A DNA stretch of 64,000 bases from Opitutales bacterium (GCA_965197745.1 CBDANS010000006.1:704001-768000), one strand, 5' to 3'. Counted from the stretch's first letter, positions 1 to 64,000 are shown. The notes: generated from the sequence alone by a model not told the origin. Numbers and translations: made by a program.

Positions 1-2
1 CT

Positions 3-539
3 TTCGGCGACGCGCTCAAGGTTGGATGGGCCTGTGACGAGGCTAAATTTTTCTGGTACGAAGATCCCTTTAGAGATGGAGGCATCTCTCAGTTTGCTCA
101 TAGAAAACTGCGCCAATTAATAAAAACTCCCCTTCTCCAGACAGAACATGTGCGCAGTCTCGAGCCTCATATTGATTTCGCGATCGCCGAAGCCACAGAC
201 TTTGTCCGTGGAGATGTCGGCTACGACGGGATAACCGGAGTAATGAAACTCGCGCATGCCGCCGAGGCCCTGGGAATAGACATCGAATTTCACGGGGCAA
301 ACCCGACTATAAGGCAATGCATGGCTTCTGTTCGCAATACAAACTACTATGAGATGGGATTAGTCCATCCAAACGCGCCCATCAGTCATCCCTCTGAATT
401 ATATAAAGACTATGACGACTCACTAGAAGCGGTTGACAAAAACGGCCATATCCCTATTCCCCAGGGGCCCGGACTTGGTGTCGACATAAACTGGGACTGG
501 ATTAACGCAAATCGCACCAACCTTATTGTTTACGATTAA
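3..539 (+). CDS. Mandelate racemase/muconate lactonizing enzyme family (enolase superfamily), 5'-partial
   Basis: Frame is open from the window start (FFWYEDP...LLQTEH); C-terminus has PIPQGPGLGVDINWD, typical of MR/MLE proteins. Confidence 0.85.
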   Translation, partial: FGDALKVGWACDEAKFFWYEDPFRDGGISQFAHRKLRQLIKTPLLQTEHVRSLEPHIDFAIAEATDFVRGDVGYDGITGVMKLAHAAEALGIDIEFHGANPTIRQCMASVRNTNYYEMGLVHPNAPISHPSELYKDYDDSLEAVDKNGHIPIPQGPGLGVDINWDWINANRTNLIVYD

Positions 540-562
540 ACTGAGGGGGAATTTGCATCACC

Positions 563-1774
563 ATGTCATTGCGTTTCCTATTTTATATTACCTGCACTTT
601 ATTCCCACTATCGGTCCTGATGGGGGCTGTAGAAACAGCGTCACCTCGGAAAAACAATGTTTCCACCATTGATAATTCTATCATTAAAAATAAGGAATCA
701 GACAAAGTGGATGTTATCCTCCAGCGCATAAACGATCACTCATTTCGAAGAATAGAAGATGGCTTCACTTATGACAATGTAAGCAATGTACATGGCGTTG
801 CTGATCTTAGTGACAACTCCTGGCGCGTTCGATTGTTAGCGGTAAGAGATCTTATTCGATTAGGTGAATCCGCAATTCCTCAACTGATAACTCGACTCGA
901 AGATAATAATTCCCATGTGCGCGAGTTGTGCGCTATGGTGCTGGGTATTCTCGAAGCATCAGAGGCCAATCAGGCACTCATTAAAAGGCTGCAGGAGGAC
1001 CCGGATTCCGTTGTTCGCACCCAGGCTGCTTCCGCATTGGGTCAGATTGGGTTAAGTGAGTCCTTAACGGTGTTAGAAAAAACGATGAAAAAGGATTCCA
1101 GCCGGGACGTGATACCTCAATGTGAAATGTCGATCACCCAGATTGAAAATAATATTAAATCCGACCCCGACCTTGCGGCCTCTTATCATTCACTCGACGA
1201 ATCAAAATTTAACAGCGTTCAAGTAAATCAACCAGCAGTCGATTTTGAATTAAAAGACACCAACGGAAAAACCTGGCGGCTTAACGATTTTAAAGGAGAA
1301 AAAACCGTTGTCCTGATCTGGGTATTCGCTGACTGGTGTCCAGTCTGTCATAATGAGTTTCACGAATTAATCGAACTGGAAAAAGAATTTGCACGCGCGG
1401 ATATCCAGGTTTTTACCGTGGAGTGTCACGACCAGTTTCGTTGCCGGGTGATGACGGGTCAGGAAAAAAAACCCCACTACTGGTTTAAAAAGAAACCATT
1501 CATTGACCAGTATCCCGAAAAAATCTGGTGGCCGCATCTTGTCGATCTCGCAGGTGCGGTGGGCGCAACCTACGGCGTCGATCCCATGGAATTTGTCGTC
1601 CATTCAGAATGGATTAACCGTCCATCAACGGTTATCGTGGATAAAAACGGAATGGTTCGATTAGCCTACTACGGTACCTTCTGGGGAGATCGACCCACGA
1701 TAGAGCAAACGCTCGAAATGGTCCACTCGGAAGATTTTCAGTTTGAGCATCCCGAGCGAAGGAAAATGCCCTAG
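563..1774 (+). CDS. Signal-peptide protein: HEAT/PBS-lyase repeats fused to an AhpC/TSA redoxin domain
   Basis: Hydrophobic N-terminus; repeats such as LEDNNSHVRELCAMVLG and LQEDPDSVVRTQAASALG; AVDFELKD...WCPVC CxxC motif. Confidence 0.85.
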   Translation: MSLRFLFYITCTLFPLSVLMGAVETASPRKNNVSTIDNSIIKNKESDKVDVILQRINDHSFRRIEDGFTYDNVSNVHGVADLSDNSWRVRLLAVRDLIRLGESAIPQLITRLEDNNSHVRELCAMVLGILEASEANQALIKRLQEDPDSVVRTQAASALGQIGLSESLTVLEKTMKKDSSRDVIPQCEMSITQIENNIKSDPDLAASYHSLDESKFNSVQVNQPAVDFELKDTNGKTWRLNDFKGEKTVVLIWVFADWCPVCHNEFHELIELEKEFARADIQVFTVECHDQFRCRVMTGQEKKPHYWFKKKPFIDQYPEKIWWPHLVDLAGAVGATYGVDPMEFVVHSEWINRPSTVIVDKNGMVRLAYYGTFWGDRPTIEQTLEMVHSEDFQFEHPERRKMP

Positions 1775-1896
1775 TCGATTATCGATTGCCGATTTTCGAA
1801 TGACGAATGTCGAGCTTTGCTCTCGGTAGTCGATTGGAAGATAGCCATAGCTGGACTCAGCCTGGAATTAGATTTTATTAATCTTCGTCTTCGTCT

Positions 1897-2150
1897 CTAT
1901 TGTCATTGCGAGGGAGTAAAACGACGAAGCAATCCAGGGGGATGTCTGTTGCGTAATCACGGTCCCAGGAATCAAGACTCCAATCAATAGTACGAGTGCT
2001 GAAATACATTACTGGGTTTGCGAAGAACATGTATCCAACATCTTACATTTCATAGGTTAGTGAACAACAGATAAACTCCACCTGGAATGGAAGATGTCGC
2101 TGAGTTCGGTAGCCGCGGTCGGCTGGTAGCCTCCCTCGCAATGACAATAG
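1897..2150. repeat. MITE-like/palindromic repeat of the GTCATTGCGAG...CTCGCAATGAC family
   Basis: Perfect 20-bp terminal inverted repeat ctattgtcattgcgagggag (1897-1916) / ctccctcgcaatgacaatag (2131-2150); relatives at 10706-10856, 13361-13523 and partial copies at 19802-19976. Confidence 0.8.
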
Positions 2151-2378
2151 GAAAGAAGACGAAGATTGATCTCCTATCATTACTCCTTACAGAAGCTCGG
2201 TAAACTCCCGTTATCGCATTCTGTCATTACCCGACTTGTTCGGGTAACCCATTCTCCACTTCTCTGGCACTTCACCCGTTTTTTTATTTACAAAGCCCCC
2301 TTCCGGTTCATACCTTCCGGTCTATAACCACTAATGAGCCAGTCGTGGCTCACGATTTACTTTTTATAGGAGCACTCA

Positions 2379-4319
2379 ATGAGCATCAGTCATTACGACC
2401 TCGTTGTATATAACGGATCACCGGCGGGTATAGCCTGCGCGGTGCGTGCGGCCCGCGAAGGGCTTTCGGTCCTTCTTGCCAACCACACTCCAATCTTGGG
2501 GGGCATGATTTCCAACGGTCTCTGTTGCTGGGATACGCTGTATGAAGGCAAAAGATCGCCTATTTACGATGAACTGCGGGAGGCCCTGTTTGCATTCTAC
2601 AGAGATACCTACGGCGAAGGCTCCGATCAATACCGTACCTGTCTGTCCGGTCCTTCGGACCATTCCCACAACCTGTTCATAAAATCACATCTTGTTCCAT
2701 CTAAAGGCAATAACCAACAGCTTACTTTCGAATCAAAAGTCGCACAGATGCTGGTGGAAAAGATGGTAGATTCCGAGCCCAACATCTCATGTCTGATGAG
2801 TTCGTACCCTTTGAAAGTGGTGAGAATCGGACCGCTCATCAAGAGCGTTACCTTTGGGAAAATGAACGCCGATTGTCTGCCGGATACTGACGGCGCACGA
2901 ACTGAGGTCAGCGCCGACTCGTGGGCCGACTGCAGTTACGAGGGAGACCTGATGGCGTTGTGCGCCGCCGCATACCGTTTCGGTCGAGAACCGCGCTCTG
3001 AGTACCAAGAGCCTCACGCAGGAAAAATATTCTTAAAGCCGTCCAAAGAACCACCAAGCGATCGCCTTGCCTTCCTCGGCGTCGAACATGCCAAGCTCAA
3101 CCTCCGAAAATCGCTTGTTGTACCAGACTACCAGGAGGTTGTGGAGTGGGAAGGAGCCGGAAATGGAAACGACAGAGTACAGGCCTTTAACTTTCGCACC
3201 ATGCTTACTAACGTCGCGGCAAATCGGATGCCGGTGGAAAGGCCGGAACGGTACGATCCGGAGTACATAAAAACGCTGGGGAGTGTCCACGACCCACCTA
3301 ACGTTAAATACCGTGTAAACCGGCCGCAGTTGGTGGGGCCTCAGAACCCATATGTAGATGGCTCGTGGGAAGACCGGAAAAAAGTAAAGGACGACCACTG
3401 GGACGCATTTCTCGGCTGCCTCTACTTCGCGCGAAACGACGAATCGGAGCCGGAGGACCGGCGAAAAGAGGCAAGCCAGTGGGGACTCCCCAACGATGAG
3501 TTTGTGAAAAACGGACATAGACCGTACGAAATGTATACACGGGAAACACGGCGGCTCGAAGGACGCTACGTCTTCACGGAACACGACGCCACATTCATAG
3601 ACGATGTAAAACGGGCGCGTATACACGGAGATGCCATCGCGGTTACCGAATGGTTTATCGACATACACCCCTGTACGTTCGAAAAGCTCCCAGGCACGCT
3701 ACATGAAGGAAAGGTCATGCTCCACCAGGAGACCTTCCCCGGCCAGATACCGTATCGAGCCATTCTGCCGAAAGGCATCGACAATCTGCTGGTTCCCGTG
3801 TGTGTCTCTTCCAGTCACGTGGGGTGGAGCACCATCCGGCTCGAGCCTACGTGGATGAACATAGCCGAGGCGGCCGCGTGGGCTGTAATCATAGCGACAC
3901 GGAACGGTGTGGCTCCGGCCGAGATCACCCACGAGGCGCTGGTGCGAAAGCTTGCGGATTCACGGGTGATGATCTCCTTCTTTAACGACGTCGATCTGGG
4001 CTCGGATGATACATGGATACCCCCCGTAGCTTACTTCGCCACAAAAGGCTTTTTCCCCGGATACGACGCCAGGGCGGATGACACCCTCGACAGCGCCACG
4101 GCGGAAGTGTGGGCGAACGCGTTCATGGCCCTCAAGAACGGTTTTGCCGGGGATCCAATGGCAACCGCCCGGTTAGCAGCGACGGCGGCACAACGGGCCA
4201 CAGACCCAATCTCAACGGTGGTGTTTCATGAGATGACCGGCATTCCCGGCCATGCCGGGGAGGACTCGCCGATCACCCGGAGCGACGCGTGCGCCCTGCT
4301 ATATGATGCGCTGAAATGA
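2379..4319 (+). CDS. FAD-dependent oxidoreductase (FAD_oxidored type)
   Basis: DLVVYNGSPAGIACAVRAAREG Rossmann start; DCSYEGDL, YTRETRR, QIPYRAILP, IRLEPTWM motifs. Confidence 0.85.
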   Translation: MSISHYDLVVYNGSPAGIACAVRAAREGLSVLLANHTPILGGMISNGLCCWDTLYEGKRSPIYDELREALFAFYRDTYGEGSDQYRTCLSGPSDHSHNLFIKSHLVPSKGNNQQLTFESKVAQMLVEKMVDSEPNISCLMSSYPLKVVRIGPLIKSVTFGKMNADCLPDTDGARTEVSADSWADCSYEGDLMALCAAAYRFGREPRSEYQEPHAGKIFLKPSKEPPSDRLAFLGVEHAKLNLRKSLVVPDYQEVVEWEGAGNGNDRVQAFNFRTMLTNVAANRMPVERPERYDPEYIKTLGSVHDPPNVKYRVNRPQLVGPQNPYVDGSWEDRKKVKDDHWDAFLGCLYFARNDESEPEDRRKEASQWGLPNDEFVKNGHRPYEMYTRETRRLEGRYVFTEHDATFIDDVKRARIHGDAIAVTEWFIDIHPCTFEKLPGTLHEGKVMLHQETFPGQIPYRAILPKGIDNLLVPVCVSSSHVGWSTIRLEPTWMNIAEAAAWAVIIATRNGVAPAEITHEALVRKLADSRVMISFFNDVDLGSDDTWIPPVAYFATKGFFPGYDARADDTLDSATAEVWANAFMALKNGFAGDPMATARLAATAAQRATDPISTVVFHEMTGIPGHAGEDSPITRSDACALLYDALK

Positions 4320-4418
4320 AAAGCCAAACATCCTGAGCGAAGGGAAATGCCCTAAACAATTGTCGATTGGAAGATAGCCATAAGAGGTAAAGGAACTTTT
4401 TTTTAATGTATTTACAAT

Positions 4419-4497
4419 AAGGTGGAACGCGCTGTCCCTAGCGCGTTTGAGAATGTTGCAATTGAAGAAGCGCGCTAGGGACAGCGTGTTCCACCTT
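4419..4497. repeat. REP doublet (inverted pair) between convergent genes
   Basis: aaggtggaacgcgctgtccctagcgcg ... cgcgctagggacagcgtgttccacctt inverted repeat; related copies near 20046-20165 and 22371. Confidence 0.75.
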
Positions 4498-4606
4498 GGC
4501 TTGCAAAATATATAATGAAATATTCTCTATAAATACTTGGACGATGACGTAGACGAAGATATACTTCCTATCATAACGCCTTACTAACCCAACTTTCTTT
4601 TACTAC

Positions 4607-5698
4607 TCAACCTGGAATAAATTCCAAACAGACAGGCGCAGGAGCATCGACGACATGGCCCGCTGGAGTGAGTCGACCTGTTTGCTGATCACGGCGAAAA
4701 GTTACAATAGTATCAGCGTTCTGATTGGCGGCCAATAACCAGTTTCCAGTCGGATCGATCGCAAAGTTTCGCGGAAACTCTCCTTGTGTCGGCTCATGAC
4801 CGATCAACTTTATTCGCCCAGTACCTTCATCGATTTCATAGGCGACAATGCTGTCATGACCGCGATTGGATCCATAGAGAAATTTACCCGATGGATCAAT
4901 ATGGAGATCAGCACAGTGATTGGTGCCATTAAAATCTTCAGGGAGTGTGGACAGCGTCTGCACTTCACTCAGTTTACCTTTACTCTCATCATAAGTGAAA
5001 GCGACCATCGTGGAATCGAGTTCATTAATCAAATAGGCGTATTTGCCATTGGGGTGGAAGGTAAAGTGGCGTGGCCCCGACCCGGCTTTGCTTGAGAAGC
5101 ACAACTCCTCATTCAGTTTCAATTTTCCCTTTGTCGAATCGAAGGCGTAAATTAAAACTTTATCCAGTCCAAGATCCGGGGTGATAGCAAAATTGTTATT
5201 GCGGTCCACATAAATCGAATGCGCGTGGGCTTCCATTTGCCGTTCAGGATTTACGCTCGAGCCTTCGTGTTGAATGAATTCGGTGGCCTCTCCGAGCTGC
5301 CCACCCTCCAGGATGGGAAGAACCGATACACTCCCGCCCCCGTAATTCGCGACGAGGATGAATTTTTCCGTCCTATCCAGAATAAGATGACAGGGGCCAG
5401 TCCCAACGGAAGACTGTTCATTTATTAATGTCAGCTCTCCCGTTTTCGAATCGATGGAATAAGCACCTACCGCCCCGCATTCTTTCCCTTCAAATTCGTG
5501 TATCTCATACAAAGCATAGAGGGTGCGGCGTTGCTTATCAATGCACAGAAAGGTTGGGTTATCTACACCCTTAACCTGGCTGGAGTATTTCAACTCCCCT
5601 GTTGAAGCATCCATGCGATAGACATATAGCCCCTCACTCTTACCCGTGGTATAGGTTCCTACATAAATCAACCATTCATTTATTGTATTTGCGCCCAT
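4607..5698 (-). CDS. pgl: Lactonase family 7-bladed beta-propeller (6-phosphogluconolactonase-like)
   Basis: YVGTYT start; ANYGGGSV, HAHS, DLGLDKV, GSGPRH, SNRGHDSI, FPRNF motifs. Confidence 0.85.
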   Translation of the reverse strand: MGANTINEWLIYVGTYTTGKSEGLYVYRMDASTGELKYSSQVKGVDNPTFLCIDKQRRTLYALYEIHEFEGKECGAVGAYSIDSKTGELTLINEQSSVGTGPCHLILDRTEKFILVANYGGGSVSVLPILEGGQLGEATEFIQHEGSSVNPERQMEAHAHSIYVDRNNNFAITPDLGLDKVLIYAFDSTKGKLKLNEELCFSSKAGSGPRHFTFHPNGKYAYLINELDSTMVAFTYDESKGKLSEVQTLSTLPEDFNGTNHCADLHIDPSGKFLYGSNRGHDSIVAYEIDEGTGRIKLIGHEPTQGEFPRNFAIDPTGNWLLAANQNADTIVTFRRDQQTGRLTPAGHVVDAPAPVCLEFIPG

Positions 5699-5780
5699 GG
5701 ATATTGCATCTTCTCTTTTAATATAATGAAAAATTAATAATGTAAGAAATGGGTCAAGATGCTTTTACTTCTGTCGCGAC

Positions 5781-6521
5781 TTAATCCTGGCGCAGGAAGT
5801 CATGCACGATCTCAGCGTATCCCTCGGTATAGTCCATTTCCAGGTAATGGGCGCCGTAGTACTCGAGCGGAGTAAAGTCAGAGAGATCATAAGTTGGCAT
5901 TGGATTAAACTGGACCACCCCTTCTCCTGCTCGACATATGTGCACTGTAACATCGGTCGTGGTTTTGGAGAGTTCGATGATCTGCATAACGTCAGCACCC
6001 TTACCGTCCGCGCGGGGAATTACCTTCAGTCGCCATGAAGGCAGTAAATTGGGCAATTCTTCAGGCGCCGCTTGCCTTTCCATCGTCGAGCGCACGCTCA
6101 TTATGGATGTTCCCGCTAAAAAAGTATCCGTATACATCACTCTTTCATCCATCTTCACTCTTACGTCTGCAAAAACTTTTGGCGTACCGTAAATTTCTCG
6201 ACCGGCCGGAATGCTGCCGCGGGAATTAAGGAATACAACAGGAGCAAAGTAGCCTACCTGTCCTTTATACCTGCACTTCACGGTCAATATACTCTCCTCA
6301 AATTTTCCGTAATTAGCTGCCCATGGGACGGTAAGCCCGATCGCTATGCAGTAGCCATCTTCCGATGCTTCGAAGCACTCGGGCAGCACCCGATCAATAG
6401 CTGCAACATCAGCACGAAAATAAACAAACTGAAAACGCACGTTCCGATAGGCAGCGGGTGGCATCGGATAATACGGCGAGAAAGCCGGCATATTAGCGAT
6501 ACTATCCATGGGGATGCTCAT
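5781..6521 (-). CDS. Acetoacetate decarboxylase family protein
   Basis: AGREIYGTPKVFA motif (Schiff-base Lys); LKVIP near the C-terminus. Confidence 0.85.
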   Translation of the reverse strand: MSIPMDSIANMPAFSPYYPMPPAAYRNVRFQFVYFRADVAAIDRVLPECFEASEDGYCIAIGLTVPWAANYGKFEESILTVKCRYKGQVGYFAPVVFLNSRGSIPAGREIYGTPKVFADVRVKMDERVMYTDTFLAGTSIMSVRSTMERQAAPEELPNLLPSWRLKVIPRADGKGADVMQIIELSKTTTDVTVHICRAGEGVVQFNPMPTYDLSDFTPLEYYGAHYLEMDYTEGYAEIVHDFLRQD

Positions 6522-6577
6522 CTTATAATCTTTTTATATATATTTTCTAAAAATATCGATCTGCAAATCATCACCGG

Positions 6578-8091
6578 TTAATGATAGTCATTCCCCGTAT
6601 TGCTACTTTGGCAGGATTCAATCCACTTTTCAAGAGTCTTAACCATTCTATTTGTGGTGTAGGGTTGTTCCTCTGCTATATCCGTGGTCTCACCGGGATC
6701 GCTTACGAGATCGTAAAGTCGATAAGATTTTCCATTGTTGAGACTTAAAATTTTGTAGCGGTTATCAATCAAGGACAGCTGTTCCGCAGACTCGAATGCC
6801 TTTGCCTCTCTCTCAAATGGGTCCATCTCCGATTGAAACCCAATCGGGCTGGGACGTTCTTTCATCTTACCGTTAATTAGCGATAAGAGGCTGACGCCAT
6901 CGATGGGCATGGGTTGATTGGTTACTTTAAAGCCCGTGATATCACGAATCGTGGGATAAAAATCACTGGTCACACAGGGAATATCCGTAACCACGGATTG
7001 ACGAATTTTCGACGGCCATACAAGCATCGCGGGAACCCTAATTCCCCCTTCGTAGAGGGTCCCTTTCTCCCCGCGAAAGGGCCCGGCAGTATTATAGTCA
7101 TGGATCCAAGAGGGACCGTTATCACTGCAGAACCAGATTATTGTATTATCGGCAATTCCTGTTGCCCGATTACTGCACGCATGCGCCCAATCTGTTCATC
7201 CATCGCCGTCAGGCAGCCATACCAGTGCTGGGCCTTCATCGGTAAATCACTATAGAACGATCGATGTCTCTCCCCGGCAATAACCGGTGAATGGGGGGTG
7301 TGAAACCAAATTGTCGAAAAGAAAGGATTGTTCGCGGTGGCTTCACTTTTTATAAAATTAATCGCGCGGTCCATGATAATTCGTGAGTTCGTCCCTATAA
7401 TATTTTCAGTTACTTTTTTGCCTGGACCCTCCCAGTAAACACCGCGCCACTTATCTCCCTCTTCACCTTTTACAACAGGGCGATCCATAATTAATGTTCT
7501 TTCACCATTCTAACCACGCGGTTGGGTGTAAGGATTATAAAGAGGCATGCCCGCCTCGTCAGAAAAGCACACATCAAATCCGTTGTCCCATGGCGGCGAA
7601 TAGTGTTGTGGACGATCGGGCCTGCCTTGCACACCGTCTATCTCGGTTTTTGTAAGGGTTCCGAGATGCCATTTCCCGAAGTGACCGGTGCGGTAACCGA
7701 CACCTTTAAGCGCTTCAGCTAATGTCACCTCTTCGGAAGGTAATGATCCGACGTTGGCGAGAGGGATTCCGTATCGATAGGGATTGCGTCCGGTCAAACA
7801 ACTTCCCCTTGTCGGAGAACACACGGGCGCTCCCGCATAAAAGCGATCGAAGCGAATACCCTCTCTTGACATGGCATCCAGATGAGGCGTTTTGACGATA
7901 GGATTTCCATTATAGCCGACATCACCCCACCCCTGGTCGTCAGACATCACCAGGATGATATTGGGGCGCCGCGTGGAAAGATTACCCGCCTTGGTTTTTG
8001 AAGCTCCGAGCATGTTGCGCATCGAGATAGCCGCTGTTCCAAGGCTTAAATTTTTTATGAATTGTCGACGCGTATTTTTACTCTTATTCAT
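6578..8091 (-). pseudogene. Tat-exported arylsulfatase-family sulfatase, interrupted
   Basis: TRRQFIK twin-Arg signal; [23 protein letters not shown]; in-frame TAG at 7510-7512; frameshift near 7155-7165 (alternative frame continues [16 protein letters not shown]...[12 protein letters not shown]). Confidence 0.85.
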
Positions 8092-8221
8092 ATCCAGCTC
8101 ACCCTCTCGTTTTAAGGTGATGGTCAATTAGCATAAAGACGGGGGCTTTGCGGTTGCAATTGCTAATCGCATCTATCATTGATGGTGTCCGACTCTCAAT
8201 ATTGCTGTCCGTTTTTTGAAT

Positions 8222-9532
8222 ATGACCCGTCCTAACATTCTGTATATTCATTCCCACGACACGGGGCGTTATGTTGAACCCTATGGCTATGCCATTCCGG
8301 CGCCCAATATTCAAAAGCTTGCCGAAGAGGGGATATTATTTCGACAGGCCTACTGCGCATCTCCCATGTGTTCACCCAGTCGAGCCGCTCTCCTTACCGG
8401 ACAAAGCCCGCACAGCTGCGGACAATTTGGTTTAGTGAACTGTGGATTTCCACTACGCGATCCCGAGAAACACATCGCACACACGCTTAAAAAGAATGGC
8501 TACTACACTGCTCTATACGGATTACAACATTTGCACAATGATCCTGCAGTCCTCGGCTACGAAAGGATTGTCGAAGTCCAGAAAAATGAAAGAAATATTG
8601 ATGGCGTCCTGTATAAATACGATGCCGGACCGACGACCCAGGCGGCTGTCGAATTTTTAAATGACAAACCCGAGGAACCTTTTTTTCTCACCGTCGGCTA
8701 TTTTGAAACCCACCAGGACTTTCCCAAACTCGGCCCCAAAGACGATCCGCGTTACTGCCCCATCCCGGCGCCTCTTCCCGACACTCCAGTGATAAGAGAG
8801 GAGATGGCGAGATTCAAAGCCAGCGCAAAAATACTCGACAATAATATTGGGACTGTGATCGATGCTCTCGAGACAAATGGTTTGAAAGACAACACCCTGG
8901 TTATATGCACCACCGATCACGGGATTCCCTTTCCTGGAATGAAAACGTGCCTGACCGGTCATGGGACGGGTGTGATGATGATGCTGTGCGGTCCGGGAGA
9001 ATTTTGTGGAGGACGGGTGTCCGATTCCCTGATTTCACAGCTGGATATTTATCCGACTCTGTGTGAATTGCTTGAGATAGAGCTTCCCCCATGGTTGGAA
9101 GGTAAATCCATTCTCCCGATTATTCGGGAGGAAAAGGATGAAATTAACGAAGAGGTATTTTACGAGGCTAACTACCAAGGTATCTTCTACACCCCACAAC
9201 GCGCTGTTCGTACCCAGCGCTGGAATTATGTGCGCCATTATGATCGACAGTCTAATGTTGCACAAGAGCAGTTGTATGATTTGATCCTCGATCCCATCGA
9301 GAGAAACAACATAGCTGATGAACCCTCCATGAGGGACACCCTTAAAGATTTGCAGAGCCGCCTTGATCACTGGATGAAGGAAACAGAAGATCCCCTGCTT
9401 CATGGAAGCGTACCCCTGCCCTTGGAATCCATCGCCATTATTCCCGAGGATGACGATTTGCTCAAGCATGGACAATACCTCTACAATACTTATAAACCCT
9501 GGGAAAATCGGGTACGGGTGGATAACCGTTAG
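8222..9532 (+). CDS. Sulfatase (sulfamidase/N-sulfoglucosamine sulfohydrolase-like)
   Basis: PNILYIHSHDTG, CSPSRAALLTG, TTDHG motifs. Confidence 0.9.
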   Translation: MTRPNILYIHSHDTGRYVEPYGYAIPAPNIQKLAEEGILFRQAYCASPMCSPSRAALLTGQSPHSCGQFGLVNCGFPLRDPEKHIAHTLKKNGYYTALYGLQHLHNDPAVLGYERIVEVQKNERNIDGVLYKYDAGPTTQAAVEFLNDKPEEPFFLTVGYFETHQDFPKLGPKDDPRYCPIPAPLPDTPVIREEMARFKASAKILDNNIGTVIDALETNGLKDNTLVICTTDHGIPFPGMKTCLTGHGTGVMMMLCGPGEFCGGRVSDSLISQLDIYPTLCELLEIELPPWLEGKSILPIIREEKDEINEEVFYEANYQGIFYTPQRAVRTQRWNYVRHYDRQSNVAQEQLYDLILDPIERNNIADEPSMRDTLKDLQSRLDHWMKETEDPLLHGSVPLPLESIAIIPEDDDLLKHGQYLYNTYKPWENRVRVDNR

Positions 9533-9655
9533 ATTGATATAGGGAAACAAATTTACTCTGCACACATGGAAGTAATCTTCAATAGGATGTAATGAGACAT
9601 TACATCACACCACCATGAAAACTGAAGGGTAAGATTTGTAGTAAAAGTTTTTGAA

Positions 9656-10636
9656 ATGTACGTGGGAACTCAGTACTTCGGAACATCGAAAAAAGAAATG
9701 GAATTTTTAGCCCGTCACGGGGTGACCCATTTCGACGCCAGGGTTGATGGTATGGATGTGGACACGCTCATGCGCCATCGCGAAGAAGCAGCCACCTGCG
9801 GTGTGGAACTCGAGATGGTCCATATTAAGCCGTTGGACAGCATTCCTATGGCGAAGGACCCCCAGCGTGACAGAGATATCGAGACCGTGTGCAAGTACAT
9901 CGAGAACGCGGGCCGGGCGGGTCTTCGCGGGCTGAACTATAATTTCTGCGTCTTGCGGGCTGAACACGGAGGGGGGCTTGTCCAGCGTACCAAACGTCGG
10001 CCGGGTCGGGGCGGATCGACATACAGTTCGTTCGTGCTTTCAGAGTACGACAGCGAGACGCTTTCCGATGCTGGAGTCGTCAGCCGTGAGGAGGTGTTCG
10101 AGCGGGCGGCTTATTTTCTCGAGCGCATAATACCTGTAGCCGACGAATACAAGGTCCAAATGGCCTGTCACCTCAACGATCCACCCGCCCCCGTATTAAA
10201 CGGCGTGGAAAAGTGGGACTGGCCTGTCTTCGAGGGACTCAAACGCTTCAGTGAACTGGTAGACAGCCCCTACCACGGGTTCAATTTCTGCTGCGGGGTG
10301 GCCGCAGAAGGATTGGAGAATCCGGCTGAGGAACTGCCGGGGATTGTGAGGTACTTTGCCGAGCGCAAGAAAATTTTCAATGTCCACTTCAGGAATATAA
10401 AGGGGGGTCTGCACGACTTCTACGAGACCTGGCCCGATGAAGGTGATGTCAATATGTACCAGATCGCAAAGATCCTGCATGAAGCCGGCTATCCCTACAT
10501 GCTGATGCCCGATCACGCTCCGCATCATCCGGACGATGTAGCACCCGAAGGATATTCCAAGCGCATGACGCAGGGCTGGGCATTTCTTTTCGGCTACATC
10601 ATTGCGATGATTCAGGCCTTGGAAAACGAAAGTTGA
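9656..10636 (+). CDS. uxuA: Mannonate dehydratase (UxuA) family
   Basis: LNYNF, MACHLNDPP, NVHFRN, DEGDVNM, LMPDHAP, FGYIIAM motifs. Confidence 0.8.
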   Translation: MYVGTQYFGTSKKEMEFLARHGVTHFDARVDGMDVDTLMRHREEAATCGVELEMVHIKPLDSIPMAKDPQRDRDIETVCKYIENAGRAGLRGLNYNFCVLRAEHGGGLVQRTKRRPGRGGSTYSSFVLSEYDSETLSDAGVVSREEVFERAAYFLERIIPVADEYKVQMACHLNDPPAPVLNGVEKWDWPVFEGLKRFSELVDSPYHGFNFCCGVAAEGLENPAEELPGIVRYFAERKKIFNVHFRNIKGGLHDFYETWPDEGDVNMYQIAKILHEAGYPYMLMPDHAPHHPDDVAPEGYSKRMTQGWAFLFGYIIAMIQALENES

Positions 10637-10908
10637 GCGGGTTGTCTGACGGCCATAGCATATCACTACACAGCGAAGGCTGTTCCTCAGCACGCTTCAC
10701 CTTCTTATTATCATTGCGAGGGAGCCTATCAGCCGACACGTGAAACGCGACATCTTCCATTCCAGGGGAAAGCCGGTCACGTATTGACATTCCCCTGGAA
10801 TGTGAAATGTCGCTGCGCTCGGTAGCCGCGTCGCGCTGCTCCTCTCAATGACAATAGAGGATTACTAAGATGAGAATTATACCCGATAACCGTTAGGATC
10901 AATCCGCA
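10558..10908 (+). repeat. Direct repeat copy 1 (uxuA 3' end + palindromic element); copy 2 at 13254-13575
   Basis: caagcgcatgacgcagggctgggc...gaaagttga...cgataaccgtta(g/a)gatcaatccgca present at both positions. Confidence 0.95.
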
Positions 10909-10991
10909 ATCGTAACGAGGGGAAAGCCCGACATCTCACAAATCGGCAATCGTACGCGGGGCGAACCTCACCTGTCGTTCATTGCCTTGTA

Positions 10992-11045
10992 GCCCAACGC
11001 CTCAAATCAGCGGCGCGAAGCGTCTGCTCGATCCGCTGGTTAGCC
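10992..11045 (-). mobile_element. Integron attC site
   Basis: Minus strand GGCTAAC-CAGCGGATCGAGCAGACG..CCGCTGATTTGAGGC-GTTGGGC, 54 bp, just after the 11068 stop; R'' is complementary to the cassette 5' core GTTAGCC at 13140-13146. Confidence 0.8.
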
Positions 11046-11067
11046 TCCGGAGTTTTCGACATAATAT

Positions 11068-13068
11068 TCAGTTGATCGTAATCGTCACGCTTCGGCCCGG
11101 TCGTTCCAGGTTACCGCTGTCGTCGACGGCTCGGCTCAAGATCGTGAAGGTTCCCGCCCGTGGCGGCAGCCACTGATAGTACCAGGTCTCGCGTCCAATT
11201 GCCGGATGCCAAGTGACACTGTTATCGAGAGATACTTCGACTGCGGCGACTTTTCCGCCGCCTGTGTCTTGAGCGGTGCCACTGATCATCAAGGTGCTAT
11301 GAGGCAGTGTCGCGCCTGAGCTGGGAACATGCACTGTCGAAGTTGGAGGTTCCTCGTCGGTGGACGCGATAGCCAGTGCAAGATCTTCTTGTAGCGTCGC
11401 CGGTTGCACACCCATGTCTGCAAACAGATTGATGGTGGCTTGTTGGATGTTCCTATCGGGCCCATTTGGATCGACGCCCACCCGGGTCGAGTCGGTATTA
11501 GCACGCTCCGGCGGTACCCCGGTCTCGGTATCGTGGTGGGCATCCAAACCCCAACCCCACTGCACGGTGCCCGCGCCGAAGACCAGGGCACCGCTATTGT
11601 GACGATAAAGCGTCAGATGGTGGGTCGCGGTGCCTGAGTCATATACCGCGCCGTGGTCCTGAATGTAGGGAACGTTGTCGATGGTTGTCTCGGACAGGCG
11701 AAACAAACCGGGTGGGCGAAAACCGTTGTCGAGGTCCTCGTCCCACTCATGACCGAGCAGGCCCTTGAGCAAGACTGCTCTTTCGCCCGGCTCGAGATTG
11801 GCAACCTCTGTGTTGCGCCAGAACCGCAAGGCGGCGTATTCGGCGGGCACGATGAGTGGGTCGTTGCGCCATGCGTTAACGGTGAAAATGGTGCCGGTTA
11901 GGGCGTTTTCCGGCTGCGGTCCCTCCGGATTAAAAGGTCGCGAGTCACGCCACGTCCCGGTCCAAACGTCGGCGACGGGGTCAGTCTTGGCGTTATCGCG
12001 CGTTTCCTTGTAGGTGACCAATGTCCGATGAGCGTTGCTTGAGGAGTCAATGCTTGGCTCCCAGCGGATTTTCCAAAAAACTTCATTGCCGCTGAAAAAG
12101 GCGAGGTGAACGCCCGCATCACGTGCCGCTTCGACATGTCGCCTTTGCTCAAGAGACCAGTATTCGTCGTGACCGACTGACAGAAACAGGCGGTGCTTGA
12201 GGATCTCTTCGCCGCGCCGATCGCTGTCGATACCGGTGAAGTAGCTGACGTCGTAGCCATTGGCCTCAAGCCATCGGATGAAAGGATACTCGGCATTGAA
12301 AACCATGTTGACGGCTCGGTAATGGCGGGTCTCGATCGGGCGGTTGTAGCTCACCTTGTAAGCGCGGGGCGGTCCGCCGTGTTCGCGTGGATTGTCCAGG
12401 TTAAGTCGGCCGTAGGTACAGTGGCCGCCATAGCGGTTGTAGGCCTGCCAGGTGGTATCCGAAGTTTGGAAGAGAATGTCAGAGCTGCCGTTGTCGTCCC
12501 GCACAACAAAATAGATATGGCTTGCTCGCGGTTCGCGCAACGCATTGGCAAGACGTCCATGTCCCAACGCTCCATAGGCATGTTGCGAGGCAGGTGGCCT
12601 CTCCGCCGGGCTTTCTCGACTATTGTCCGCACGCCAGCCCGCAGGGTCGGAATCCTGTCGTACCAGGCGCGCGAAATAGAATCCCGATGTGGCGTCTGAC
12701 GGCGCTTGCCAGGAAGCCGAGACAGCCCAGTTGCCGCAATCGTAGAGGTGAGTGGTCGAGTCCGTCATACATTCCGGCTGAAGTTGGGGGAGAGAGATCG
12801 ACGGCTTGATGGTGTCGACACGACGTGCGCCCAGCCCACCATAGAAACCCATTCGATAAATGTCGATCCGATAGTCGGTCGAGTCCGTTTTGATCTTGAA
12901 GAAGATCGTCTCACCCTGATTGATGCTGATGTCGTGGCCGAAGCCCTGGATCGTCGGATCGCCCCAGCCGTTAATATCCCACTCGGTTGCGGGATCGCCC
13001 GGTAGGCAGTTTTCTAGGACTATACTGTTGGCGGGTTGTGGGCCGCGATCTATCGGTTCTTGACTCAT
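11068..13068 (-). CDS. N,N-dimethylformamidase beta-subunit-like protein with C-terminal Ig-like domain (gene cassette)
   Basis: IVLENCLPG, IYRMGFYGG, TTWQAYN, VSYNRP, GHDEYWS, VFGAGTVQW motifs; GC-rich relative to flanks. Confidence 0.75.
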   Translation of the reverse strand: MSQEPIDRGPQPANSIVLENCLPGDPATEWDINGWGDPTIQGFGHDISINQGETIFFKIKTDSTDYRIDIYRMGFYGGLGARRVDTIKPSISLPQLQPECMTDSTTHLYDCGNWAVSASWQAPSDATSGFYFARLVRQDSDPAGWRADNSRESPAERPPASQHAYGALGHGRLANALREPRASHIYFVVRDDNGSSDILFQTSDTTWQAYNRYGGHCTYGRLNLDNPREHGGPPRAYKVSYNRPIETRHYRAVNMVFNAEYPFIRWLEANGYDVSYFTGIDSDRRGEEILKHRLFLSVGHDEYWSLEQRRHVEAARDAGVHLAFFSGNEVFWKIRWEPSIDSSSNAHRTLVTYKETRDNAKTDPVADVWTGTWRDSRPFNPEGPQPENALTGTIFTVNAWRNDPLIVPAEYAALRFWRNTEVANLEPGERAVLLKGLLGHEWDEDLDNGFRPPGLFRLSETTIDNVPYIQDHGAVYDSGTATHHLTLYRHNSGALVFGAGTVQWGWGLDAHHDTETGVPPERANTDSTRVGVDPNGPDRNIQQATINLFADMGVQPATLQEDLALAIASTDEEPPTSTVHVPSSGATLPHSTLMISGTAQDTGGGKVAAVEVSLDNSVTWHPAIGRETWYYQWLPPRAGTFTILSRAVDDSGNLERPGRSVTITIN

Positions 13069-13139
13069 ATGTACCCGTTCTAGTTTATGCCATCACAACG
13101 TGTGCCAAATGACATTGTTCATGCCTCCGAAGTAATGCG

Positions 13140-13213
13140 GGCTAACATTAGATTAGCCAACAGGCTTTCGAGATAACCTCCGCTATCGCGAGGGGAAAGG
13201 CAACTGGCAAATC
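13140..13213 (-). mobile_element. attI-like cassette insertion pad, family A copy 1
   Basis: Minus strand ...GGCTAAT-CTAAT-GTTAGCC; the 67 bp upstream of the core align ungapped with 34419-34485 (53/67 by manual count). Confidence 0.55.
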
Positions 13214-13253
13214 TAAAAGAGAGTCGAAGGTCCAAAGTCGAAAGCGGAGAGCG

Positions 13254-13575
13254 CAAGCGCATGACGCAGGGCTGGGCATTTCTTTTCGGCTACATCATTG
13301 CGATGATTCAAGCCTTGGAGAACGAAAGTTGAACGGGTTGCCTGTCACGCTTCACCTTCTTATTGTCATTGCGAGGGAGGCTATCAGCCGACAGTGGCTA
13401 CCGAACGTGAAACGCGACATCTTCCATTCCAGGGAAAAGCCGGTTACGTATTGACATTCCCCTGGATTGTGAAATGTCGCTGCGCTCGGTAGCCGCGTCG
13501 CGCTGCTCCTCGCAATGACAATAGAGGATTACTAAGATGAGAATTATACCCGATAACCGTTAAGATCAATCCGCA
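13254..13575 (+). repeat. Direct repeat copy 2: orphan 3' fragment of uxuA plus downstream element
   Basis: Encodes KRMTQGWAFLFGYIIAMIQALENES* with no upstream gene body. Confidence 0.95.
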
Positions 13576-13591
13576 TTCCGCAATCGATAGA

Positions 13592-15811
13592 TCATTCTAT
13601 CGTGATCTCATCAATATTCACCGCGATCTCGTCACCGTCCTCGTTGGCGAATGTGGCATCGATGCTCTGTGTCGGTTGAGGGGTGTTGTCGGATTTGAAG
13701 TTGTTCTGGGTGATCAAGGTTTCAAACCCGGTGGTTGTTGAACCACTCTCCGCGACTACGACTGCGGCATCATTTGTCTGCACCAGATCTCCGCCGGTGA
13801 TACGCAATCCCGGATTGCCAGCCGGCACCGTGAAGGAACCATCCGCAAACAGTAAATGCGGAACCGCGTCGCCACTGGCATCGATATCACCGACGGTTAA
13901 GCGCACCGCAATCGGGACTCCTCGCGCATCGACACCGACTTTTCCGGTGCTTCCAGAAAAAACAGTGTTCGACAACTGCATCCCTCCCATACCCGTGGAG
14001 TTAATCACTTCCACAAGGGTGACGTCCGCCTGGGCATCATAGACCTGTCCCTCCGGAAAGAGGGCCTGGTTCACGGCGTTGATCGATCCTACCGTAAAGA
14101 TACTGAAGAAGGTGTCGGCGTCCGCTCCGTCGATAACCACGCTCGGCTTGCCTGTAACGTACTCTACTGCCTGGTTGTAGCGCGGGGGAATGGCCGGTGG
14201 CAGGAAGGTGGCCGGGTCGAGGGTAACGGTAAAAGTCCCTGTGCCGGAGAACTCTACCTGTACAATGTCCTCGTTTTCATCCATGAAGGAGACCCGTGTA
14301 ATTTGTCCCGGTCTGGCCTGTAGCTGGATGGATTCACCCGTGAGTAAAATCTGGTCGAAGACATTACCGTTAGGGTGCTGAATATTTTCTCCGGCGATGT
14401 CTCCCGAGCCGTCGAGAACGAGGGGGACAGAAGGAGCGGCTACGGTAATGACAGCAGTATCACTGTCAGCGCTACCTCCGGCGTTGTTTATCTGTACCCA
14501 GAAGTTCGTGTTCGCGGTGAGAGCGCCGGTGGTGTAAGTGCTGCCGGTTGCTCCGGCAACGGGGTTGGCGGTGTCACCGCTGTTACCCGTATACCACTGG
14601 TAAGTCAGGTCGTCGCCACTGGCAGCGACGGACAGGCTCGCCGAAGCGCCCGACTGCACTTCCTGGCTGGCGGGATGGGTAGTTATGGATGGACCCTGTG
14701 CGGGAGGTGGTTCACCACCACTACCCGGTGCGCCGATGGGGGTATAACCGATGTCGTCCATGCTAATGCTATCAACATTTCCCGTTGTCGAAGTGATCGT
14801 CGTGTTCGTATAGTGGACACTTCCAATTCCCCCCGGAGCGCCTAATGCCACCGCATTGAAGTCGAAATAGGTAAATGGTTGACTAAATTCAACACTTATA
14901 TTCATGCCGATGTCGTCGGTCGATGTGAGCAAGTTACCTTCGGGATCGAAGATTTCAATTAAGCCATCGTTCTCAAAAAATACCGCGGCATAGAATTGTA
15001 CCTGAGCAACCGGGGTTTCAAATTCAATTACGCCGGTCGCTTCTTCAACCGGTTGGCCTGAGATCTCGGCAGCGACAACACCCCAAAACCAGCCGTCCGC
15101 CCCGGGTAAGGTATGGTAAAAAAATTGTGGACCTTTTGAGACGACACCACCCGTAACGGTGGCAGTGTACGGGGGAAAGCCTATAGTAAAATTACTTTTA
15201 CTACCATTAGGTGGTAAAAAAATCGCACGTTCCGCAGCCATCTCAAAATCATCAAATACTGTATTATTGGGCGGTCCTTCCACATAGGTAAATCCAAGGT
15301 CATCGATGGCGACTTGTCCTCCTGGATTGACGATCTTAATTTCTGTTACACCACTCGTAAAATTCAAATCCGTTAAATCCTGAATATCCCCGCTGAAGGC
15401 AACGAAGCTTTGCAGACCGGGGGTGGCTGGCAAACCGTTCACCACACCTGCTGGGGCAAGAGTAATAAAATTTTTATCTCTGAGTTCGATCCTGCCACCC
15501 CCCAGTGTGTCAGTAGCGTAGAACTGAAGCAGGTTTACCCCTCTTTCAAATAAAATTTTATGATCTGAAGCACTTGGATCGAGGACCAATGCTCGACTGC
15601 CCGAGTTAGCGAGACTGGATTCTACTCCATCTTGCAGAATGAAGCCAATTACGCGGATAGTAAAGGGCGCTTCCCCGATGATGAATTCCGATCCTTCAGC
15701 AGTAACATTTTCAAAATCGAAAAAAGTATCGAGATCCTGAGGTTCAGCTATTAGAAGAACGGGTAATACTATTAATATTAATAAAAAAGAACTACAATAT
15801 TTTAAGCTCAT
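13592..15811 (-). CDS. Secreted protein: two tandem beta-sandwich-like domains + Ig domain + conserved 274-aa C-terminal domain (CTD copy 1)
   Basis: Sec signal MSLKYCSSFLLILIVLPVLLIA; internal repeat (FFDFE..IDDLGFT / VFDDFE..MDDIGYT); PSITTHPASQ..LTYQWY Ig; CTD 13592-14416. Confidence 0.85.
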   Translation of the reverse strand: MSLKYCSSFLLILIVLPVLLIAEPQDLDTFFDFENVTAEGSEFIIGEAPFTIRVIGFILQDGVESSLANSGSRALVLDPSASDHKILFERGVNLLQFYATDTLGGGRIELRDKNFITLAPAGVVNGLPATPGLQSFVAFSGDIQDLTDLNFTSGVTEIKIVNPGGQVAIDDLGFTYVEGPPNNTVFDDFEMAAERAIFLPPNGSKSNFTIGFPPYTATVTGGVVSKGPQFFYHTLPGADGWFWGVVAAEISGQPVEEATGVIEFETPVAQVQFYAAVFFENDGLIEIFDPEGNLLTSTDDIGMNISVEFSQPFTYFDFNAVALGAPGGIGSVHYTNTTITSTTGNVDSISMDDIGYTPIGAPGSGGEPPPAQGPSITTHPASQEVQSGASASLSVAASGDDLTYQWYTGNSGDTANPVAGATGSTYTTGALTANTNFWVQINNAGGSADSDTAVITVAAPSVPLVLDGSGDIAGENIQHPNGNVFDQILLTGESIQLQARPGQITRVSFMDENEDIVQVEFSGTGTFTVTLDPATFLPPAIPPRYNQAVEYVTGKPSVVIDGADADTFFSIFTVGSINAVNQALFPEGQVYDAQADVTLVEVINSTGMGGMQLSNTVFSGSTGKVGVDARGVPIAVRLTVGDIDASGDAVPHLLFADGSFTVPAGNPGLRITGGDLVQTNDAAVVVAESGSTTTGFETLITQNNFKSDNTPQPTQSIDATFANEDGDEIAVNIDEITIE

Positions 15812-15904
15812 GCTCGACTCCTTATTCGTTGGCTCATATTTAATAAATAGATATTCCTGTTTGGGTCAATGGTTGTGAAAAACCCGAAAGCCTTAGCTTT
15901 TATA

Positions 15905-17833
15905 TCAGTGGTCCTGTGGAATCACCGGCAGCACGATGTGCGACGGCCGCGTTCGATCCATGTGGATGGTGTTATGCGCTATTAATGTGTGCGTATGCCG
16001 ACCTACAGGTTCTCCGGTGTTAGGATTTACATCCAACCTTGGAAAATTGCTGCTCGATATATCGAGCCGGATCCGATGTCCCGCCTTAAACAGGTTGCTC
16101 GTCGCGGGAAGCGTGATCTTCAAAGGATAAACCTGATCCGGTTCCATCATCTCCGGTACGGTCCATGAATTTCGATAGCGGCACCTGAGTATCGTGTCGG
16201 TCAGGTTCATTCGATATCCATTTGGATAATCCTCGTTCTGGGGATATACGTCGACCAGCTTCGCGGTGAAATCCGTGTCACCCGCGGTCGATGAAACCCA
16301 GAGATTGACGACTACCTGTCCCGTAACTTCAACATCCATTTCCAGCGGATCGGTTTGAAATACGATAACATCAGGACGCTCTTCCAGGAGTTGATATGGG
16401 GACTCAACTCCGACCATCCATTCAGCCTCGACCTGGTCGAATGGCCCCCACGGAACAATCTGTTCCCAGTAATTGCTGTAATAGGAGATCCGTTCGCCAA
16501 ATGGCGGGACTTCCGAAAATCCCCCCCGCGGCTGAGTAATTCCAGCGAGATGGGCCATATTTCCACCTGCGGTTGGAACCGGATTCTGAGGGTTATATTC
16601 GAACGTGATCGAATCTTTATCAGATTGAGATTTCCTGTCGGATAACTTGAAATCCGATTTCAAAAAGAGTAATCGAAGCATTGTCCGCTTAATCGGCCAC
16701 TCCATCTCTGCCCGCCAACTGCCGCCGTGGTCGAGAAGCCCATCCGACGTTTTACGACCCGTGCCTCCGCCCATTACGAAAATTTTGACGGGTGAGTCTT
16801 TATCAACTCCATGGGCCACACCTTTCAGCCACTGATCAAACCATCGCCGTCGAATTTCACTGTGTACCGGGTAACCCCACTGAGCATCCCTACCGAATTC
16901 GGCGTCACCGAGTGACGTGGTGTTAATGCGCATGGTTCCGTGTCCCCACGGTCCGATTAACAGACGGGAGGGCTTACTGTTTCGAGCAACCATCGCTTCA
17001 AAGTATCCTGTCGAGGCATCGATGAACGGGTCGAACCAGCCACCTGTAATCAAGCACGGAATGTCAGCGTGGTGATCCCAGTAGGGCGTCTGATCATTGC
17101 ACTCCTGCGCCCACCATTCGTCATATTCACCTCGCCAGTAATAATTGAAAAGTGTCTCTTCAAGATAAGGCGACGCGGCCAGTGAAATTTTCCCCTTTTG
17201 GAGTGGCATGTTCTGCATTGTTGTTCGGGCATTCTTCAACCCTTCTACGAGCGTTTGCACCGCTTCAGGATTGTCCCGATTTTCCTGGGCATCCAGACCG
17301 TGCATGTAAATTGCCGTGTACATGTGCAGCGCCATGGCCCCGCCCTCTCGGGCTTCATGTAAGTAGATGTTCGTCGGTCCCTGTTCAGGGCAAATAGTCG
17401 TCAGGTGAGGGGGTTGATGTAGTGCGGCCTGCGTCTGAACAATCGCGCGATGCGAACTGCCCATCAATCCCACATGGCCATTCGACCAGGGTTGCGCAGC
17501 AACCCACTCGATTGCGTCATACCCGTCATCGCCATCCCAGAGGTTGCAGGTGTGGTAGTAACGCCCGTCGCCCTCTGATTTATAACGGGATCGAAGATCC
17601 TGAAGAATGAATACATAGCCATATTCTACGTACTGCGAGGGCACACCGTCCCATTCGGACGCTGTTTTGTTGTAGGAGGTACGAACCATTATTGTCGGCC
17701 AATTGCCATCCGACCGCTTTCCATCCATTCCGGCGGGAAAATAAATGTCCGTTGCCAGCCGAATTCCGTCACGCATCGGAACCATCACGTTAGATTCAAG
17801 ACAAATGTTATAGAGTGGATCTTTACCGGCCAT
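15905..17833 (-). CDS. CocE/NonD family hydrolase
   Basis: VPMRDGIRLATDIY, QDLRSRYKSEG, QPWSNG, GGWFD, IGPWGH, DTDFTAKLVDV, ISSSNFPR. Confidence 0.9.
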   Translation of the reverse strand: MAGKDPLYNICLESNVMVPMRDGIRLATDIYFPAGMDGKRSDGNWPTIMVRTSYNKTASEWDGVPSQYVEYGYVFILQDLRSRYKSEGDGRYYHTCNLWDGDDGYDAIEWVAAQPWSNGHVGLMGSSHRAIVQTQAALHQPPHLTTICPEQGPTNIYLHEAREGGAMALHMYTAIYMHGLDAQENRDNPEAVQTLVEGLKNARTTMQNMPLQKGKISLAASPYLEETLFNYYWRGEYDEWWAQECNDQTPYWDHHADIPCLITGGWFDPFIDASTGYFEAMVARNSKPSRLLIGPWGHGTMRINTTSLGDAEFGRDAQWGYPVHSEIRRRWFDQWLKGVAHGVDKDSPVKIFVMGGGTGRKTSDGLLDHGGSWRAEMEWPIKRTMLRLLFLKSDFKLSDRKSQSDKDSITFEYNPQNPVPTAGGNMAHLAGITQPRGGFSEVPPFGERISYYSNYWEQIVPWGPFDQVEAEWMVGVESPYQLLEERPDVIVFQTDPLEMDVEVTGQVVVNLWVSSTAGDTDFTAKLVDVYPQNEDYPNGYRMNLTDTILRCRYRNSWTVPEMMEPDQVYPLKITLPATSNLFKAGHRIRLDISSSNFPRLDVNPNTGEPVGRHTHTLIAHNTIHMDRTRPSHIVLPVIPQDH

Positions 17834-17957
17834 AGGTTACCTTATTTTCCCTTGGATAGGATAGGTTTCAATTTAAAACTCAAGCAGCAGGGAAAAATAC
17901 ACTGAGAACAACTCACCATGAAGGTGATTGATCATATAAGTAAAAAAATGAGAAAAA

Positions 17958-18767
17958 ATGGTAACATTTTTACCCATTCGCTCCATGATTGACTTAAATA
18001 AATTTCCGATTCCTAAACCTATTAGCGAAATTATTCAGGGGGCTTTGCAGGAAGAAGTGGCCTTAGGAGAATCGAAGTCTACCATTTTTCGTGTACACCG
18101 TAATGGGAAAGAAGATTTATATCTTAAACTGGCAGCTGAAAATACAGCCGAACCTATAAAACCCGAAGTGGAGAGACTGAATTGGTTGATTCAGTTCGTG
18201 AATGTACCTCGAGTATGGCACTATGAAATGTCTAACGGGTACGAATTTCTTTTGATGTCCACGATTGCTGGTGTTCCCTCTCACGAAGCAATTGAAAATA
18301 AAAGTCAGACTATCCGGGAATGCGCGCGTGGGCTTAAGCTCATACACGACATTCCCGTATCACAGTGCCATTTTGATAATCGCCTGGATATAAAATTAGA
18401 TAAGGCAAGAAAACGGGTTGAACAAAAAATCGTGGATGAGCATGATTTCAGTCCTGAAAGGTATGGACAGAAAGCCGAGGATTTATTTCGTGAGGCAATG
18501 CGATACCGCACTGAATCCGAGGACCTTGTCGTCACTCACGGCGATTATTGTATGCCTAATATAATCATCCGGGATGGACATTTAAGCGGGTTTGTCGATC
18601 TTTCCGGTGTCGGGATTGCTGATCGATACCAGGATCTGGCTCTTGCCGTTCGAAGTATTGAAAGAAATTTTTCGAAAGATTGGAATAGAGTGTTTTTCGA
18701 AGAATACGGATCCACGCCAAATGCGAAAAAGATTGAATATTATAAGCTGTTGGACGAACTTTTTTAA
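17958..18767 (+). CDS. Aminoglycoside 3'-phosphotransferase APH(3') family
   Basis: LGESKS, LYLK, VVTHGDYCMPNI, FVDL..GIADRYQDLALA, KIEYYKLLDELF C-terminus; true start may be 17985. Confidence 0.85.
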   Translation: MVTFLPIRSMIDLNKFPIPKPISEIIQGALQEEVALGESKSTIFRVHRNGKEDLYLKLAAENTAEPIKPEVERLNWLIQFVNVPRVWHYEMSNGYEFLLMSTIAGVPSHEAIENKSQTIRECARGLKLIHDIPVSQCHFDNRLDIKLDKARKRVEQKIVDEHDFSPERYGQKAEDLFREAMRYRTESEDLVVTHGDYCMPNIIIRDGHLSGFVDLSGVGIADRYQDLALAVRSIERNFSKDWNRVFFEEYGSTPNAKKIEYYKLLDELF

Positions 18768-18887
18768 GAATACTAAACACGCGCACTTCTCCCTTAACCC
18801 TCTCGTCAGGAGTTTTCGAAATGTAAATTCCTTCTGACCGGATCGTGACAAAATAAGTCGCCTGTTTTCATTCTAAAAATTTCGACG

Positions 18888-19658
18888 ATGTTAATCGATA
18901 ACCCCCATGGCAACTATCGGTTTTTAACTGGCATTGCTCCCTACTCAAGTGGTGTCGTGGCAATGCCGGGATTTGAGATTGTCCATATCAATCTCCTGCA
19001 ACCGATAGCATACCTCCAGGGTTTCGAATGGATTGCCCGCCATCTGACCGCGGCACACCGACCACCCCATTCGCTCTGCAGTATCGAACTTCGCCTTCCC
19101 GCACCGCTCAGCTTTGAAGGTTTTTCTGATTTCAATATGAAATACCAGTCAATCTTGACTGAATGGGATCTGCTACTCGACGGCCGCAATCCCGTCGCGC
19201 GGACCAATATCGCCCCTGCCGTACAGCCGCCTGAAGAACCGTCGCTTTACGCCTTTGCTTACACAGTTCCCTCTGAAGATGATGTCACAACATCCACGTT
19301 TATCGTAGCCGGCGCAGGTGATTTGATTGATCAAGGCAATCTTTCACCCACCGCGATTGTGCGACCGAATGAGACATCCGACGAAGCCCTGCGCGAAAAA
19401 GCTATGATCGTTATGAACGTCATGCAGACACGTATGGACGGTCTTCAGGTTGACTGGGCCGCAGCAACGACTATCGATGTTTACACTGTTTACCCCTTGT
19501 ACCCTGTTCTCGTCGACACCGTGCTTAGCCAGGTGGGGTGCGCCGCGGTCCATGGTGTCCATTGGCACTTCGGGCATCCTCCCATTGAAGGACTTGCCTT
19601 TGAAATGGATCTTCGCGGGGTTCGGGAAGAAAAATGGATAGATACTGAAGGAATGTAA
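18888..19658 (+). CDS. CnbZ-like (2-amino-5-chloromuconate deaminase)/RidA-related protein
   Basis: GNYRFLTGIAPYSSGVVA, LCSIELR, NPVARTN, FIVAGAG, PPIEGLAFEMD motifs, recalled from this family. Confidence 0.6.
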   Translation: MLIDNPHGNYRFLTGIAPYSSGVVAMPGFEIVHINLLQPIAYLQGFEWIARHLTAAHRPPHSLCSIELRLPAPLSFEGFSDFNMKYQSILTEWDLLLDGRNPVARTNIAPAVQPPEEPSLYAFAYTVPSEDDVTTSTFIVAGAGDLIDQGNLSPTAIVRPNETSDEALREKAMIVMNVMQTRMDGLQVDWAAATTIDVYTVYPLYPVLVDTVLSQVGCAAVHGVHWHFGHPPIEGLAFEMDLRGVREEKWIDTEGM

Positions 19659-20192
19659 TATTAATTATGCAGCTACAGGGGCATTGGTTGATCATAACCG
19701 CTAAGAAATATGAGTAATATTCAAGTAATCGTATGCTGGTAAGCGACGAATTGAGGGAAATTTTAACCATTCAGAAGATGATGATTAGCAATAGACATTT
19801 GCCTGGAATGGAAGATGTCGGGCTCTGCCCTCGGTAGCTTCGTCGCTACACTCCTCGCAATGACAATACGTGTGTAATCTGTAAGAGGATAATTAGAACA
19901 TGCTGCATATTCATACCTTTGTCATTACAAGACCCGCGGGCGCGGGACGAAGCTACCGAGCGCAGCGACATCTTCCAAAAGCACAAGATAGATTAAAATA
20001 GAATGGAGGGACGCGCTCCGTCGCGTCCGCTAATAAGTCTATAATGGTGGAGCGGGCTGCCTGACCGACATAGTCCCGCCACCGCGGGACGACGGTTGGT
20101 TCTCAGCACGTTTCTTAAATTGCGATTAAAAGAAATAACGCACTAGAGACAGCGCGTTCCACCTTCAATCAGCAATAATACTTGTTCCATTT

Positions 20193-21062
20193 TTAATCCG
20201 CGACCCAATGGTGAAAGAGGGGTTTTACGTCTTCTGATAGTTTTTCATACACCTCACGCTTTACGAGTGGACTATCAAAATTTTTCCCGTTCGTCTCCAC
20301 AATCATACGCGTATGATCCGGTGTCCCTATCATCGCGGGATTAAGATTAAACCACCAGGGGACATAACGAATGATTAAGGCAATGCGCGGCTCATCGCTT
20401 TTATTTACTCCTCCCGCGTGCCAGACACGGGGATCAAAAAGGAGCACATCCCCCGGCTCGCCACTGATTTGTACTTCCGTTTTATGAGGGGCGTGGATAT
20501 CGATGCCATTAGCTCCCTCGACTGAAGGGCCGTTACCGATACGGTGACTTCCGGGAATAAAATAAGTGCCGCCTGTTGTTTCATTGAATGGCGTCATCAT
20601 CCAAATTGTTGTCATGCCCATCATAACGTCCGGATAGGGTGCTGTAATATGCATCGCATTGGTTTGATTATAGGGCCAGGCATCATGCCAATAGAAACGA
20701 TCCGTTCCCGGATCTTTTATAAGAACTGAGGTAAACACGATCCGCGCATAGGGTCCCATCAATGCTTCCGCAACACCCAGTACTTTTTCATGTGAGAGAT
20801 AGGGGGCGAATACCTGGGTGTTATTAATTAAACCCTTGGCCTGATGTTCCCCTTGGATGCTCATTTTATGACCTTGCGCCCGGGTCTTTGCTTTTTCTTT
20901 TTCTATCTCCGCGAATGCTTCTTCACTTACATTTAAAACCTCCTCGCGAATAGCACTGACTTTGTCTTCAGGTATCACGCCTTTCGCCACACAAAAACCA
21001 CTCATCTTTATATCGCTTACGATTTCTTCGAGCGTCTGTATGTCTTCCTTCTCTTTTGTCAT
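20193..21062 (-). CDS. PhyH-family Fe(II)/2-oxoglutarate dioxygenase with atypical H-D-A triad
   Basis: GFCVAKGVI, WHDAWPY, GGTYFIPGSH, GDVLLFDPRVWHAG. Confidence 0.85.
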   Translation of the reverse strand: MTKEKEDIQTLEEIVSDIKMSGFCVAKGVIPEDKVSAIREEVLNVSEEAFAEIEKEKAKTRAQGHKMSIQGEHQAKGLINNTQVFAPYLSHEKVLGVAEALMGPYARIVFTSVLIKDPGTDRFYWHDAWPYNQTNAMHITAPYPDVMMGMTTIWMMTPFNETTGGTYFIPGSHRIGNGPSVEGANGIDIHAPHKTEVQISGEPGDVLLFDPRVWHAGGVNKSDEPRIALIIRYVPWWFNLNPAMIGTPDHTRMIVETNGKNFDSPLVKREVYEKLSEDVKPLFHHWVAD

Positions 21063-21159
21063 GACACTAATTTTTCAATGGGTATTATTTTATAAAATAA
21101 AAGAAGAATTATGAATTGATGACAATCTATTGTAATGCCCCATCAGGATGCGTAGAGGA

Positions 21160-22089
21160 TCATTGGCTTTTTCTTTTTTGCTTATTCAGCCAAACTTTGG
21201 CCCTGTGTTCAGCTTCGGCAATTTGTGATGGCGCCATAACTCGTATAAGTATTTCTGTAAGGTTCTTGTCATCGGAGATGCCTGAAAGGGCCGCAATGCT
21301 TAACCAGGTATAGGCCCAGATGTAATTCTGCTGAACACCTCTGCCACTGGTGTACAACTCCGCCAGAATATATTGAGCATCGGAGTTTCCCTGGTAAGCT
21401 GCCTTGCGCCACCATTCAAAGGCTTGAGCATAATCGCGATTTACCCCTCGGCCCTCAGCATAAAATTCTGCAATTTTATTTTGGGCAATGGGGTATCCCT
21501 GTTCGGCTGATTTATATGTCCACTTGAAAGCCTCGGCATCATCCTGTTCAACTCCCTGGCCTTTTTCATATAACATTCCAACATTAAGTTGGGCTTTGGC
21601 ATCCCCCTGCAAAGCAGCCTGCTGGTACCATTTGAAGGTCTGGTCGTAATTTTGCTTAACCCCATAACCAAAGTAATAAAGTCTCCCGATCATGAATTGC
21701 CCCTCGGTAATTTGTGCCGGGGTCATGTAAGCCTTGATACTTTCCAGGTGTTTCAAGCTCGAAGCGTGACCGGCACCGGTCGCGACACTCAACCAGGTGT
21801 ACGCCCATATATAATTACGCTCTACTCCGTGGCCCTTGGCATACATTACTCCCAGATTGTTCTGGGCTTTAGCATGACCCTGTTCGGCCGCTTTTTGAGT
21901 CCATTTAAAGGCTTCATTTAAATCCTGGGTAACACCCTGCCCCTTAAAGTAAATAAGCCCAAGCTTGTACTGGCTCTCGACATCTCCTTTTTCTGCTCGT
22001 GCTTGTAAATCTGAAAGTGCGCCACTCTCTACACCGAAGGTTGCGCCGGCCATTAAAAGAAAAGCGATAATTGGAATCCAATGTTTCAT
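21160..22089 (-). CDS. Secreted Sel1-like repeat protein
   Basis: Signal peptide; repeated AQxxLGxxYxxGxGVxQDxxxAxxWxxKAAxQG. Confidence 0.92.
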   Translation of the reverse strand: MKHWIPIIAFLLMAGATFGVESGALSDLQARAEKGDVESQYKLGLIYFKGQGVTQDLNEAFKWTQKAAEQGHAKAQNNLGVMYAKGHGVERNYIWAYTWLSVATGAGHASSLKHLESIKAYMTPAQITEGQFMIGRLYYFGYGVKQNYDQTFKWYQQAALQGDAKAQLNVGMLYEKGQGVEQDDAEAFKWTYKSAEQGYPIAQNKIAEFYAEGRGVNRDYAQAFEWWRKAAYQGNSDAQYILAELYTSGRGVQQNYIWAYTWLSIAALSGISDDKNLTEILIRVMAPSQIAEAEHRAKVWLNKQKRKSQ

Positions 22090-22273
22090 ACAATGTAATA
22101 GATGCCGTTCTCCTACTAATTATTTTATGAAAGAATTTGTAGAGTAAATAATTTCAGCGATTCACCCTATAGCGGGAACCTGTTAAGTGGCACGCGTCGT
22201 CGTCCCGCCAGAAAATTTGATCATTATTATGAGATTAAATGCAATATTAAGGATGAAAATTGTTTACAAATAA

Positions 22274-22483
22274 TGGAGGGACGCGCGTTGTCGCGTCCGT
22301 GGATATATATTGATAGCCGTACCCCAAAGCGGCCATGACGGAGCATGGCCCTCCAAAAAATCATCATACCAAGGTGGAACGCGCGGTGCTTCCCATTAAT
22401 TCATCCCCGTATTTTCATTACACCCATTCACGCGTTTACCCATTGTCACATTATATCGGGAGGGCCACGCGTCGTCGTGGCCG
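22274..22483. repeat. REP cluster (GGAGGG-A/C-C..palindrome family)
   Basis: tggagggacgcgcgttgtcgcgtccg 22274-22299, inverted cggccatgacggagcatggccctcca 22330-22355, ggagggccacgcgtcgtcgtggccg 22459-22483; same family at 20004-20029. Confidence 0.8.
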
Positions 22484-22532
22484 TAACGAATAAAACTTTG
22501 CTAAACCTGTTCTTCTAAATCCCGCAAGTACT

Positions 22533-24098
22533 TCAGTTTCTCCGCCTGAACTGCAAGAAGATGAAGAGGCAACCGATTGCCATTAAGACCCAAGTAGAAG
22601 GCTCGGGAACAACCTTCAGGCTAAGGGAATTAGAGGAAAATTGAGGTTGAAAAAACAGGTTTCCGGAAAACCCCAATGCGTCGTCGATAGAGCCGAAATC
22701 GCCAGACCTTAACCCCGTCCATGTGAGCACTTCAAAGCTCTGGCCCAGCGTTGGGAGCACTTCACCAAGCAGTAAAATGTCTAAATCTCCACTGCCAAAA
22801 TTTAAGTTTCCCGTTATATTCAATTGGCTAAAGTCAATCCCATCATTGATACTGATTTCTAACGCACTACCCGCATTGAATGTCAGGTCCCCTTCAATAT
22901 CTAAGGAAAAAACAGTATCAGGTGCAATCACTCCAAAATTTTCAATACTATCAATATCGAGTAGCCCGCTACCTTCTACCTGGCCATGATTTGTCAATGT
23001 TGATGCTTCCAATTCACTCGTAAGCACTCCACTGCTGGCAAGGGCGATAGTCCCACTTAAACTTATGGTTATATCGTTAGTAATAACTACCTGGCTCCCA
23101 TTAGTAATATTCAATTGCCCTGTCCCCAGATTGCCGACAAATAATTTGTCTGCATTTATGGTACCACCCCCCATAATCGTTAAATCCGCATCATCCGAAC
23201 TTGGCAGGCCAAGTTCAATAGCGTTATTTACGTCCAGGGTATTGTCGGCCATCGCGAAGGTCAGAGAATCATTGAGAACTTTAAGACCATCGACTAATTG
23301 ATCAGAGCTGAACGTAACGAGATAATTGCTGCCGCTCTGATTAAAATGAGCAATATCATCTGTACCGGGAACTATACCACCCACCCAGTTAGATCCAGCG
23401 CCAAAATCTCCGGGTAGTGGATTAGCCCACAAAAAGGGAACTTCGCTCAGAGCGGTTGAAATTTCGCTCGCGAGAAGAGGTCCATCCCAAATCCGGATTT
23501 CGTTAACGATACCTGCTGAAGCTTCTCCGAAACCAGTCGCTGCATCGTCCATAAAAAAAGCAAACCGAGCAAGTCCCCCGTTATCGACGGCTATCGCGCG
23601 GCTGGATGAATCAACAAAGGAGTACTCAGGAGAGGAGGACCCGTTCAGGTAAGTGGTATAGACATCGTCAGCTGAAGATCGAGTGAATACCACATTAATA
23701 AATTCATCAGGTTGAACAACCACCGAGCTTGTATGATGGGGGTCATAAAACCGTACATTACCACTCAAAATGTATTGACCTGAATCGATGGTACGGTTCT
23801 TGAAATCAACGATTTTATTCCAGCTGCTAACTGACTCAAAACTAAATTGAATCCCAATCGAATAATTATCTGCCAGGCTTAATGTGGTATCAAGAAACAA
23901 GCCTTCGTTCGTGCCGAATGAATAACTGTCGCTATTTATCGTTCCCCCATTTTCCGTTAATACGGTACTACTTAAGCTGTCGTTAAGGTTATTATCAAAT
24001 TCAAATAAATGTACTAAGGTAACTGCTTGAACACCGCTCCATGCCATGGAGCCAAAAAAAAGTCCGCATCCAAGTTTTATAATATTATGGAATGACAT
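22533..24098 (-). CDS. PEP-CTERM sorting-domain protein with LamG-like N-terminal domain and beta-helix-like region
   Basis: Signal peptide; C-terminus VPEPSTWVLMAIGCLFIFLQFRRRN; LVHLFEFDNNLND..VNEIRIWDGPL. Confidence 0.9.
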   Translation of the reverse strand: MSFHNIIKLGCGLFFGSMAWSGVQAVTLVHLFEFDNNLNDSLSSTVLTENGGTINSDSYSFGTNEGLFLDTTLSLADNYSIGIQFSFESVSSWNKIVDFKNRTIDSGQYILSGNVRFYDPHHTSSVVVQPDEFINVVFTRSSADDVYTTYLNGSSSPEYSFVDSSSRAIAVDNGGLARFAFFMDDAATGFGEASAGIVNEIRIWDGPLLASEISTALSEVPFLWANPLPGDFGAGSNWVGGIVPGTDDIAHFNQSGSNYLVTFSSDQLVDGLKVLNDSLTFAMADNTLDVNNAIELGLPSSDDADLTIMGGGTINADKLFVGNLGTGQLNITNGSQVVITNDITISLSGTIALASSGVLTSELEASTLTNHGQVEGSGLLDIDSIENFGVIAPDTVFSLDIEGDLTFNAGSALEISINDGIDFSQLNITGNLNFGSGDLDILLLGEVLPTLGQSFEVLTWTGLRSGDFGSIDDALGFSGNLFFQPQFSSNSLSLKVVPEPSTWVLMAIGCLFIFLQFRRRN

Positions 24099-24375
24099 AA
24101 CAGAATGTATAAGTATTAACCGAAAATAAATTATCTATTTTTTTTTTATTTATTATCATCTTGGAAATGTATGACTACCATCTGTTATATAACAGACATA
24201 ATAGAAATATTCACCAAGAATTATTTCCTAAACAGGTATAATTTATAGTAGAAGTAATTTTAGCGAGAACCAGGTAGTAATATAATGATATCCCAAGTCG
24301 TCCTATACTGTCAATATTTATAAGATACAGGTTATGTTTTTCAATAAGCTCTCACCGTAAATGATCCAATTATCC

Positions 24376-24910
24376 GGAGGGCCACGCGTCGTCGTGGCCG
24401 TATTGAATTTATTGGGATAACGGCTGTCCCAGCACGCTTCTTTTTCCTATTTAACTATAATATAAACACGGACGCGACGGTGCGCGTCCCTCCATCATGC
24501 TGGAATAAATAATAATATATACATTGAGTCTTCGTCTATCTCTTAAATTATTTGCAATATAATGAGAATTCAATTCGAGACGAAAAGGTGGAGGCAGACC
24601 CGTCTTCATCTTTAATCTACGACGTGGCAAGCGTAGTCGAAGATTATTGCATGAGATCGAGCAATCTATAATTAAATATTAAATGACCAATAACGCGGTA
24701 GGGACCAGCCGTCGTCCCGCAATGGCGGGACTATGGCCGGCAGGTAACCACGCGTCCCTCCATTATACTATAATAATTTTTACCCGGAGGGCCACGCGTT
24801 GTCGTGGCCGCTTTGAGGTACAGTGTTGAATGGGTAATCCGCGGACGCAACGATCAGCCGTCGCCGCGTAGATGTGGAGCTATAGCCGACAGGCATCCAT
24901 GCGTACCACC
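24376..24910. repeat. REP cluster
   Basis: ggagggccacgcgtcgtcgtggccg 24376-24400, inverted cggacgcgacggtgcgcgtccctcca 24469-24494, ggagggccacgcgttgtcgtggccg 24786-24810, plus decayed copies. Confidence 0.8.
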
Positions 24911-24963
24911 TAATTGCTTAACACCTAAAACTTAAAACCTAACACTGATCGATAGATCACCAT

Positions 24964-27900
24964 TCATTCAATCGTAATCTCCTCAGTCGTCACCGCAATA
25001 TCATCACCGTCTTCATTAGCGAATGCCGCATTGATACTCCGTGTCGGTTGAGGGGTGTTGTCAGACTTGAAGTTGTTCTGGGTGATCAAAGTATCAAAGC
25101 CGGGGGTTGTCGATCCACTCTCCGCTACGACGATTGAAGCGCCGTTCGACTGGGCCAGGTCGCCTCCCGTAATCCGCAAACCCGGGTTGCCGGCTGCTAC
25201 CGTGAAGGAACCATCTCCAAACAGCAAATGCGGTACTGCATTACCATTGGCATCGATCTCTCATACCGTTAAGCGTACCGCGATTGGCACTCCTCGCGCG
25301 ACTACACCAACATCGCTCGTGTTACCTGAAAATACATTGTTCGACAACTGCATTCCCCCTATCCCCGTGGAGTTGACTACCTCTACTAATGTCACGTCGG
25401 CTTCGGCGTCATAGACCTGTCCCTCGGGGAACAGGGCCTGATTCACCGCGTTAATCGATCCAACCGTGAAAATACTGAAGAAAGTATTCGAGTTGGCTCC
25501 GTCAATGACCACGCTCGGCTTACCGGTGACGTACTCTACCTGCTGATTGTAGCGTGGGGGCAAAGCCGCGGGTAAGAAGGTAGCCGGGTCCAGGGTTATG
25601 GTAAAGGTCCCGCTCCCCGAGAACTCTACTTGTACGATATCCTCATCTTCGTCCATGAAGGAGACGCGTGTGATCTGCTCGTCCTTTGCCTGAAGTTGAA
25701 TGAATTCTCCGGTGAGCAGGACCTGATCGAAGACGTTCCCGTTGGGGTGCGCAATGTTTTCTCCCGCCACATCACCCGAGCCATCGAGTATTAATCTGGC
25801 AACCGCTGACAAGACAACATTATGCCGTCCCCCCGCAGTAATTGCGGTTACGTTGACTAACCCTTCAGGCGCTTCGGCCTGTCCGGAATCATTAAGCCCC
25901 CACCCGATCACTTCACCTTCAGCATCAAGGGCCAGGTTGTGGTTCAATCCAGCCGCTATGGAGGTTACCGCACTTGCATTGAAGGCCACCGTTATTTCAT
26001 TTTTCGCGCTTAAACTTGCCTGGGCTGCGTTAAAAGGAATATCCAATTGCCCAAAAGTATTATCACCCCAGGCTACCGTAACACTATCTTCGGTTAGGGC
26101 CAGGCTGTGGTTATCTCCTGCTGAGATGGCCGTCACATTAGTCAGGTTGGCAGGTACATCTGTCTGGCCGGAGTCGTTCCGGCCCCAGGCGACGACGGTG
26201 CCACCACTCTTTAAAGCCAGGTTATGAAACCCACCTGCTGCCAATGCTATTACATCAGTAAGGTCTCCGGGTGGTGTTGCCTGCCCATCGTCATTATTGC
26301 CCCATCCGATAACGGTACCATCGGACAATAAAGCGAGGCTATGACTTCCTCCCGCAGACACCGCGATCGCATTCGTTAATCCCGCAGGAACATCCGTCTG
26401 GCCGTTATCATTGTTACCCCAGGCGACGACGCTACCATCCGCTATCACGGCTAAATTATGATCATACCCGGCATCCACATCGGTCACATCAGTTACTTCA
26501 GCGGGCACCGTCGACTGTCCTGCCTGATCTCTACCCCATCCCACTACGCTACCGTCATTTCTCAAACCGATATTGTGGTCTAATCCCGCTGACACCTCGG
26601 TCAGTTCAGGCGCGCCCTCTCCGCGAATAGCTCCCGGCACACCACCCTGATCAAATTCATCACTGCCATATCCGGCAGCCGTTATCCTCGTTTCAATTTC
26701 TTCCTCCACAGGAGGTTCACCATTTCCTGTTTGCCCGCCAGCGTCATTAGTGTAGAAGCTATTGTAAGAGAGATTTTGCTGGTCATGGTATTGCAGATCC
26801 AGGTTTGTAACGTCAGCCCAGGGAATATTTTCACTGTTAAGGTCAATATTTTTGATATTGCTGAGTTGATCGTTTAGTATTCGTAATAAAGTAGGACCGT
26901 TTTGCCGCGTTATCCGAAACTGGAATCCGTTAATGGGAAAGGTGGGGGAAATATCATTCCCGGTTGAAGGATCCCTATAGGTCCAGGAAACACTTTGGAT
27001 ATTATTGTTACTGTCGAGCATCACAGTAGGCAGGATAACCAGATGGTAATTTTCTGCCATGGAAGTATCGAAATCAGTTGTAATATCCATGCCTTTATAA
27101 TTTACGATGTAAGTGCCACTTGGTGGGTAAGGCGGAATACTTACACTGGATATACCATAAAAGCTAATATCTTCACCTGGATTAAAAAAAATAGCAGGAC
27201 TATTATTGTATTGCGCGCCGTTGGGTCCGCTGAAGAACACCTGGTTCGGATCGGGAAGTTCTGTGTCCACCACGCTGAAGTTAAGAAAATAATTTAAATT
27301 AGCGGGGAAACCTTGATCCACACCGACTATACTTCCAGTGGGTTCTGTGAAATTTCCACCGGATTGAAAAATCATGCTGATAGTGTTTACGGGTACGCTC
27401 TCGCCCGTAGTACGCAGGAAAAAATCGGTAGTAGCAACGTAACCGGCTGACCCGATAACAATCTCGACCGGGTTGCCAACCATGTAATCAGTATCATTGG
27501 TGTCGACGATATTGATAAAATTCAAAACCGCCAAGTAATCCGTTCCCGGTTGCAGGGTGCCCGCAGGAATAGTGACCAAGGTAGCTGAATAGTCCAATGC
27601 TCCGGGTTCAGGGGGAAAAGAGGTTTCAAAAACTACATTTCCATCCATATAAGTTTCAATTTCCACGATGAGAAAATCTCCTGCATTGCCATTGGCGAAA
27701 GCATCCCAGGTGAGCGTAAAATCCATTTCAGGATCGACCGTTTGCGCTGCGGAATGATTAGTTATGTGAGGGGGCAGCCGGAAACCTTAACCCGTTAACC
27801 GGATCGCTATTTAAATTTAATAGGGCGGATATGTTGCCATCATTAACGGTATACATATTCATAAAATAAATGCCATCAGGGAAACTGGAGTCGAGATCGC

Positions 27901-28225
27901 CAATCGAATCAAAGCCTGGTTCTATAAGCCAATCACCTCCAATTTCCTGGTCCAATGACAGAGGACTGCTCCCCGGAGGCACAACCATAGCCATGGTAAC
28001 GGAATCAGAGGCGGTTCCCTCAAGCTCAGCGAGGAAGTGGTAGGGGCTCATACTATTCGGTAGTGGAGCACCATCATCATCCTGACCGAAATCTGCTTCT
28101 TTGAGTACTAAATAAAAATCCACATCGGCAGCGTGCAGGTTCATTTCAGCTATAAACAGAACGGTAATTATTAGAGCTAAGGTATGAGAGAACGATATGA
28201 GTATTATTTTCATTACGGTAATCAT
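24964..28225 (-). pseudogene. Secreted RCC1-repeat protein with conserved CTD (copy 2), interrupted
   Basis: Three ORF pieces join: frameshift in G5 run 27770-27774; in-frame TGA at 25261-25263 where paralogs have Gly (RLTVGD); AGxxHxLAL..GxVxAWG repeats; CTD 24964-25788. Confidence 0.85.
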
Positions 28226-28582
28226 AAATTACATGTTTATGGAAATTTTCATTCTGCCGACTGCACGCAGTTTAACGAGTTAATAGCAAATAAGTCAGCC
28301 ACGACATGCAAAATATAATTTGAATAGCATTATCAGGTCAAGGCCTTCGAGAGCTGTCATATGGGGCCACTCGATTTGGAAGATGTCGGACTTTGTCCTC
28401 GGGACGATTGCGACTGTGGATTGAAACTAATGGATTTGATGTTCGGCAACCATGGCCGCAACAATAAACGACTCACGGTTATTTAGGCTTTAAAAGCTCA
28501 TAAGAGTTTGTCAGTTATATTTCCGGTTACCTTTTTAACTTTTTCCGCGACAAAATTCGCGGTGTCAATGAGGAAAATATCG

Positions 28583-29576
28583 ATGGATGCAAAAGCACTT
28601 ATCTGCGATGAAAAACAAAGTTTCTCAATTGAAGCTGTAAGGCTTCCTGAATGCGCTCCCGATCAAGTTGCCATTCGCACCTATTACTCCGGTGTGAGTA
28701 TCGGCACGGAGTTCGCGTATATTCGCAATAAACTCTCGCCGGGGCCATATCCTCTATCTACTGGATATATGGGCACGGGCATAGTTGAAACCGTCGGGTC
28801 TGCGATCGACAATTTCGCAGTCGGTGACGAAGTCTACTTTCGCGGTAATGACAGCATGGCCCTAGCCGACGGAACTTCGGTCACCAGCGTCACCGGCGCC
28901 CACTGCAGCCGCATTGTGACCAGACCCAACACGACGCACGGTGTTGCCCACCTGCCCCCCCGGCGCGGCACAGGACGTGGCGTCTATGTACGTTATGCCC
29001 GCCGTCGGACTGAACGGGGTGGACATGGCCAATCCCAGAATGGGCCAGACTGCAGTCGTCTATGGATGTGGTCTCATAGGGTTGGGGGTCATCGCCGCCT
29101 GCGCGCAGCGTGGCTGCAAGGTTATCGCTGTAGACATCAACGAAAAACGGCTCGCTATTGCCAGGACGATGGGTGCCGATCAAACCATGGACGCGTCAGT
29201 GGCTGAGAAGGAGATCGGAACAGAGGGCGCTGATATCGTCTTCGAAAGCACGGGACTGCCCGAGTGCATCGATCCTGCCATCGCGTTGTGCCGGAAGCAC
29301 GGTAGCTTTGTCTGGCAAGGAAACTACGGCAGGGATCCGGTATCGATGAACTTTCTGCGCCCGCACGGCCGCCGTTTGCAGATGTTCTTTCCCTGTGATG
29401 ACGGCCTGCAGCCCTGTCGCCGCGCAGTTGTTAAGAACATGGCGAGCGGAACGCTGAAATGGGAGCTGTGTATCAGCCATCGAATTTCTTTTACGGAATC
29501 CCCCGCAATTTTTCAACGCATCAACGAAGGAGATACAGATGATATTATCGGCGTCGTCATCAACTGGCAGACCTGA
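28583..29576 (+). pseudogene. Zinc-binding (MDR) dehydrogenase, frameshifted
   Basis: SGVSIGTE and GYMGTG in one frame, VYGCGLIG and DIVFESTG in another; the frames join at C7 run 28955-28961. Confidence 0.85.
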
Positions 29577-29609
29577 ATTCTACCTATTTAACTGGCAGAG
29601 CGCGCGTCA

Positions 29610-30443
29610 ATGAACACCGTATTAATTACCGGAGCCAGCGGCTTTATCGGTCGGGCCCTCTCCCCCGCCATGGCTGCGCGTCACGAGGTGCTCTGCATGA
29701 GCCGCAGGAATCCCGAGCTGGATCTCCCGTGGATTCGCGGTGACTTCGGGTCCTTTGAGGATCTTAGACAGCTCGACGGGAATACCATCGATGTACTCGT
29801 TCACCTCGGCGCCGAAACCGGCGGTTGCACAGAGCGCAATGGTATGCTTGTTAACGTTGAGGGCTCGCGTTGTCTGATGCGCTACTTGATAGACACCGGT
29901 TGCAAAAGGTTTGTGTTGGCCAGTTCCATCGCGGCTGTGGGTTTTCAGAATAAGGCATTCAGACCTTTGCAAGTTCCCATCCTCGATGAACACCCCTGTC
30001 TCGACCGTGACGGTTACGGTTTTTCTAAATTCATGATGGAAGAAGTCGCCAAGTACCACCAGCGCCAGAACGAAGCGATCGACGTGATCAATCTGCGCCT
30101 GTCCTCCGTAGGGTCCGACGACAATATGCCCGCCCCAAAAAAGCCGGGCCCCATGACCAATTGGGCCCTTGGCGGTATCACCTACATGGCGCTCAGTGAC
30201 GCCGTCCGCGCCTTCGCCACAGCGGCTGAAGCGCCGCATAAATCAGGAGTTCGTACCATGAATGCCACTGCCCCACGCTCCTGGACGGCGGTCCCCGTTG
30301 CAGAAATATTAAAAACCTGGTGGGGAGATGAAGTCGACCTGTCCCATTTTGAACAGCCGGGGCATGAGTACGATTCCGTCTATGATGTGAGCCTTATTTT
30401 AAGCGAAATTGGCTTCGTGGCTGAAGGGACGGTAGATTCGTAA
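29610..30443 (+). CDS. NAD-dependent epimerase/dehydratase (extended SDR)
   Basis: LITGASGFIG; ASS; YGFSK (YxxxK). Confidence 0.9.
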   Translation: MNTVLITGASGFIGRALSPAMAARHEVLCMSRRNPELDLPWIRGDFGSFEDLRQLDGNTIDVLVHLGAETGGCTERNGMLVNVEGSRCLMRYLIDTGCKRFVLASSIAAVGFQNKAFRPLQVPILDEHPCLDRDGYGFSKFMMEEVAKYHQRQNEAIDVINLRLSSVGSDDNMPAPKKPGPMTNWALGGITYMALSDAVRAFATAAEAPHKSGVRTMNATAPRSWTAVPVAEILKTWWGDEVDLSHFEQPGHEYDSVYDVSLILSEIGFVAEGTVDS

Positions 30444-30553
30444 GCTTCTCCTGATGTTGATCCGACCAATTCTTAACCCTATTTTCGGCTTCCATGATTT
30501 GGGTTGTCGTTATGACTTGCTCATCATCTCCTTAATTAGATAAAAGGATTAAT

Positions 30554-32542
30554 ATGATCAGTAACATTGAAGATAAGCTCGTATATAAGTCAGAAAAAGA
30601 AACGCTCATCATCGAACCGTGGGGTCACGATGGGTTGCGGGTTCGCGTAACCCCGAATCCTGAAGTCGCCGACACGCCCTGGGCGTTGACTGAACCGGTT
30701 GCCCCGCCTGAAAGTACGACGATTACCATCAACGACGACGAAGCCGTTATTCGAAACGGAAAGATCTCCGCATCGATAAGCGATATCCTGGCGCAGCCCG
30801 GGTATCTCCAGTTTTTCCGCCACACGGGAGAAGGTCAGCAAACCTGCATCCTGCGTGAACACGACTATGTCGTCCACGCGCACAATCCGGGCACACGCAC
30901 TTTTCAAGCTCGGGATGACGGTCTTTTTTACGCCCAAACGGACTTTACGGCGAAGGATGGAGAACGGCTTTACGGTATGGGGTTGAATGCCACAGGGCGC
31001 GTGAATCTGAAAGGCAGTGTTATCGATCTCTACCAACGCCATGTAAAACATGTCGTCCCTTTCCTCGTTTCAACTGAAGGTTACGGGTTTCTCTGGAACA
31101 ATCCCTCGCTGGGTCGCGCAGAATTTGGCAACAATAGGACCCGCTGGGTCGCGCGCGGGTGCAAACAGATCGATTACTACGTAACCACCGGTGATTCCTA
31201 CGCCGAGATCATGGAGCACTATGCTGACGTCACGGGTCATGCCCCGCTCCTACCCTACTGGGCTTCGGGATTCTGGCAGTGCAAGAACCGCTACAAAACC
31301 CAGGAGGAGTTCCTGGGGATAGCGCGGGAGTTCAAGCGGCTCAACCTTCCCCTCTCCGTTCTTGTGATCGACTTTTGCCACTGGAAAACCACGGGCGATT
31401 GGAGACTCGATCCGGAGTTATGGCCGGATCCGGAAGCGATGGTTCAAGAGCTCGATGAGATGGGAGTTCGTATCATGATATCGCCCTGGATAGTCGTCGA
31501 TAAAACAAGCGAAAACTACGAGCCGATGAAAAAGAAGGGACTGTTCACCGGCTCCATCGATGGGGAAAAGGACACCGTCAGGTTCGGCGCTATACCAGGT
31601 GAAGACCCTGAGAAGTACTTATACGATCCGACAAATCCGGCAGCAGCAGCGTATCTCTGGAGCAAGTGGAAAGAAAACTATTTCGATATCGGGATAAAGA
31701 CATTCTGGCTCGATCCCTGCGATGATTTTCACGCAATAGAAGACTACGATCAAGTGCTCTATCATATAGGCCCGGCAGTCGAGTCCCACTGTTATTTCCC
31801 CGTCGCTCATCAGAAGAATATTTACGAAGGATTGAATGTCGCTGGGGAACATGAAGTCGTAACAATCTGCCGCAGTTCCTGGGCGGGTTCGCAACGCTAC
31901 GGCGCCTCGCCAGCGGCACACGATATCATGGCTTCTTTCGAGCATCTTCATGAGTACATGATGGCGGGGCTTAATTTATCGATGAGCGGTATTCCTTGGG
32001 GAGCGGCGGAAATCGGGGGATTTGTCAGCCTCGACAATACGAGCGACAAATTCCATGAGCTGATGATCCGCTGGTACCAGTACGGCGTTTTTACCCCAAT
32101 TTTTAGGACGCACAGTGTGCGACCTAACAATGAAGCCTGGACTGTAGGAGGCGACACCTATCGGCACATCAGGGCTGCAATATTTCTCAGAGAGCGACTG
32201 CGCCCCTACGTGATGGAGCAAATGAAGGTGGCCTCGGAAAAAGGAATCCCGCCAATGCGCCCATTGTTCTTTGACTTTGAAAAGGATCCCGTTGCTGGAG
32301 AAATAGAAGACCAGTATTTCTTTGGTCCCGATCTCCTGGTGGCTCCTGTTACCCGATATGAGATACGCAGCCGGGAGGTATATCTCCCGACCGGAACCGA
32401 TTGGACTGATGCCTGGACCGGCAAGACGCAACCGGGTGGTCAGAAAATCGAAGCGGACGCGCCGATTGAACAGATTCCCGTGTTCGTGCGCGGTAACAAT
32501 GCCGAGCTGGTCCGCTTATTCGATAACCTTTACGAGGAGTAG
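30554..32542 (+). CDS. Glycoside hydrolase family 31 (alpha-xylosidase-like)
   Basis: GFWQCKNRY, VIDF, WPDP, FWLD nucleophile region, PPMRPLF, DQYFFGPDLLVAP. Confidence 0.9.
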   Translation: MISNIEDKLVYKSEKETLIIEPWGHDGLRVRVTPNPEVADTPWALTEPVAPPESTTITINDDEAVIRNGKISASISDILAQPGYLQFFRHTGEGQQTCILREHDYVVHAHNPGTRTFQARDDGLFYAQTDFTAKDGERLYGMGLNATGRVNLKGSVIDLYQRHVKHVVPFLVSTEGYGFLWNNPSLGRAEFGNNRTRWVARGCKQIDYYVTTGDSYAEIMEHYADVTGHAPLLPYWASGFWQCKNRYKTQEEFLGIAREFKRLNLPLSVLVIDFCHWKTTGDWRLDPELWPDPEAMVQELDEMGVRIMISPWIVVDKTSENYEPMKKKGLFTGSIDGEKDTVRFGAIPGEDPEKYLYDPTNPAAAAYLWSKWKENYFDIGIKTFWLDPCDDFHAIEDYDQVLYHIGPAVESHCYFPVAHQKNIYEGLNVAGEHEVVTICRSSWAGSQRYGASPAAHDIMASFEHLHEYMMAGLNLSMSGIPWGAAEIGGFVSLDNTSDKFHELMIRWYQYGVFTPIFRTHSVRPNNEAWTVGGDTYRHIRAAIFLRERLRPYVMEQMKVASEKGIPPMRPLFFDFEKDPVAGEIEDQYFFGPDLLVAPVTRYEIRSREVYLPTGTDWTDAWTGKTQPGGQKIEADAPIEQIPVFVRGNNAELVRLFDNLYEE

Positions 32543-32603
32543 CGAATTACATAGTGCAGAAAGTCAGTTCCAACTAATGGTTAGCAGACGTCACTACCTT
32601 CTA

Positions 32604-33026
32604 TTATAATTTAAACGAATACATCACCGACTCTTCCGCTTCGCCCCCTACGGAGGCATAAAGCCGGTTAGCTGCGTCATTGCTACTGCCTGTCAGCACC
32701 CATGCTTCAAGGCAGCCATGGTCACGACCCACCGCTAGCGTCGTCCTAATCAGTGACTTCCCAATACCTCGGCCCCTTTGGGTCGGAGCCACTCCGACTT
32801 CATTGAGCCACAATTCCGGTTGTGCCTTGTCCGGATGTAAATACCGTACTGCCGAAACAAAGCCCACCACTATGCCATCATCGAGTGCGATAATCAGATG
32901 GTGGTTCTCATCCTTCAGAAACTGCTCACTCATTCGAGGAATAAGCGGATCATCAAATACGCCGGACGCCACACGCGTGAGAACACTGATTTCGTCGAAC
33001 TGCAGTTCTTTAATCTGGAGATTCAT
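32604..33026 (-). CDS. GNAT family N-acetyltransferase (cassette-like)
   Basis: EVGVAPTQRGRGIG acetyl-CoA motif; NDAANRLY; bounded by GTTAGCC and TGCTAAC cores. Confidence 0.85.
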   Translation of the reverse strand: MNLQIKELQFDEISVLTRVASGVFDDPLIPRMSEQFLKDENHHLIIALDDGIVVGFVSAVRYLHPDKAQPELWLNEVGVAPTQRGRGIGKSLIRTTLAVGRDHGCLEAWVLTGSSNDAANRLYASVGGEAEESVMYSFKL

Positions 33027-33097
33027 TCTCTGTATTACTATCGGCTAACTGACACTGAAGCGCAACAGCAACCTTAGGTGTTAACTGTCGCTTTGAG

Positions 33098-33922
33098 TCA
33101 GGATGGTTCGTGGGAACGCAAAACTGAGATGATGTTCTTATTGTCCTTCGCCTTGGCGTGATCTAATGCCGTCTTACCTTGAGCATCGGTTGCATTGATA
33201 TCCGCTCCGGCTTTAAGTAAGATCTGGGTCACTTCGCTACAGTCATTCCCCTGGGTGGCATTCATAATCAGGGGCGTGACTCCAAAGAACTCGGAATCCT
33301 TCTTGATATTGCGCGCGTTTACGTTGGCTCCCTTTTCCAGAAGCAACCTGGCGGTGGCAGGTTCGTGCTCCGATGCCCATTGTAACGGTTTGCCGCCATA
33401 ACAGTTAATCTCGTCCGCTTCAATGTCAGCGCCCGCATCAAGAAGAATCTCTACAATCTCCACATAACCGTTATGCGCGGGCCAATGGAGAGGCGTGTCG
33501 CCAATCCAACCACGCTGGTGAACAGCAAGCGGGTCCCGTTCAATGTGCTCGCGAACAAGATCCGTCCAGCCCGACCGGGCGGCCAGATTGATCGTCACCC
33601 CCAGTTGATTTGTTCCTCCTGCTTTGTCTGGAATCTCATTTAGAAAATAATCAACAACAGATGGATGCTTGTTCCATTCTGCAATGACCACGGGCGGATA
33701 GGTAGCCAACGGATTTGAGTAGACTTCCGCCCCAAGCTCTACCAGGAACCGGACAATCTCCAGATGGCCATGCTTGGCAGCGCAATGCAACGCCGAAAGC
33801 TCATCCCACTTCTCTTTATCTTTGTTTTTGACGTGAATCAAATCGGGGCACTCATCGAGACGCCGCGTAACCTCACTGATGTCCCCCTCTTCAATTGCCG
33901 GATACAGCGATTGTAATTCCAT
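33098..33922 (-). CDS. Ankyrin repeat protein (cassette-like)
   Basis: SALHCAAKHGH, TPLHWPAHNGY, GADINATDAQGKTAL. Confidence 0.9.
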   Translation of the reverse strand: MELQSLYPAIEEGDISEVTRRLDECPDLIHVKNKDKEKWDELSALHCAAKHGHLEIVRFLVELGAEVYSNPLATYPPVVIAEWNKHPSVVDYFLNEIPDKAGGTNQLGVTINLAARSGWTDLVREHIERDPLAVHQRGWIGDTPLHWPAHNGYVEIVEILLDAGADIEADEINCYGGKPLQWASEHEPATARLLLEKGANVNARNIKKDSEFFGVTPLIMNATQGNDCSEVTQILLKAGADINATDAQGKTALDHAKAKDNKNIISVLRSHEPS

Positions 33923-33967
33923 CCTTCGATAGTCTCCTCTATTACTTTATTCTATAGTTCGAACATC

Positions 33968-34024
33968 ACGCTGGAGTTGAGCTGCTGGTCTGGCAGGTGG
34001 GACCGCTCCAACGTCATGTCAGGC
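33968..34024 (-). mobile_element. Degenerate attC site after the VOC gene
   Basis: Minus strand GCCTGAC-ATGAC-GTTGGAGC...GCTCAAC-TCCAGC-GTGATGT; L boxes intact with extra base, both R boxes mutated. Confidence 0.6.
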
Positions 34025-34393
34025 TTCATCTTTGCTGACTTCCTGACGAAGCTCAAATCCATTGCCCTCAGAATCAAAGAAAGAGGCAACGCGAACGGGC
34101 ACGAAATCATCAGCTTCTCGCAATTCTCGCAGTTTACCTCCATTCGCTTCGATCCGTTCCTGAAAAGCCTCGATGGAATCGACGAGGAGATTCAGGCCTG
34201 CGTTTGGAAGTGTATGTTCATCGACATGTTCCGGTGCCAATATGTGTAGCGCCAGTTGAAACACATCGAATTGAAAAGTGGACCACCCGGGGGATTCGAA
34301 AGAAAGTGGCACGTCGAAAACGTTTTTATAGAAATTAATCGCCCGTTGCATATCGTGAATGTAGTGAATGATTAGAGGAGATGTAGCCTTCAT
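34019..34393 (-). CDS. VOC/glyoxalase family protein (cassette-like)
   Basis: HDMQRAINFYKNVF..FFDSEGNGFEL; ATG at 34393 follows the GTTAAGC core. Confidence 0.85.
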   Translation of the reverse strand: MKATSPLIIHYIHDMQRAINFYKNVFDVPLSFESPGWSTFQFDVFQLALHILAPEHVDEHTLPNAGLNLLVDSIEAFQERIEANGGKLRELREADDFVPVRVASFFDSEGNGFELRQEVSKDEA

Positions 34394-34411
34394 CGCAGAT
34401 TTGGAATTGAC

Positions 34412-34485
34412 GCTTAACATTAGAACAGCCAACAGGTTTTCTAGGTAGTCTTCGTTATCGACAGGAGAAAGGCAACAGGTAAATC
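34412..34485 (-). mobile_element. attI-like cassette insertion pad, family A copy 2
   Basis: Homologous to 13140-13213; ends in CTAAT-GTTAAGC directly before the VOC cassette. Confidence 0.55.
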
Positions 34486-34916
34486 GTAATCAGTCGATTC
34501 AACAGCGTTACTTAACAATGCAAATTATAAAAACATCCGCTTCTCATAGCCTATCGAAATAAATTTTTGAAATTTTATACCGCTGAGCGGATTAGATCTG
34601 ATATATCAGCAGCTGAAAGAAATAGAAAGTTCCCTGTGAATCTCATACCTATTTGTATGCAGATTTAATTTTTAATGATATTCAACTCATATCACCAATT
34701 CCTTCACTTCAACGGCACCCAAGTCACGTGAGTAACCTGTTTGCCCTTGATTCATTTCTGTCCAGCCGGTAATCTATATCCATGAACTGGAGTTTGTCGT
34801 GCTTCGGCAGAAAAAACGACCGTGGGAGAAATCAAATTCCCTTCAGCAAGATAATACATGCTGTTAGCATGGCCGAATCCAATATTCAGGCTTTGATCAG
34901 GTAGTAGTCCGTCCTT

Positions 34917-35186
34917 ATGAAACGACAGAGAATTCTCTATTTGAACGCCGTGTCGAGGAGCTTGAGAGCCCCCGTCATTGGGTTTGCCGTCCACGAGCCG
35001 GTGGAGTCAGATGCCCCACAGATCGAAGCCGGCGCAGAGATGCCATACGAGACAGTGCACGGGGCGATCCTGGACGGCTGGCGGGTAGTCAGCTTCCCGG
35101 CCCAGCGAGCGGATGAAGATCCAGAAGCGGTCGGAGTGTTAGGCTATGAGTTCATTCTAGATCAGTTAGTGGATATCGATGGATAG
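34917..35186 (+). CDS. Small hypothetical protein overlapping the start of the downstream dioxygenase
   Basis: 89-aa ORF (PYETVHGAILDGWRVVSFP..LGYEFIL) overlapping ATG 35179. Confidence 0.6.
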   Translation: MKRQRILYLNAVSRSLRAPVIGFAVHEPVESDAPQIEAGAEMPYETVHGAILDGWRVVSFPAQRADEDPEAVGVLGYEFILDQLVDIDG

Positions 35187-36044
35187 AACCAACAACTCGA
35201 ATCTGTTAAATGACGACCAGATCGCATCGTTCATCATACTCGGGTATCACACATCGTTGAGCCAGACTTGGCACAGGGTTACAACGCCGAGATCTGCGAC
35301 AGCCTACGAGTGATGCCGGAAAACCCAGGTGAGCATATCGTCGAGGCGTTGCCAGCAATCTCTGTGGTCCTGGAGCACCCCTCGGTCGTCGGTACATTAA
35401 CCAGCCTGCTCGGTCCGGGCTTCGTCAAGGATCCGGGTGGGCACATTCACATGAACCCTCCCAAAACACGTGCCCAGCCCTGGCACCAGGACGAGCGTTT
35501 CGGGAGGGGTCACCAGGACAGGGATATCGATCACATCAAACACCTGATGCTGATGTATTTCCCACAGGACGTAACTGAAGACATGGGGCCCACTGTGTTG
35601 CTGCCAGGCAGTCAGAGGCGCGTTGCTGCGCCTGAAACTATGGTTACTCTTGTCAATTTAAAAGGCCAGGTGTTTTCGACTGTCAGCGCCGGTTCTGTCA
35701 TCCTGACCCATTCCGACATCTGGCATGCGGGTACGGGCAATCGAAGCGATCTGGTGCGCTACATGATCAAGTTCTCGTTCTCGAGAACCCAGGAGAATAC
35801 TGAACCGTCCTGGAATCACGACGCCGGGAATATTCCTGAGGTACGGATGCGGTTAGATAGCGAACACCCGTCGACACTTTCAAGAAATGAGTACGAGACC
35901 GACCATGCTCTCCGGGTAAGAACCTGGAACCACATCGCAGGAAATGCCGCCATGCCGCTTCGATCCGAGGGACACCTAGGAGGTCCCTGGCCAGTATCCG
36001 GAGGGGCTACGACAGCTTCTCGCAGAAGACGCGATAATCCCTGA
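35179..36044 (+). pseudogene. PhyH-family dioxygenase, frameshifted near the 5' end
   Basis: MDRTNNSNLLNDDQIASFIILGYH from 35179 joins the main frame if one CA of cacaca (35248-35253) is removed; WHQD, GPTVLLPGS, IWHAG. Confidence 0.75.
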
Positions 36045-36179
36045 TGGAGACAAACGTGGCTACGAATTTTAAATGACTGACGTGGATAATGAAGATCTTC
36101 AACTTCCAATTTTAAATCTTCAAATCCTTAACCTTAAATCCTGTAACCTTTAACCGTCGCCGAAAGCGCGTTTTCAGGA

Positions 36180-37367
36180 TTACTCGACTTTTGCTTCCAG
36201 CGTGATGGACGCGGTCCGCTTGGGCTTGGTGAGGGCATTCAGAACCTCGAATTCAAGCTCGATCTTTTCGACCTTGTTGCCGGTCTTGACTTGGAGTCGT
36301 TCTGTTGAATGTTGCGGAACTACGATAATGTCCGTATGCTCATAAAAGCTGTAATTGCTTTTGTTCCTTAAGTGAAAGTCTGCGTCTGAATAGTTTGTAA
36401 CGTTGACGCTCAGGATTTCCCGGTCTCCGTAGCTGGCGCCATGCAAAGATAGACTTGCTTCGAGTAGCGGACCCAGATGTTCGGCCCGTCCTATCAGCAT
36501 ATCTCTGAACCAGACTACGGTACGTCGCTCAAACATGGCTTCCTTGATGGATTCCATCGTTCTTTCCTCGGCAAAAACCAGGGTTACCGGGCGGTGGCCG
36601 CCCTTGTGTGGTTCGTATTCCCAGTCTATCAGGCCGTGAATGTCGGACACGCCGATGAGCGTTAAATCGTATTTAAGCGCGATCCGAAATGTCTCCTCCG
36701 AATAACTATCCCCATTTGCTATTTCGATCCCATGAAGCAGCCCCGCTTTCGCGTTCTTTCTGTGAAAGTCGGGCATGATGGTTATCCCGTTCGGGAAATG
36801 GGGTCTCCACCAGCTGTGGTCCCAGAATACGAATGCGCCTTGTTCGTTGGCGGCTTCAACTGCTTTCTGGGCAGGCCACTCATGCGCCTTGGTCCTGTAG
36901 GTTTCTGCATCCTGCGGTTCGTTTAGATCCGGAACGCTGACTAACGCGTTCGCATCCTTGATGAAGATAGCGTTCATATGGCTCGCCGGCGCACTTCGTG
37001 TGATCTCCACTCCGGGTACGACAATAAGATCGGATTTCTCCGCCGCACTGACTGCTTCTTCAAAGGCTCGATTGCGGTCAGGATGGGGAATGTCTTCGAG
37101 GTGAGGCTGGTATTCCAGGTGCTCGGTGATGGCCATCGCATCCAGTCCGTCTCGCAGAGCTTCAGCCACCCGTATGCGGGGCCAGACATGACCGTCGGAG
37201 AAGACCGAGTGCGTATGCGGATCAAGAATAATCGTCAAGTACTGGGTCGTGTCGGGAAAAGTGATCCTTCGGGCTTCGTCTTCGGGCGGGATATTCGCAC
37301 GACCGTGCCCGAATAACACGCTCGTCACTGTCATTGAGAATATTAGAAATATGATCGCTGTTTTCAT
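36180..37367 (-). CDS. Secreted PHP-domain phosphodiesterase (Sb-PDE-like)
   Basis: Signal peptide; DPHTHSVFSDG, ITEH, GVEIT, GIEIANG, SDIH. Confidence 0.8.
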   Translation of the reverse strand: MKTAIIFLIFSMTVTSVLFGHGRANIPPEDEARRITFPDTTQYLTIILDPHTHSVFSDGHVWPRIRVAEALRDGLDAMAITEHLEYQPHLEDIPHPDRNRAFEEAVSAAEKSDLIVVPGVEITRSAPASHMNAIFIKDANALVSVPDLNEPQDAETYRTKAHEWPAQKAVEAANEQGAFVFWDHSWWRPHFPNGITIMPDFHRKNAKAGLLHGIEIANGDSYSEETFRIALKYDLTLIGVSDIHGLIDWEYEPHKGGHRPVTLVFAEERTMESIKEAMFERRTVVWFRDMLIGRAEHLGPLLEASLSLHGASYGDREILSVNVTNYSDADFHLRNKSNYSFYEHTDIIVVPQHSTERLQVKTGNKVEKIELEFEVLNALTKPKRTASITLEAKVE

Positions 37368-37456
37368 TTTCGACTCCTAACTGGGTTCAGATTATTTTGG
37401 TTTATCAGTCCCATAGGTTTCTGGCCAGAATAAAAAACCGTGGATTGACGCATACA

Positions 37457-37528
37457 TGTAATGCGAAACGGTATTAACTTCAATGGGTCAGCGATTAAGG
37501 AAAAATCCTTTATCCGCGTTTATATCCC
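37457..37528. repeat. 72-bp identical direct repeat (second copy 40913-40984)
   Basis: tgtaatgcgaaacggtattaac...tttatatccc identical in both places; each lies downstream of a CTD 3' end. Confidence 0.95.
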
Positions 37529-37578
37529 AAATGGATTCTTGTGTAATATTAAGTGAATCTAATTGGATAAGAATTCAC

Positions 37579-37644
37579 TCACTCAATCGTCACTTCTTCT
37601 ACGCTCACGGTGATCTCCTCACCATTCTCGTTCACAAAGGTGAC
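37579..37644 (-). pseudogene. Orphan 3' remnant of the conserved CTD
   Basis: Translates VTFVNENGEEITVSVEEVTIE*, matching the CTD terminus; no upstream gene body. Confidence 0.85.
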
Positions 37645-37728
37645 GAGCGCTTACGCGCGTGTTATGTTTTAAGTTTTAGATGTTAGGTAACTTTACCTAA
37701 AACTTAACACTTAACACAAAACAATAGA

Positions 37729-40625
37729 TCACTCGATTGTGATTTCATCGACGGTGACGGTAATATCATCCCCATCCTCGTTAGCGAAAGTAGCACTGAT
37801 ACTCTGTGTCGGCTGAGGAGTATTATCGGATTTGAAGTTGTTCTGCGCAATCAAGGTCTCAAACCCGGGAGTCGTCGAACCACTCTCTGCAACTACGATC
37901 GAAGAATCGTTTGTCTGCGCCAAGTCTCCTCCCGTGATGCGCAACCCGGGGTTACCAGCAGGCACTGTAAAGGAACCATCTCCGAACAGAAGGTGTGGCA
38001 CTGCATCGCCACTGGCTTCGATATCGCCCACCGTTATCCGTACCGCGATAGGCACTCCGCGCGCGTCCACCCCTACCTTGCCGGTGCTTCCCGAAAAAAC
38101 AGTGTTGGACAGCTGCATTCCTCCAATCCCTGTGGAGTTGATCACTTCTACCAGGGTCACGTCCGCTTGTGCGTCATAGACCTGTCCTTCGGGGAAGAGG
38201 GCCTGGTTCACCGCGTTGATCCTTCCTACCGTGAAGATACTGAAGAAGGTACTGGAGTCAGCTCCATCGATGACCACGCTCGGTTTACCTGTCACGTACA
38301 TTACCTGCTGGTTATAACGCGGGGGCAGTGCCGCGGGTAAGAAAGTCGCCGCGTCCAGGGTTAAAGTAAATGTACCCGCTCCGAAGAATTCTACTTGGAC
38401 GATGTCTTCGTCTTCGTCCATGAAAGAAACTCGTGTAATCCGATTCTCTTTCGCCTGGAGCTGAATGGATTCTCCGGTGAGTAAAACCTGGTCGAAAATG
38501 TTACCGTTGGGATGTTGGATGTTCTCACCGGCGATATCACCTGAACCGTCGAGGATAAGGTCCACGACAGTAGATTCAAATAAAACAAAATTATGTCGGC
38601 CTCCAGCAGTAATTTCCGCAATGTTAGAAAATCCTTCAGGTATTGTAGCCTGGCTATCTGAGTTGTCACCCCATGCAATAATGCTACCCTCAGAATCTAA
38701 TGCGAGATTATGCCTAATACCTGCTGCAATAGAAAATACACTGGAGGCATTAAACTGAGCGGTATAACCCTGCTTGGATGGAGAATTGAATACAATCGGA
38801 ATGTCGAGTTGGCCTCGGTCATTACTTCCCCAAGCTATTATTGTGCTGTCTTCTTTCAAAGCTAAGCTGTGTGCTTTACCGGCAGCTATAGCCACCACAT
38901 TAGAAAGTCCCACTGGTACTGTTGCTTGACCCTCAACATTATAACCCCAAGCGACAACAGTACCACCTTCTATCAACGCTAATGCATGAGAACCACCGGC
39001 AGCGATCTTCACCACATCCTCAAGTCCCATGGGTAATACTGTTTGCCCGAAAATGTCGTTCCCCCAGGCCTCCACCGTACCATCTGCTTTTAAGGCAAGA
39101 CTGAAATCTCCTCCCCCCGCCACCTGTATGACATCAGAAAGACCTGCAGGCACAATTGATTGTCCGAATGTATTTCCACCCCAGGCAACTACGGTGCTAT
39201 CCTCTTTCAAGGCCAAGGTGTGAAAATAACCCGCTGCCACTGATATTACCTGGGAAAGATTTTCAGGAACCTGCAACTGACCGAAGCTATCTGATCCGAG
39301 TACTTCTACCGTACCGTCCGACCGTAAACCCACACTGTGTTCATCTCCAGCCACAACCTGAACCAGGTCGGTAAGTCCAGCGGAAATAGTTGCTTGCCCA
39401 GATTCGTCGTTGCCCCAAACTCCAATAGTATCTGTCGATCGTGACAGGTATCCGCTATCTATTCTAGAGACACCAAGGACATCTCCTAAGCTACCACTCT
39501 CAATCCAATAGTAGTAGGTTATATCCGGAAGTGCGGTCATATCATCGTAGACCTTTGTATCGAGATCAGCTTTCAACAAGACAGCATTTTCTCTTTCAGG
39601 CACGATATTCCTGTAAAGATTATCAGTTACGTCCAAGCCTGCTACTCCCACCCAGGCTATCTGAACTTTATCGGAGAAGGTGCCGTCGGTTGCTATCAGA
39701 AACTCATCATCGTCCTCATCGAATTCTTGAGTTCGATAGAAGACAACCGTATTAAAATCAGCAATCAAGTTGTTTATTACAGTCAATGAATCGGACCCAG
39801 CACTTAAGTCCAATAAGTTGCCATCCAGTTCAAGGTAGAGTAGATTGGACAATCCAGATAGAGGGCTAAGATCATTAATAGCGTTAAATGAAAGTCCAAG
39901 TGCATTCAGTTGAGTAAGACCAGCCAGGGGGTAATATCACTTATCTGATTCTTTGTAAGATCAAGGAATGAAAGGTTGGTTAAACCAGCCAATGGACTGA
40001 TATCACTGATCTGATTGTCGTAAAGCCATAGGAACTCCAGTTGGGTCAATCCGGCTAATGAACCGATATTACTGATTTGAGTTTCCTCAATAAATAATTC
40101 ACCCAATTCAGTTAAATCGCTCAACGCGCTAATTTCACTTATCTGATTCTTTGTAAGATCAAGGAATGAAAGGTTGGTTAAACCAGCCAACTGGCTGATA
40201 TCGCTGATTTGATTTCGCTCGAGTGTCAATTCTACCAACTCAATTAAACCGCTTAATGCACTGATATCACTGATCTGATTGCCGTAAAGATCCAGTTTCT
40301 CCAGTTTGGTCAATGCAGCCAATGGGCTGATATCACTAATCAGGTTTTCACCAAGTCCAAGGTTAGTAAGGTTAATAGCATGTTCAAGACCCGTTAAATC
40401 GGTAATTCCCAGATCAAACGCGTTGATACGAATCAATAACGCCATGTCCGTGTCTGTTATCGGCCCCTCGATGTTCGGTCCCTCCATGCCCTCGCCCTCA
40501 CGCTCGCCTGCGCGAATTGCAAGTTCCAGGTTCGGGTCTGGAATCGTTATGTCCACACCGTGCAATTCGGCGCATGCAAAAACCAATAACCAAAAAATAC
40601 CTGTAAGTAATATGACCGTTTTCAT
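37729..40625 (-). pseudogene. Secreted internalin-type LRR + RCC1-repeat protein with conserved CTD (copy 3), frameshifted
   Basis: Signal MKTVILLTG..; IPDPNLE cap and NQISDISxLxxLxxL repeats; single frameshift at G5 run 39927-39931; RCC1 repeats; CTD 37729-38553. Confidence 0.85.
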
Positions 40626-40853
40626 ATCAGATGATACCACTCAAAGAGTTGGGTTAATGCAGCAGACAGCATTGCAAACGCTATACTCAGATGCAGATAA
40701 TATCAACGTTGCGGTCAAACTATGCATTATGATATTTTAATCTCTATCCTGCTTATCAGATAGTTTTGCATGCACCAGAAATGCACCGGGTAGAATTTAT
40801 AATTCATAAATCACAATTCATAATTCATCATTTTTCATTCATAATTTAATAGC

Positions 40854-40892
40854 GCCCTCCTAGCTCAATTTGGTAGAGCAGTTGACCCTTAA
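40854..40892 (+). pseudogene. 5' half of tRNA-Lys(CTT) (att-like fragment)
   Basis: 37/39 identical to 60045-60083; ends at the anticodon loop; no T arm or 3' acceptor strand follows. Confidence 0.9.
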
Positions 40893-41020
40893 ACCGTGGG
40901 TTGAAGTATTGCTGTAATGCGAAACGGTATTAACTTCAATGGGTCAGCGATTAAGGAAAAATCCTTTATCCGCGTTTATATCCCTAATAGAGTCGTGAAC
41001 TGTGTTTAATAATATATCAC

Positions 41021-43093
41021 TTACTCAATCGTTACCTCTTCAGTCGTCACCGTGACCTCTGCATCATCCTCGTTGACGAAGGCAGCATTGATGCTCTGTG
41101 TCGGCTGAAGTTCTCCATCCGACTTAACATTGTTCTGAGAAATTAGAAAATCAAAACCGGGACTCATTGAGTCGCCAAGGGCAACAACAATAGAGGCACC
41201 ATTATTCTGTTGAAGATCACCTCCCGCAATTCTCAAGCCAGAGTTCGGCGCTTCCGCGGTGAAAGAATCTTCTCCAAACAATAGATAGGGAACTGCATCA
41301 TTGCCGGCTTCGATATCACCTATTAATACGCGAACAGAAACGGGAATGCCAGGCGCCTTCAGTCCGACGTCTCCTGATGATGCACTAAAGTGTGTATACG
41401 CACATAGGATTCCACCAAAACCTGTTGAATTTGTAATTTCTAATAGTGTTATGTCCGCTACCGCGTCGTAGCTCTCACCAACAGGGAATAAATCCTGGTT
41501 TACGGCATTAATTCTGCCCACGGTAAAAATGCTCAGGTAGGTACTCTCATCCGCATCCTCCACTTTTATATTGGCACTCCCTTTTACATAATTGATCTCT
41601 TGATTGTATTTCTTTGGTCGGTCAGGAAGCTCAAAAGAACTCGGATCTATATTGATAGTAAGCCTTCCCGCTCCAAAAAATTCAACTTGGGCAATATCAT
41701 CATCTTCGTCGATAAAAGATACCCTTGATATTTGCACCGGGTCAGCAATCACTTCCACACTTTGCCCCGTCAATAAAACCTGGTCAAAGACATTGCCATT
41801 GGGATGCTCAATATTTGATCCAACTTGTGATCCGTTTCCTTGCAATAGAACATTTTTGTCGGAGTCCGGGTCATCGGAATCAGCGATGCCGTCACCATCC
41901 GAGTCTGTCTCACGGATATCACTTATTCCGTTTCCATCGTCATCGTCGTCTTCAACATCAGGAATACCATCGTTGTCGCCGTCGCTTTCTTCATCATCGG
42001 GAATTTCATCGATGTCTGAATCCACATACTCCACATACGCGAACTCACCGTCCAGCCAAATTAAAGCTGCATATTCATTGTCTCCAATGGTGAGGTTAAA
42101 TGATACAGGATTATCCGTCTCAGATAGATCGACTCCCTCTGCCACCACCACAAATTCGAATGACCCATCATCTCGTTCTATCAATTCAAAAATAATTCCG
42201 GCATCATATAGTTCTCCCTCAAATGCGAAATACCCAGGTTCAAACTCTGTAAATGCCCCCGCGGGAATCTCAATAACCGAGGTCCCGAATGCGACCCTCA
42301 CCCCTTCATGAATCAGATTAATCCCGTCATTTGTTGTTCTCAGTGTAATTTTACCACTGATCCCGTATGCATCATCAATAGAGAGGAGCGATTCATATCT
42401 AATCTCTATTCCCGTGATGGTGAATATCGATTCTGGAAATTCGTCATCCTCATCAATGTCACTTTCTTCCTCAAAGTCGTGGTCATATTCATCAAAATCG
42501 CCTTTTTCCTCAAAGTCATCTTCGTCTTCGTGAAAATCCTCCTCGTCCTCAAAATCGTCTTCCTCTCCCACGAAGTCGCCTTCTTCATCAAAGTCGTCGT
42601 CCCCTTTAAAATCATCATTGTCGCTTAACTCAAAATTCAGCTCATCATTCATTCGAATCGATATTTCTCCCTCATCATTGCCTATCCTGAACGCAATTGA
42701 TAATGGATTGAATGTACCTGTCAGATCGACACCCCCGGCTTCTACTTCAATTATGAAAGTTCCATCATCTCTTTCTATTATTTCAAAAAAAACTTTGGCG
42801 CCATTCACTTCTCCCTCAAAAGCGAAATATCCAGGTTCCAACTCTATAAATGCACCTGGGGGAATCTCAATAACCGAGGTCCCGACGGCAAGCCTCACCT
42901 CTTCATTTACCGGGTCAATTCCTTCACTTGTTATATTAACGGAAAGTTCGCCTCTGATCCCGTATGTATCATTTATGACAGGAAATGATTCATATATAAT
43001 TTCAACTCTCGTAATAATGAAATCCAGAAAAGGATCTCCCCTTACAAGCAAGGGTGTTATTAAACACAATACGGTTAACAACAATTGACGCAT
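41021..43093 (-). CDS. Secreted highly acidic protein: duplicated ~135-aa domain, D/E-rich linker, TSP3-like repeats, conserved CTD (copy 4, most divergent)
   Basis: Signal MRQLLLTVLCLITPLLVRG; GTSVIEIP.GAF.E.EPGYFAFEGE occurs twice; DGDNDGIPD/DSDGDGIAD; CTD 41021-41845. Confidence 0.85.
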   Translation of the reverse strand: MRQLLLTVLCLITPLLVRGDPFLDFIITRVEIIYESFPVINDTYGIRGELSVNITSEGIDPVNEEVRLAVGTSVIEIPPGAFIELEPGYFAFEGEVNGAKVFFEIIERDDGTFIIEVEAGGVDLTGTFNPLSIAFRIGNDEGEISIRMNDELNFELSDNDDFKGDDDFDEEGDFVGEEDDFEDEEDFHEDEDDFEEKGDFDEYDHDFEEESDIDEDDEFPESIFTITGIEIRYESLLSIDDAYGISGKITLRTTNDGINLIHEGVRVAFGTSVIEIPAGAFTEFEPGYFAFEGELYDAGIIFELIERDDGSFEFVVVAEGVDLSETDNPVSFNLTIGDNEYAALIWLDGEFAYVEYVDSDIDEIPDDEESDGDNDGIPDVEDDDDDGNGISDIRETDSDGDGIADSDDPDSDKNVLLQGNGSQVGSNIEHPNGNVFDQVLLTGQSVEVIADPVQISRVSFIDEDDDIAQVEFFGAGRLTINIDPSSFELPDRPKKYNQEINYVKGSANIKVEDADESTYLSIFTVGRINAVNQDLFPVGESYDAVADITLLEITNSTGFGGILCAYTHFSASSGDVGLKAPGIPVSVRVLIGDIEAGNDAVPYLLFGEDSFTAEAPNSGLRIAGGDLQQNNGASIVVALGDSMSPGFDFLISQNNVKSDGELQPTQSINAAFVNEDDAEVTVTTEEVTIE

Positions 43094-43757
43094 AAACAGA
43101 GATTCAGCCAATAACTTCCAGTGAAAGAAGCAGGTTGGCTGAGCGTGTAAATTCGATACTGATTTTTTTTTAATCATAGCTTTCATTTTATTTCCTCCTC
43201 AGCAGGAAAAGGTTAATGGACCCTACCTTCCTTGTTCCGGGTTCCTATAATACAACAAATTATAAGAGAATACCCAGTTGTGATATTTGATTAATCCCAA
43301 TTAATCAGCAGGTAGTAGGAAATCAATTAAGGTATAATAATGAATCAGTTTTGAAACTCAATTCTATTAATTATCTAGGTTATAGATTTATATATTTTTA
43401 ACAAGGTAGAGTAATTAAAACTTCTTTAATTCCGAAGATGCAGTCAGCCTCATTAATTTTTTTATTAATCGCTAATCTCATAATTGCGGTAACGGATGTA
43501 TTGGGATACGCGAATGGTCAAACGAGATGAGACTTCATCATCAGCGCTTCAGCGCGTATTAGGTGTTAAGAATAGAAGGTTCCCTTCGACTACGCTCAGG
43601 GCAGGCAGGGTTCAGCGGTTAAGAGAATGATTAATCTGATAGGATCAATCAGTAATCGTAATCAATCCGCATTCCTCAATCCGACATCCGCAATTGATTC
43701 ACTCTATCGTTACTTCTATCGCAGTGATAGTTGAGAACCAAATCTTCATAGTATTAT

Positions 43758-46208
43758 TTAAGTCGGTTTTCCCTGAGAGACAGCAGTACTCTCTTCCAAA
43801 CTACCTATTTCATTATGGTAGGCTACAGCTGTAGCGCCAACAACAGTCGAGAAAAACAACATACCCATGAATATCAAAAATGAAATAAGTGCGTATCCAA
43901 ATGATGCTGGAATAATCCTGGTGGGTTCGCGAACTGACACATAAAATATAACAGACATCATTAATAATGGAAACCAGAAGGCATACATATAAGAGAAAAC
44001 CAAAAACGCAGAAGCAAAACGATGTTTAATCGCTTCTTTACTTAGACGGAAAGCAGCAAAAATCTTGATATCGCTTTCAGCAACTAAGTTTAAGGCATGC
44101 AAATGTTGCCTTTCTATTAAAGCGAATAATACAAATAAACCTAAAATGAATAATGCCCATATGCTAACAGCGATAATCTTATATCCATCTAGAATTAATT
44201 CTAAGTACTGTAATAGAAACTTACCAATAGCACTATAGCCACCGGAAATAACTGAAGTCACCATAACGATACAAAAACCGGCACCAAAAAGTGGGAAGCA
44301 TTTCTTTAGATACATATAAATATCCGTTCCCTTAACCTTTTCTCCTCGTATCGCCTTTAAATACATTCCTTCTAATCCAGTAACAAGAGTTGGGAATAAA
44401 AATGAAAGCATCATTAAAAATAATATTAATGATACTACTACAATGGGTATAATACTTCTAAACCAAAGCTCTCTTGATAATAATAAAAATAAACCCAATA
44501 TTACAACTAAGTGAAAACCTCCGAAAAAAAATGCCAAGAAATGAGATTTTGTAAGCTGCCAGCTTTCACTAAAATATTTACGAATAGTATTTTCTCGAAC
44601 AATGATGACTATCATAATAAGCAGTATGATTCCTATGAATCCGACTGCTACCTGGCCCATGGCATATATTAAACCAAGGGTGGATTGGGCCTGGGTCATT
44701 ACCTGGTCGGCTGCTTTGCGGTACCAATTGACGGCTTCGAAAAAATTTTGCTCAACTCCTCGGCCCTTGGTATACATTGACCCAAGGTTGTTTTGGGCTT
44801 TAGCATGCCCTTGTTCTGCTGCTTTGAGATACCATTTTATGGCTTCGACATAATCCTGAGGTGCCCCTCGGTCACTCTTATACATCAACCCAAGATTATT
44901 TTGGGCCTGGGCCAATCCCTGGTCGGCCGCCTTACGATACCATTTAACCGCTCCCGCATAATCCTGCTCTACCCCTTCGCCATTCTGATACATCGCCCCA
45001 AGTTTGTATTGGGCCTCGACCATTCCCTGATCGGCCGCCTTGCGAGTCCATTTACCCGCTTCGACATAATCCTGCTCTACCCCTTGGCCATTCTGATACA
45101 TCCACCCAAGATTATTTTGGGCCTGGGCCAATCCCTGGTCGGCCGCTTGGCGATACCAATTAAAGGCTTCGACATAATCCTGCTCTACCCCTTCACCATT
45201 CTGATACATCTCCCCAAGGTTGGATTGGGCTTGGGCATGCCCTTGTTCTGCTGCTTTGAGATACCATTTTATGGCTTCGACATAATCCTGAGGTGCCCCT
45301 CGGCCACTCTGATACATCCACCCAAGATTATTTTGGGCCTGGGCCAATCCCTGGTCGGCCGCTTGGCAATACCAATTAAAGGCTTCGACAAAATCCTGTT
45401 CTACCCCTTCGCCCTTGGCATACTTTGACCCAAGGTTGGTTTGGGCAAGAGCGTGTCCCTGTTCTGCTGCTTTGCGGTACCATTTTACGGCTTCCATATA
45501 ATCCTGCTCTACCCCTTCGCCGTTGGCATACACCACCCCGAGGTTGGTTTGGGCTTGGGCATGCCCTTGTTCTGCTGCTTTGCGGTACCATTTTGTGGCT
45601 TCCATATAATCCTGCTCTACCCCTTCGCCGTTGGCATACATCACCCCAAGGTTGGTTTGGGCCTGGGCCAATCCCTAGTCGGCCGCCTTACGATACCATT
45701 TAATCGCTCCAGCATAATCCTGCTCTACCCCTTCGCCATTCTGATACATCGCCCCAAGGTTGGTTTGCGCTTTGGCATGCCTTTGTTCTGCTGCTTTGAG
45801 ATACCATTTTATGGCTTCGACATAATCCTGAGGTGCCCCTCGGCCACTCCGATACATCAACCCAAGGTTGGATTGGGCCTGGGCCAATCCCAGTTCGGCC
45901 GCCTTACGATACCATTTAACCGCTCCAGCATAATCCTGCTCTACCCCTTCGCCCTTGGCATACTTTGACCCAAGGTTGGTTTGGGCAAGAGCGTATCCCT
46001 GTTCGGCTGCTTTGCGGTACCATTTTACGGCTTCCACATAATCCTGAGTTACCCCTCGGCCTTTGTCATACATCATCCCAAGGTTGTTTTGGGCTTCAGC
46101 ATCGCCTTTTTCGGCGCGTGCTTTTAAATCTGATAACTCGGTATTCTCTGCTTCCAGCGCAGTGCCGAGTAGAAATAGGATAGCGAAAATTGATAGCCAA
46201 TGCTTCAC
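43758..46208 (-). pseudogene. Signal peptide + 13 Sel1 repeats fused to a multi-pass membrane domain; in-frame TAG
   Basis: 108-bp tandem repeats; TAG at 45675-45677 where sister repeats read CAG (AADQGL); several hydrophobic helices in the AT-rich 3' part. Confidence 0.85.
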
Positions 46209-46216
46209 TGTAGTAA

Positions 46217-46333
46217 TTAAGTTGGATTTCCCTAAGAGACAGCAGTCCTCTCTTCCAAACTACCTATTTCGTGTTGGTAGGCTACAGCCGTTGCGCCAGC
46301 AACTGTCAAGAAAAACAACATACTCATGAATAT
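46217..46333 (-). repeat. Orphan copy of the 3' end of the Sel1-membrane gene (43758-43874); third copy 56120-56203
   Basis: ttaagt.gg.tttccct.agagacagcag..ctctcttccaa...ggtaggct.cagc shared by all three. Confidence 0.9.
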
Positions 46334-46426
46334 AAATAATACGGATACAATATTTCTTAAGTGTATCTTACCCTCCCCCTTAACATTGACTTATGTTTTA
46401 CTTACAATGGTTGTTTTTTTAATAAC

Positions 46427-48331
46427 TTATGGCGTAGGACGAAAGCGAAAAGAATAGAGGTCGGCGTCTTTGCAAACAAAACGTAAACGGACGGGTTGTC
46501 CCGACAGTTTGCCAAGACTGGAAGAATCCAACCAGTTTACCTTGCGCTCGATGGAGTCGCCGAATACAGGGTGACAATCCGCCAAAGTAAATCCTTCTAT
46601 CGGCTTGCCCGATGCACCCTGGATTTCTACCTGGACACCACCAGCGGCGGAGCTCGAGAAATTAATGACCATCTCGTCGCCATCGAAAACAAGCGGCTTG
46701 GTGACCAGTTCACCGCCGCTGAGAGGCGCATTGATCGAAACGAACCCGTCGATGCGCATAGTATAGCGGCGAAGATGACTGCTCGTACCAGTCCAATAGC
46801 CTTCCGTGGCATAGAGAGACAACTCGTTCGGAGCGTCTTCAAATTTCGACTTTGTTTCAACCAAATGCCAGGCAATGTACTGGTTACCGTAGGCCCAACT
46901 GTGTTTTCGCTCGATTCCCGGTCGCAGAAACGCTTCATCCCATCGTTTGAAAGTCTGTCCGTCTCGACTGGTCATGAAAAGGGCTTCGGTAACAGCGGCG
47001 CCGAATCGGGGCTCCAGCTTATCATGGCCTTCGTGAACAATAAGCTCTAGATCAGAACCGGCTCGTTGAAGGCGCTCGGATAATTCCGGCAGCGCACTTG
47101 TTGAATCCGTCCATCCGCGGTTGATATAGCGGGTAGGGAAGCCGATAAGAATATGAGGCGCTCGGTAGTACGGTTTGATCTGGTTGGTGTAAAGATGATC
47201 GGGCCGCGCGCCTGGGTACTTTAGACGAACGGGATCGACCCAGTTTATAAAGTCACTCGAGGTCATCGTCATTATGTCGCGGCGGTCATCCGGCCAGGAA
47301 CGAAAGTAGAGACGGTAAAGACCATTAGCAGAATCCCAAAAAGCCAGGTTTTGCGAATCGAAATAAATACTTTTTACGGTCGGTTCAAAGATCTTCATTT
47401 CGCTTTCTGAAATGATCTTTTTGTCACTCATTGCTGTCCAATGAATGCCGTCAGCCGACTTAAAAACCCTTAATCCTTCGAAATCACCGGACACGCGGAT
47501 GGCTTTGTAACGTGCATCCGGTGGGGCTTCCGGGTTTGTGTCTTTAAACACCGCGACATGTCCTGCGTCGACAGCATTGAGAAATATCGGACCAAACACG
47601 GCTCTGTCAGAATCACTCGAACCTTCATCGACCGGAGTGACGGGGGAAGCCGCTACGGTGATGACCGAGGTATCACTGTTAATATAAACTCCGGCTTTTG
47701 TTGTTATCTGGACCCAGAAGTTTGTGCTCTCATTGAGAGGGCCGGTATTCAGTGTGTTGCTGGTTGCTCCTGCGATGGGGTTAGAAGTGTCACCAGGTTT
47801 GCCGATATACCATTGATATTTCAGACCGTCACCTTTTACGACAATGGAAATAACTACCGCGGTACCGGACTGCACTTCCCAGTCGGTCTGGTTGTCGGCC
47901 CACATGATATTGTTTTTCTTTGATCCGTTGAACTCAATGAGACCCAATTCGGGTTTGCGCCAGTGAATACCGTCGTCACTTTCCGCGTAACACAAGAATA
48001 GCGGGTGCGTCCAGTCGAGCATACCTTCGGTGGTAGTATACTGGCTCGCCTTGTAGTACAAACGAAAGAGATCACCGTCTTTAAAGATGCTGTGATAGTT
48101 CGTGGCATTGCCTTCCCAAGGTTCATCGTGCACAATTACCACATCCTGCGGAGTGGGATGGTGTAAAATCATTCGGGCTTCACTGGACAACTCGTCGACT
48201 AAATAATCATCGACAAACAACTCCCAACGCGAACCAATGTCGATCGGCTCCTGAGAATGGTTGGAAATGTCAGCACAAGCGAGAATGAGTACTGTTGATA
48301 ATAAAATATATACTTTTGATAATAATTTCAT
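46427..48331 (-). CDS. Secreted/lipoprotein beta-propeller glycoside hydrolase-like protein (GH32/43/130-like) with inserted Ig domain
   Basis: LFVDD, YAESDDGIHWRKP, SADGIHW, DSQN, SRDGQTF Asp-box-like motifs, RIDGFVS; Ig insert about 47573-47890. Confidence 0.75.
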   Translation of the reverse strand: MKLLSKVYILLSTVLILACADISNHSQEPIDIGSRWELFVDDYLVDELSSEARMILHHPTPQDVVIVHDEPWEGNATNYHSIFKDGDLFRLYYKASQYTTTEGMLDWTHPLFLCYAESDDGIHWRKPELGLIEFNGSKKNNIMWADNQTDWEVQSGTAVVISIVVKGDGLKYQWYIGKPGDTSNPIAGATSNTLNTGPLNESTNFWVQITTKAGVYINSDTSVITVAASPVTPVDEGSSDSDRAVFGPIFLNAVDAGHVAVFKDTNPEAPPDARYKAIRVSGDFEGLRVFKSADGIHWTAMSDKKIISESEMKIFEPTVKSIYFDSQNLAFWDSANGLYRLYFRSWPDDRRDIMTMTSSDFINWVDPVRLKYPGARPDHLYTNQIKPYYRAPHILIGFPTRYINRGWTDSTSALPELSERLQRAGSDLELIVHEGHDKLEPRFGAAVTEALFMTSRDGQTFKRWDEAFLRPGIERKHSWAYGNQYIAWHLVETKSKFEDAPNELSLYATEGYWTGTSSHLRRYTMRIDGFVSINAPLSGGELVTKPLVFDGDEMVINFSSSAAGGVQVEIQGASGKPIEGFTLADCHPVFGDSIERKVNWLDSSSLGKLSGQPVRLRFVCKDADLYSFRFRPTP

Positions 48332-48546
48332 AGCGGAGATTTTCGGTTACAGATTGTGTATTTGCGATTGTAATGAATAGCACAGGTAGATAATGCACTA
48401 CCTGAGTGCAGTCAACCCTACCAAAACATCAAGAGAGAGAGCAAAAGAAAACATGGGAATTGTCATCTTTTTCTTTTCATTGAGGTTATCTGTTTATTCC
48501 GATAACCACTCTCTGTAAATGATACGATTTTTGGGGGTCACTCCAA

Positions 48547-48614
48547 TCAGTTACCAATCTTGACAACATTATCCCCATACGCAATTTACAGAACTTTAAA
48601 ATCACTTGTTATGC
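48547..48614 (+). mobile_element. attI-like pad, family B copy 1
   Basis: Inverted homolog of 50040-50109; ends in CACTT-GTTATGC. Confidence 0.55.
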
Positions 48615-48624
48615 GTGAGGACCA

Positions 48625-49531
48625 AATGAGAGAAGACAAGATGACAGTCCGTGCCATCAATACCTATCCATTCGAGACGGAATGGCTGCTCGGGGAAATC
48701 AGGTGTGACGTCCCGAAGCCGACTGGCGAGTACAAGCCTGGCGTCGTATACCTGGCACACAAAGGGGAGCCTAAGCCACCCCACAAACCAGGGTACGATT
48801 TGCTGCCTGATGTACCCCGTCAAGCGTTGCTGATGCCGGAGTGGCTAAAAAAAGCGAATTGTAGCGACGGCATCTTCTGGTCACCGTGTCACGCCAATTC
48901 ACTGTCCCTGCTGGACCAGGACACCGTGGTATTCAAAGTTGCAGCCGATCAGACTCGCAACTGGAATCTGTCCGTTGAGTTCCGATATAGACCGGGACCT
49001 GACTGGATCGATTTTGAAATGCGGCTAATGCCAAATACAGCACACGAGGACTTTGATTTCTTTTTTGCATCGTATATCATTGAAGACATGGAAAGCACAT
49101 GGGTCCCTGCGCTCACTGATGGCTATGAGGAGTGGCGGAAGCTTGACAACCGAAAGACAAAGCCGTGGGGCAGAATGTACGGTGTTCCTCGCGATGAAAC
49201 ATACCGACAGCAGATATTCGATGGTCGTTATGGAGAGATGAAAGACAGTTCTGGAATAGAAGACTACTGCTATTCCAGGCCCATTATCGCATGCCACAAG
49301 GAAAAGACGGGACTCGCCTGTGTCACGCTGGTGGAACCCGAAAAGAATAGAATACTGTGCGGCCAGAAACATCAGTACGAGACCGCACACGACTTCACTT
49401 TCAGCGGCGACCTTGTGCCCGGCGAACTGTTCACCGGTAAAGCACGACTTGTAGTAAGAAACATAGGATCCTTTTCGGACGCTGTTACGGAGATCGACAG
49501 GATGTGGGATGAGTTTCGGGGAACTCTATAA
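48625..49531 (+). CDS. Hypothetical protein (possibly galactose mutarotase-like beta-sandwich), cassette-like
   Basis: Long ORF directly after the GTTATGC core; start uncertain (48610/48625/48640). Confidence 0.6.
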
Positions 49532-49582
49532 TGATAAAAGTGAGGCACGCCGTTAGGCGTTGCCTCCACTGTCTGGTTGAGA
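49526..49582 (-). mobile_element. attC site with mutated R'
   Basis: Minus strand TCTCAAC-CAGACAGTGGAGGCAACG..CGTGCCTCACTTTTATC-ATTATAG. Confidence 0.7.
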
Positions 49583-49990
49583 TTTTGTTTCATCGGGATC
49601 GATCTCATTGGTTCTATAAATTGCGCGCTCATCTTCAACAGAATAGCCCCGTCCGCCCAGTCGACTTAGCATCGCAGCCATCCGGTCCAACTCGCTCTTT
49701 CGCCTCTGGCTCGTCTTTTCTTCCAAGGCCTTTCCGACCACCAAAACATCCTGAATCGCGGCACACTCCAAAGCAGAGCCCCGCGCGATCTCAAAATACC
49801 TTCTTCGGTCCGGTTCAGATGTTTTTCCATTGCCTTCCGCAATGTTCAGAGGAATCGACTGGCTTGCCCGTAGCCACTGGTCGCGGGCGTGACGATGAAC
49901 GCCATTCAACCTTTCGGACGCTTCATAAACCCAAGCGACATAGTCGATGGAAAGACCGTAAACATCCAGTTTCTCGTGTCCCAATGTCAT
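49553..49990 (-). CDS. Four-helix bundle protein (23S rRNA IVP-like family), cassette
   Basis: HEKLDVY, DQWLRASQSIPLNIAEG, FEIARGSALEC. Confidence 0.9.
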   Translation of the reverse strand: MTLGHEKLDVYGLSIDYVAWVYEASERLNGVHRHARDQWLRASQSIPLNIAEGNGKTSEPDRRRYFEIARGSALECAAIQDVLVVGKALEEKTSQRRKSELDRMAAMLSRLGGRGYSVEDERAIYRTNEIDPDETKSQPDSGGNA

Positions 49991-50039
49991 CTTACTTCGA
50001 TACCGATAACGATCCCAATTTCGATTTGGATTGTTTTAC

Positions 50040-50109
50040 TCACAACAAGTAATTATAAAGTTCTGAATAATTCGCGTATCGGGATAATGTTACAAAGGTT
50101 GACAACTGA
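50040..50109 (-). mobile_element. attI-like pad, family B copy 2
   Basis: Minus strand tcagttgtcaacc..aacattatcccgatacgc..cagaactttataattactt-GTTGTGA. Confidence 0.55.
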
Positions 50110-50152
50110 GAGCAAAATAAAAAGAGCGTGGCGACTTTTGACTATGTTAGCC

Positions 50153-50213
50153 TATTAACAAGGCACTCCAGCGGACGCGCAAAGACGCGCTCCACTGCGC
50201 TTTGCCGTTAGGC
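50153..50213 (+). mobile_element. attC site of a gene-less cassette
   Basis: TATTAAC-AAGGCACTCCAGCGGACGCG..GCGCTCCACTGCGCTTTGCC-GTTAGGC directly after core GTTAGCC (50146-50152). Confidence 0.75.
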
Positions 50214-50224
50214 GAAAATAGAAG

Positions 50225-50896
50225 ATGAACATACTCTACGACCTAGACGGAACGATAAGCGATCCACTTGAGGGCATTGCAAAATGCCTGAACTACGCAC
50301 TCTCGAAGCTTGGCCATAGAGAAAGAGAATTAGAGAGCCTATCGAAGTACATCGGTCCGTCTCTGAAGATCGCATTAAGCGAACTCCTCGGAACAAAAGA
50401 CGACGACAGACTGAACGAAGTGATCCAGCTTTTCCGCGAAAGATACATTCCTATCGGTTTCAAGGAAAACAAGCTTTACCCCGGCATCGCACAGCTTCTT
50501 TCGGACGTAGCAGGCGTACAGCACCGACAATTCATAGCCACATCCAAAAGGGCAGACATCGCTGAAAGCGTCGTGAGCAACTTCCAACTCAATCGATACT
50601 TCGAAAGAGTTTACGGATCTGATGTAGGACGATCGAAAACAGGTTTAGTCGAAGAGATTTTGATTAGGGAAGGTCTCGAAAAATCTGAGACCGTGATGAT
50701 TGGAGATCGGTCTTTTGACATCGTAGCTGGCAACGAAAATGGAATACAAACAATAGGAGTTCTTTGGGGATACGGGAGTCGGGGGGAACTGGAAGCAGCA
50801 GGGGCTAACTCCATAGTCAGCACAGTCGATGAACTGAAACAAACAATCATGCCTAACAAAACGCCGCAGACAACGGCGACAAGTCGCCGCGTCTGA
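50225..50896 (+). CDS. HAD-family phosphatase (phosphoglycolate phosphatase/5'-nucleotidase-like), cassette
   Basis: YDLDGT, ATSK, MIGDRSFDI, GVLWGYG. Confidence 0.9.
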   Translation: MNILYDLDGTISDPLEGIAKCLNYALSKLGHRERELESLSKYIGPSLKIALSELLGTKDDDRLNEVIQLFRERYIPIGFKENKLYPGIAQLLSDVAGVQHRQFIATSKRADIAESVVSNFQLNRYFERVYGSDVGRSKTGLVEEILIREGLEKSETVMIGDRSFDIVAGNENGIQTIGVLWGYGSRGELEAAGANSIVSTVDELKQTIMPNKTPQTTATSRRV

Positions 50897-50910
50897 GCTT
50901 GGCGTTATGT
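50851..50910 (+). mobile_element. Integron attC site
   Basis: GCCTAAC...GTTATGT, 60 bp; R'' exactly complementary to the cassette 5' core GTTAGGC. Confidence 0.85.
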
Positions 50911-50935
50911 GTCTCTATAGTAAGGAAATAGCACG

Positions 50936-52210
50936 TTGATATTGGGGACCTTTGCAGTTAACTGCACACCGCCGGTCGGATGTCCCGTATCATTCGGGAC
51001 AACGGGCGGTACGACAGATATCAGAGATCCGCTTTTCTTAAGGGGTTTCGTCCTTGATGATGAATACCACAGATGCCTTATTGCAACCATGGATTTTTGC
51101 GGTTTGATGAATAGCGCTTACGATGATCTCGCTGGGGCACTTGCCAAGGCCATTAATGCCCCAATCGAGCGCGTCATCATTCACTGCATCCATCAACATG
51201 ATGCTCCGCTGTTGAACTATGAGATCGAAGCATATCTCAATTGCGAGACCTATCCCAGGCAATGGTGGACCGATGTGCTGGAGAAATGTGCTCAATCTGC
51301 GGCGGAATGTCTTGATAGGATGGTCACTATATCCTCTCTGGGATACAACGAAACCCGACTCCACGGCTATGCGTCGAACAGAAGGATCCTGGGACACGAC
51401 GGGAAGGTAGTCGGTATGAGGTCCAGTAAATGCAGTGACTCTGCGCTCAAAAATGAACCTGTAGGAGTCATCGATCCGATGCTCAGGACGGTGGCCTTCA
51501 AAGATTCATCGGACAAGATAGCGGGGTCAATGAGTTTTTATGCGACACATCCCCAGGTCTCGAATGGCAGGAACATCTACAGCGCCGATGCTCAAGGTGA
51601 AGCGTTGAATATCCTGGCAGGGCACTTGGAAGATGGACTACACGGGTTCTTCACCGGAGCGGGTGGAAACGTTGCAGCAGGTAAATATTCTTCTGCAACC
51701 GATCTGGAGAGCAACCTTCTCAAGTTCGGAAAGATCCTGGCGGATGGGATTCGCCTGAACCTTGGCGCAATGAAATGGGAAGAGGCAAGAGAACTGCACT
51801 GGCATTCGACTGACTTCCCTTTCCCGTTCCAACAGATGGACAAGGACGATCTGTTAAGTCAGATCAACGATGAAAGCGCCAGTCACGACGAAAGGCTTCA
51901 AAAAGCTGTTCTCCTGACCTGCCTTGAATATGAAAAAAACGCGTCATATCATCTGTCTCTACTGAGGACAGGGAGTGTCAAAATGCTATTTTTGCCAGGT
52001 GAGCCCTTTGTTGAATATCAACTTTATGCTCAGTCACTCATCCCTGATGAGTTCCTGGCCGTTGTGGGCAATTGCAGTGATAATTTCTTGTATCTGCCTT
52101 TGGCGAAGCATTTCGATGAGGGAGGATACGAGGTGGATTCATTCTGTTGGTGCACAATGGACTTTGAGAGACGTTTCAAGAAAGCTCTGCCCAGCGTGCT
52201 CTTAAGATAG
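50936..52210 (+). CDS. Neutral/alkaline ceramidase-like hypothetical hydrolase, cassette
   Basis: DPLFLRG, HCIHQHDAP, IDPMLR, FYATHPQ, LPGEPFVEYQL, EGGYE motifs. Confidence 0.65.
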   Translation: MILGTFAVNCTPPVGCPVSFGTTGGTTDIRDPLFLRGFVLDDEYHRCLIATMDFCGLMNSAYDDLAGALAKAINAPIERVIIHCIHQHDAPLLNYEIEAYLNCETYPRQWWTDVLEKCAQSAAECLDRMVTISSLGYNETRLHGYASNRRILGHDGKVVGMRSSKCSDSALKNEPVGVIDPMLRTVAFKDSSDKIAGSMSFYATHPQVSNGRNIYSADAQGEALNILAGHLEDGLHGFFTGAGGNVAAGKYSSATDLESNLLKFGKILADGIRLNLGAMKWEEARELHWHSTDFPFPFQQMDKDDLLSQINDESASHDERLQKAVLLTCLEYEKNASYHLSLLRTGSVKMLFLPGEPFVEYQLYAQSLIPDEFLAVVGNCSDNFLYLPLAKHFDEGGYEVDSFCWCTMDFERRFKKALPSVLLR

Positions 52211-52223
52211 ATGCTTATGTGAT

Positions 52224-52283
52224 ACATAACATGCCGCTCCAGCGGACGCGAAATAAGCGCGGCACTGAGCTTAATCGTTAGTA
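52224..52283 (+). mobile_element. Integron attC site
   Basis: ACATAAC-ATGCCGCTCCAGCGGACGCG..GCGCGGCACTGAGCTTAATC-GTTAGTA, 60 bp; R'' complementary to the cassette 5' GTTATGT. Confidence 0.85.
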
Positions 52284-52636
52284 GAATCCGCTTATTCTAA
52301 GCCGCATCAAACAATCGAAAATAGATAACATCAGCTCGCAATCAAAACGCTTCCTCAGCGATCCTCCAGCGTTGTGGTGCTTTGCGTAACGAAACTAAAA
52401 GCAAAATTGCAGTGCGTCATCTCATATCATCGATTTAATATTATATTAATATATATTGGGATAAAAATAGTGATATAAAAATAAACCTTTCTTGATTATT
52501 AAGCACTTAAAACATCAAACCAACAGTTTATACATCAATTGTTATAAGTACTATATCCTCTATTGTAAATTTACTCACCCGATGCCTTGAACTAAGAATA
52601 TCTGCCTAATTTTCGGATTCTTGGCCGCTCGAGTCG

Positions 52637-53632
52637 TCAAGCACCGGAGCTTATCTCCAACCACTCCAACGGCGGGAACGGTTCCCCGAAAAGTGCTTGC
52701 GTCAGCTCACCCCAGAGTCGTTCCGCATTGTCACTGTTGCCCATAAATACCGCGCCGGTACGGGATTCGGGAAAGCCGATAACGAACGAGCGTGTGCAAG
52801 GTCTTGCGCCCCACTGCCACGCAGCGAGCTGGTCGTCGCCGCGATGGATCCCCCATCCCAAACCCCAATGGATCGAGCTGTTGACCGGGACTTGCGGCGT
52901 GAACATCGCACGGTGCAGATCATCTGAAAGTCGAAGCGGATGGTCGCGAGGCTGTGTCAGCACGAAGCGCAGGAAGCGGGCGTAATCCAGCACGCTGCAG
53001 TGAAGACTAGCGGCGGCATTCATCTCGGGCAGAATTGCCTTCGGTCTGGATTTACCATCCGCATCGTGCGTATGCGCAACGGGCAGGTCCTCGTTCCCTG
53101 TCCACACGAACGCAGCGCCTTGCATCTCGAGGGGCGTCATCACCTCCCGCGCGATGTAAGCGTATACCGCGTCGTCGACTAACGTATCCACAACGTGCTG
53201 CAGGTAAAGGAAGCCTTCGCCCGAATAGGAGAATTGTCGGCCGGGGGCAAAGTGCGTTCGCAGCACATCTTCACCTCGCATGTTCGGAAATCCCGACGCG
53301 TGGCTCAACACATGGCGGGTGGTGATCGCGTTGACGCGCTCGTCCTCCACGTAGTCGTGGTCGAGGTATGCGCGAAGAGGTCGATCAAGTTCCAGAAGTT
53401 CCGCCTCGCAGAGCTTCAGGACGGCATACGCGAACACCTGCTTGCTGAGCGAAGCCGCTTCGAAGACCGACGTCGATGTCACCGGTTCATTCGTGTCGGT
53501 GCACAGCACGCCGAAGTTCTGGTTCCAGGCGATTTCACCGTCTATCACAACGCAAACACAGAGACCGGGCACTGTCTCGCGCGCCATCCACTCGGGGATG
53601 GCTGCAGTGAGAGAGGTAAAGTCAATGTTCAT
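52637..53632 (-). CDS. Serine hydrolase, beta-lactamase/class C-like family
   Basis: FEAASLSK (SxxK), VLSHASG, FSYSGEG, WGLGW; GC-rich versus AT-rich flanks. Confidence 0.85.
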   Translation of the reverse strand: MNIDFTSLTAAIPEWMARETVPGLCVCVVIDGEIAWNQNFGVLCTDTNEPVTSTSVFEAASLSKQVFAYAVLKLCEAELLELDRPLRAYLDHDYVEDERVNAITTRHVLSHASGFPNMRGEDVLRTHFAPGRQFSYSGEGFLYLQHVVDTLVDDAVYAYIAREVMTPLEMQGAAFVWTGNEDLPVAHTHDADGKSRPKAILPEMNAAASLHCSVLDYARFLRFVLTQPRDHPLRLSDDLHRAMFTPQVPVNSSIHWGLGWGIHRGDDQLAAWQWGARPCTRSFVIGFPESRTGAVFMGNSDNAERLWGELTQALFGEPFPPLEWLEISSGA

Positions 53633-53727
53633 CGTTCAGATAAGAAATCGCTGTTGTTTATACATCAACTGACTAAAATGCCTCATATACCATCATGTAA
53701 TTACCCTTTATCAGATAACGGTCCCAC

Positions 53728-55641
53728 CTACTCTATCGTTACCTCTTCCACAGTGACAGAGATTTCCTGACTATCTGCGTTTACGAATGTCGCAGCAATG
53801 CTCTGTGTCGGCTGAGGAGTGTTGTCGGACTTGAAGTTATTCTGGGAGATCAAAGTTTCAAATCCCGTCGTCGTCGATCCACTCTCCGCGATGACAACTG
53901 CGACACCGTTTGTCTGCAATAGATCGCCACCGGTGATACGTAATCCGGAGTTGCCGGCTGCAACGGTGAAAGATCCCTCACCAAACAAGAGGTGAGGTAC
54001 TGCATCGCCACTGGCTTCGATGTCGCCAACGGTTAAACGCACAGCGATCGGTACTCCGCGTGCATCGACGCCCACTTTGCCCGTGCTACCACTGAAGACA
54101 GTGTTCGACAGTTGCATCCCACCAATCCCCGTGGAGTTGATCACTTCTACCAGGGTGACGTCGGCTTTTGCATCATAGACCTGTCCCTCGGGGAACAGAG
54201 CCTGGTTCACCGCGTTGATTGATCCCACGGTGAAGATACTGAAGAAAGTATTCGCGTCAGCTCCGTCGATAACGACGCTCGGTTTTCCGGTCACGTACTC
54301 GACTGCCTGGTTATAGCGAGGGGGAGTGGCCTGGGGCAGGAAGGTGGCTGGATCGAGGGTGACGGTAAAGGAACCTGCACCCGAAAACTCTACCTGCACG
54401 ATGTCCTCGGTTTCATCCATGAAGGAGACGCGTGTGATTTGATTCGGTCTTGCCTGCAGCCGGATCGATTCTCCAGTGAGCAGGATCTGGTCAAAGATAT
54501 TGCCATTCGGATGCATGATATTCTCGCCCGCGATATCACCGGTTCCTACAAGGACCAGCGGCACGGACGGGGCTGCTACGGTGATGACCGCGGTATCACT
54601 ATTGGTGCTCCCTCCGGCATTGGTTACCTCTACCCAGAAGTTGGTGCTTTGGGTAAGAGCACTGATGGTGAAGGTGCTGCTCGTGGCACCGGCGATGGGA
54701 CCGGCGGTGTTACCGCTGTTTCCGGTATACCATTGGTAGGTGAGATCATCGCCGCTGGCTGCGACGGACAAGCTTACCGATGAGCCGGCCTCTACTTCCT
54801 GGCTCGCGGGTTGAGTCGTGATCGAGGGAGCACTGGGACCTTCCCCGTTATTAGAATCGGTAGTGAGACTAAATGCATAAGCTGCGCCTTTACCAGTTGA
54901 TGTGTCGGGAAATATGAATTGAAGCGCTCCCACTACCACCGTGTCGCCACTGATTGCTCCAGAAAAGCCAAAAAAGTCATCCACTGCCCCATCGCTGGCC
55001 AATAGCTTAGTTACTTGGCCCCAATTGCCGATTCCTCCTTGGTTGCGTTCATATACGTAGGTTGAGCCGGAATCGATACCGTTGTCATCGTCTCCACCAA
55101 CCCCAACCACCACCGTGTCGCCGCTGATCGCTACAGAAAAGCCAAAGAAGTCATGCACTGTGCCATCGCTGGCCAATAGCTTAGTTACTTGACCCCAATT
55201 ATCGATCCCCCCTTGATCGCGTTCAAATACGTAGGCTGAGCCGGAATTGATGCCGTTGTCATCGTCGAGAACCGCGCCAACTACCACCGTGTTACCGCTG
55301 ATTGCTACAGAAAAGCCAAAGCGGTCACCCGCTGCGCCATCACTGTCCAATAGCTTAGTTACTTGGCCCCAATTATCGATCCCCCCTTGATCGCGTTCAA
55401 ATATGTCGGCTGAGCCGGAATCGATGCCGTTGTCATCGTCTCCACCAGCCCCAACCACCACCGTGTCACCGCTGATCGCTACAGAAAAACCAAAAAAGTC
55501 ACCCTCCACTCCATCGCTGGCCAATAGCTTGGCCGACTCTTCAATTACTGTTGATTGGGCGTGTAGCATGTTAATTATAAACATACTTATCGCTAACAAT
55601 AAAAACGTAATGGCAGCGATGGGATTGCCCTTTAGGAACAT
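53728..55641 (-). CDS. Secreted FG-GAP repeat + Ig domain protein with conserved CTD (copy 5)
   Basis: Signal peptide; four FGFSVAISGDTVVVGA-type repeats at 174-bp period; PSITTQPASQ..LTYQWY; CTD 53728-54552. Confidence 0.88.
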   Translation of the reverse strand: MFLKGNPIAAITFLLLAISMFIINMLHAQSTVIEESAKLLASDGVEGDFFGFSVAISGDTVVVGAGGDDDNGIDSGSADIFERDQGGIDNWGQVTKLLDSDGAAGDRFGFSVAISGNTVVVGAVLDDDNGINSGSAYVFERDQGGIDNWGQVTKLLASDGTVHDFFGFSVAISGDTVVVGVGGDDDNGIDSGSTYVYERNQGGIGNWGQVTKLLASDGAVDDFFGFSGAISGDTVVVGALQFIFPDTSTGKGAAYAFSLTTDSNNGEGPSAPSITTQPASQEVEAGSSVSLSVAASGDDLTYQWYTGNSGNTAGPIAGATSSTFTISALTQSTNFWVEVTNAGGSTNSDTAVITVAAPSVPLVLVGTGDIAGENIMHPNGNIFDQILLTGESIRLQARPNQITRVSFMDETEDIVQVEFSGAGSFTVTLDPATFLPQATPPRYNQAVEYVTGKPSVVIDGADANTFFSIFTVGSINAVNQALFPEGQVYDAKADVTLVEVINSTGIGGMQLSNTVFSGSTGKVGVDARGVPIAVRLTVGDIEASGDAVPHLLFGEGSFTVAAGNSGLRITGGDLLQTNGVAVVIAESGSTTTGFETLISQNNFKSDNTPQPTQSIAATFVNADSQEISVTVEEVTIE

Positions 55642-56211
55642 TACTTGCTGGGTTTGGTTAGTTTGCTAACTTAACTTTAAATTAACTATAATTGAGGGTG
55701 CCCGGTTCCCGTTTTGCGTGCATGAGCCAAAGTTAGATCCGGTAGAGTGGTCATGAAACCAGGTTAGACGAATAATGTGACAGCGATAATTAATAGCCAC
55801 TGCTTCACTTTAGAAATTAATTAGCTTTTGTTCAAAGGCGACCGTTAGAGCGCACGACTTTATGATTTAAACAGGTGAATGGCAGAGTGCAAGTTTGCAG
55901 TGCGTCACTCTTATTACAAAAGATGTAGTATCCGCCAAAACCGATTTTATTACACTAAGGTTAGGGAAAGTTGACACCCCCCGCCCCCCCCGTGCAATTA
56001 ACTGGAATTAGATAGCTATTTTATTATTTATCTAGTTTTTCAGATAGGTTTGTATCCACCAGAAATGCACCGGGTCGAATTTATAATTCATAATTCATAA
56101 ATTCAATCCACTGTACTATTTAAGTTGGATTTCCCTAAGAGACAGCAGCGCTCTCTTCCAAGCTTCCTATTTAGTGATGGTAGGCTTCAGCTGTAGCGCC
56201 AACTTAATAAC

Positions 56212-57762
56212 TTATGGTGTAGGACGAAAGCAAAAAGAATAGAGGTCCGCGTCTTTGCAAACAAAACGCAGGCGAACGGGTTGTCCTGCCAGCTTGCCAA
56301 GATTTGAAGAATCCGACCAGTCTACCTTGCGCTCGATGGAGTCGCCAAAAACAGGAGGACAATCCGCCAAAGCAAAACCTTCTATCGGTTTGCCCGATTC
56401 ACTTTGTATTTCGACTTGGACACCACCAGCGGCGGAGCTCGAGAAGTTGATGACCATCTTATTCCCATCGAAAACAAGCGGCTTGGTGACCAGTTCACCG
56501 CCGCTAAGGGGTGCGCTGACCGAAACGAATCCATCGATGCGCAGCGTATAGCGGCGAAGCTGATTGCTGGTACCTGTCCAATAACTTTCAGTGGCATAGA
56601 GCGACAGCTCGTTCGGAGCGTCTTCAAATCTCGACTTCGTTTCAACCAGATGCCAGGCGATGTACTGGTTGCCGTAGGCCCAACTGTGCTTTCGCTCGAT
56701 TCCCGGTCGCAGAAACGCTTCATCCCATCGTTTGAAAGTATGTCCGTCTCGACTGGTCATGAAGAGGGCTTCGGTAACCGCGCTGCCGAAACGGGGATCG
56801 AGCCCATCCCCATCGATGTCGACAATAGGACCGGCTCGCTGCCGGCGTTTGGAAAATTCCGGCAGGGCACGTGTTGAGTCCGTCCATCCGCGGTCGATAT
56901 AGCGGTTAGGAAAGCCGACGAGGATATGAGGCGCGCGGTAGTAGGGCTTAACCTGGTTTGTGTAAAGTTGCTCTGGTTGAGAACCAGGGTATTCGAGAGG
57001 AACTGGATCGATCCAATTCAAATAGTCTTTCGAGGTCATCGTCATGATGTCACGGAGGTTATTCGGCCAGAAGCGAAAGTAGAGACGGTAGAACCCGTGG
57101 GCAGAATCCCAAAAGGCCAAGTTTTGCGAATCAAAAAAACCTGCACTGTCGAAGTTCGACAGTTCGCTTTTCGTAATGATCCTTTTGTCACTCATTGCCG
57201 TCCAGTGAATGCCGTCGGGCGACCTGTAGGCCAGCAATCCTTTGAAATCACCGGATACGCGTATGGCTTTGTAACGTGCATCGGGAGCAGCTTCTGGATT
57301 TGTGTCTTTGAACACCGCGGGATGTCCTGCGTCGACAATCTTGCTGTCAGCCCAAATAATGTTGTTCTGCTTCGACCCGTTGAATTCGACGAGTCCGAGT
57401 TTGGGCTTTCGCCAGTGAATACCGTCATCGCTTACAGCGTAACATGTGAATAGCGGATGCGGTATAGTCAACTTACCCTCGGTGGTGGTAAGCTGCCACG
57501 CCTTGTAGTATAAACGAAAGAGATCGTCATCTTGAAAGACGCTGTGATATCCGCTGCCGTTGCCTTCCCAGGGCTGGTCGTGCACGATCGCCACTTCCTG
57601 CGGCGTTGGATGTTGTAAGATCAGTCGGGCTCCATCAGACAACGCGTCGATCAAATAATCATCGACGAACAGCTCCAAACGCGAACCGATATCGATCGGT
57701 TGTTGGGCAATGCTGGAAATGACAGCACAAGTGAGAATGAGTGCTGTTGATAATAATTTCAT
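56212..57762 (-). CDS. Secreted beta-propeller glycoside hydrolase-like paralog without the Ig insert
   Basis: Close paralog of 46427 and 57803; reads NNIIWADSKIVDAG across the insertion point. Confidence 0.75.
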   Translation of the reverse strand: MKLLSTALILTCAVISSIAQQPIDIGSRLELFVDDYLIDALSDGARLILQHPTPQEVAIVHDQPWEGNGSGYHSVFQDDDLFRLYYKAWQLTTTEGKLTIPHPLFTCYAVSDDGIHWRKPKLGLVEFNGSKQNNIIWADSKIVDAGHPAVFKDTNPEAAPDARYKAIRVSGDFKGLLAYRSPDGIHWTAMSDKRIITKSELSNFDSAGFFDSQNLAFWDSAHGFYRLYFRFWPNNLRDIMTMTSKDYLNWIDPVPLEYPGSQPEQLYTNQVKPYYRAPHILVGFPNRYIDRGWTDSTRALPEFSKRRQRAGPIVDIDGDGLDPRFGSAVTEALFMTSRDGHTFKRWDEAFLRPGIERKHSWAYGNQYIAWHLVETKSRFEDAPNELSLYATESYWTGTSNQLRRYTLRIDGFVSVSAPLSGGELVTKPLVFDGNKMVINFSSSAAGGVQVEIQSESGKPIEGFALADCPPVFGDSIERKVDWSDSSNLGKLAGQPVRLRFVCKDADLYSFCFRPTP

Positions 57763-57802
57763 AGCGGAGAATTTCGGTTACAATGGCCGTTTTGTTAATA
57801 AC

Positions 57803-59689
57803 TTACGGCGTAGGACGAAAGCGAAAGGAATAGAGGTCCGCGTCTTTGCAAACAAAACGCAGGCGAACGGGTTGTCCTGCCAGCTTGCCAAGATTTGAAG
57901 AATCCGACCAGTTTACCTTGCGCTCGATGGAGTCGCCAAAAACAGGAGGACAATCGGCCAAGGTAAATCCTTTTATCGGTTTGCCCGATTCATCCTGGAT
58001 TTCGACTTGGACACCACCGACGGCGGAGCTCGAGAAATTAATGACCATTTCGTTCCCATCGAATACAAGCGGTCTGGTAAGTACTTCACCGCCGCTGAGA
58101 GGGGCGTTGACCGATACGAATCCATCGATGCGCATCGTATAGCGACGGAGTTGACTGCTGGTGCCAGTCCAGTAACTTTCGGTAGCATAGAGCGACAGCT
58201 CGTTTGGAGCGTCTTCATATTTCGACTTCGTTTCAACCACTTGCCAGGCAATGTAATTGTTGCCGTAACCCCAACTGTGCTTTCGCTCGATGCCCGGTCG
58301 CAGAAACGCTTCATCCCATCGTTTGAAAGTCTGTCCGTCCCGGCTGGTCATGAACAGGGCTTCGGTGACCACGCTGCCGTAAGGTGGATAAGGACCGGCA
58401 CGTTTAAGACGCTCGGATAATTCCGGCAGTGCACGTGTTGAATCCGTCCATCCGCGGTCGATATAGCGGGTAGGAAAGCCGATAAGAATATGAGGCGCTC
58501 GGTAATACGGTTTGATCTGGTTGGTGTATAAATGATCGGGCCGCGCGCCAAGGTATTTTAGACGGACGGGTTCGACCCAGTTCACAAAGTCTTTCGACGT
58601 CATCGTCATTATGTCGCGGCGCTCATCCGGCCAGGAACGAAAGTAGAGACGGTAAAGACCGCTGGTAGTATCCCAAAAAGCCAGGTTTTGCGAATCGAAA
58701 TAAGTACTTTTTACGTTTGGTTCAAAGATCTTCATTTCGCTTTCTGAAATGATCTTTTTGTCACTCATCGCTGTCCAATGAATGCCGTCAGCCGACTTGA
58801 AAACCATTAACCCTTCGAAATCACCGGATACACGGATAGCTTTGTAACGTGCATCCGGTGGCGCTTCGGGGTTTGTGTCTTTAAACACCACGGAACATCC
58901 GGCGTCGACGGTATTGAGAAATATCGGTCCAAACACGTTCCCGTCAAATCTGGGTGTATTTTCTCCGGAAATATTTCCTGTTGCGTCGTGGACCTGATGA
59001 TCGGAGGGATCGATTACAGTGATGATCGAGGTATCACTGTTAATATAAACTCCGGCTTTCGTTGTTATTTGGCCCCAGAAGTTTGTGCTCTCATTGAGAG
59101 GGCCGGTATTCAACGTGTTGCTGGTTGCACCTGCGATGGGCTTTGAAGTGTCACCCGGTTTGCCGATATACCATTGATAGGTGAGATCATCGCCGCTTGC
59201 GACAATGGATATAACTACGGCTGTGCCCGACGGCACTTCGTAGTCGGTCAGGTTGTCGCCAAACATGATATTGTTTTTCTTTGATCCCTTGAATTTAATG
59301 AGTCCCAGTTCGGGTTTACGCCAGTGAATACCATCGTCACTTTCGGCGTAACACAGGTATATTGGGTGCCGAGTCAATTCACCCTCGGTGGGGGTATATT
59401 GGTTAGCCATATTCAACGTGTTGTTAGCCAAGTAGTATAATCGATACAGATCACCGTCCTGGAAGACGGTGTGATAATTGCAGAGATTGCCCTCCCAGGG
59501 TTCATCGTAGACAATAACTACCTCCTGCCGAGTGGGATGGTGTAAAGTCTGCCGGGCCCCGCTGGACAACTCGTCGATCAAATAATCATCGACGAACAGC
59601 TCCCACCGCGAACCAATGTCGATCGGTTCATGGGCAATGCTGGAAATGACAGCACAAGTGAGAATGAGTACTGTTGATAATAATTTCAT
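57803..59689 (-). CDS. Secreted beta-propeller glycoside hydrolase-like paralog with inserted Ig domain + CTD start
   Basis: Same motifs as 46427; insert about 58910-59251. Confidence 0.75.
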   Translation of the reverse strand: MKLLSTVLILTCAVISSIAHEPIDIGSRWELFVDDYLIDELSSGARQTLHHPTRQEVVIVYDEPWEGNLCNYHTVFQDGDLYRLYYLANNTLNMANQYTPTEGELTRHPIYLCYAESDDGIHWRKPELGLIKFKGSKKNNIMFGDNLTDYEVPSGTAVVISIVASGDDLTYQWYIGKPGDTSKPIAGATSNTLNTGPLNESTNFWGQITTKAGVYINSDTSIITVIDPSDHQVHDATGNISGENTPRFDGNVFGPIFLNTVDAGCSVVFKDTNPEAPPDARYKAIRVSGDFEGLMVFKSADGIHWTAMSDKKIISESEMKIFEPNVKSTYFDSQNLAFWDTTSGLYRLYFRSWPDERRDIMTMTSKDFVNWVEPVRLKYLGARPDHLYTNQIKPYYRAPHILIGFPTRYIDRGWTDSTRALPELSERLKRAGPYPPYGSVVTEALFMTSRDGQTFKRWDEAFLRPGIERKHSWGYGNNYIAWQVVETKSKYEDAPNELSLYATESYWTGTSSQLRRYTMRIDGFVSVNAPLSGGEVLTRPLVFDGNEMVINFSSSAVGGVQVEIQDESGKPIKGFTLADCPPVFGDSIERKVNWSDSSNLGKLAGQPVRLRFVCKDADLYSFRFRPTP

Positions 59690-60044
59690 AGCGGAGAATT
59701 TCGGTTACAGATTGTGTCTTTGTGATTCTAAAGCATAGCATAAATAAATATCACCCTACCTGAGTGTAGTTAACCCTATCAATAAATCAAGAGAGAGAGA
59801 AAGTGAGAGCAAAGGAAAACATGGGTGTTATCATCTTTTTCAGACTTCTGAGTGCAGCGCCGTACTCAGGACGCTCAGATTGACTAACGGTCCGTTATCC
59901 GGTCTGGGCGTATACACACAATCTTTCACCCCGCCCCCATATGCTGAACTGGATGTTGGACAAAAATTTTATTCTTTATCTAGCTTACAAGAAAGTTTTG
60001 AATGAACAGGGTAGTATTCATAATTCATAAATTCAATCCCCTGC

Positions 60045-60121
<77 letters not shown>

Positions 60122-60211
60122 TTCGACTTCGCTCATGGCGGGCCATCTTTTCGATTCAGCAAGCTTTGCTTGCTTCACTCATGGCAGGTCATTTATTATT
60201 GATTATTTATC

Positions 60212-60297
60212 CATCCTGCCATGACTGAACACGAATGCTGTCTCTTTGATTTACGCGGCTATATAGTTATACCGAACGCATTGACCCCTGAACAGAT
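60212..60297 (+). repeat. Orphan copy of the 5' end of the PhyH gene at 61331 (match 61322-61407)
   Basis: MTEHECCLFDLRGYIVIPNALTPEQI versus MNEHERYLFDLRGYIVIPNALTPEQI. Confidence 0.92.
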
Positions 60298-60452
60298 AAT
60301 GAATCCTGGTCTTATGAAAACTGTAGTATTGGCTTGGGGTGGTAAAGAAATTGGCGTGAAACTTTTAGGAGCCGATGCCGATCGACAAGGAATGGCTCGC
60401 AGAAGAAGAACGAAAGCTGGGCAGCTAATCTCAGCGCAACCAGGAGCAGAAG

Positions 60453-61298
60453 ATGAGTAGACTGACCGACGCACATATCGAGGAGCTCAAACGCGAGGGC
60501 TTCTTTATCGTCCCGGACTTTATCAGCGGCGACCAGCTCACAACCCTGCAAGCGGCACAGCGGCGAGCCCTGCCGACCTACGAGCAGGTCAAGGCCGACC
60601 CCCCGCAGGACCAGGCCGGCCATAGCCTGCTGAAGTGTTTTCCGTACGAGGAGATGGAGCTCTACCGGGCTACTATGGACGAGGAGAGCATCGCCTTCGC
60701 CCGCAAATGGCTCAAGACGGACGACATTCACATGCGGGTGGGCTGCCTGATCGCCCGCTATCCCGGCCACACCAGCGGCGGCACGGGTTTCGACGATTCG
60801 GGCTTGCATATCGACAATGGTAATAACTCGCTATTGCCCGTAAGCGAAGACCTGCGCGAATTCGGCCAGATCGGTTTCTGGGTTCACCTCGAGGACGTGG
60901 AGGAAGACCAGGCGCCGCTGCGGCTTATCCCCAAGCAGCACGGCAAGGACATGACAAAATGCGTCCCGCTCGTGTGCAAGAGTGGCACCCTGTGCGTTTT
61001 CAACAACTACAGCTTTCACAGCGCCAGCGCCTACAACGGCCAAGACGGACAGCGTTTCACCTGGGGTTATGGCTTCGGCCGCGCCGACCACTACTGGGAG
61101 GGCTTCAGGCACTATACCCACCTGGGCAAGGGCGCGGCCGTATTCCAGGAGTTTATCGGTGGCCTGACGGCAGCCCAGCGCCAGCTCTGGCGCTTCCCCC
61201 CGGCGGGACACCCTTACTATACGGAACAGACCCTGGCGCTATTGGAAGAACAATACCCGGGGTGGGACTCGGACGAATACCGCCGGGTGATGCCATAG
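60453..61298 (+). CDS. PhyH-family dioxygenase
   Basis: EGFFIVPDF, LHID, APLRLIP, FHSAS; GC-rich. Confidence 0.8.
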   Translation: MSRLTDAHIEELKREGFFIVPDFISGDQLTTLQAAQRRALPTYEQVKADPPQDQAGHSLLKCFPYEEMELYRATMDEESIAFARKWLKTDDIHMRVGCLIARYPGHTSGGTGFDDSGLHIDNGNNSLLPVSEDLREFGQIGFWVHLEDVEEDQAPLRLIPKQHGKDMTKCVPLVCKSGTLCVFNNYSFHSASAYNGQDGQRFTWGYGFGRADHYWEGFRHYTHLGKGAAVFQEFIGGLTAAQRQLWRFPPAGHPYYTEQTLALLEEQYPGWDSDEYRRVMP

Positions 61299-61330
61299 CC
61301 ACCTGTGCCTTTGGCGATACACATCCTGTC

Positions 61331-62101
61331 ATGAATGAACACGAACGTTATCTCTTCGATTTACGCGGCTATATTGTTATCCCGAACGCATTGACCCCGG
61401 AACAGATCACCGATCTGAATGCGTTAATGGACGAACAGGTTGAAAAAGAATGTGACCCTGACGAAGACCTGCACCGCTTTGTCCACCTTTTGCATTGGGG
61501 ACAAGCATGTCGCACCCTGATCGACAATCCAGTAATTGTTCCGTATTTAGTCGAGCTGCTGGGCGAACAGTTTCGCCTCGACCATGATTACGCAGAGATA
61601 ATTAGAACAGGTTCAGGGAATCTCCCGAGAACGTTTCATAGCGGTGCCTATCCGTTCAACCCCGTTATGTATTATAACTATCATTCTGGGAGCATGTATA
61701 ATGGACTGACTGTCGTCGCTTATAATTTGAAAGATATAAATCCCGGTGACGGTGGATTTGGTTGTGTGCCCGGAAGCCATAAAAGCAATCTTTCGTTTCC
61801 GGAGGATTGGCGCGATATTAATAAAGCTCCTTCAATTATCGAAAAGATTACAGGCGAGGCAGGGACTGCGATCATTTTCACTGAAGCGCTTACTCATGGA
61901 ACATTACCCTGGCTCGGAAAAGGTGACCGTCGAACAATATTTTATAAATACAGTCCACACACACTTTCATGGGCAGCACAATACTATGATGCCGACGATT
62001 ATACCGATTTGACGGAACGGCAACGGGAGATCCTTGAAGCCCCCAATGCGCGCTACAAGGAGAGGAAAGAATTTTACCTGAACTACCCTAATAAAAAGTA
62101 A
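61331..62101 (+). CDS. PhyH-family dioxygenase-like protein with H-S-G triad
   Basis: FDLRGYIVI, FHSG, GGFGCVPGSHK, FTEALTHGT; start taken as ATG 61331. Confidence 0.85.
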   Translation: MNEHERYLFDLRGYIVIPNALTPEQITDLNALMDEQVEKECDPDEDLHRFVHLLHWGQACRTLIDNPVIVPYLVELLGEQFRLDHDYAEIIRTGSGNLPRTFHSGAYPFNPVMYYNYHSGSMYNGLTVVAYNLKDINPGDGGFGCVPGSHKSNLSFPEDWRDINKAPSIIEKITGEAGTAIIFTEALTHGTLPWLGKGDRRTIFYKYSPHTLSWAAQYYDADDYTDLTERQREILEAPNARYKERKEFYLNYPNKK

Positions 62102-62175
62102 TAAGTTATCGGCTGAAGGAACCTTCAGGGATACTTATTGGTTTGGCGATGATGGTTACTTTAATATTGCGCCGC

Positions 62176-63015
62176 TCACTTCCAACACTCTTCGGTGTAA
62201 GGCTCGCGCAAGAAAAGCTTTTTCCGCTCAGGACTTACGCTTTCTAACCATTCGGGAGGGACCGCCTGGGTGTGGCGGTGTGGCGGCCCCACCTCTTTGA
62301 AAATATAGTTAACAAATATACGGTATTCCTGTAGCGAATCTAACGGTTTTGCTTCGGCCGCGTGAATCGTTCTGGCGTTCAGGCAAACCATGCTTCCAGG
62401 GGGAAGTTCCAGGTGTTTCAGCTTCGAATCACCTCGGATCTTCTCGTTAAACTCCTCAAAATTACCATCCAGCAATACTTTCAGATAGGGGTCGGTCGTT
62501 GGCGTGTTCAAATGGCTTCCCGGAACTACTGAGAGACTGGTATCTCCTAATATAAAACCATTGGGATAGTAGAGCATCTGTACGTACCACTTATCCCTTT
62601 CTGCAAGGTTAACTGGATTATTGTGGAACCAATGATGATGATCCATATGAGCGCGAAGCGCTCCGCTACCGCGCATCTTTAAATGCATTGTTGAATGGCA
62701 AAAGTGATAATCATCGCCAATTATCGAACGCAACAAAGCAGTCACCAACGGCGCATCGAATAATTGATCTGACCATGGCCCCTTATTATCCCATGGCCTG
62801 ACATCCATTCGCAGTTCATTGGGGTCCTCATTATTTTTTTTAAAAAATTCAACGACCTGTTCACGACTGAGAATCTCATCCATAAAACCCTTAATGCCCT
62901 CATCCGTAAACACACCGGGGTATGCGACATACCCATCCCGATGAAATGTGGCGAGGTCATCGGCCGATGGCGCATCAATCTTAAAAATAGGTTTTATTTC
63001 ACTTAATACTTTCAT
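62176..63015 (-). CDS. PhyH-family dioxygenase
   Basis: FHRDGY, AHMD, VVPGSH, TIHAA. Confidence 0.85.
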   Translation of the reverse strand: MKVLSEIKPIFKIDAPSADDLATFHRDGYVAYPGVFTDEGIKGFMDEILSREQVVEFFKKNNEDPNELRMDVRPWDNKGPWSDQLFDAPLVTALLRSIIGDDYHFCHSTMHLKMRGSGALRAHMDHHHWFHNNPVNLAERDKWYVQMLYYPNGFILGDTSLSVVPGSHLNTPTTDPYLKVLLDGNFEEFNEKIRGDSKLKHLELPPGSMVCLNARTIHAAEAKPLDSLQEYRIFVNYIFKEVGPPHRHTQAVPPEWLESVSPERKKLFLREPYTEECWK

Positions 63016-63186
63016 CGGCTAAACTTAATATGACTATTCGCTTTATCTGCAATAATCTAAAGTAAGAAATTATCAGCTATAAATTCTAGTAGTGTTCACC
63101 CTGCATTTAATATTGCCCGTAACCCTATCCGCAATCGGATACCGAGAGCAAAGCTCGACATCTTTCCATCGAAAATCGAAAATTCC

Positions 63187-64000
63187 CTACCCAACCTTGG
63201 GATGAACGTCGGTGGTCGAAAGTTCGGTTACCACATTGAAGAGGGGTAAGCCGTCACGGTAATTGTTCAGGTTTTTGATAATGATCTCACCCATCCGTGC
63301 TCCAAAGTTCTTAGCAAAACCGGCGATATGGGGGGTGGTGATGACATTTTCAAGATCCCATATCGGATTTTCCGGCGGTAATGGTTCTTCACGAAAGACG
63401 TCTAAGCCCGCGCCCGCGAGGTGACCGCTTTTCAAGGCATCAATTAAATCCGGTTCGTTTACACAAGTACCTCGCGCCGCATTGTAGAGATAGGAGCCCG
63501 GTTTCATGGCATTGAGGAATTGTTTATCGACAAGGCCATCGGTATCCGGCCCACCGACAGTGGCGATAACGACATGGTCCGCTTCACCGAGGGCGGTGTG
63601 AAGCTCATCCGTGGTATACAGCTTTTCGACGCAATCAGGCTTTTTTACCCCTTCCAGATCGACACCGATGACGTGCATTTGAATACCCGCACACAGCTGC
63701 GCAATCACGGTCCCTGAATTGCCAACACCGACGACACAAACAGTTGAACCATTCAGTTCGCCATAGCAATTATGCTCGCTGTCCCAGACCGGGTTGATGA
63801 ACTGTCGATTCTGTTTTTCCAGGGTATGCTGCGGTATTCTACGACTGAATCCGAGCATCATGGCCAGGGTGTTTTCAGCGATACCGATAGAAAAGACACC
63901 CTTAGCGTTACAAAGGGTAAAGTTGGGATGTGACTCTATTCCGTACCCGATGTAGGGATCAAATCCCGCGCTGCCGATTTGCAAAACGTGCAGCGGCGTG
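63187..64000 (-). CDS. D-2-hydroxyacid dehydrogenase family, 5'-partial
   Basis: VVGVGNSG, YNAARG, GAGLDVFREEP, TPHIAG. Confidence 0.9.
   Translation of the reverse strand, partial: TPLHVLQIGSAGFDPYIGYGIESHPNFTLCNAKGVFSIGIAENTLAMMLGFSRRIPQHTLEKQNRQFINPVWDSEHNCYGELNGSTVCVVGVGNSGTVIAQLCAGIQMHVIGVDLEGVKKPDCVEKLYTTDELHTALGEADHVVIATVGGPDTDGLVDKQFLNAMKPGSYLYNAARGTCVNEPDLIDALKSGHLAGAGLDVFREEPLPPENPIWDLENVITTPHIAGFAKNFGARMGEIIIKNLNNYRDGLPLFNVVTELSTTDVHPKVG

Follow-up and report, generated by a model that had tools for sequence, protein, structure and literature searches.

Five minus-strand genes in a 64,000-nucleotide stretch of DNA (the window) from a marine Opitutales bacterium have in common a 3'-terminal module, ending at positions 13592, 24964, 37729, 41021 and 53728, that encodes a 275-residue domain of no named family. 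This constant domain is under strong purifying selection and was confidently modelled as a folded, beta-rich unit. We tentatively propose that it may well act as a terminal docking or retention module, comparable to SLH and CWB2 modules, at one common site of the cell envelope. Surface placement of proteins in the Verrucomicrobiota is barely known beyond PEP-CTERM, and in this genome a single unnamed domain is carried by about 75 secreted proteins (3.4% of the genome), among them RCC1, LRR and FG-GAP types to which a role in contact with animal hosts is ascribed. A name for the domain would allow thousands of "hypothetical proteins" to be annotated, since 753 clusters at 50% identity match it, and identification of its partner would reveal how surfaces are built in this lineage. 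With a model of such high confidence, the domain is readily accessible to expression, binding assays and structural work.

Five genes of the window finish in one constant domain

The initial annotation had described the same C-terminal domain on five different secreted passengers, and all five genes did finish in one module, the five copies aligning over 275 codons with zero gaps. These copies (13592..14419, 24964..25791, 37729..38556, 41021..41848 and 53728..54555, all on the minus strand, each 275 codons plus stop) were 0.556-0.876 identical in amino acid sequence and 0.583-0.794 identical in nucleotide sequence, with the copy ending at 41021 being the divergent one (about 56-58% amino acid identity to the others). 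As originally noted, the domain was acidic and lacked a terminal aromatic residue: the four uninterrupted copies had a pI of 4.05-4.15 (31-42 D+E vs 9-12 K+R), contained no Trp and 0-1 Cys, and ended in ...TIE.

Three of the five genes were intact in this assembly and encoded a Sec-type signal peptide. The 739-residue product of 13592..15811 (minus strand) consisted of the signal peptide, two variable modules that each carry IDD[LI]G[FY]T at their end, an Ig_7 domain (residues 375-457) and the constant domain, which is the dominant architecture of the family in this genome. The gene at 41021..43186 (minus strand, 721 aa) encoded, behind a signal peptide, a repeated module of ~190 aa in two copies with acidic linkers, then a stretch rich in Asp and the most divergent constant domain, and a Pfam scan matched no family in any part of it. 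The third intact gene (53728..55641, minus strand, 637 aa) joined a signal peptide, four FG-GAP_2 repeats and an Ig_7 domain (residues 269-355) to the constant domain. The claim that the five passengers differ was upheld within the window, where two have RCC1 repeats in common, but not genome-wide, where most N-terminal parts follow a single architecture (see below). The window also contained many eukaryote-like repeat proteins (of Sel1, ankyrin, LRR and RCC1 type) and sulfatases.

In this strain the remaining two genes were broken by C5-run frameshifts, as judged from ORF reading, Pfam matches and comparison with a related strain (run X6). The gene at 24964..28225 (minus strand) lay in three pieces: its signal peptide was encoded by an ORF of its own (27758-28225) that is shifted by one frame, with the frameshift in a C5 run near 27770; the ORF at 25261-27726 encoded an unnamed N-terminal part, RCC1 repeats and residues 1-176 of the constant domain; and an in-frame TGA at 25261-25263 preceded the last 87 codons (24964-25227). 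Its reading frame thus ends in the module, as first described, but is interrupted within it. In the gene at 37729..40640 (minus strand), a C5-run frameshift near 39926-39931 divided an LRR ORF containing the signal peptide (39906-40640) from a downstream ORF without one (37729-39852), where the open frame 37729-39936 comprised a linker, RCC1 repeats and the constant domain. Sec-type signals, initially assigned to all five genes, were therefore confirmed for the three intact ones, while in these two the signal lies upstream of the frameshift. Contigs of run X6 lacked one base at 27770 and had one inserted behind 39926, whereas runs X1 and X3 had the same reading as the window at both positions. 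By manual reading of the sequences, the X6 changes would bring each upstream signal-peptide ORF in frame with the ORF downstream.

The family within the genome and among relatives

In the host genome (G000; 4.45 Mb, 92% complete), 75 ORFs contained a full-length constant domain, representing 3.41% of the genome, and in 73 of them the protein ended within 3 residues of the domain end. A crude hydropathy rule found an N-terminal hydrophobic stretch in 58/75 ORFs and no detectable one in the other 17, many of which look truncated. The N-terminal parts formed 14 groups, the largest of which (51/73) had a single architecture. The genes were scattered as 50 singletons, 9 pairs, one trio and one quartet, and the few loci inspected showed no conserved neighbour. 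We considered as a universal partner, or core base protein, the single G000 gene of the type signal peptide, domain and 150-residue tail (C7:133177-134604), whose genomic context was not informative. A one-query search detected its tail in G000, G002 and G143 but did not find it in G001, G003, G028, G223, G258 or the 36 other relatives searched, so that this idea was unsupported with this query.

Among 41 paralogues, mean pairwise identity was 0.87-0.95 over the domain, falling to 0.74 across its final 22 columns, and 0.18-0.69 over the heads, the N-terminal parts having diverged to 20-65% identity. The constant domain had a dN/dS of 0.064 at a dS of 1.04, and the heads a dN/dS of 0.207, although 62% of their pairs were saturated in dS. 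The longest identical run had a median of 26 nt (all 1,485 pairs); its mean in a sample of 400 pairs was 31.4 nt vs 25.3 nt after codon shuffling. Because most pairs lacked long identical tracts, the sameness of the domain is attributed mainly to selection; selection acting on the whole domain is as expected if every copy must fit one partner.

The constant domain occurred in 3/300 other sampled Verrucomicrobiota genomes, making the family narrow by genomes, and was matched by 753 cluster representatives (50% identity). In the best 150 of these 753, the domain was C-terminal in 99, N-terminal in 23 and internal in 9, and lay within 70 residues of both ends in 19 (short proteins, fragments and tandem copies). 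The N-terminal copies stood directly behind a Sec-type signal or a basic LE.R.LLA-type leader, which argues against an obligate C-terminal sorting tag, and some representatives had two copies. Homologs placed N-terminally or standing alone had been named at the outset as evidence against a C-terminal system, and the 23 N-terminal and 9 internal cases bear this out in part. Domain partners in the 30 relatives' proteins scanned were Ig-set, He_PIG, DUF5122 and NHL propellers, LRR and CARDB, together with the enzyme-type subtilase, beta-lactamase fold and glycosidase-like domains. With the RCC1, LRR, FG-GAP and two-module heads of the window, these bear out the description of the family as varied heads bearing Sec-type signals. 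The domain was also present in large (5-6 Mb), GC-rich Opitutus-type genomes.

Sequence relatives and predicted fold

The initial annotation did not recognize the domain, and neither did the databases: a Pfam scan of the four intact proteins and an NCBIfam scan placed no family on it, a PDB sequence profile search gave 0 matches, and public sources called the proteins that carry it "hypothetical protein" only. The full-text literature searches made here listed no paper on the domain. A weak row for PF15698 ("Phosphatase"; 15.8-17 bits vs a cut-off of 28.4) in 2/4 proteins was treated as chance. When profiles of the full-length proteins were compared with the PDB, only the Ig region (profile positions 311-459) was matched (best E 3.8e-19), mainly by phage Ig-like tail and decoration proteins. 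In the ESM Atlas, the best scores of 0.81 and 0.76 belonged to unnamed clusters from Verrucomicrobiota and Planctomycetota, respectively, and were under the level counted as more than a lead. Across 107 diverse sequences, the polar residues H15, Q23, R42, D47, D51, Q54, E56, Y81, Q83, Y87, N117, D128, D132, Q214 and N216 were invariant or nearly so.

An AlphaFold2 model built from this 107-row alignment had a pLDDT of 97.4 and a pTM of 0.93, compared with a pLDDT of 41 when only the window copies (4 rows) were used. The model of copy 1 predicts a confidently folded, globular, beta-helix-like unit of 275 residues, in agreement with the beta-rich nature first proposed. Among 48,161 chains compared with VIA-align, 54 had Z >=5 and none Z >=8, and by entry titles the best 50 rows were mostly right-handed parallel beta-helix proteins (Z 5.1-6.8, values in a range common for unrelated models). 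These included the CAP C-terminal domain (1k8f), pectate lyases, tailspike depolymerases and pertactin-type autotransporter passengers, many of the rows being glycan-binding or surface proteins. They aligned over 126-187 residues with an rmsd of 3.3-5.9 and 4-15% sequence identity; two acetyltransferase rows had an rmsd above 11. Foldseek found nothing at E <=0.001 in the PDB and BFVD (best E-value 1.1). Given the middling Z and the lack of a Foldseek match, the beta-helix is taken as a likeness in arrangement rather than as evidence of homology. A homodimer prediction for the domain scored 0.00 vs a mark of 0.42, which is evidence neither for nor against self-association.

Possible functions of the constant domain

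If the domain is a docking module, the proteins would first be exported by Sec, and the self-folding, beta-helix-like domain would then hold their varied heads at one shared cell-envelope site, which could be a surface glycan or an envelope protein. The heads to be displayed would be the lectin-like two-module, RCC1, LRR and FG-GAP types and, in relatives, enzymes, and the domain would not act like a cleaved sorting peptide. That the proteins dock, that they do so at the surface, and what kind of ligand is bound are inferred from the combination of one module with many heads, a terminal position at either end, export signals, constraint over the whole domain and the predicted fold. Against this reading stand the scattered genes, the middling structural matches, the 9/150 internal copies and the 17/75 ORFs without an N-terminal hydrophobic stretch. 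SLH domains and CWB2 repeats are non-covalent surface anchoring modules of Gram-positive surface proteins and exoenzymes; they likewise place one constant terminal module on many secreted proteins per genome, with enzymes and adhesin-like heads, and SLH-type docking modules also occur at either protein end. Unlike them, the constant domain belongs to a diderm Verrucomicrobiota host, has no sequence relation to them and has a different (beta-helix-like) model fold. As Pfam and NCBIfam scans gave no SLH, CWB2 or dockerin match on the domain, the proposed likeness is one of working like these modules, not of membership.

We consider it somewhat unlikely that the domain is instead the business end of these proteins. 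In that case it would be a beta-helix of lectin or adhesin type recognizing a single external ligand, either host matrix or an environmental polysaccharide, and the variable heads would contribute additional specificities or activities. A beta-helix-like arrangement is found in many glycan-binding and adhesin proteins, the domain also occurs with adhesin-like Ig and propeller repeats, and the repeat proteins and sulfatases of the window point to a host- or polysaccharide-associated life; however, 75 unchanged binders on changing heads would be the reverse of usual adhesins, in which the binding tip varies, and the presence of the domain in the large Opitutus-type genomes makes a host-specific ligand unlikely. 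A polysaccharide-active enzyme (lyase, hydrolase or esterase of a pectate-lyase-like class) appears very unlikely. Depolymerases, lyases and esterases were among many structural rows and the 15 (near-)invariant polar residues could be read in this way, but the domain matched no enzyme family in sequence, resembled beta-helix proteins (its best structural likeness) at Z values typical of unrelated models, is already joined to other enzymes in relatives, and would as a catalytic unit be oddly abundant at 75 near-identical copies per genome. The domain could also be a stalk, an autochaperone-like folding nucleus or the unit of a self-assembling, S-layer-like lattice, which we regard as quite unlikely. 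Beta-helices do act as stalks and autochaperones in autotransporters, and the ~90% conservation of the whole domain in old paralogues suggests that exposed residues may be fixed too, as expected where contact surfaces are large. Nothing direct was found against such a role; a pure spacer would not need such constraint.

Export recognition, raised in the initial annotation, would make the domain a sorting signal for dedicated outer-membrane machinery, analogous to the C-terminal domains of the T9SS and possibly with covalent attachment; this now seems unlikely. The near-strict C-terminal position in G000 (73/75), the very strong conservation and the dozens of cargo genes per genome are all compatible with it, and the order of Sec signal, passenger, Ig_7 and conserved C-terminal domain recalls T9SS cargo (Por_Secre_tail, CHU_C), in particular type B, since Pfam calls Ig_7 "CHU_C associated". 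However, T9SS C-terminal domains are small beta-sandwiches of about 70-100 residues, while the constant domain is predicted to be a fully folded, beta-helix-like unit of 275 residues, and in the wider family it was N-terminal or internal in 23/150 and 9/150 of the best representatives, respectively, with some tandem copies. No T9SS family was placed on the domain by Pfam in 4/4 intact proteins, and neither PF18962 (Por_Secre_tail) nor the machinery families PF14349 and PF11751 (SprA, PorP/SprF) matched the 92% complete G000, in searches that had no positive control and in which PF14349 and PF11751 were silent in control genomes too. A confidently folded unit of this size, rather than a short tag, weakens the case for an export-recognition signal, and an anchoring module appears to be the best reading of the domain. 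We think it improbable that this anchor belongs to an undiscovered display system specific to the Opitutales (possibly with Planctomycetes), in which a dedicated envelope partner or machinery would read the 275-residue beta-helix at either protein end and so fix dozens of proteins; expansion to ~75 cargoes in host-associated marine lineages would then serve to present eukaryote-like repeat proteins.

Comparison with other terminal modules

The docking reading also resembles type I dockerins, in which a constant module plugs many different secreted proteins into one site, although dockerins are about 70-residue, calcium-binding helical duplications. Unlike the translocator of autotransporters (type V), the constant domain matched no barrel family, has Glu as its last residue and is modelled as beta-helix-like rather than as a barrel. 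The PEP-CTERM/exosortase system is likewise a lineage-restricted C-terminal feature of secreted proteins and is present in the same genome, which has two exosortase genes. As first annotated, the window contains a separate PEP-CTERM gene (22533..24098, minus strand, 521 aa; PF07589, 23.2 bits, cut-off 20.7), the only PF07589 match in the window. The constant domain differs in having no PEP motif, membrane helix or basic tail, ending in ...TIE with a pI of about 4.1. The suggestion that it marks a second route beside PEP-CTERM agrees with its numbers, as it was about 12 times commoner in G000 (75 ORFs vs 6 PEP-CTERM matches).

The constant domain is carried by five minus-strand genes

Four minus-strand ORFs (ending at 13592, 37729, 41021 and 53728) and a fifth frame ending at 24964 carry the same module, and the five copies aligned without gaps over their last 275 codons, in agreement with the initial annotation, which had described one C-terminal domain without indels on five genes. 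Identity among these copies was 0.556–0.876 at the amino acid level and 0.583–0.794 at the nucleotide level, with the copy ending at 41021 as the outlier. The four intact copies end in ...TIE and, at pI 4.05–4.15, are as acidic as had been claimed; the separate PEP-CTERM gene reported in the same window was likewise confirmed (22533-24098, minus strand). Sec-type signals had been assigned to all five genes. We found a clear signal peptide at the start of the three intact genes (13592-15811, 41021-43186 and 53728-55641, all minus strand), but the other two are disrupted in this assembly, and their signal lies in a separate upstream ORF.

The RCC1 gene ending at 24964 contains an in-frame TGA at 25261-25263, and a C5 run separates it from its signal peptide, which is encoded by ORF 27758-28225 in a frame shifted by one. 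For the RCC1 gene ending at 37729, the frame likewise shifts by one at a C5 run, upstream of which the gene continues as ORF 39906-40640, encoding a signal peptide and LRR repeats. The C5 runs holding the two frameshifts that split these genes are at window positions 27765-27775 and 39926-39931. Relative to the window, contigs of sequencing run X6, from a different study, had one base fewer at 27770 and one more behind 39926, changes that, from sequences read by hand, would place the signal-peptide ORF and the ORF downstream of it in one frame at both sites. Contigs of runs X1 and X3 were identical to the window at both sites, which provides no independent support because either run may be the window's source sample. 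These frameshifts may mean that the genes decayed recently, or that slippage switches surface-protein genes on and off, although classical phase variation usually involves runs longer than C5.

The domain defines a large family in this genome and in relatives

A protein search of the window's genome (4.45 Mb, 7 contigs, 92% complete) for the constant domain gave 100 matches. An HMM constructed from the four intact copies and run over all genome ORFs of at least 60 aa matched 97 ORFs, 75 of which contained the full domain and together made up 3.41% of the genome. The domain ended 0–3 residues before the stop codon in 73 of these 75 ORFs, and was followed by 124 and 150 residues in the remaining two. 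By a crude hydropathy rule, 58 of the 75 had an N-terminal hydrophobic stretch, and many of the other 17 look truncated. The heads (variable N-terminal parts) of 73 ORFs fell into 14 groups, of 51, 5, 3, 2, 2 and 2 members plus eight singletons, the largest having the architecture of 13592-15811: signal peptide, two variable modules, Ig_7 and constant domain. The genes are scattered, as 50 lone genes, nine pairs, one trio and one quartet. The constant domain is a real, large and unnamed family.

When 1.84 billion cluster representatives were searched in full with HMMER, 753 proteins matched at E ≤ 0.001 (547 at E ≤ 1e-30). Positions 3-223 of the domain form a conserved core, and the last 50 residues vary between lineages. 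Named carrier records were the Opitutales MAG OY829953.1, with dozens of loci, and 'Verrucomicrobia bacterium Opi.OSU.00C'; Opitutaceae and Opitutus MAGs carried the domain at 37–57% identity. Among 40 relatives, all three genomes of the same family were positive (at least 61, at least 61 and 30 matches), as was one of 37 from other families of the order (G028, 5 matches). When the phylum was sampled evenly, three of the 300 further genomes were positive, all from g51, a genus with Opitutus-type genomes, whose carriers are 5–6 Mb in size and hold up to 46 first-look candidates.

The position of the domain was counted in the best 150 of the 753 representatives, with terminal defined as within 70 residues of the end. 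It was C-terminal in 99, N-terminal in 23, internal in 9, and no more than 70 residues from both ends in 19, which are short proteins, fragments or two-copy proteins (such as P0054, P0056 and P0058). The N-terminal cases are genuine, many having a typical signal peptide followed by the domain. In P0087, P0116, P0134, P0135 and P0146, a basic leader ending LE.R.LLA directly precedes the domain; a stricter leader pattern matched three of these five. N-terminal homologues, if common, had been named as grounds against the proposed sorting or display system; their frequency here counts partly against it and weakens the export-recognition reading. One gene of the window's own genome (G000:C7:133177-134604; locus L110 9178-10605) combines a signal peptide, a constant-type domain and a 150-residue tail; this architecture, also seen in 10 of the best 150 representatives, some about 40% identical, is a conserved subfamily.

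Partner domains that Pfam identified in 30 selected representatives were Ig-set, He_PIG, DUF5122 and NHL propellers, subtilase, a beta-lactamase fold with Golvesin_C, glycosidase-like domains, FG-GAP, LRR, CARDB and, once, TonB_C; 12 of the 30 had no Pfam family.

The domain is conserved between old copies

We compared identity by region in 41 paralogues of 700–800 aa from the 51-member group. Mean pairwise identity was 0.87–0.95 in the constant domain (0.74 in its last 22 columns), 0.70–0.83 in the Ig domain and 0.18–0.69 in the heads, which have many indels. Nei-Gojobori medians for the constant domain were dS 1.04, dN 0.072 and dN/dS 0.064; those for the Ig domain were 1.12, 0.140 and 0.124, and in the heads dS was saturated in 62% of pairs, with dN 0.496 and dN/dS 0.207. 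With dS near 1 and a dN/dS of 0.064 in the domain, the copies are old and the domain is maintained by purifying selection.

Gene conversion between copies is present and occasional: the longest identical run had a median of 26 nt (1,485 pairs of 55 ungapped copies) and, in 400 sampled pairs, a mean of 31.4 nt versus 25.3 nt after codon shuffling, and a few pairs shared identical tracts of 116–321 nt. In the same 65 genes, GC3 was 0.611 in the constant domain versus 0.439 in the heads (genome GC 0.455). This contrast, visible in the window between 13592-14419 and 14420-15811, is present even though the copies have diverged nearly to saturation at synonymous sites; selection on synonymous sites or GC-biased conversion would fit it.

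Predicted fold

The expectation that the domain was beta-rich and not a recognised one was supported. Pfam and NCBIfam placed no family on it in any of four proteins, its PDB sequence profile had no match at E ≤ 1, and public-source annotation of relatives was 'hypothetical protein' or none. The AlphaFold2 model, from 107 diverse rows (pLDDT 97.4, pTM 0.93), is predicted to be all-beta with about 20 strands. Neither PDB nor BFVD gave a Foldseek match to this model at E ≤ 0.001. VIA-align against 48,161 chains gave 54 at Z ≥ 5 and none at Z ≥ 8, the top 50 being mostly right-handed parallel beta-helix proteins, as judged from entry titles. These included the CAP C-terminal domain 1k8f_A (Z 6.8, rmsd 3.3 over 126 residues), tailspike depolymerases, pectate lyases, pectin methylesterases, pertactin-type passengers and a beta-helical antifreeze protein. 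As all Z scores were below 8, which may reflect merely a common arrangement, the model is described as beta-helix-like with no claim of homology.

Possible functions of the domain

SLH and CWB2 docking modules share a pattern of one constant, fully folded terminal module on many secreted proteins. The unnamed constant domain fits this familiar pattern; its function we infer. With a probability we would place a little short of even, it is a non-covalent docking module of the SLH or CWB2 kind, because a constant folded module occurs at either terminus, on unrelated Sec-exported heads that include enzymes, and is near-unchanged in old paralogues. After export of the proteins via Sec, the domain would dock non-covalently to a common ligand, putatively an envelope protein or a surface glycan, the latter being in keeping with the predicted fold. 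That old paralogues have kept the domain almost unchanged would point to a broad contact surface or to more than one contact.

A lectin or adhesin domain binding an external ligand would be a possible but unlikely alternative to docking. We consider a sorting domain read by separate machinery more doubtful than that, as the N-terminal, internal and tandem cases weaken it. The genome also holds two exosortase genes, six PEP-CTERM matches and three secretin matches; three T9SS families had no match in this 92% complete genome, in searches run without a positive control. A stalk, folding or lattice unit appears improbable, and an enzyme slightly more so.

Other genes of the window

Three secreted-protein paralogues without a Pfam family (46427-48331, 57803-59689 and 56212-57762, minus strand) are about 80% identical. 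Two of them have an Ig_7-type module (GD.L.YQWY.G..GDT...) inserted near residue 150, which the third lacks; the same module is found ahead of the constant domain elsewhere, and it seems to move between gene families. Eukaryote-like repeat proteins are dense in the window (three Sel1, ankyrin and LRR; 21160-22089, 33098-33922, 39906-40640, 43758-45671 and 45675-46208), besides RCC1 and FG-GAP cargo. With two sulfatase ORFs and four PhyH-family dioxygenases also present, the gene content of the window looks host-associated.
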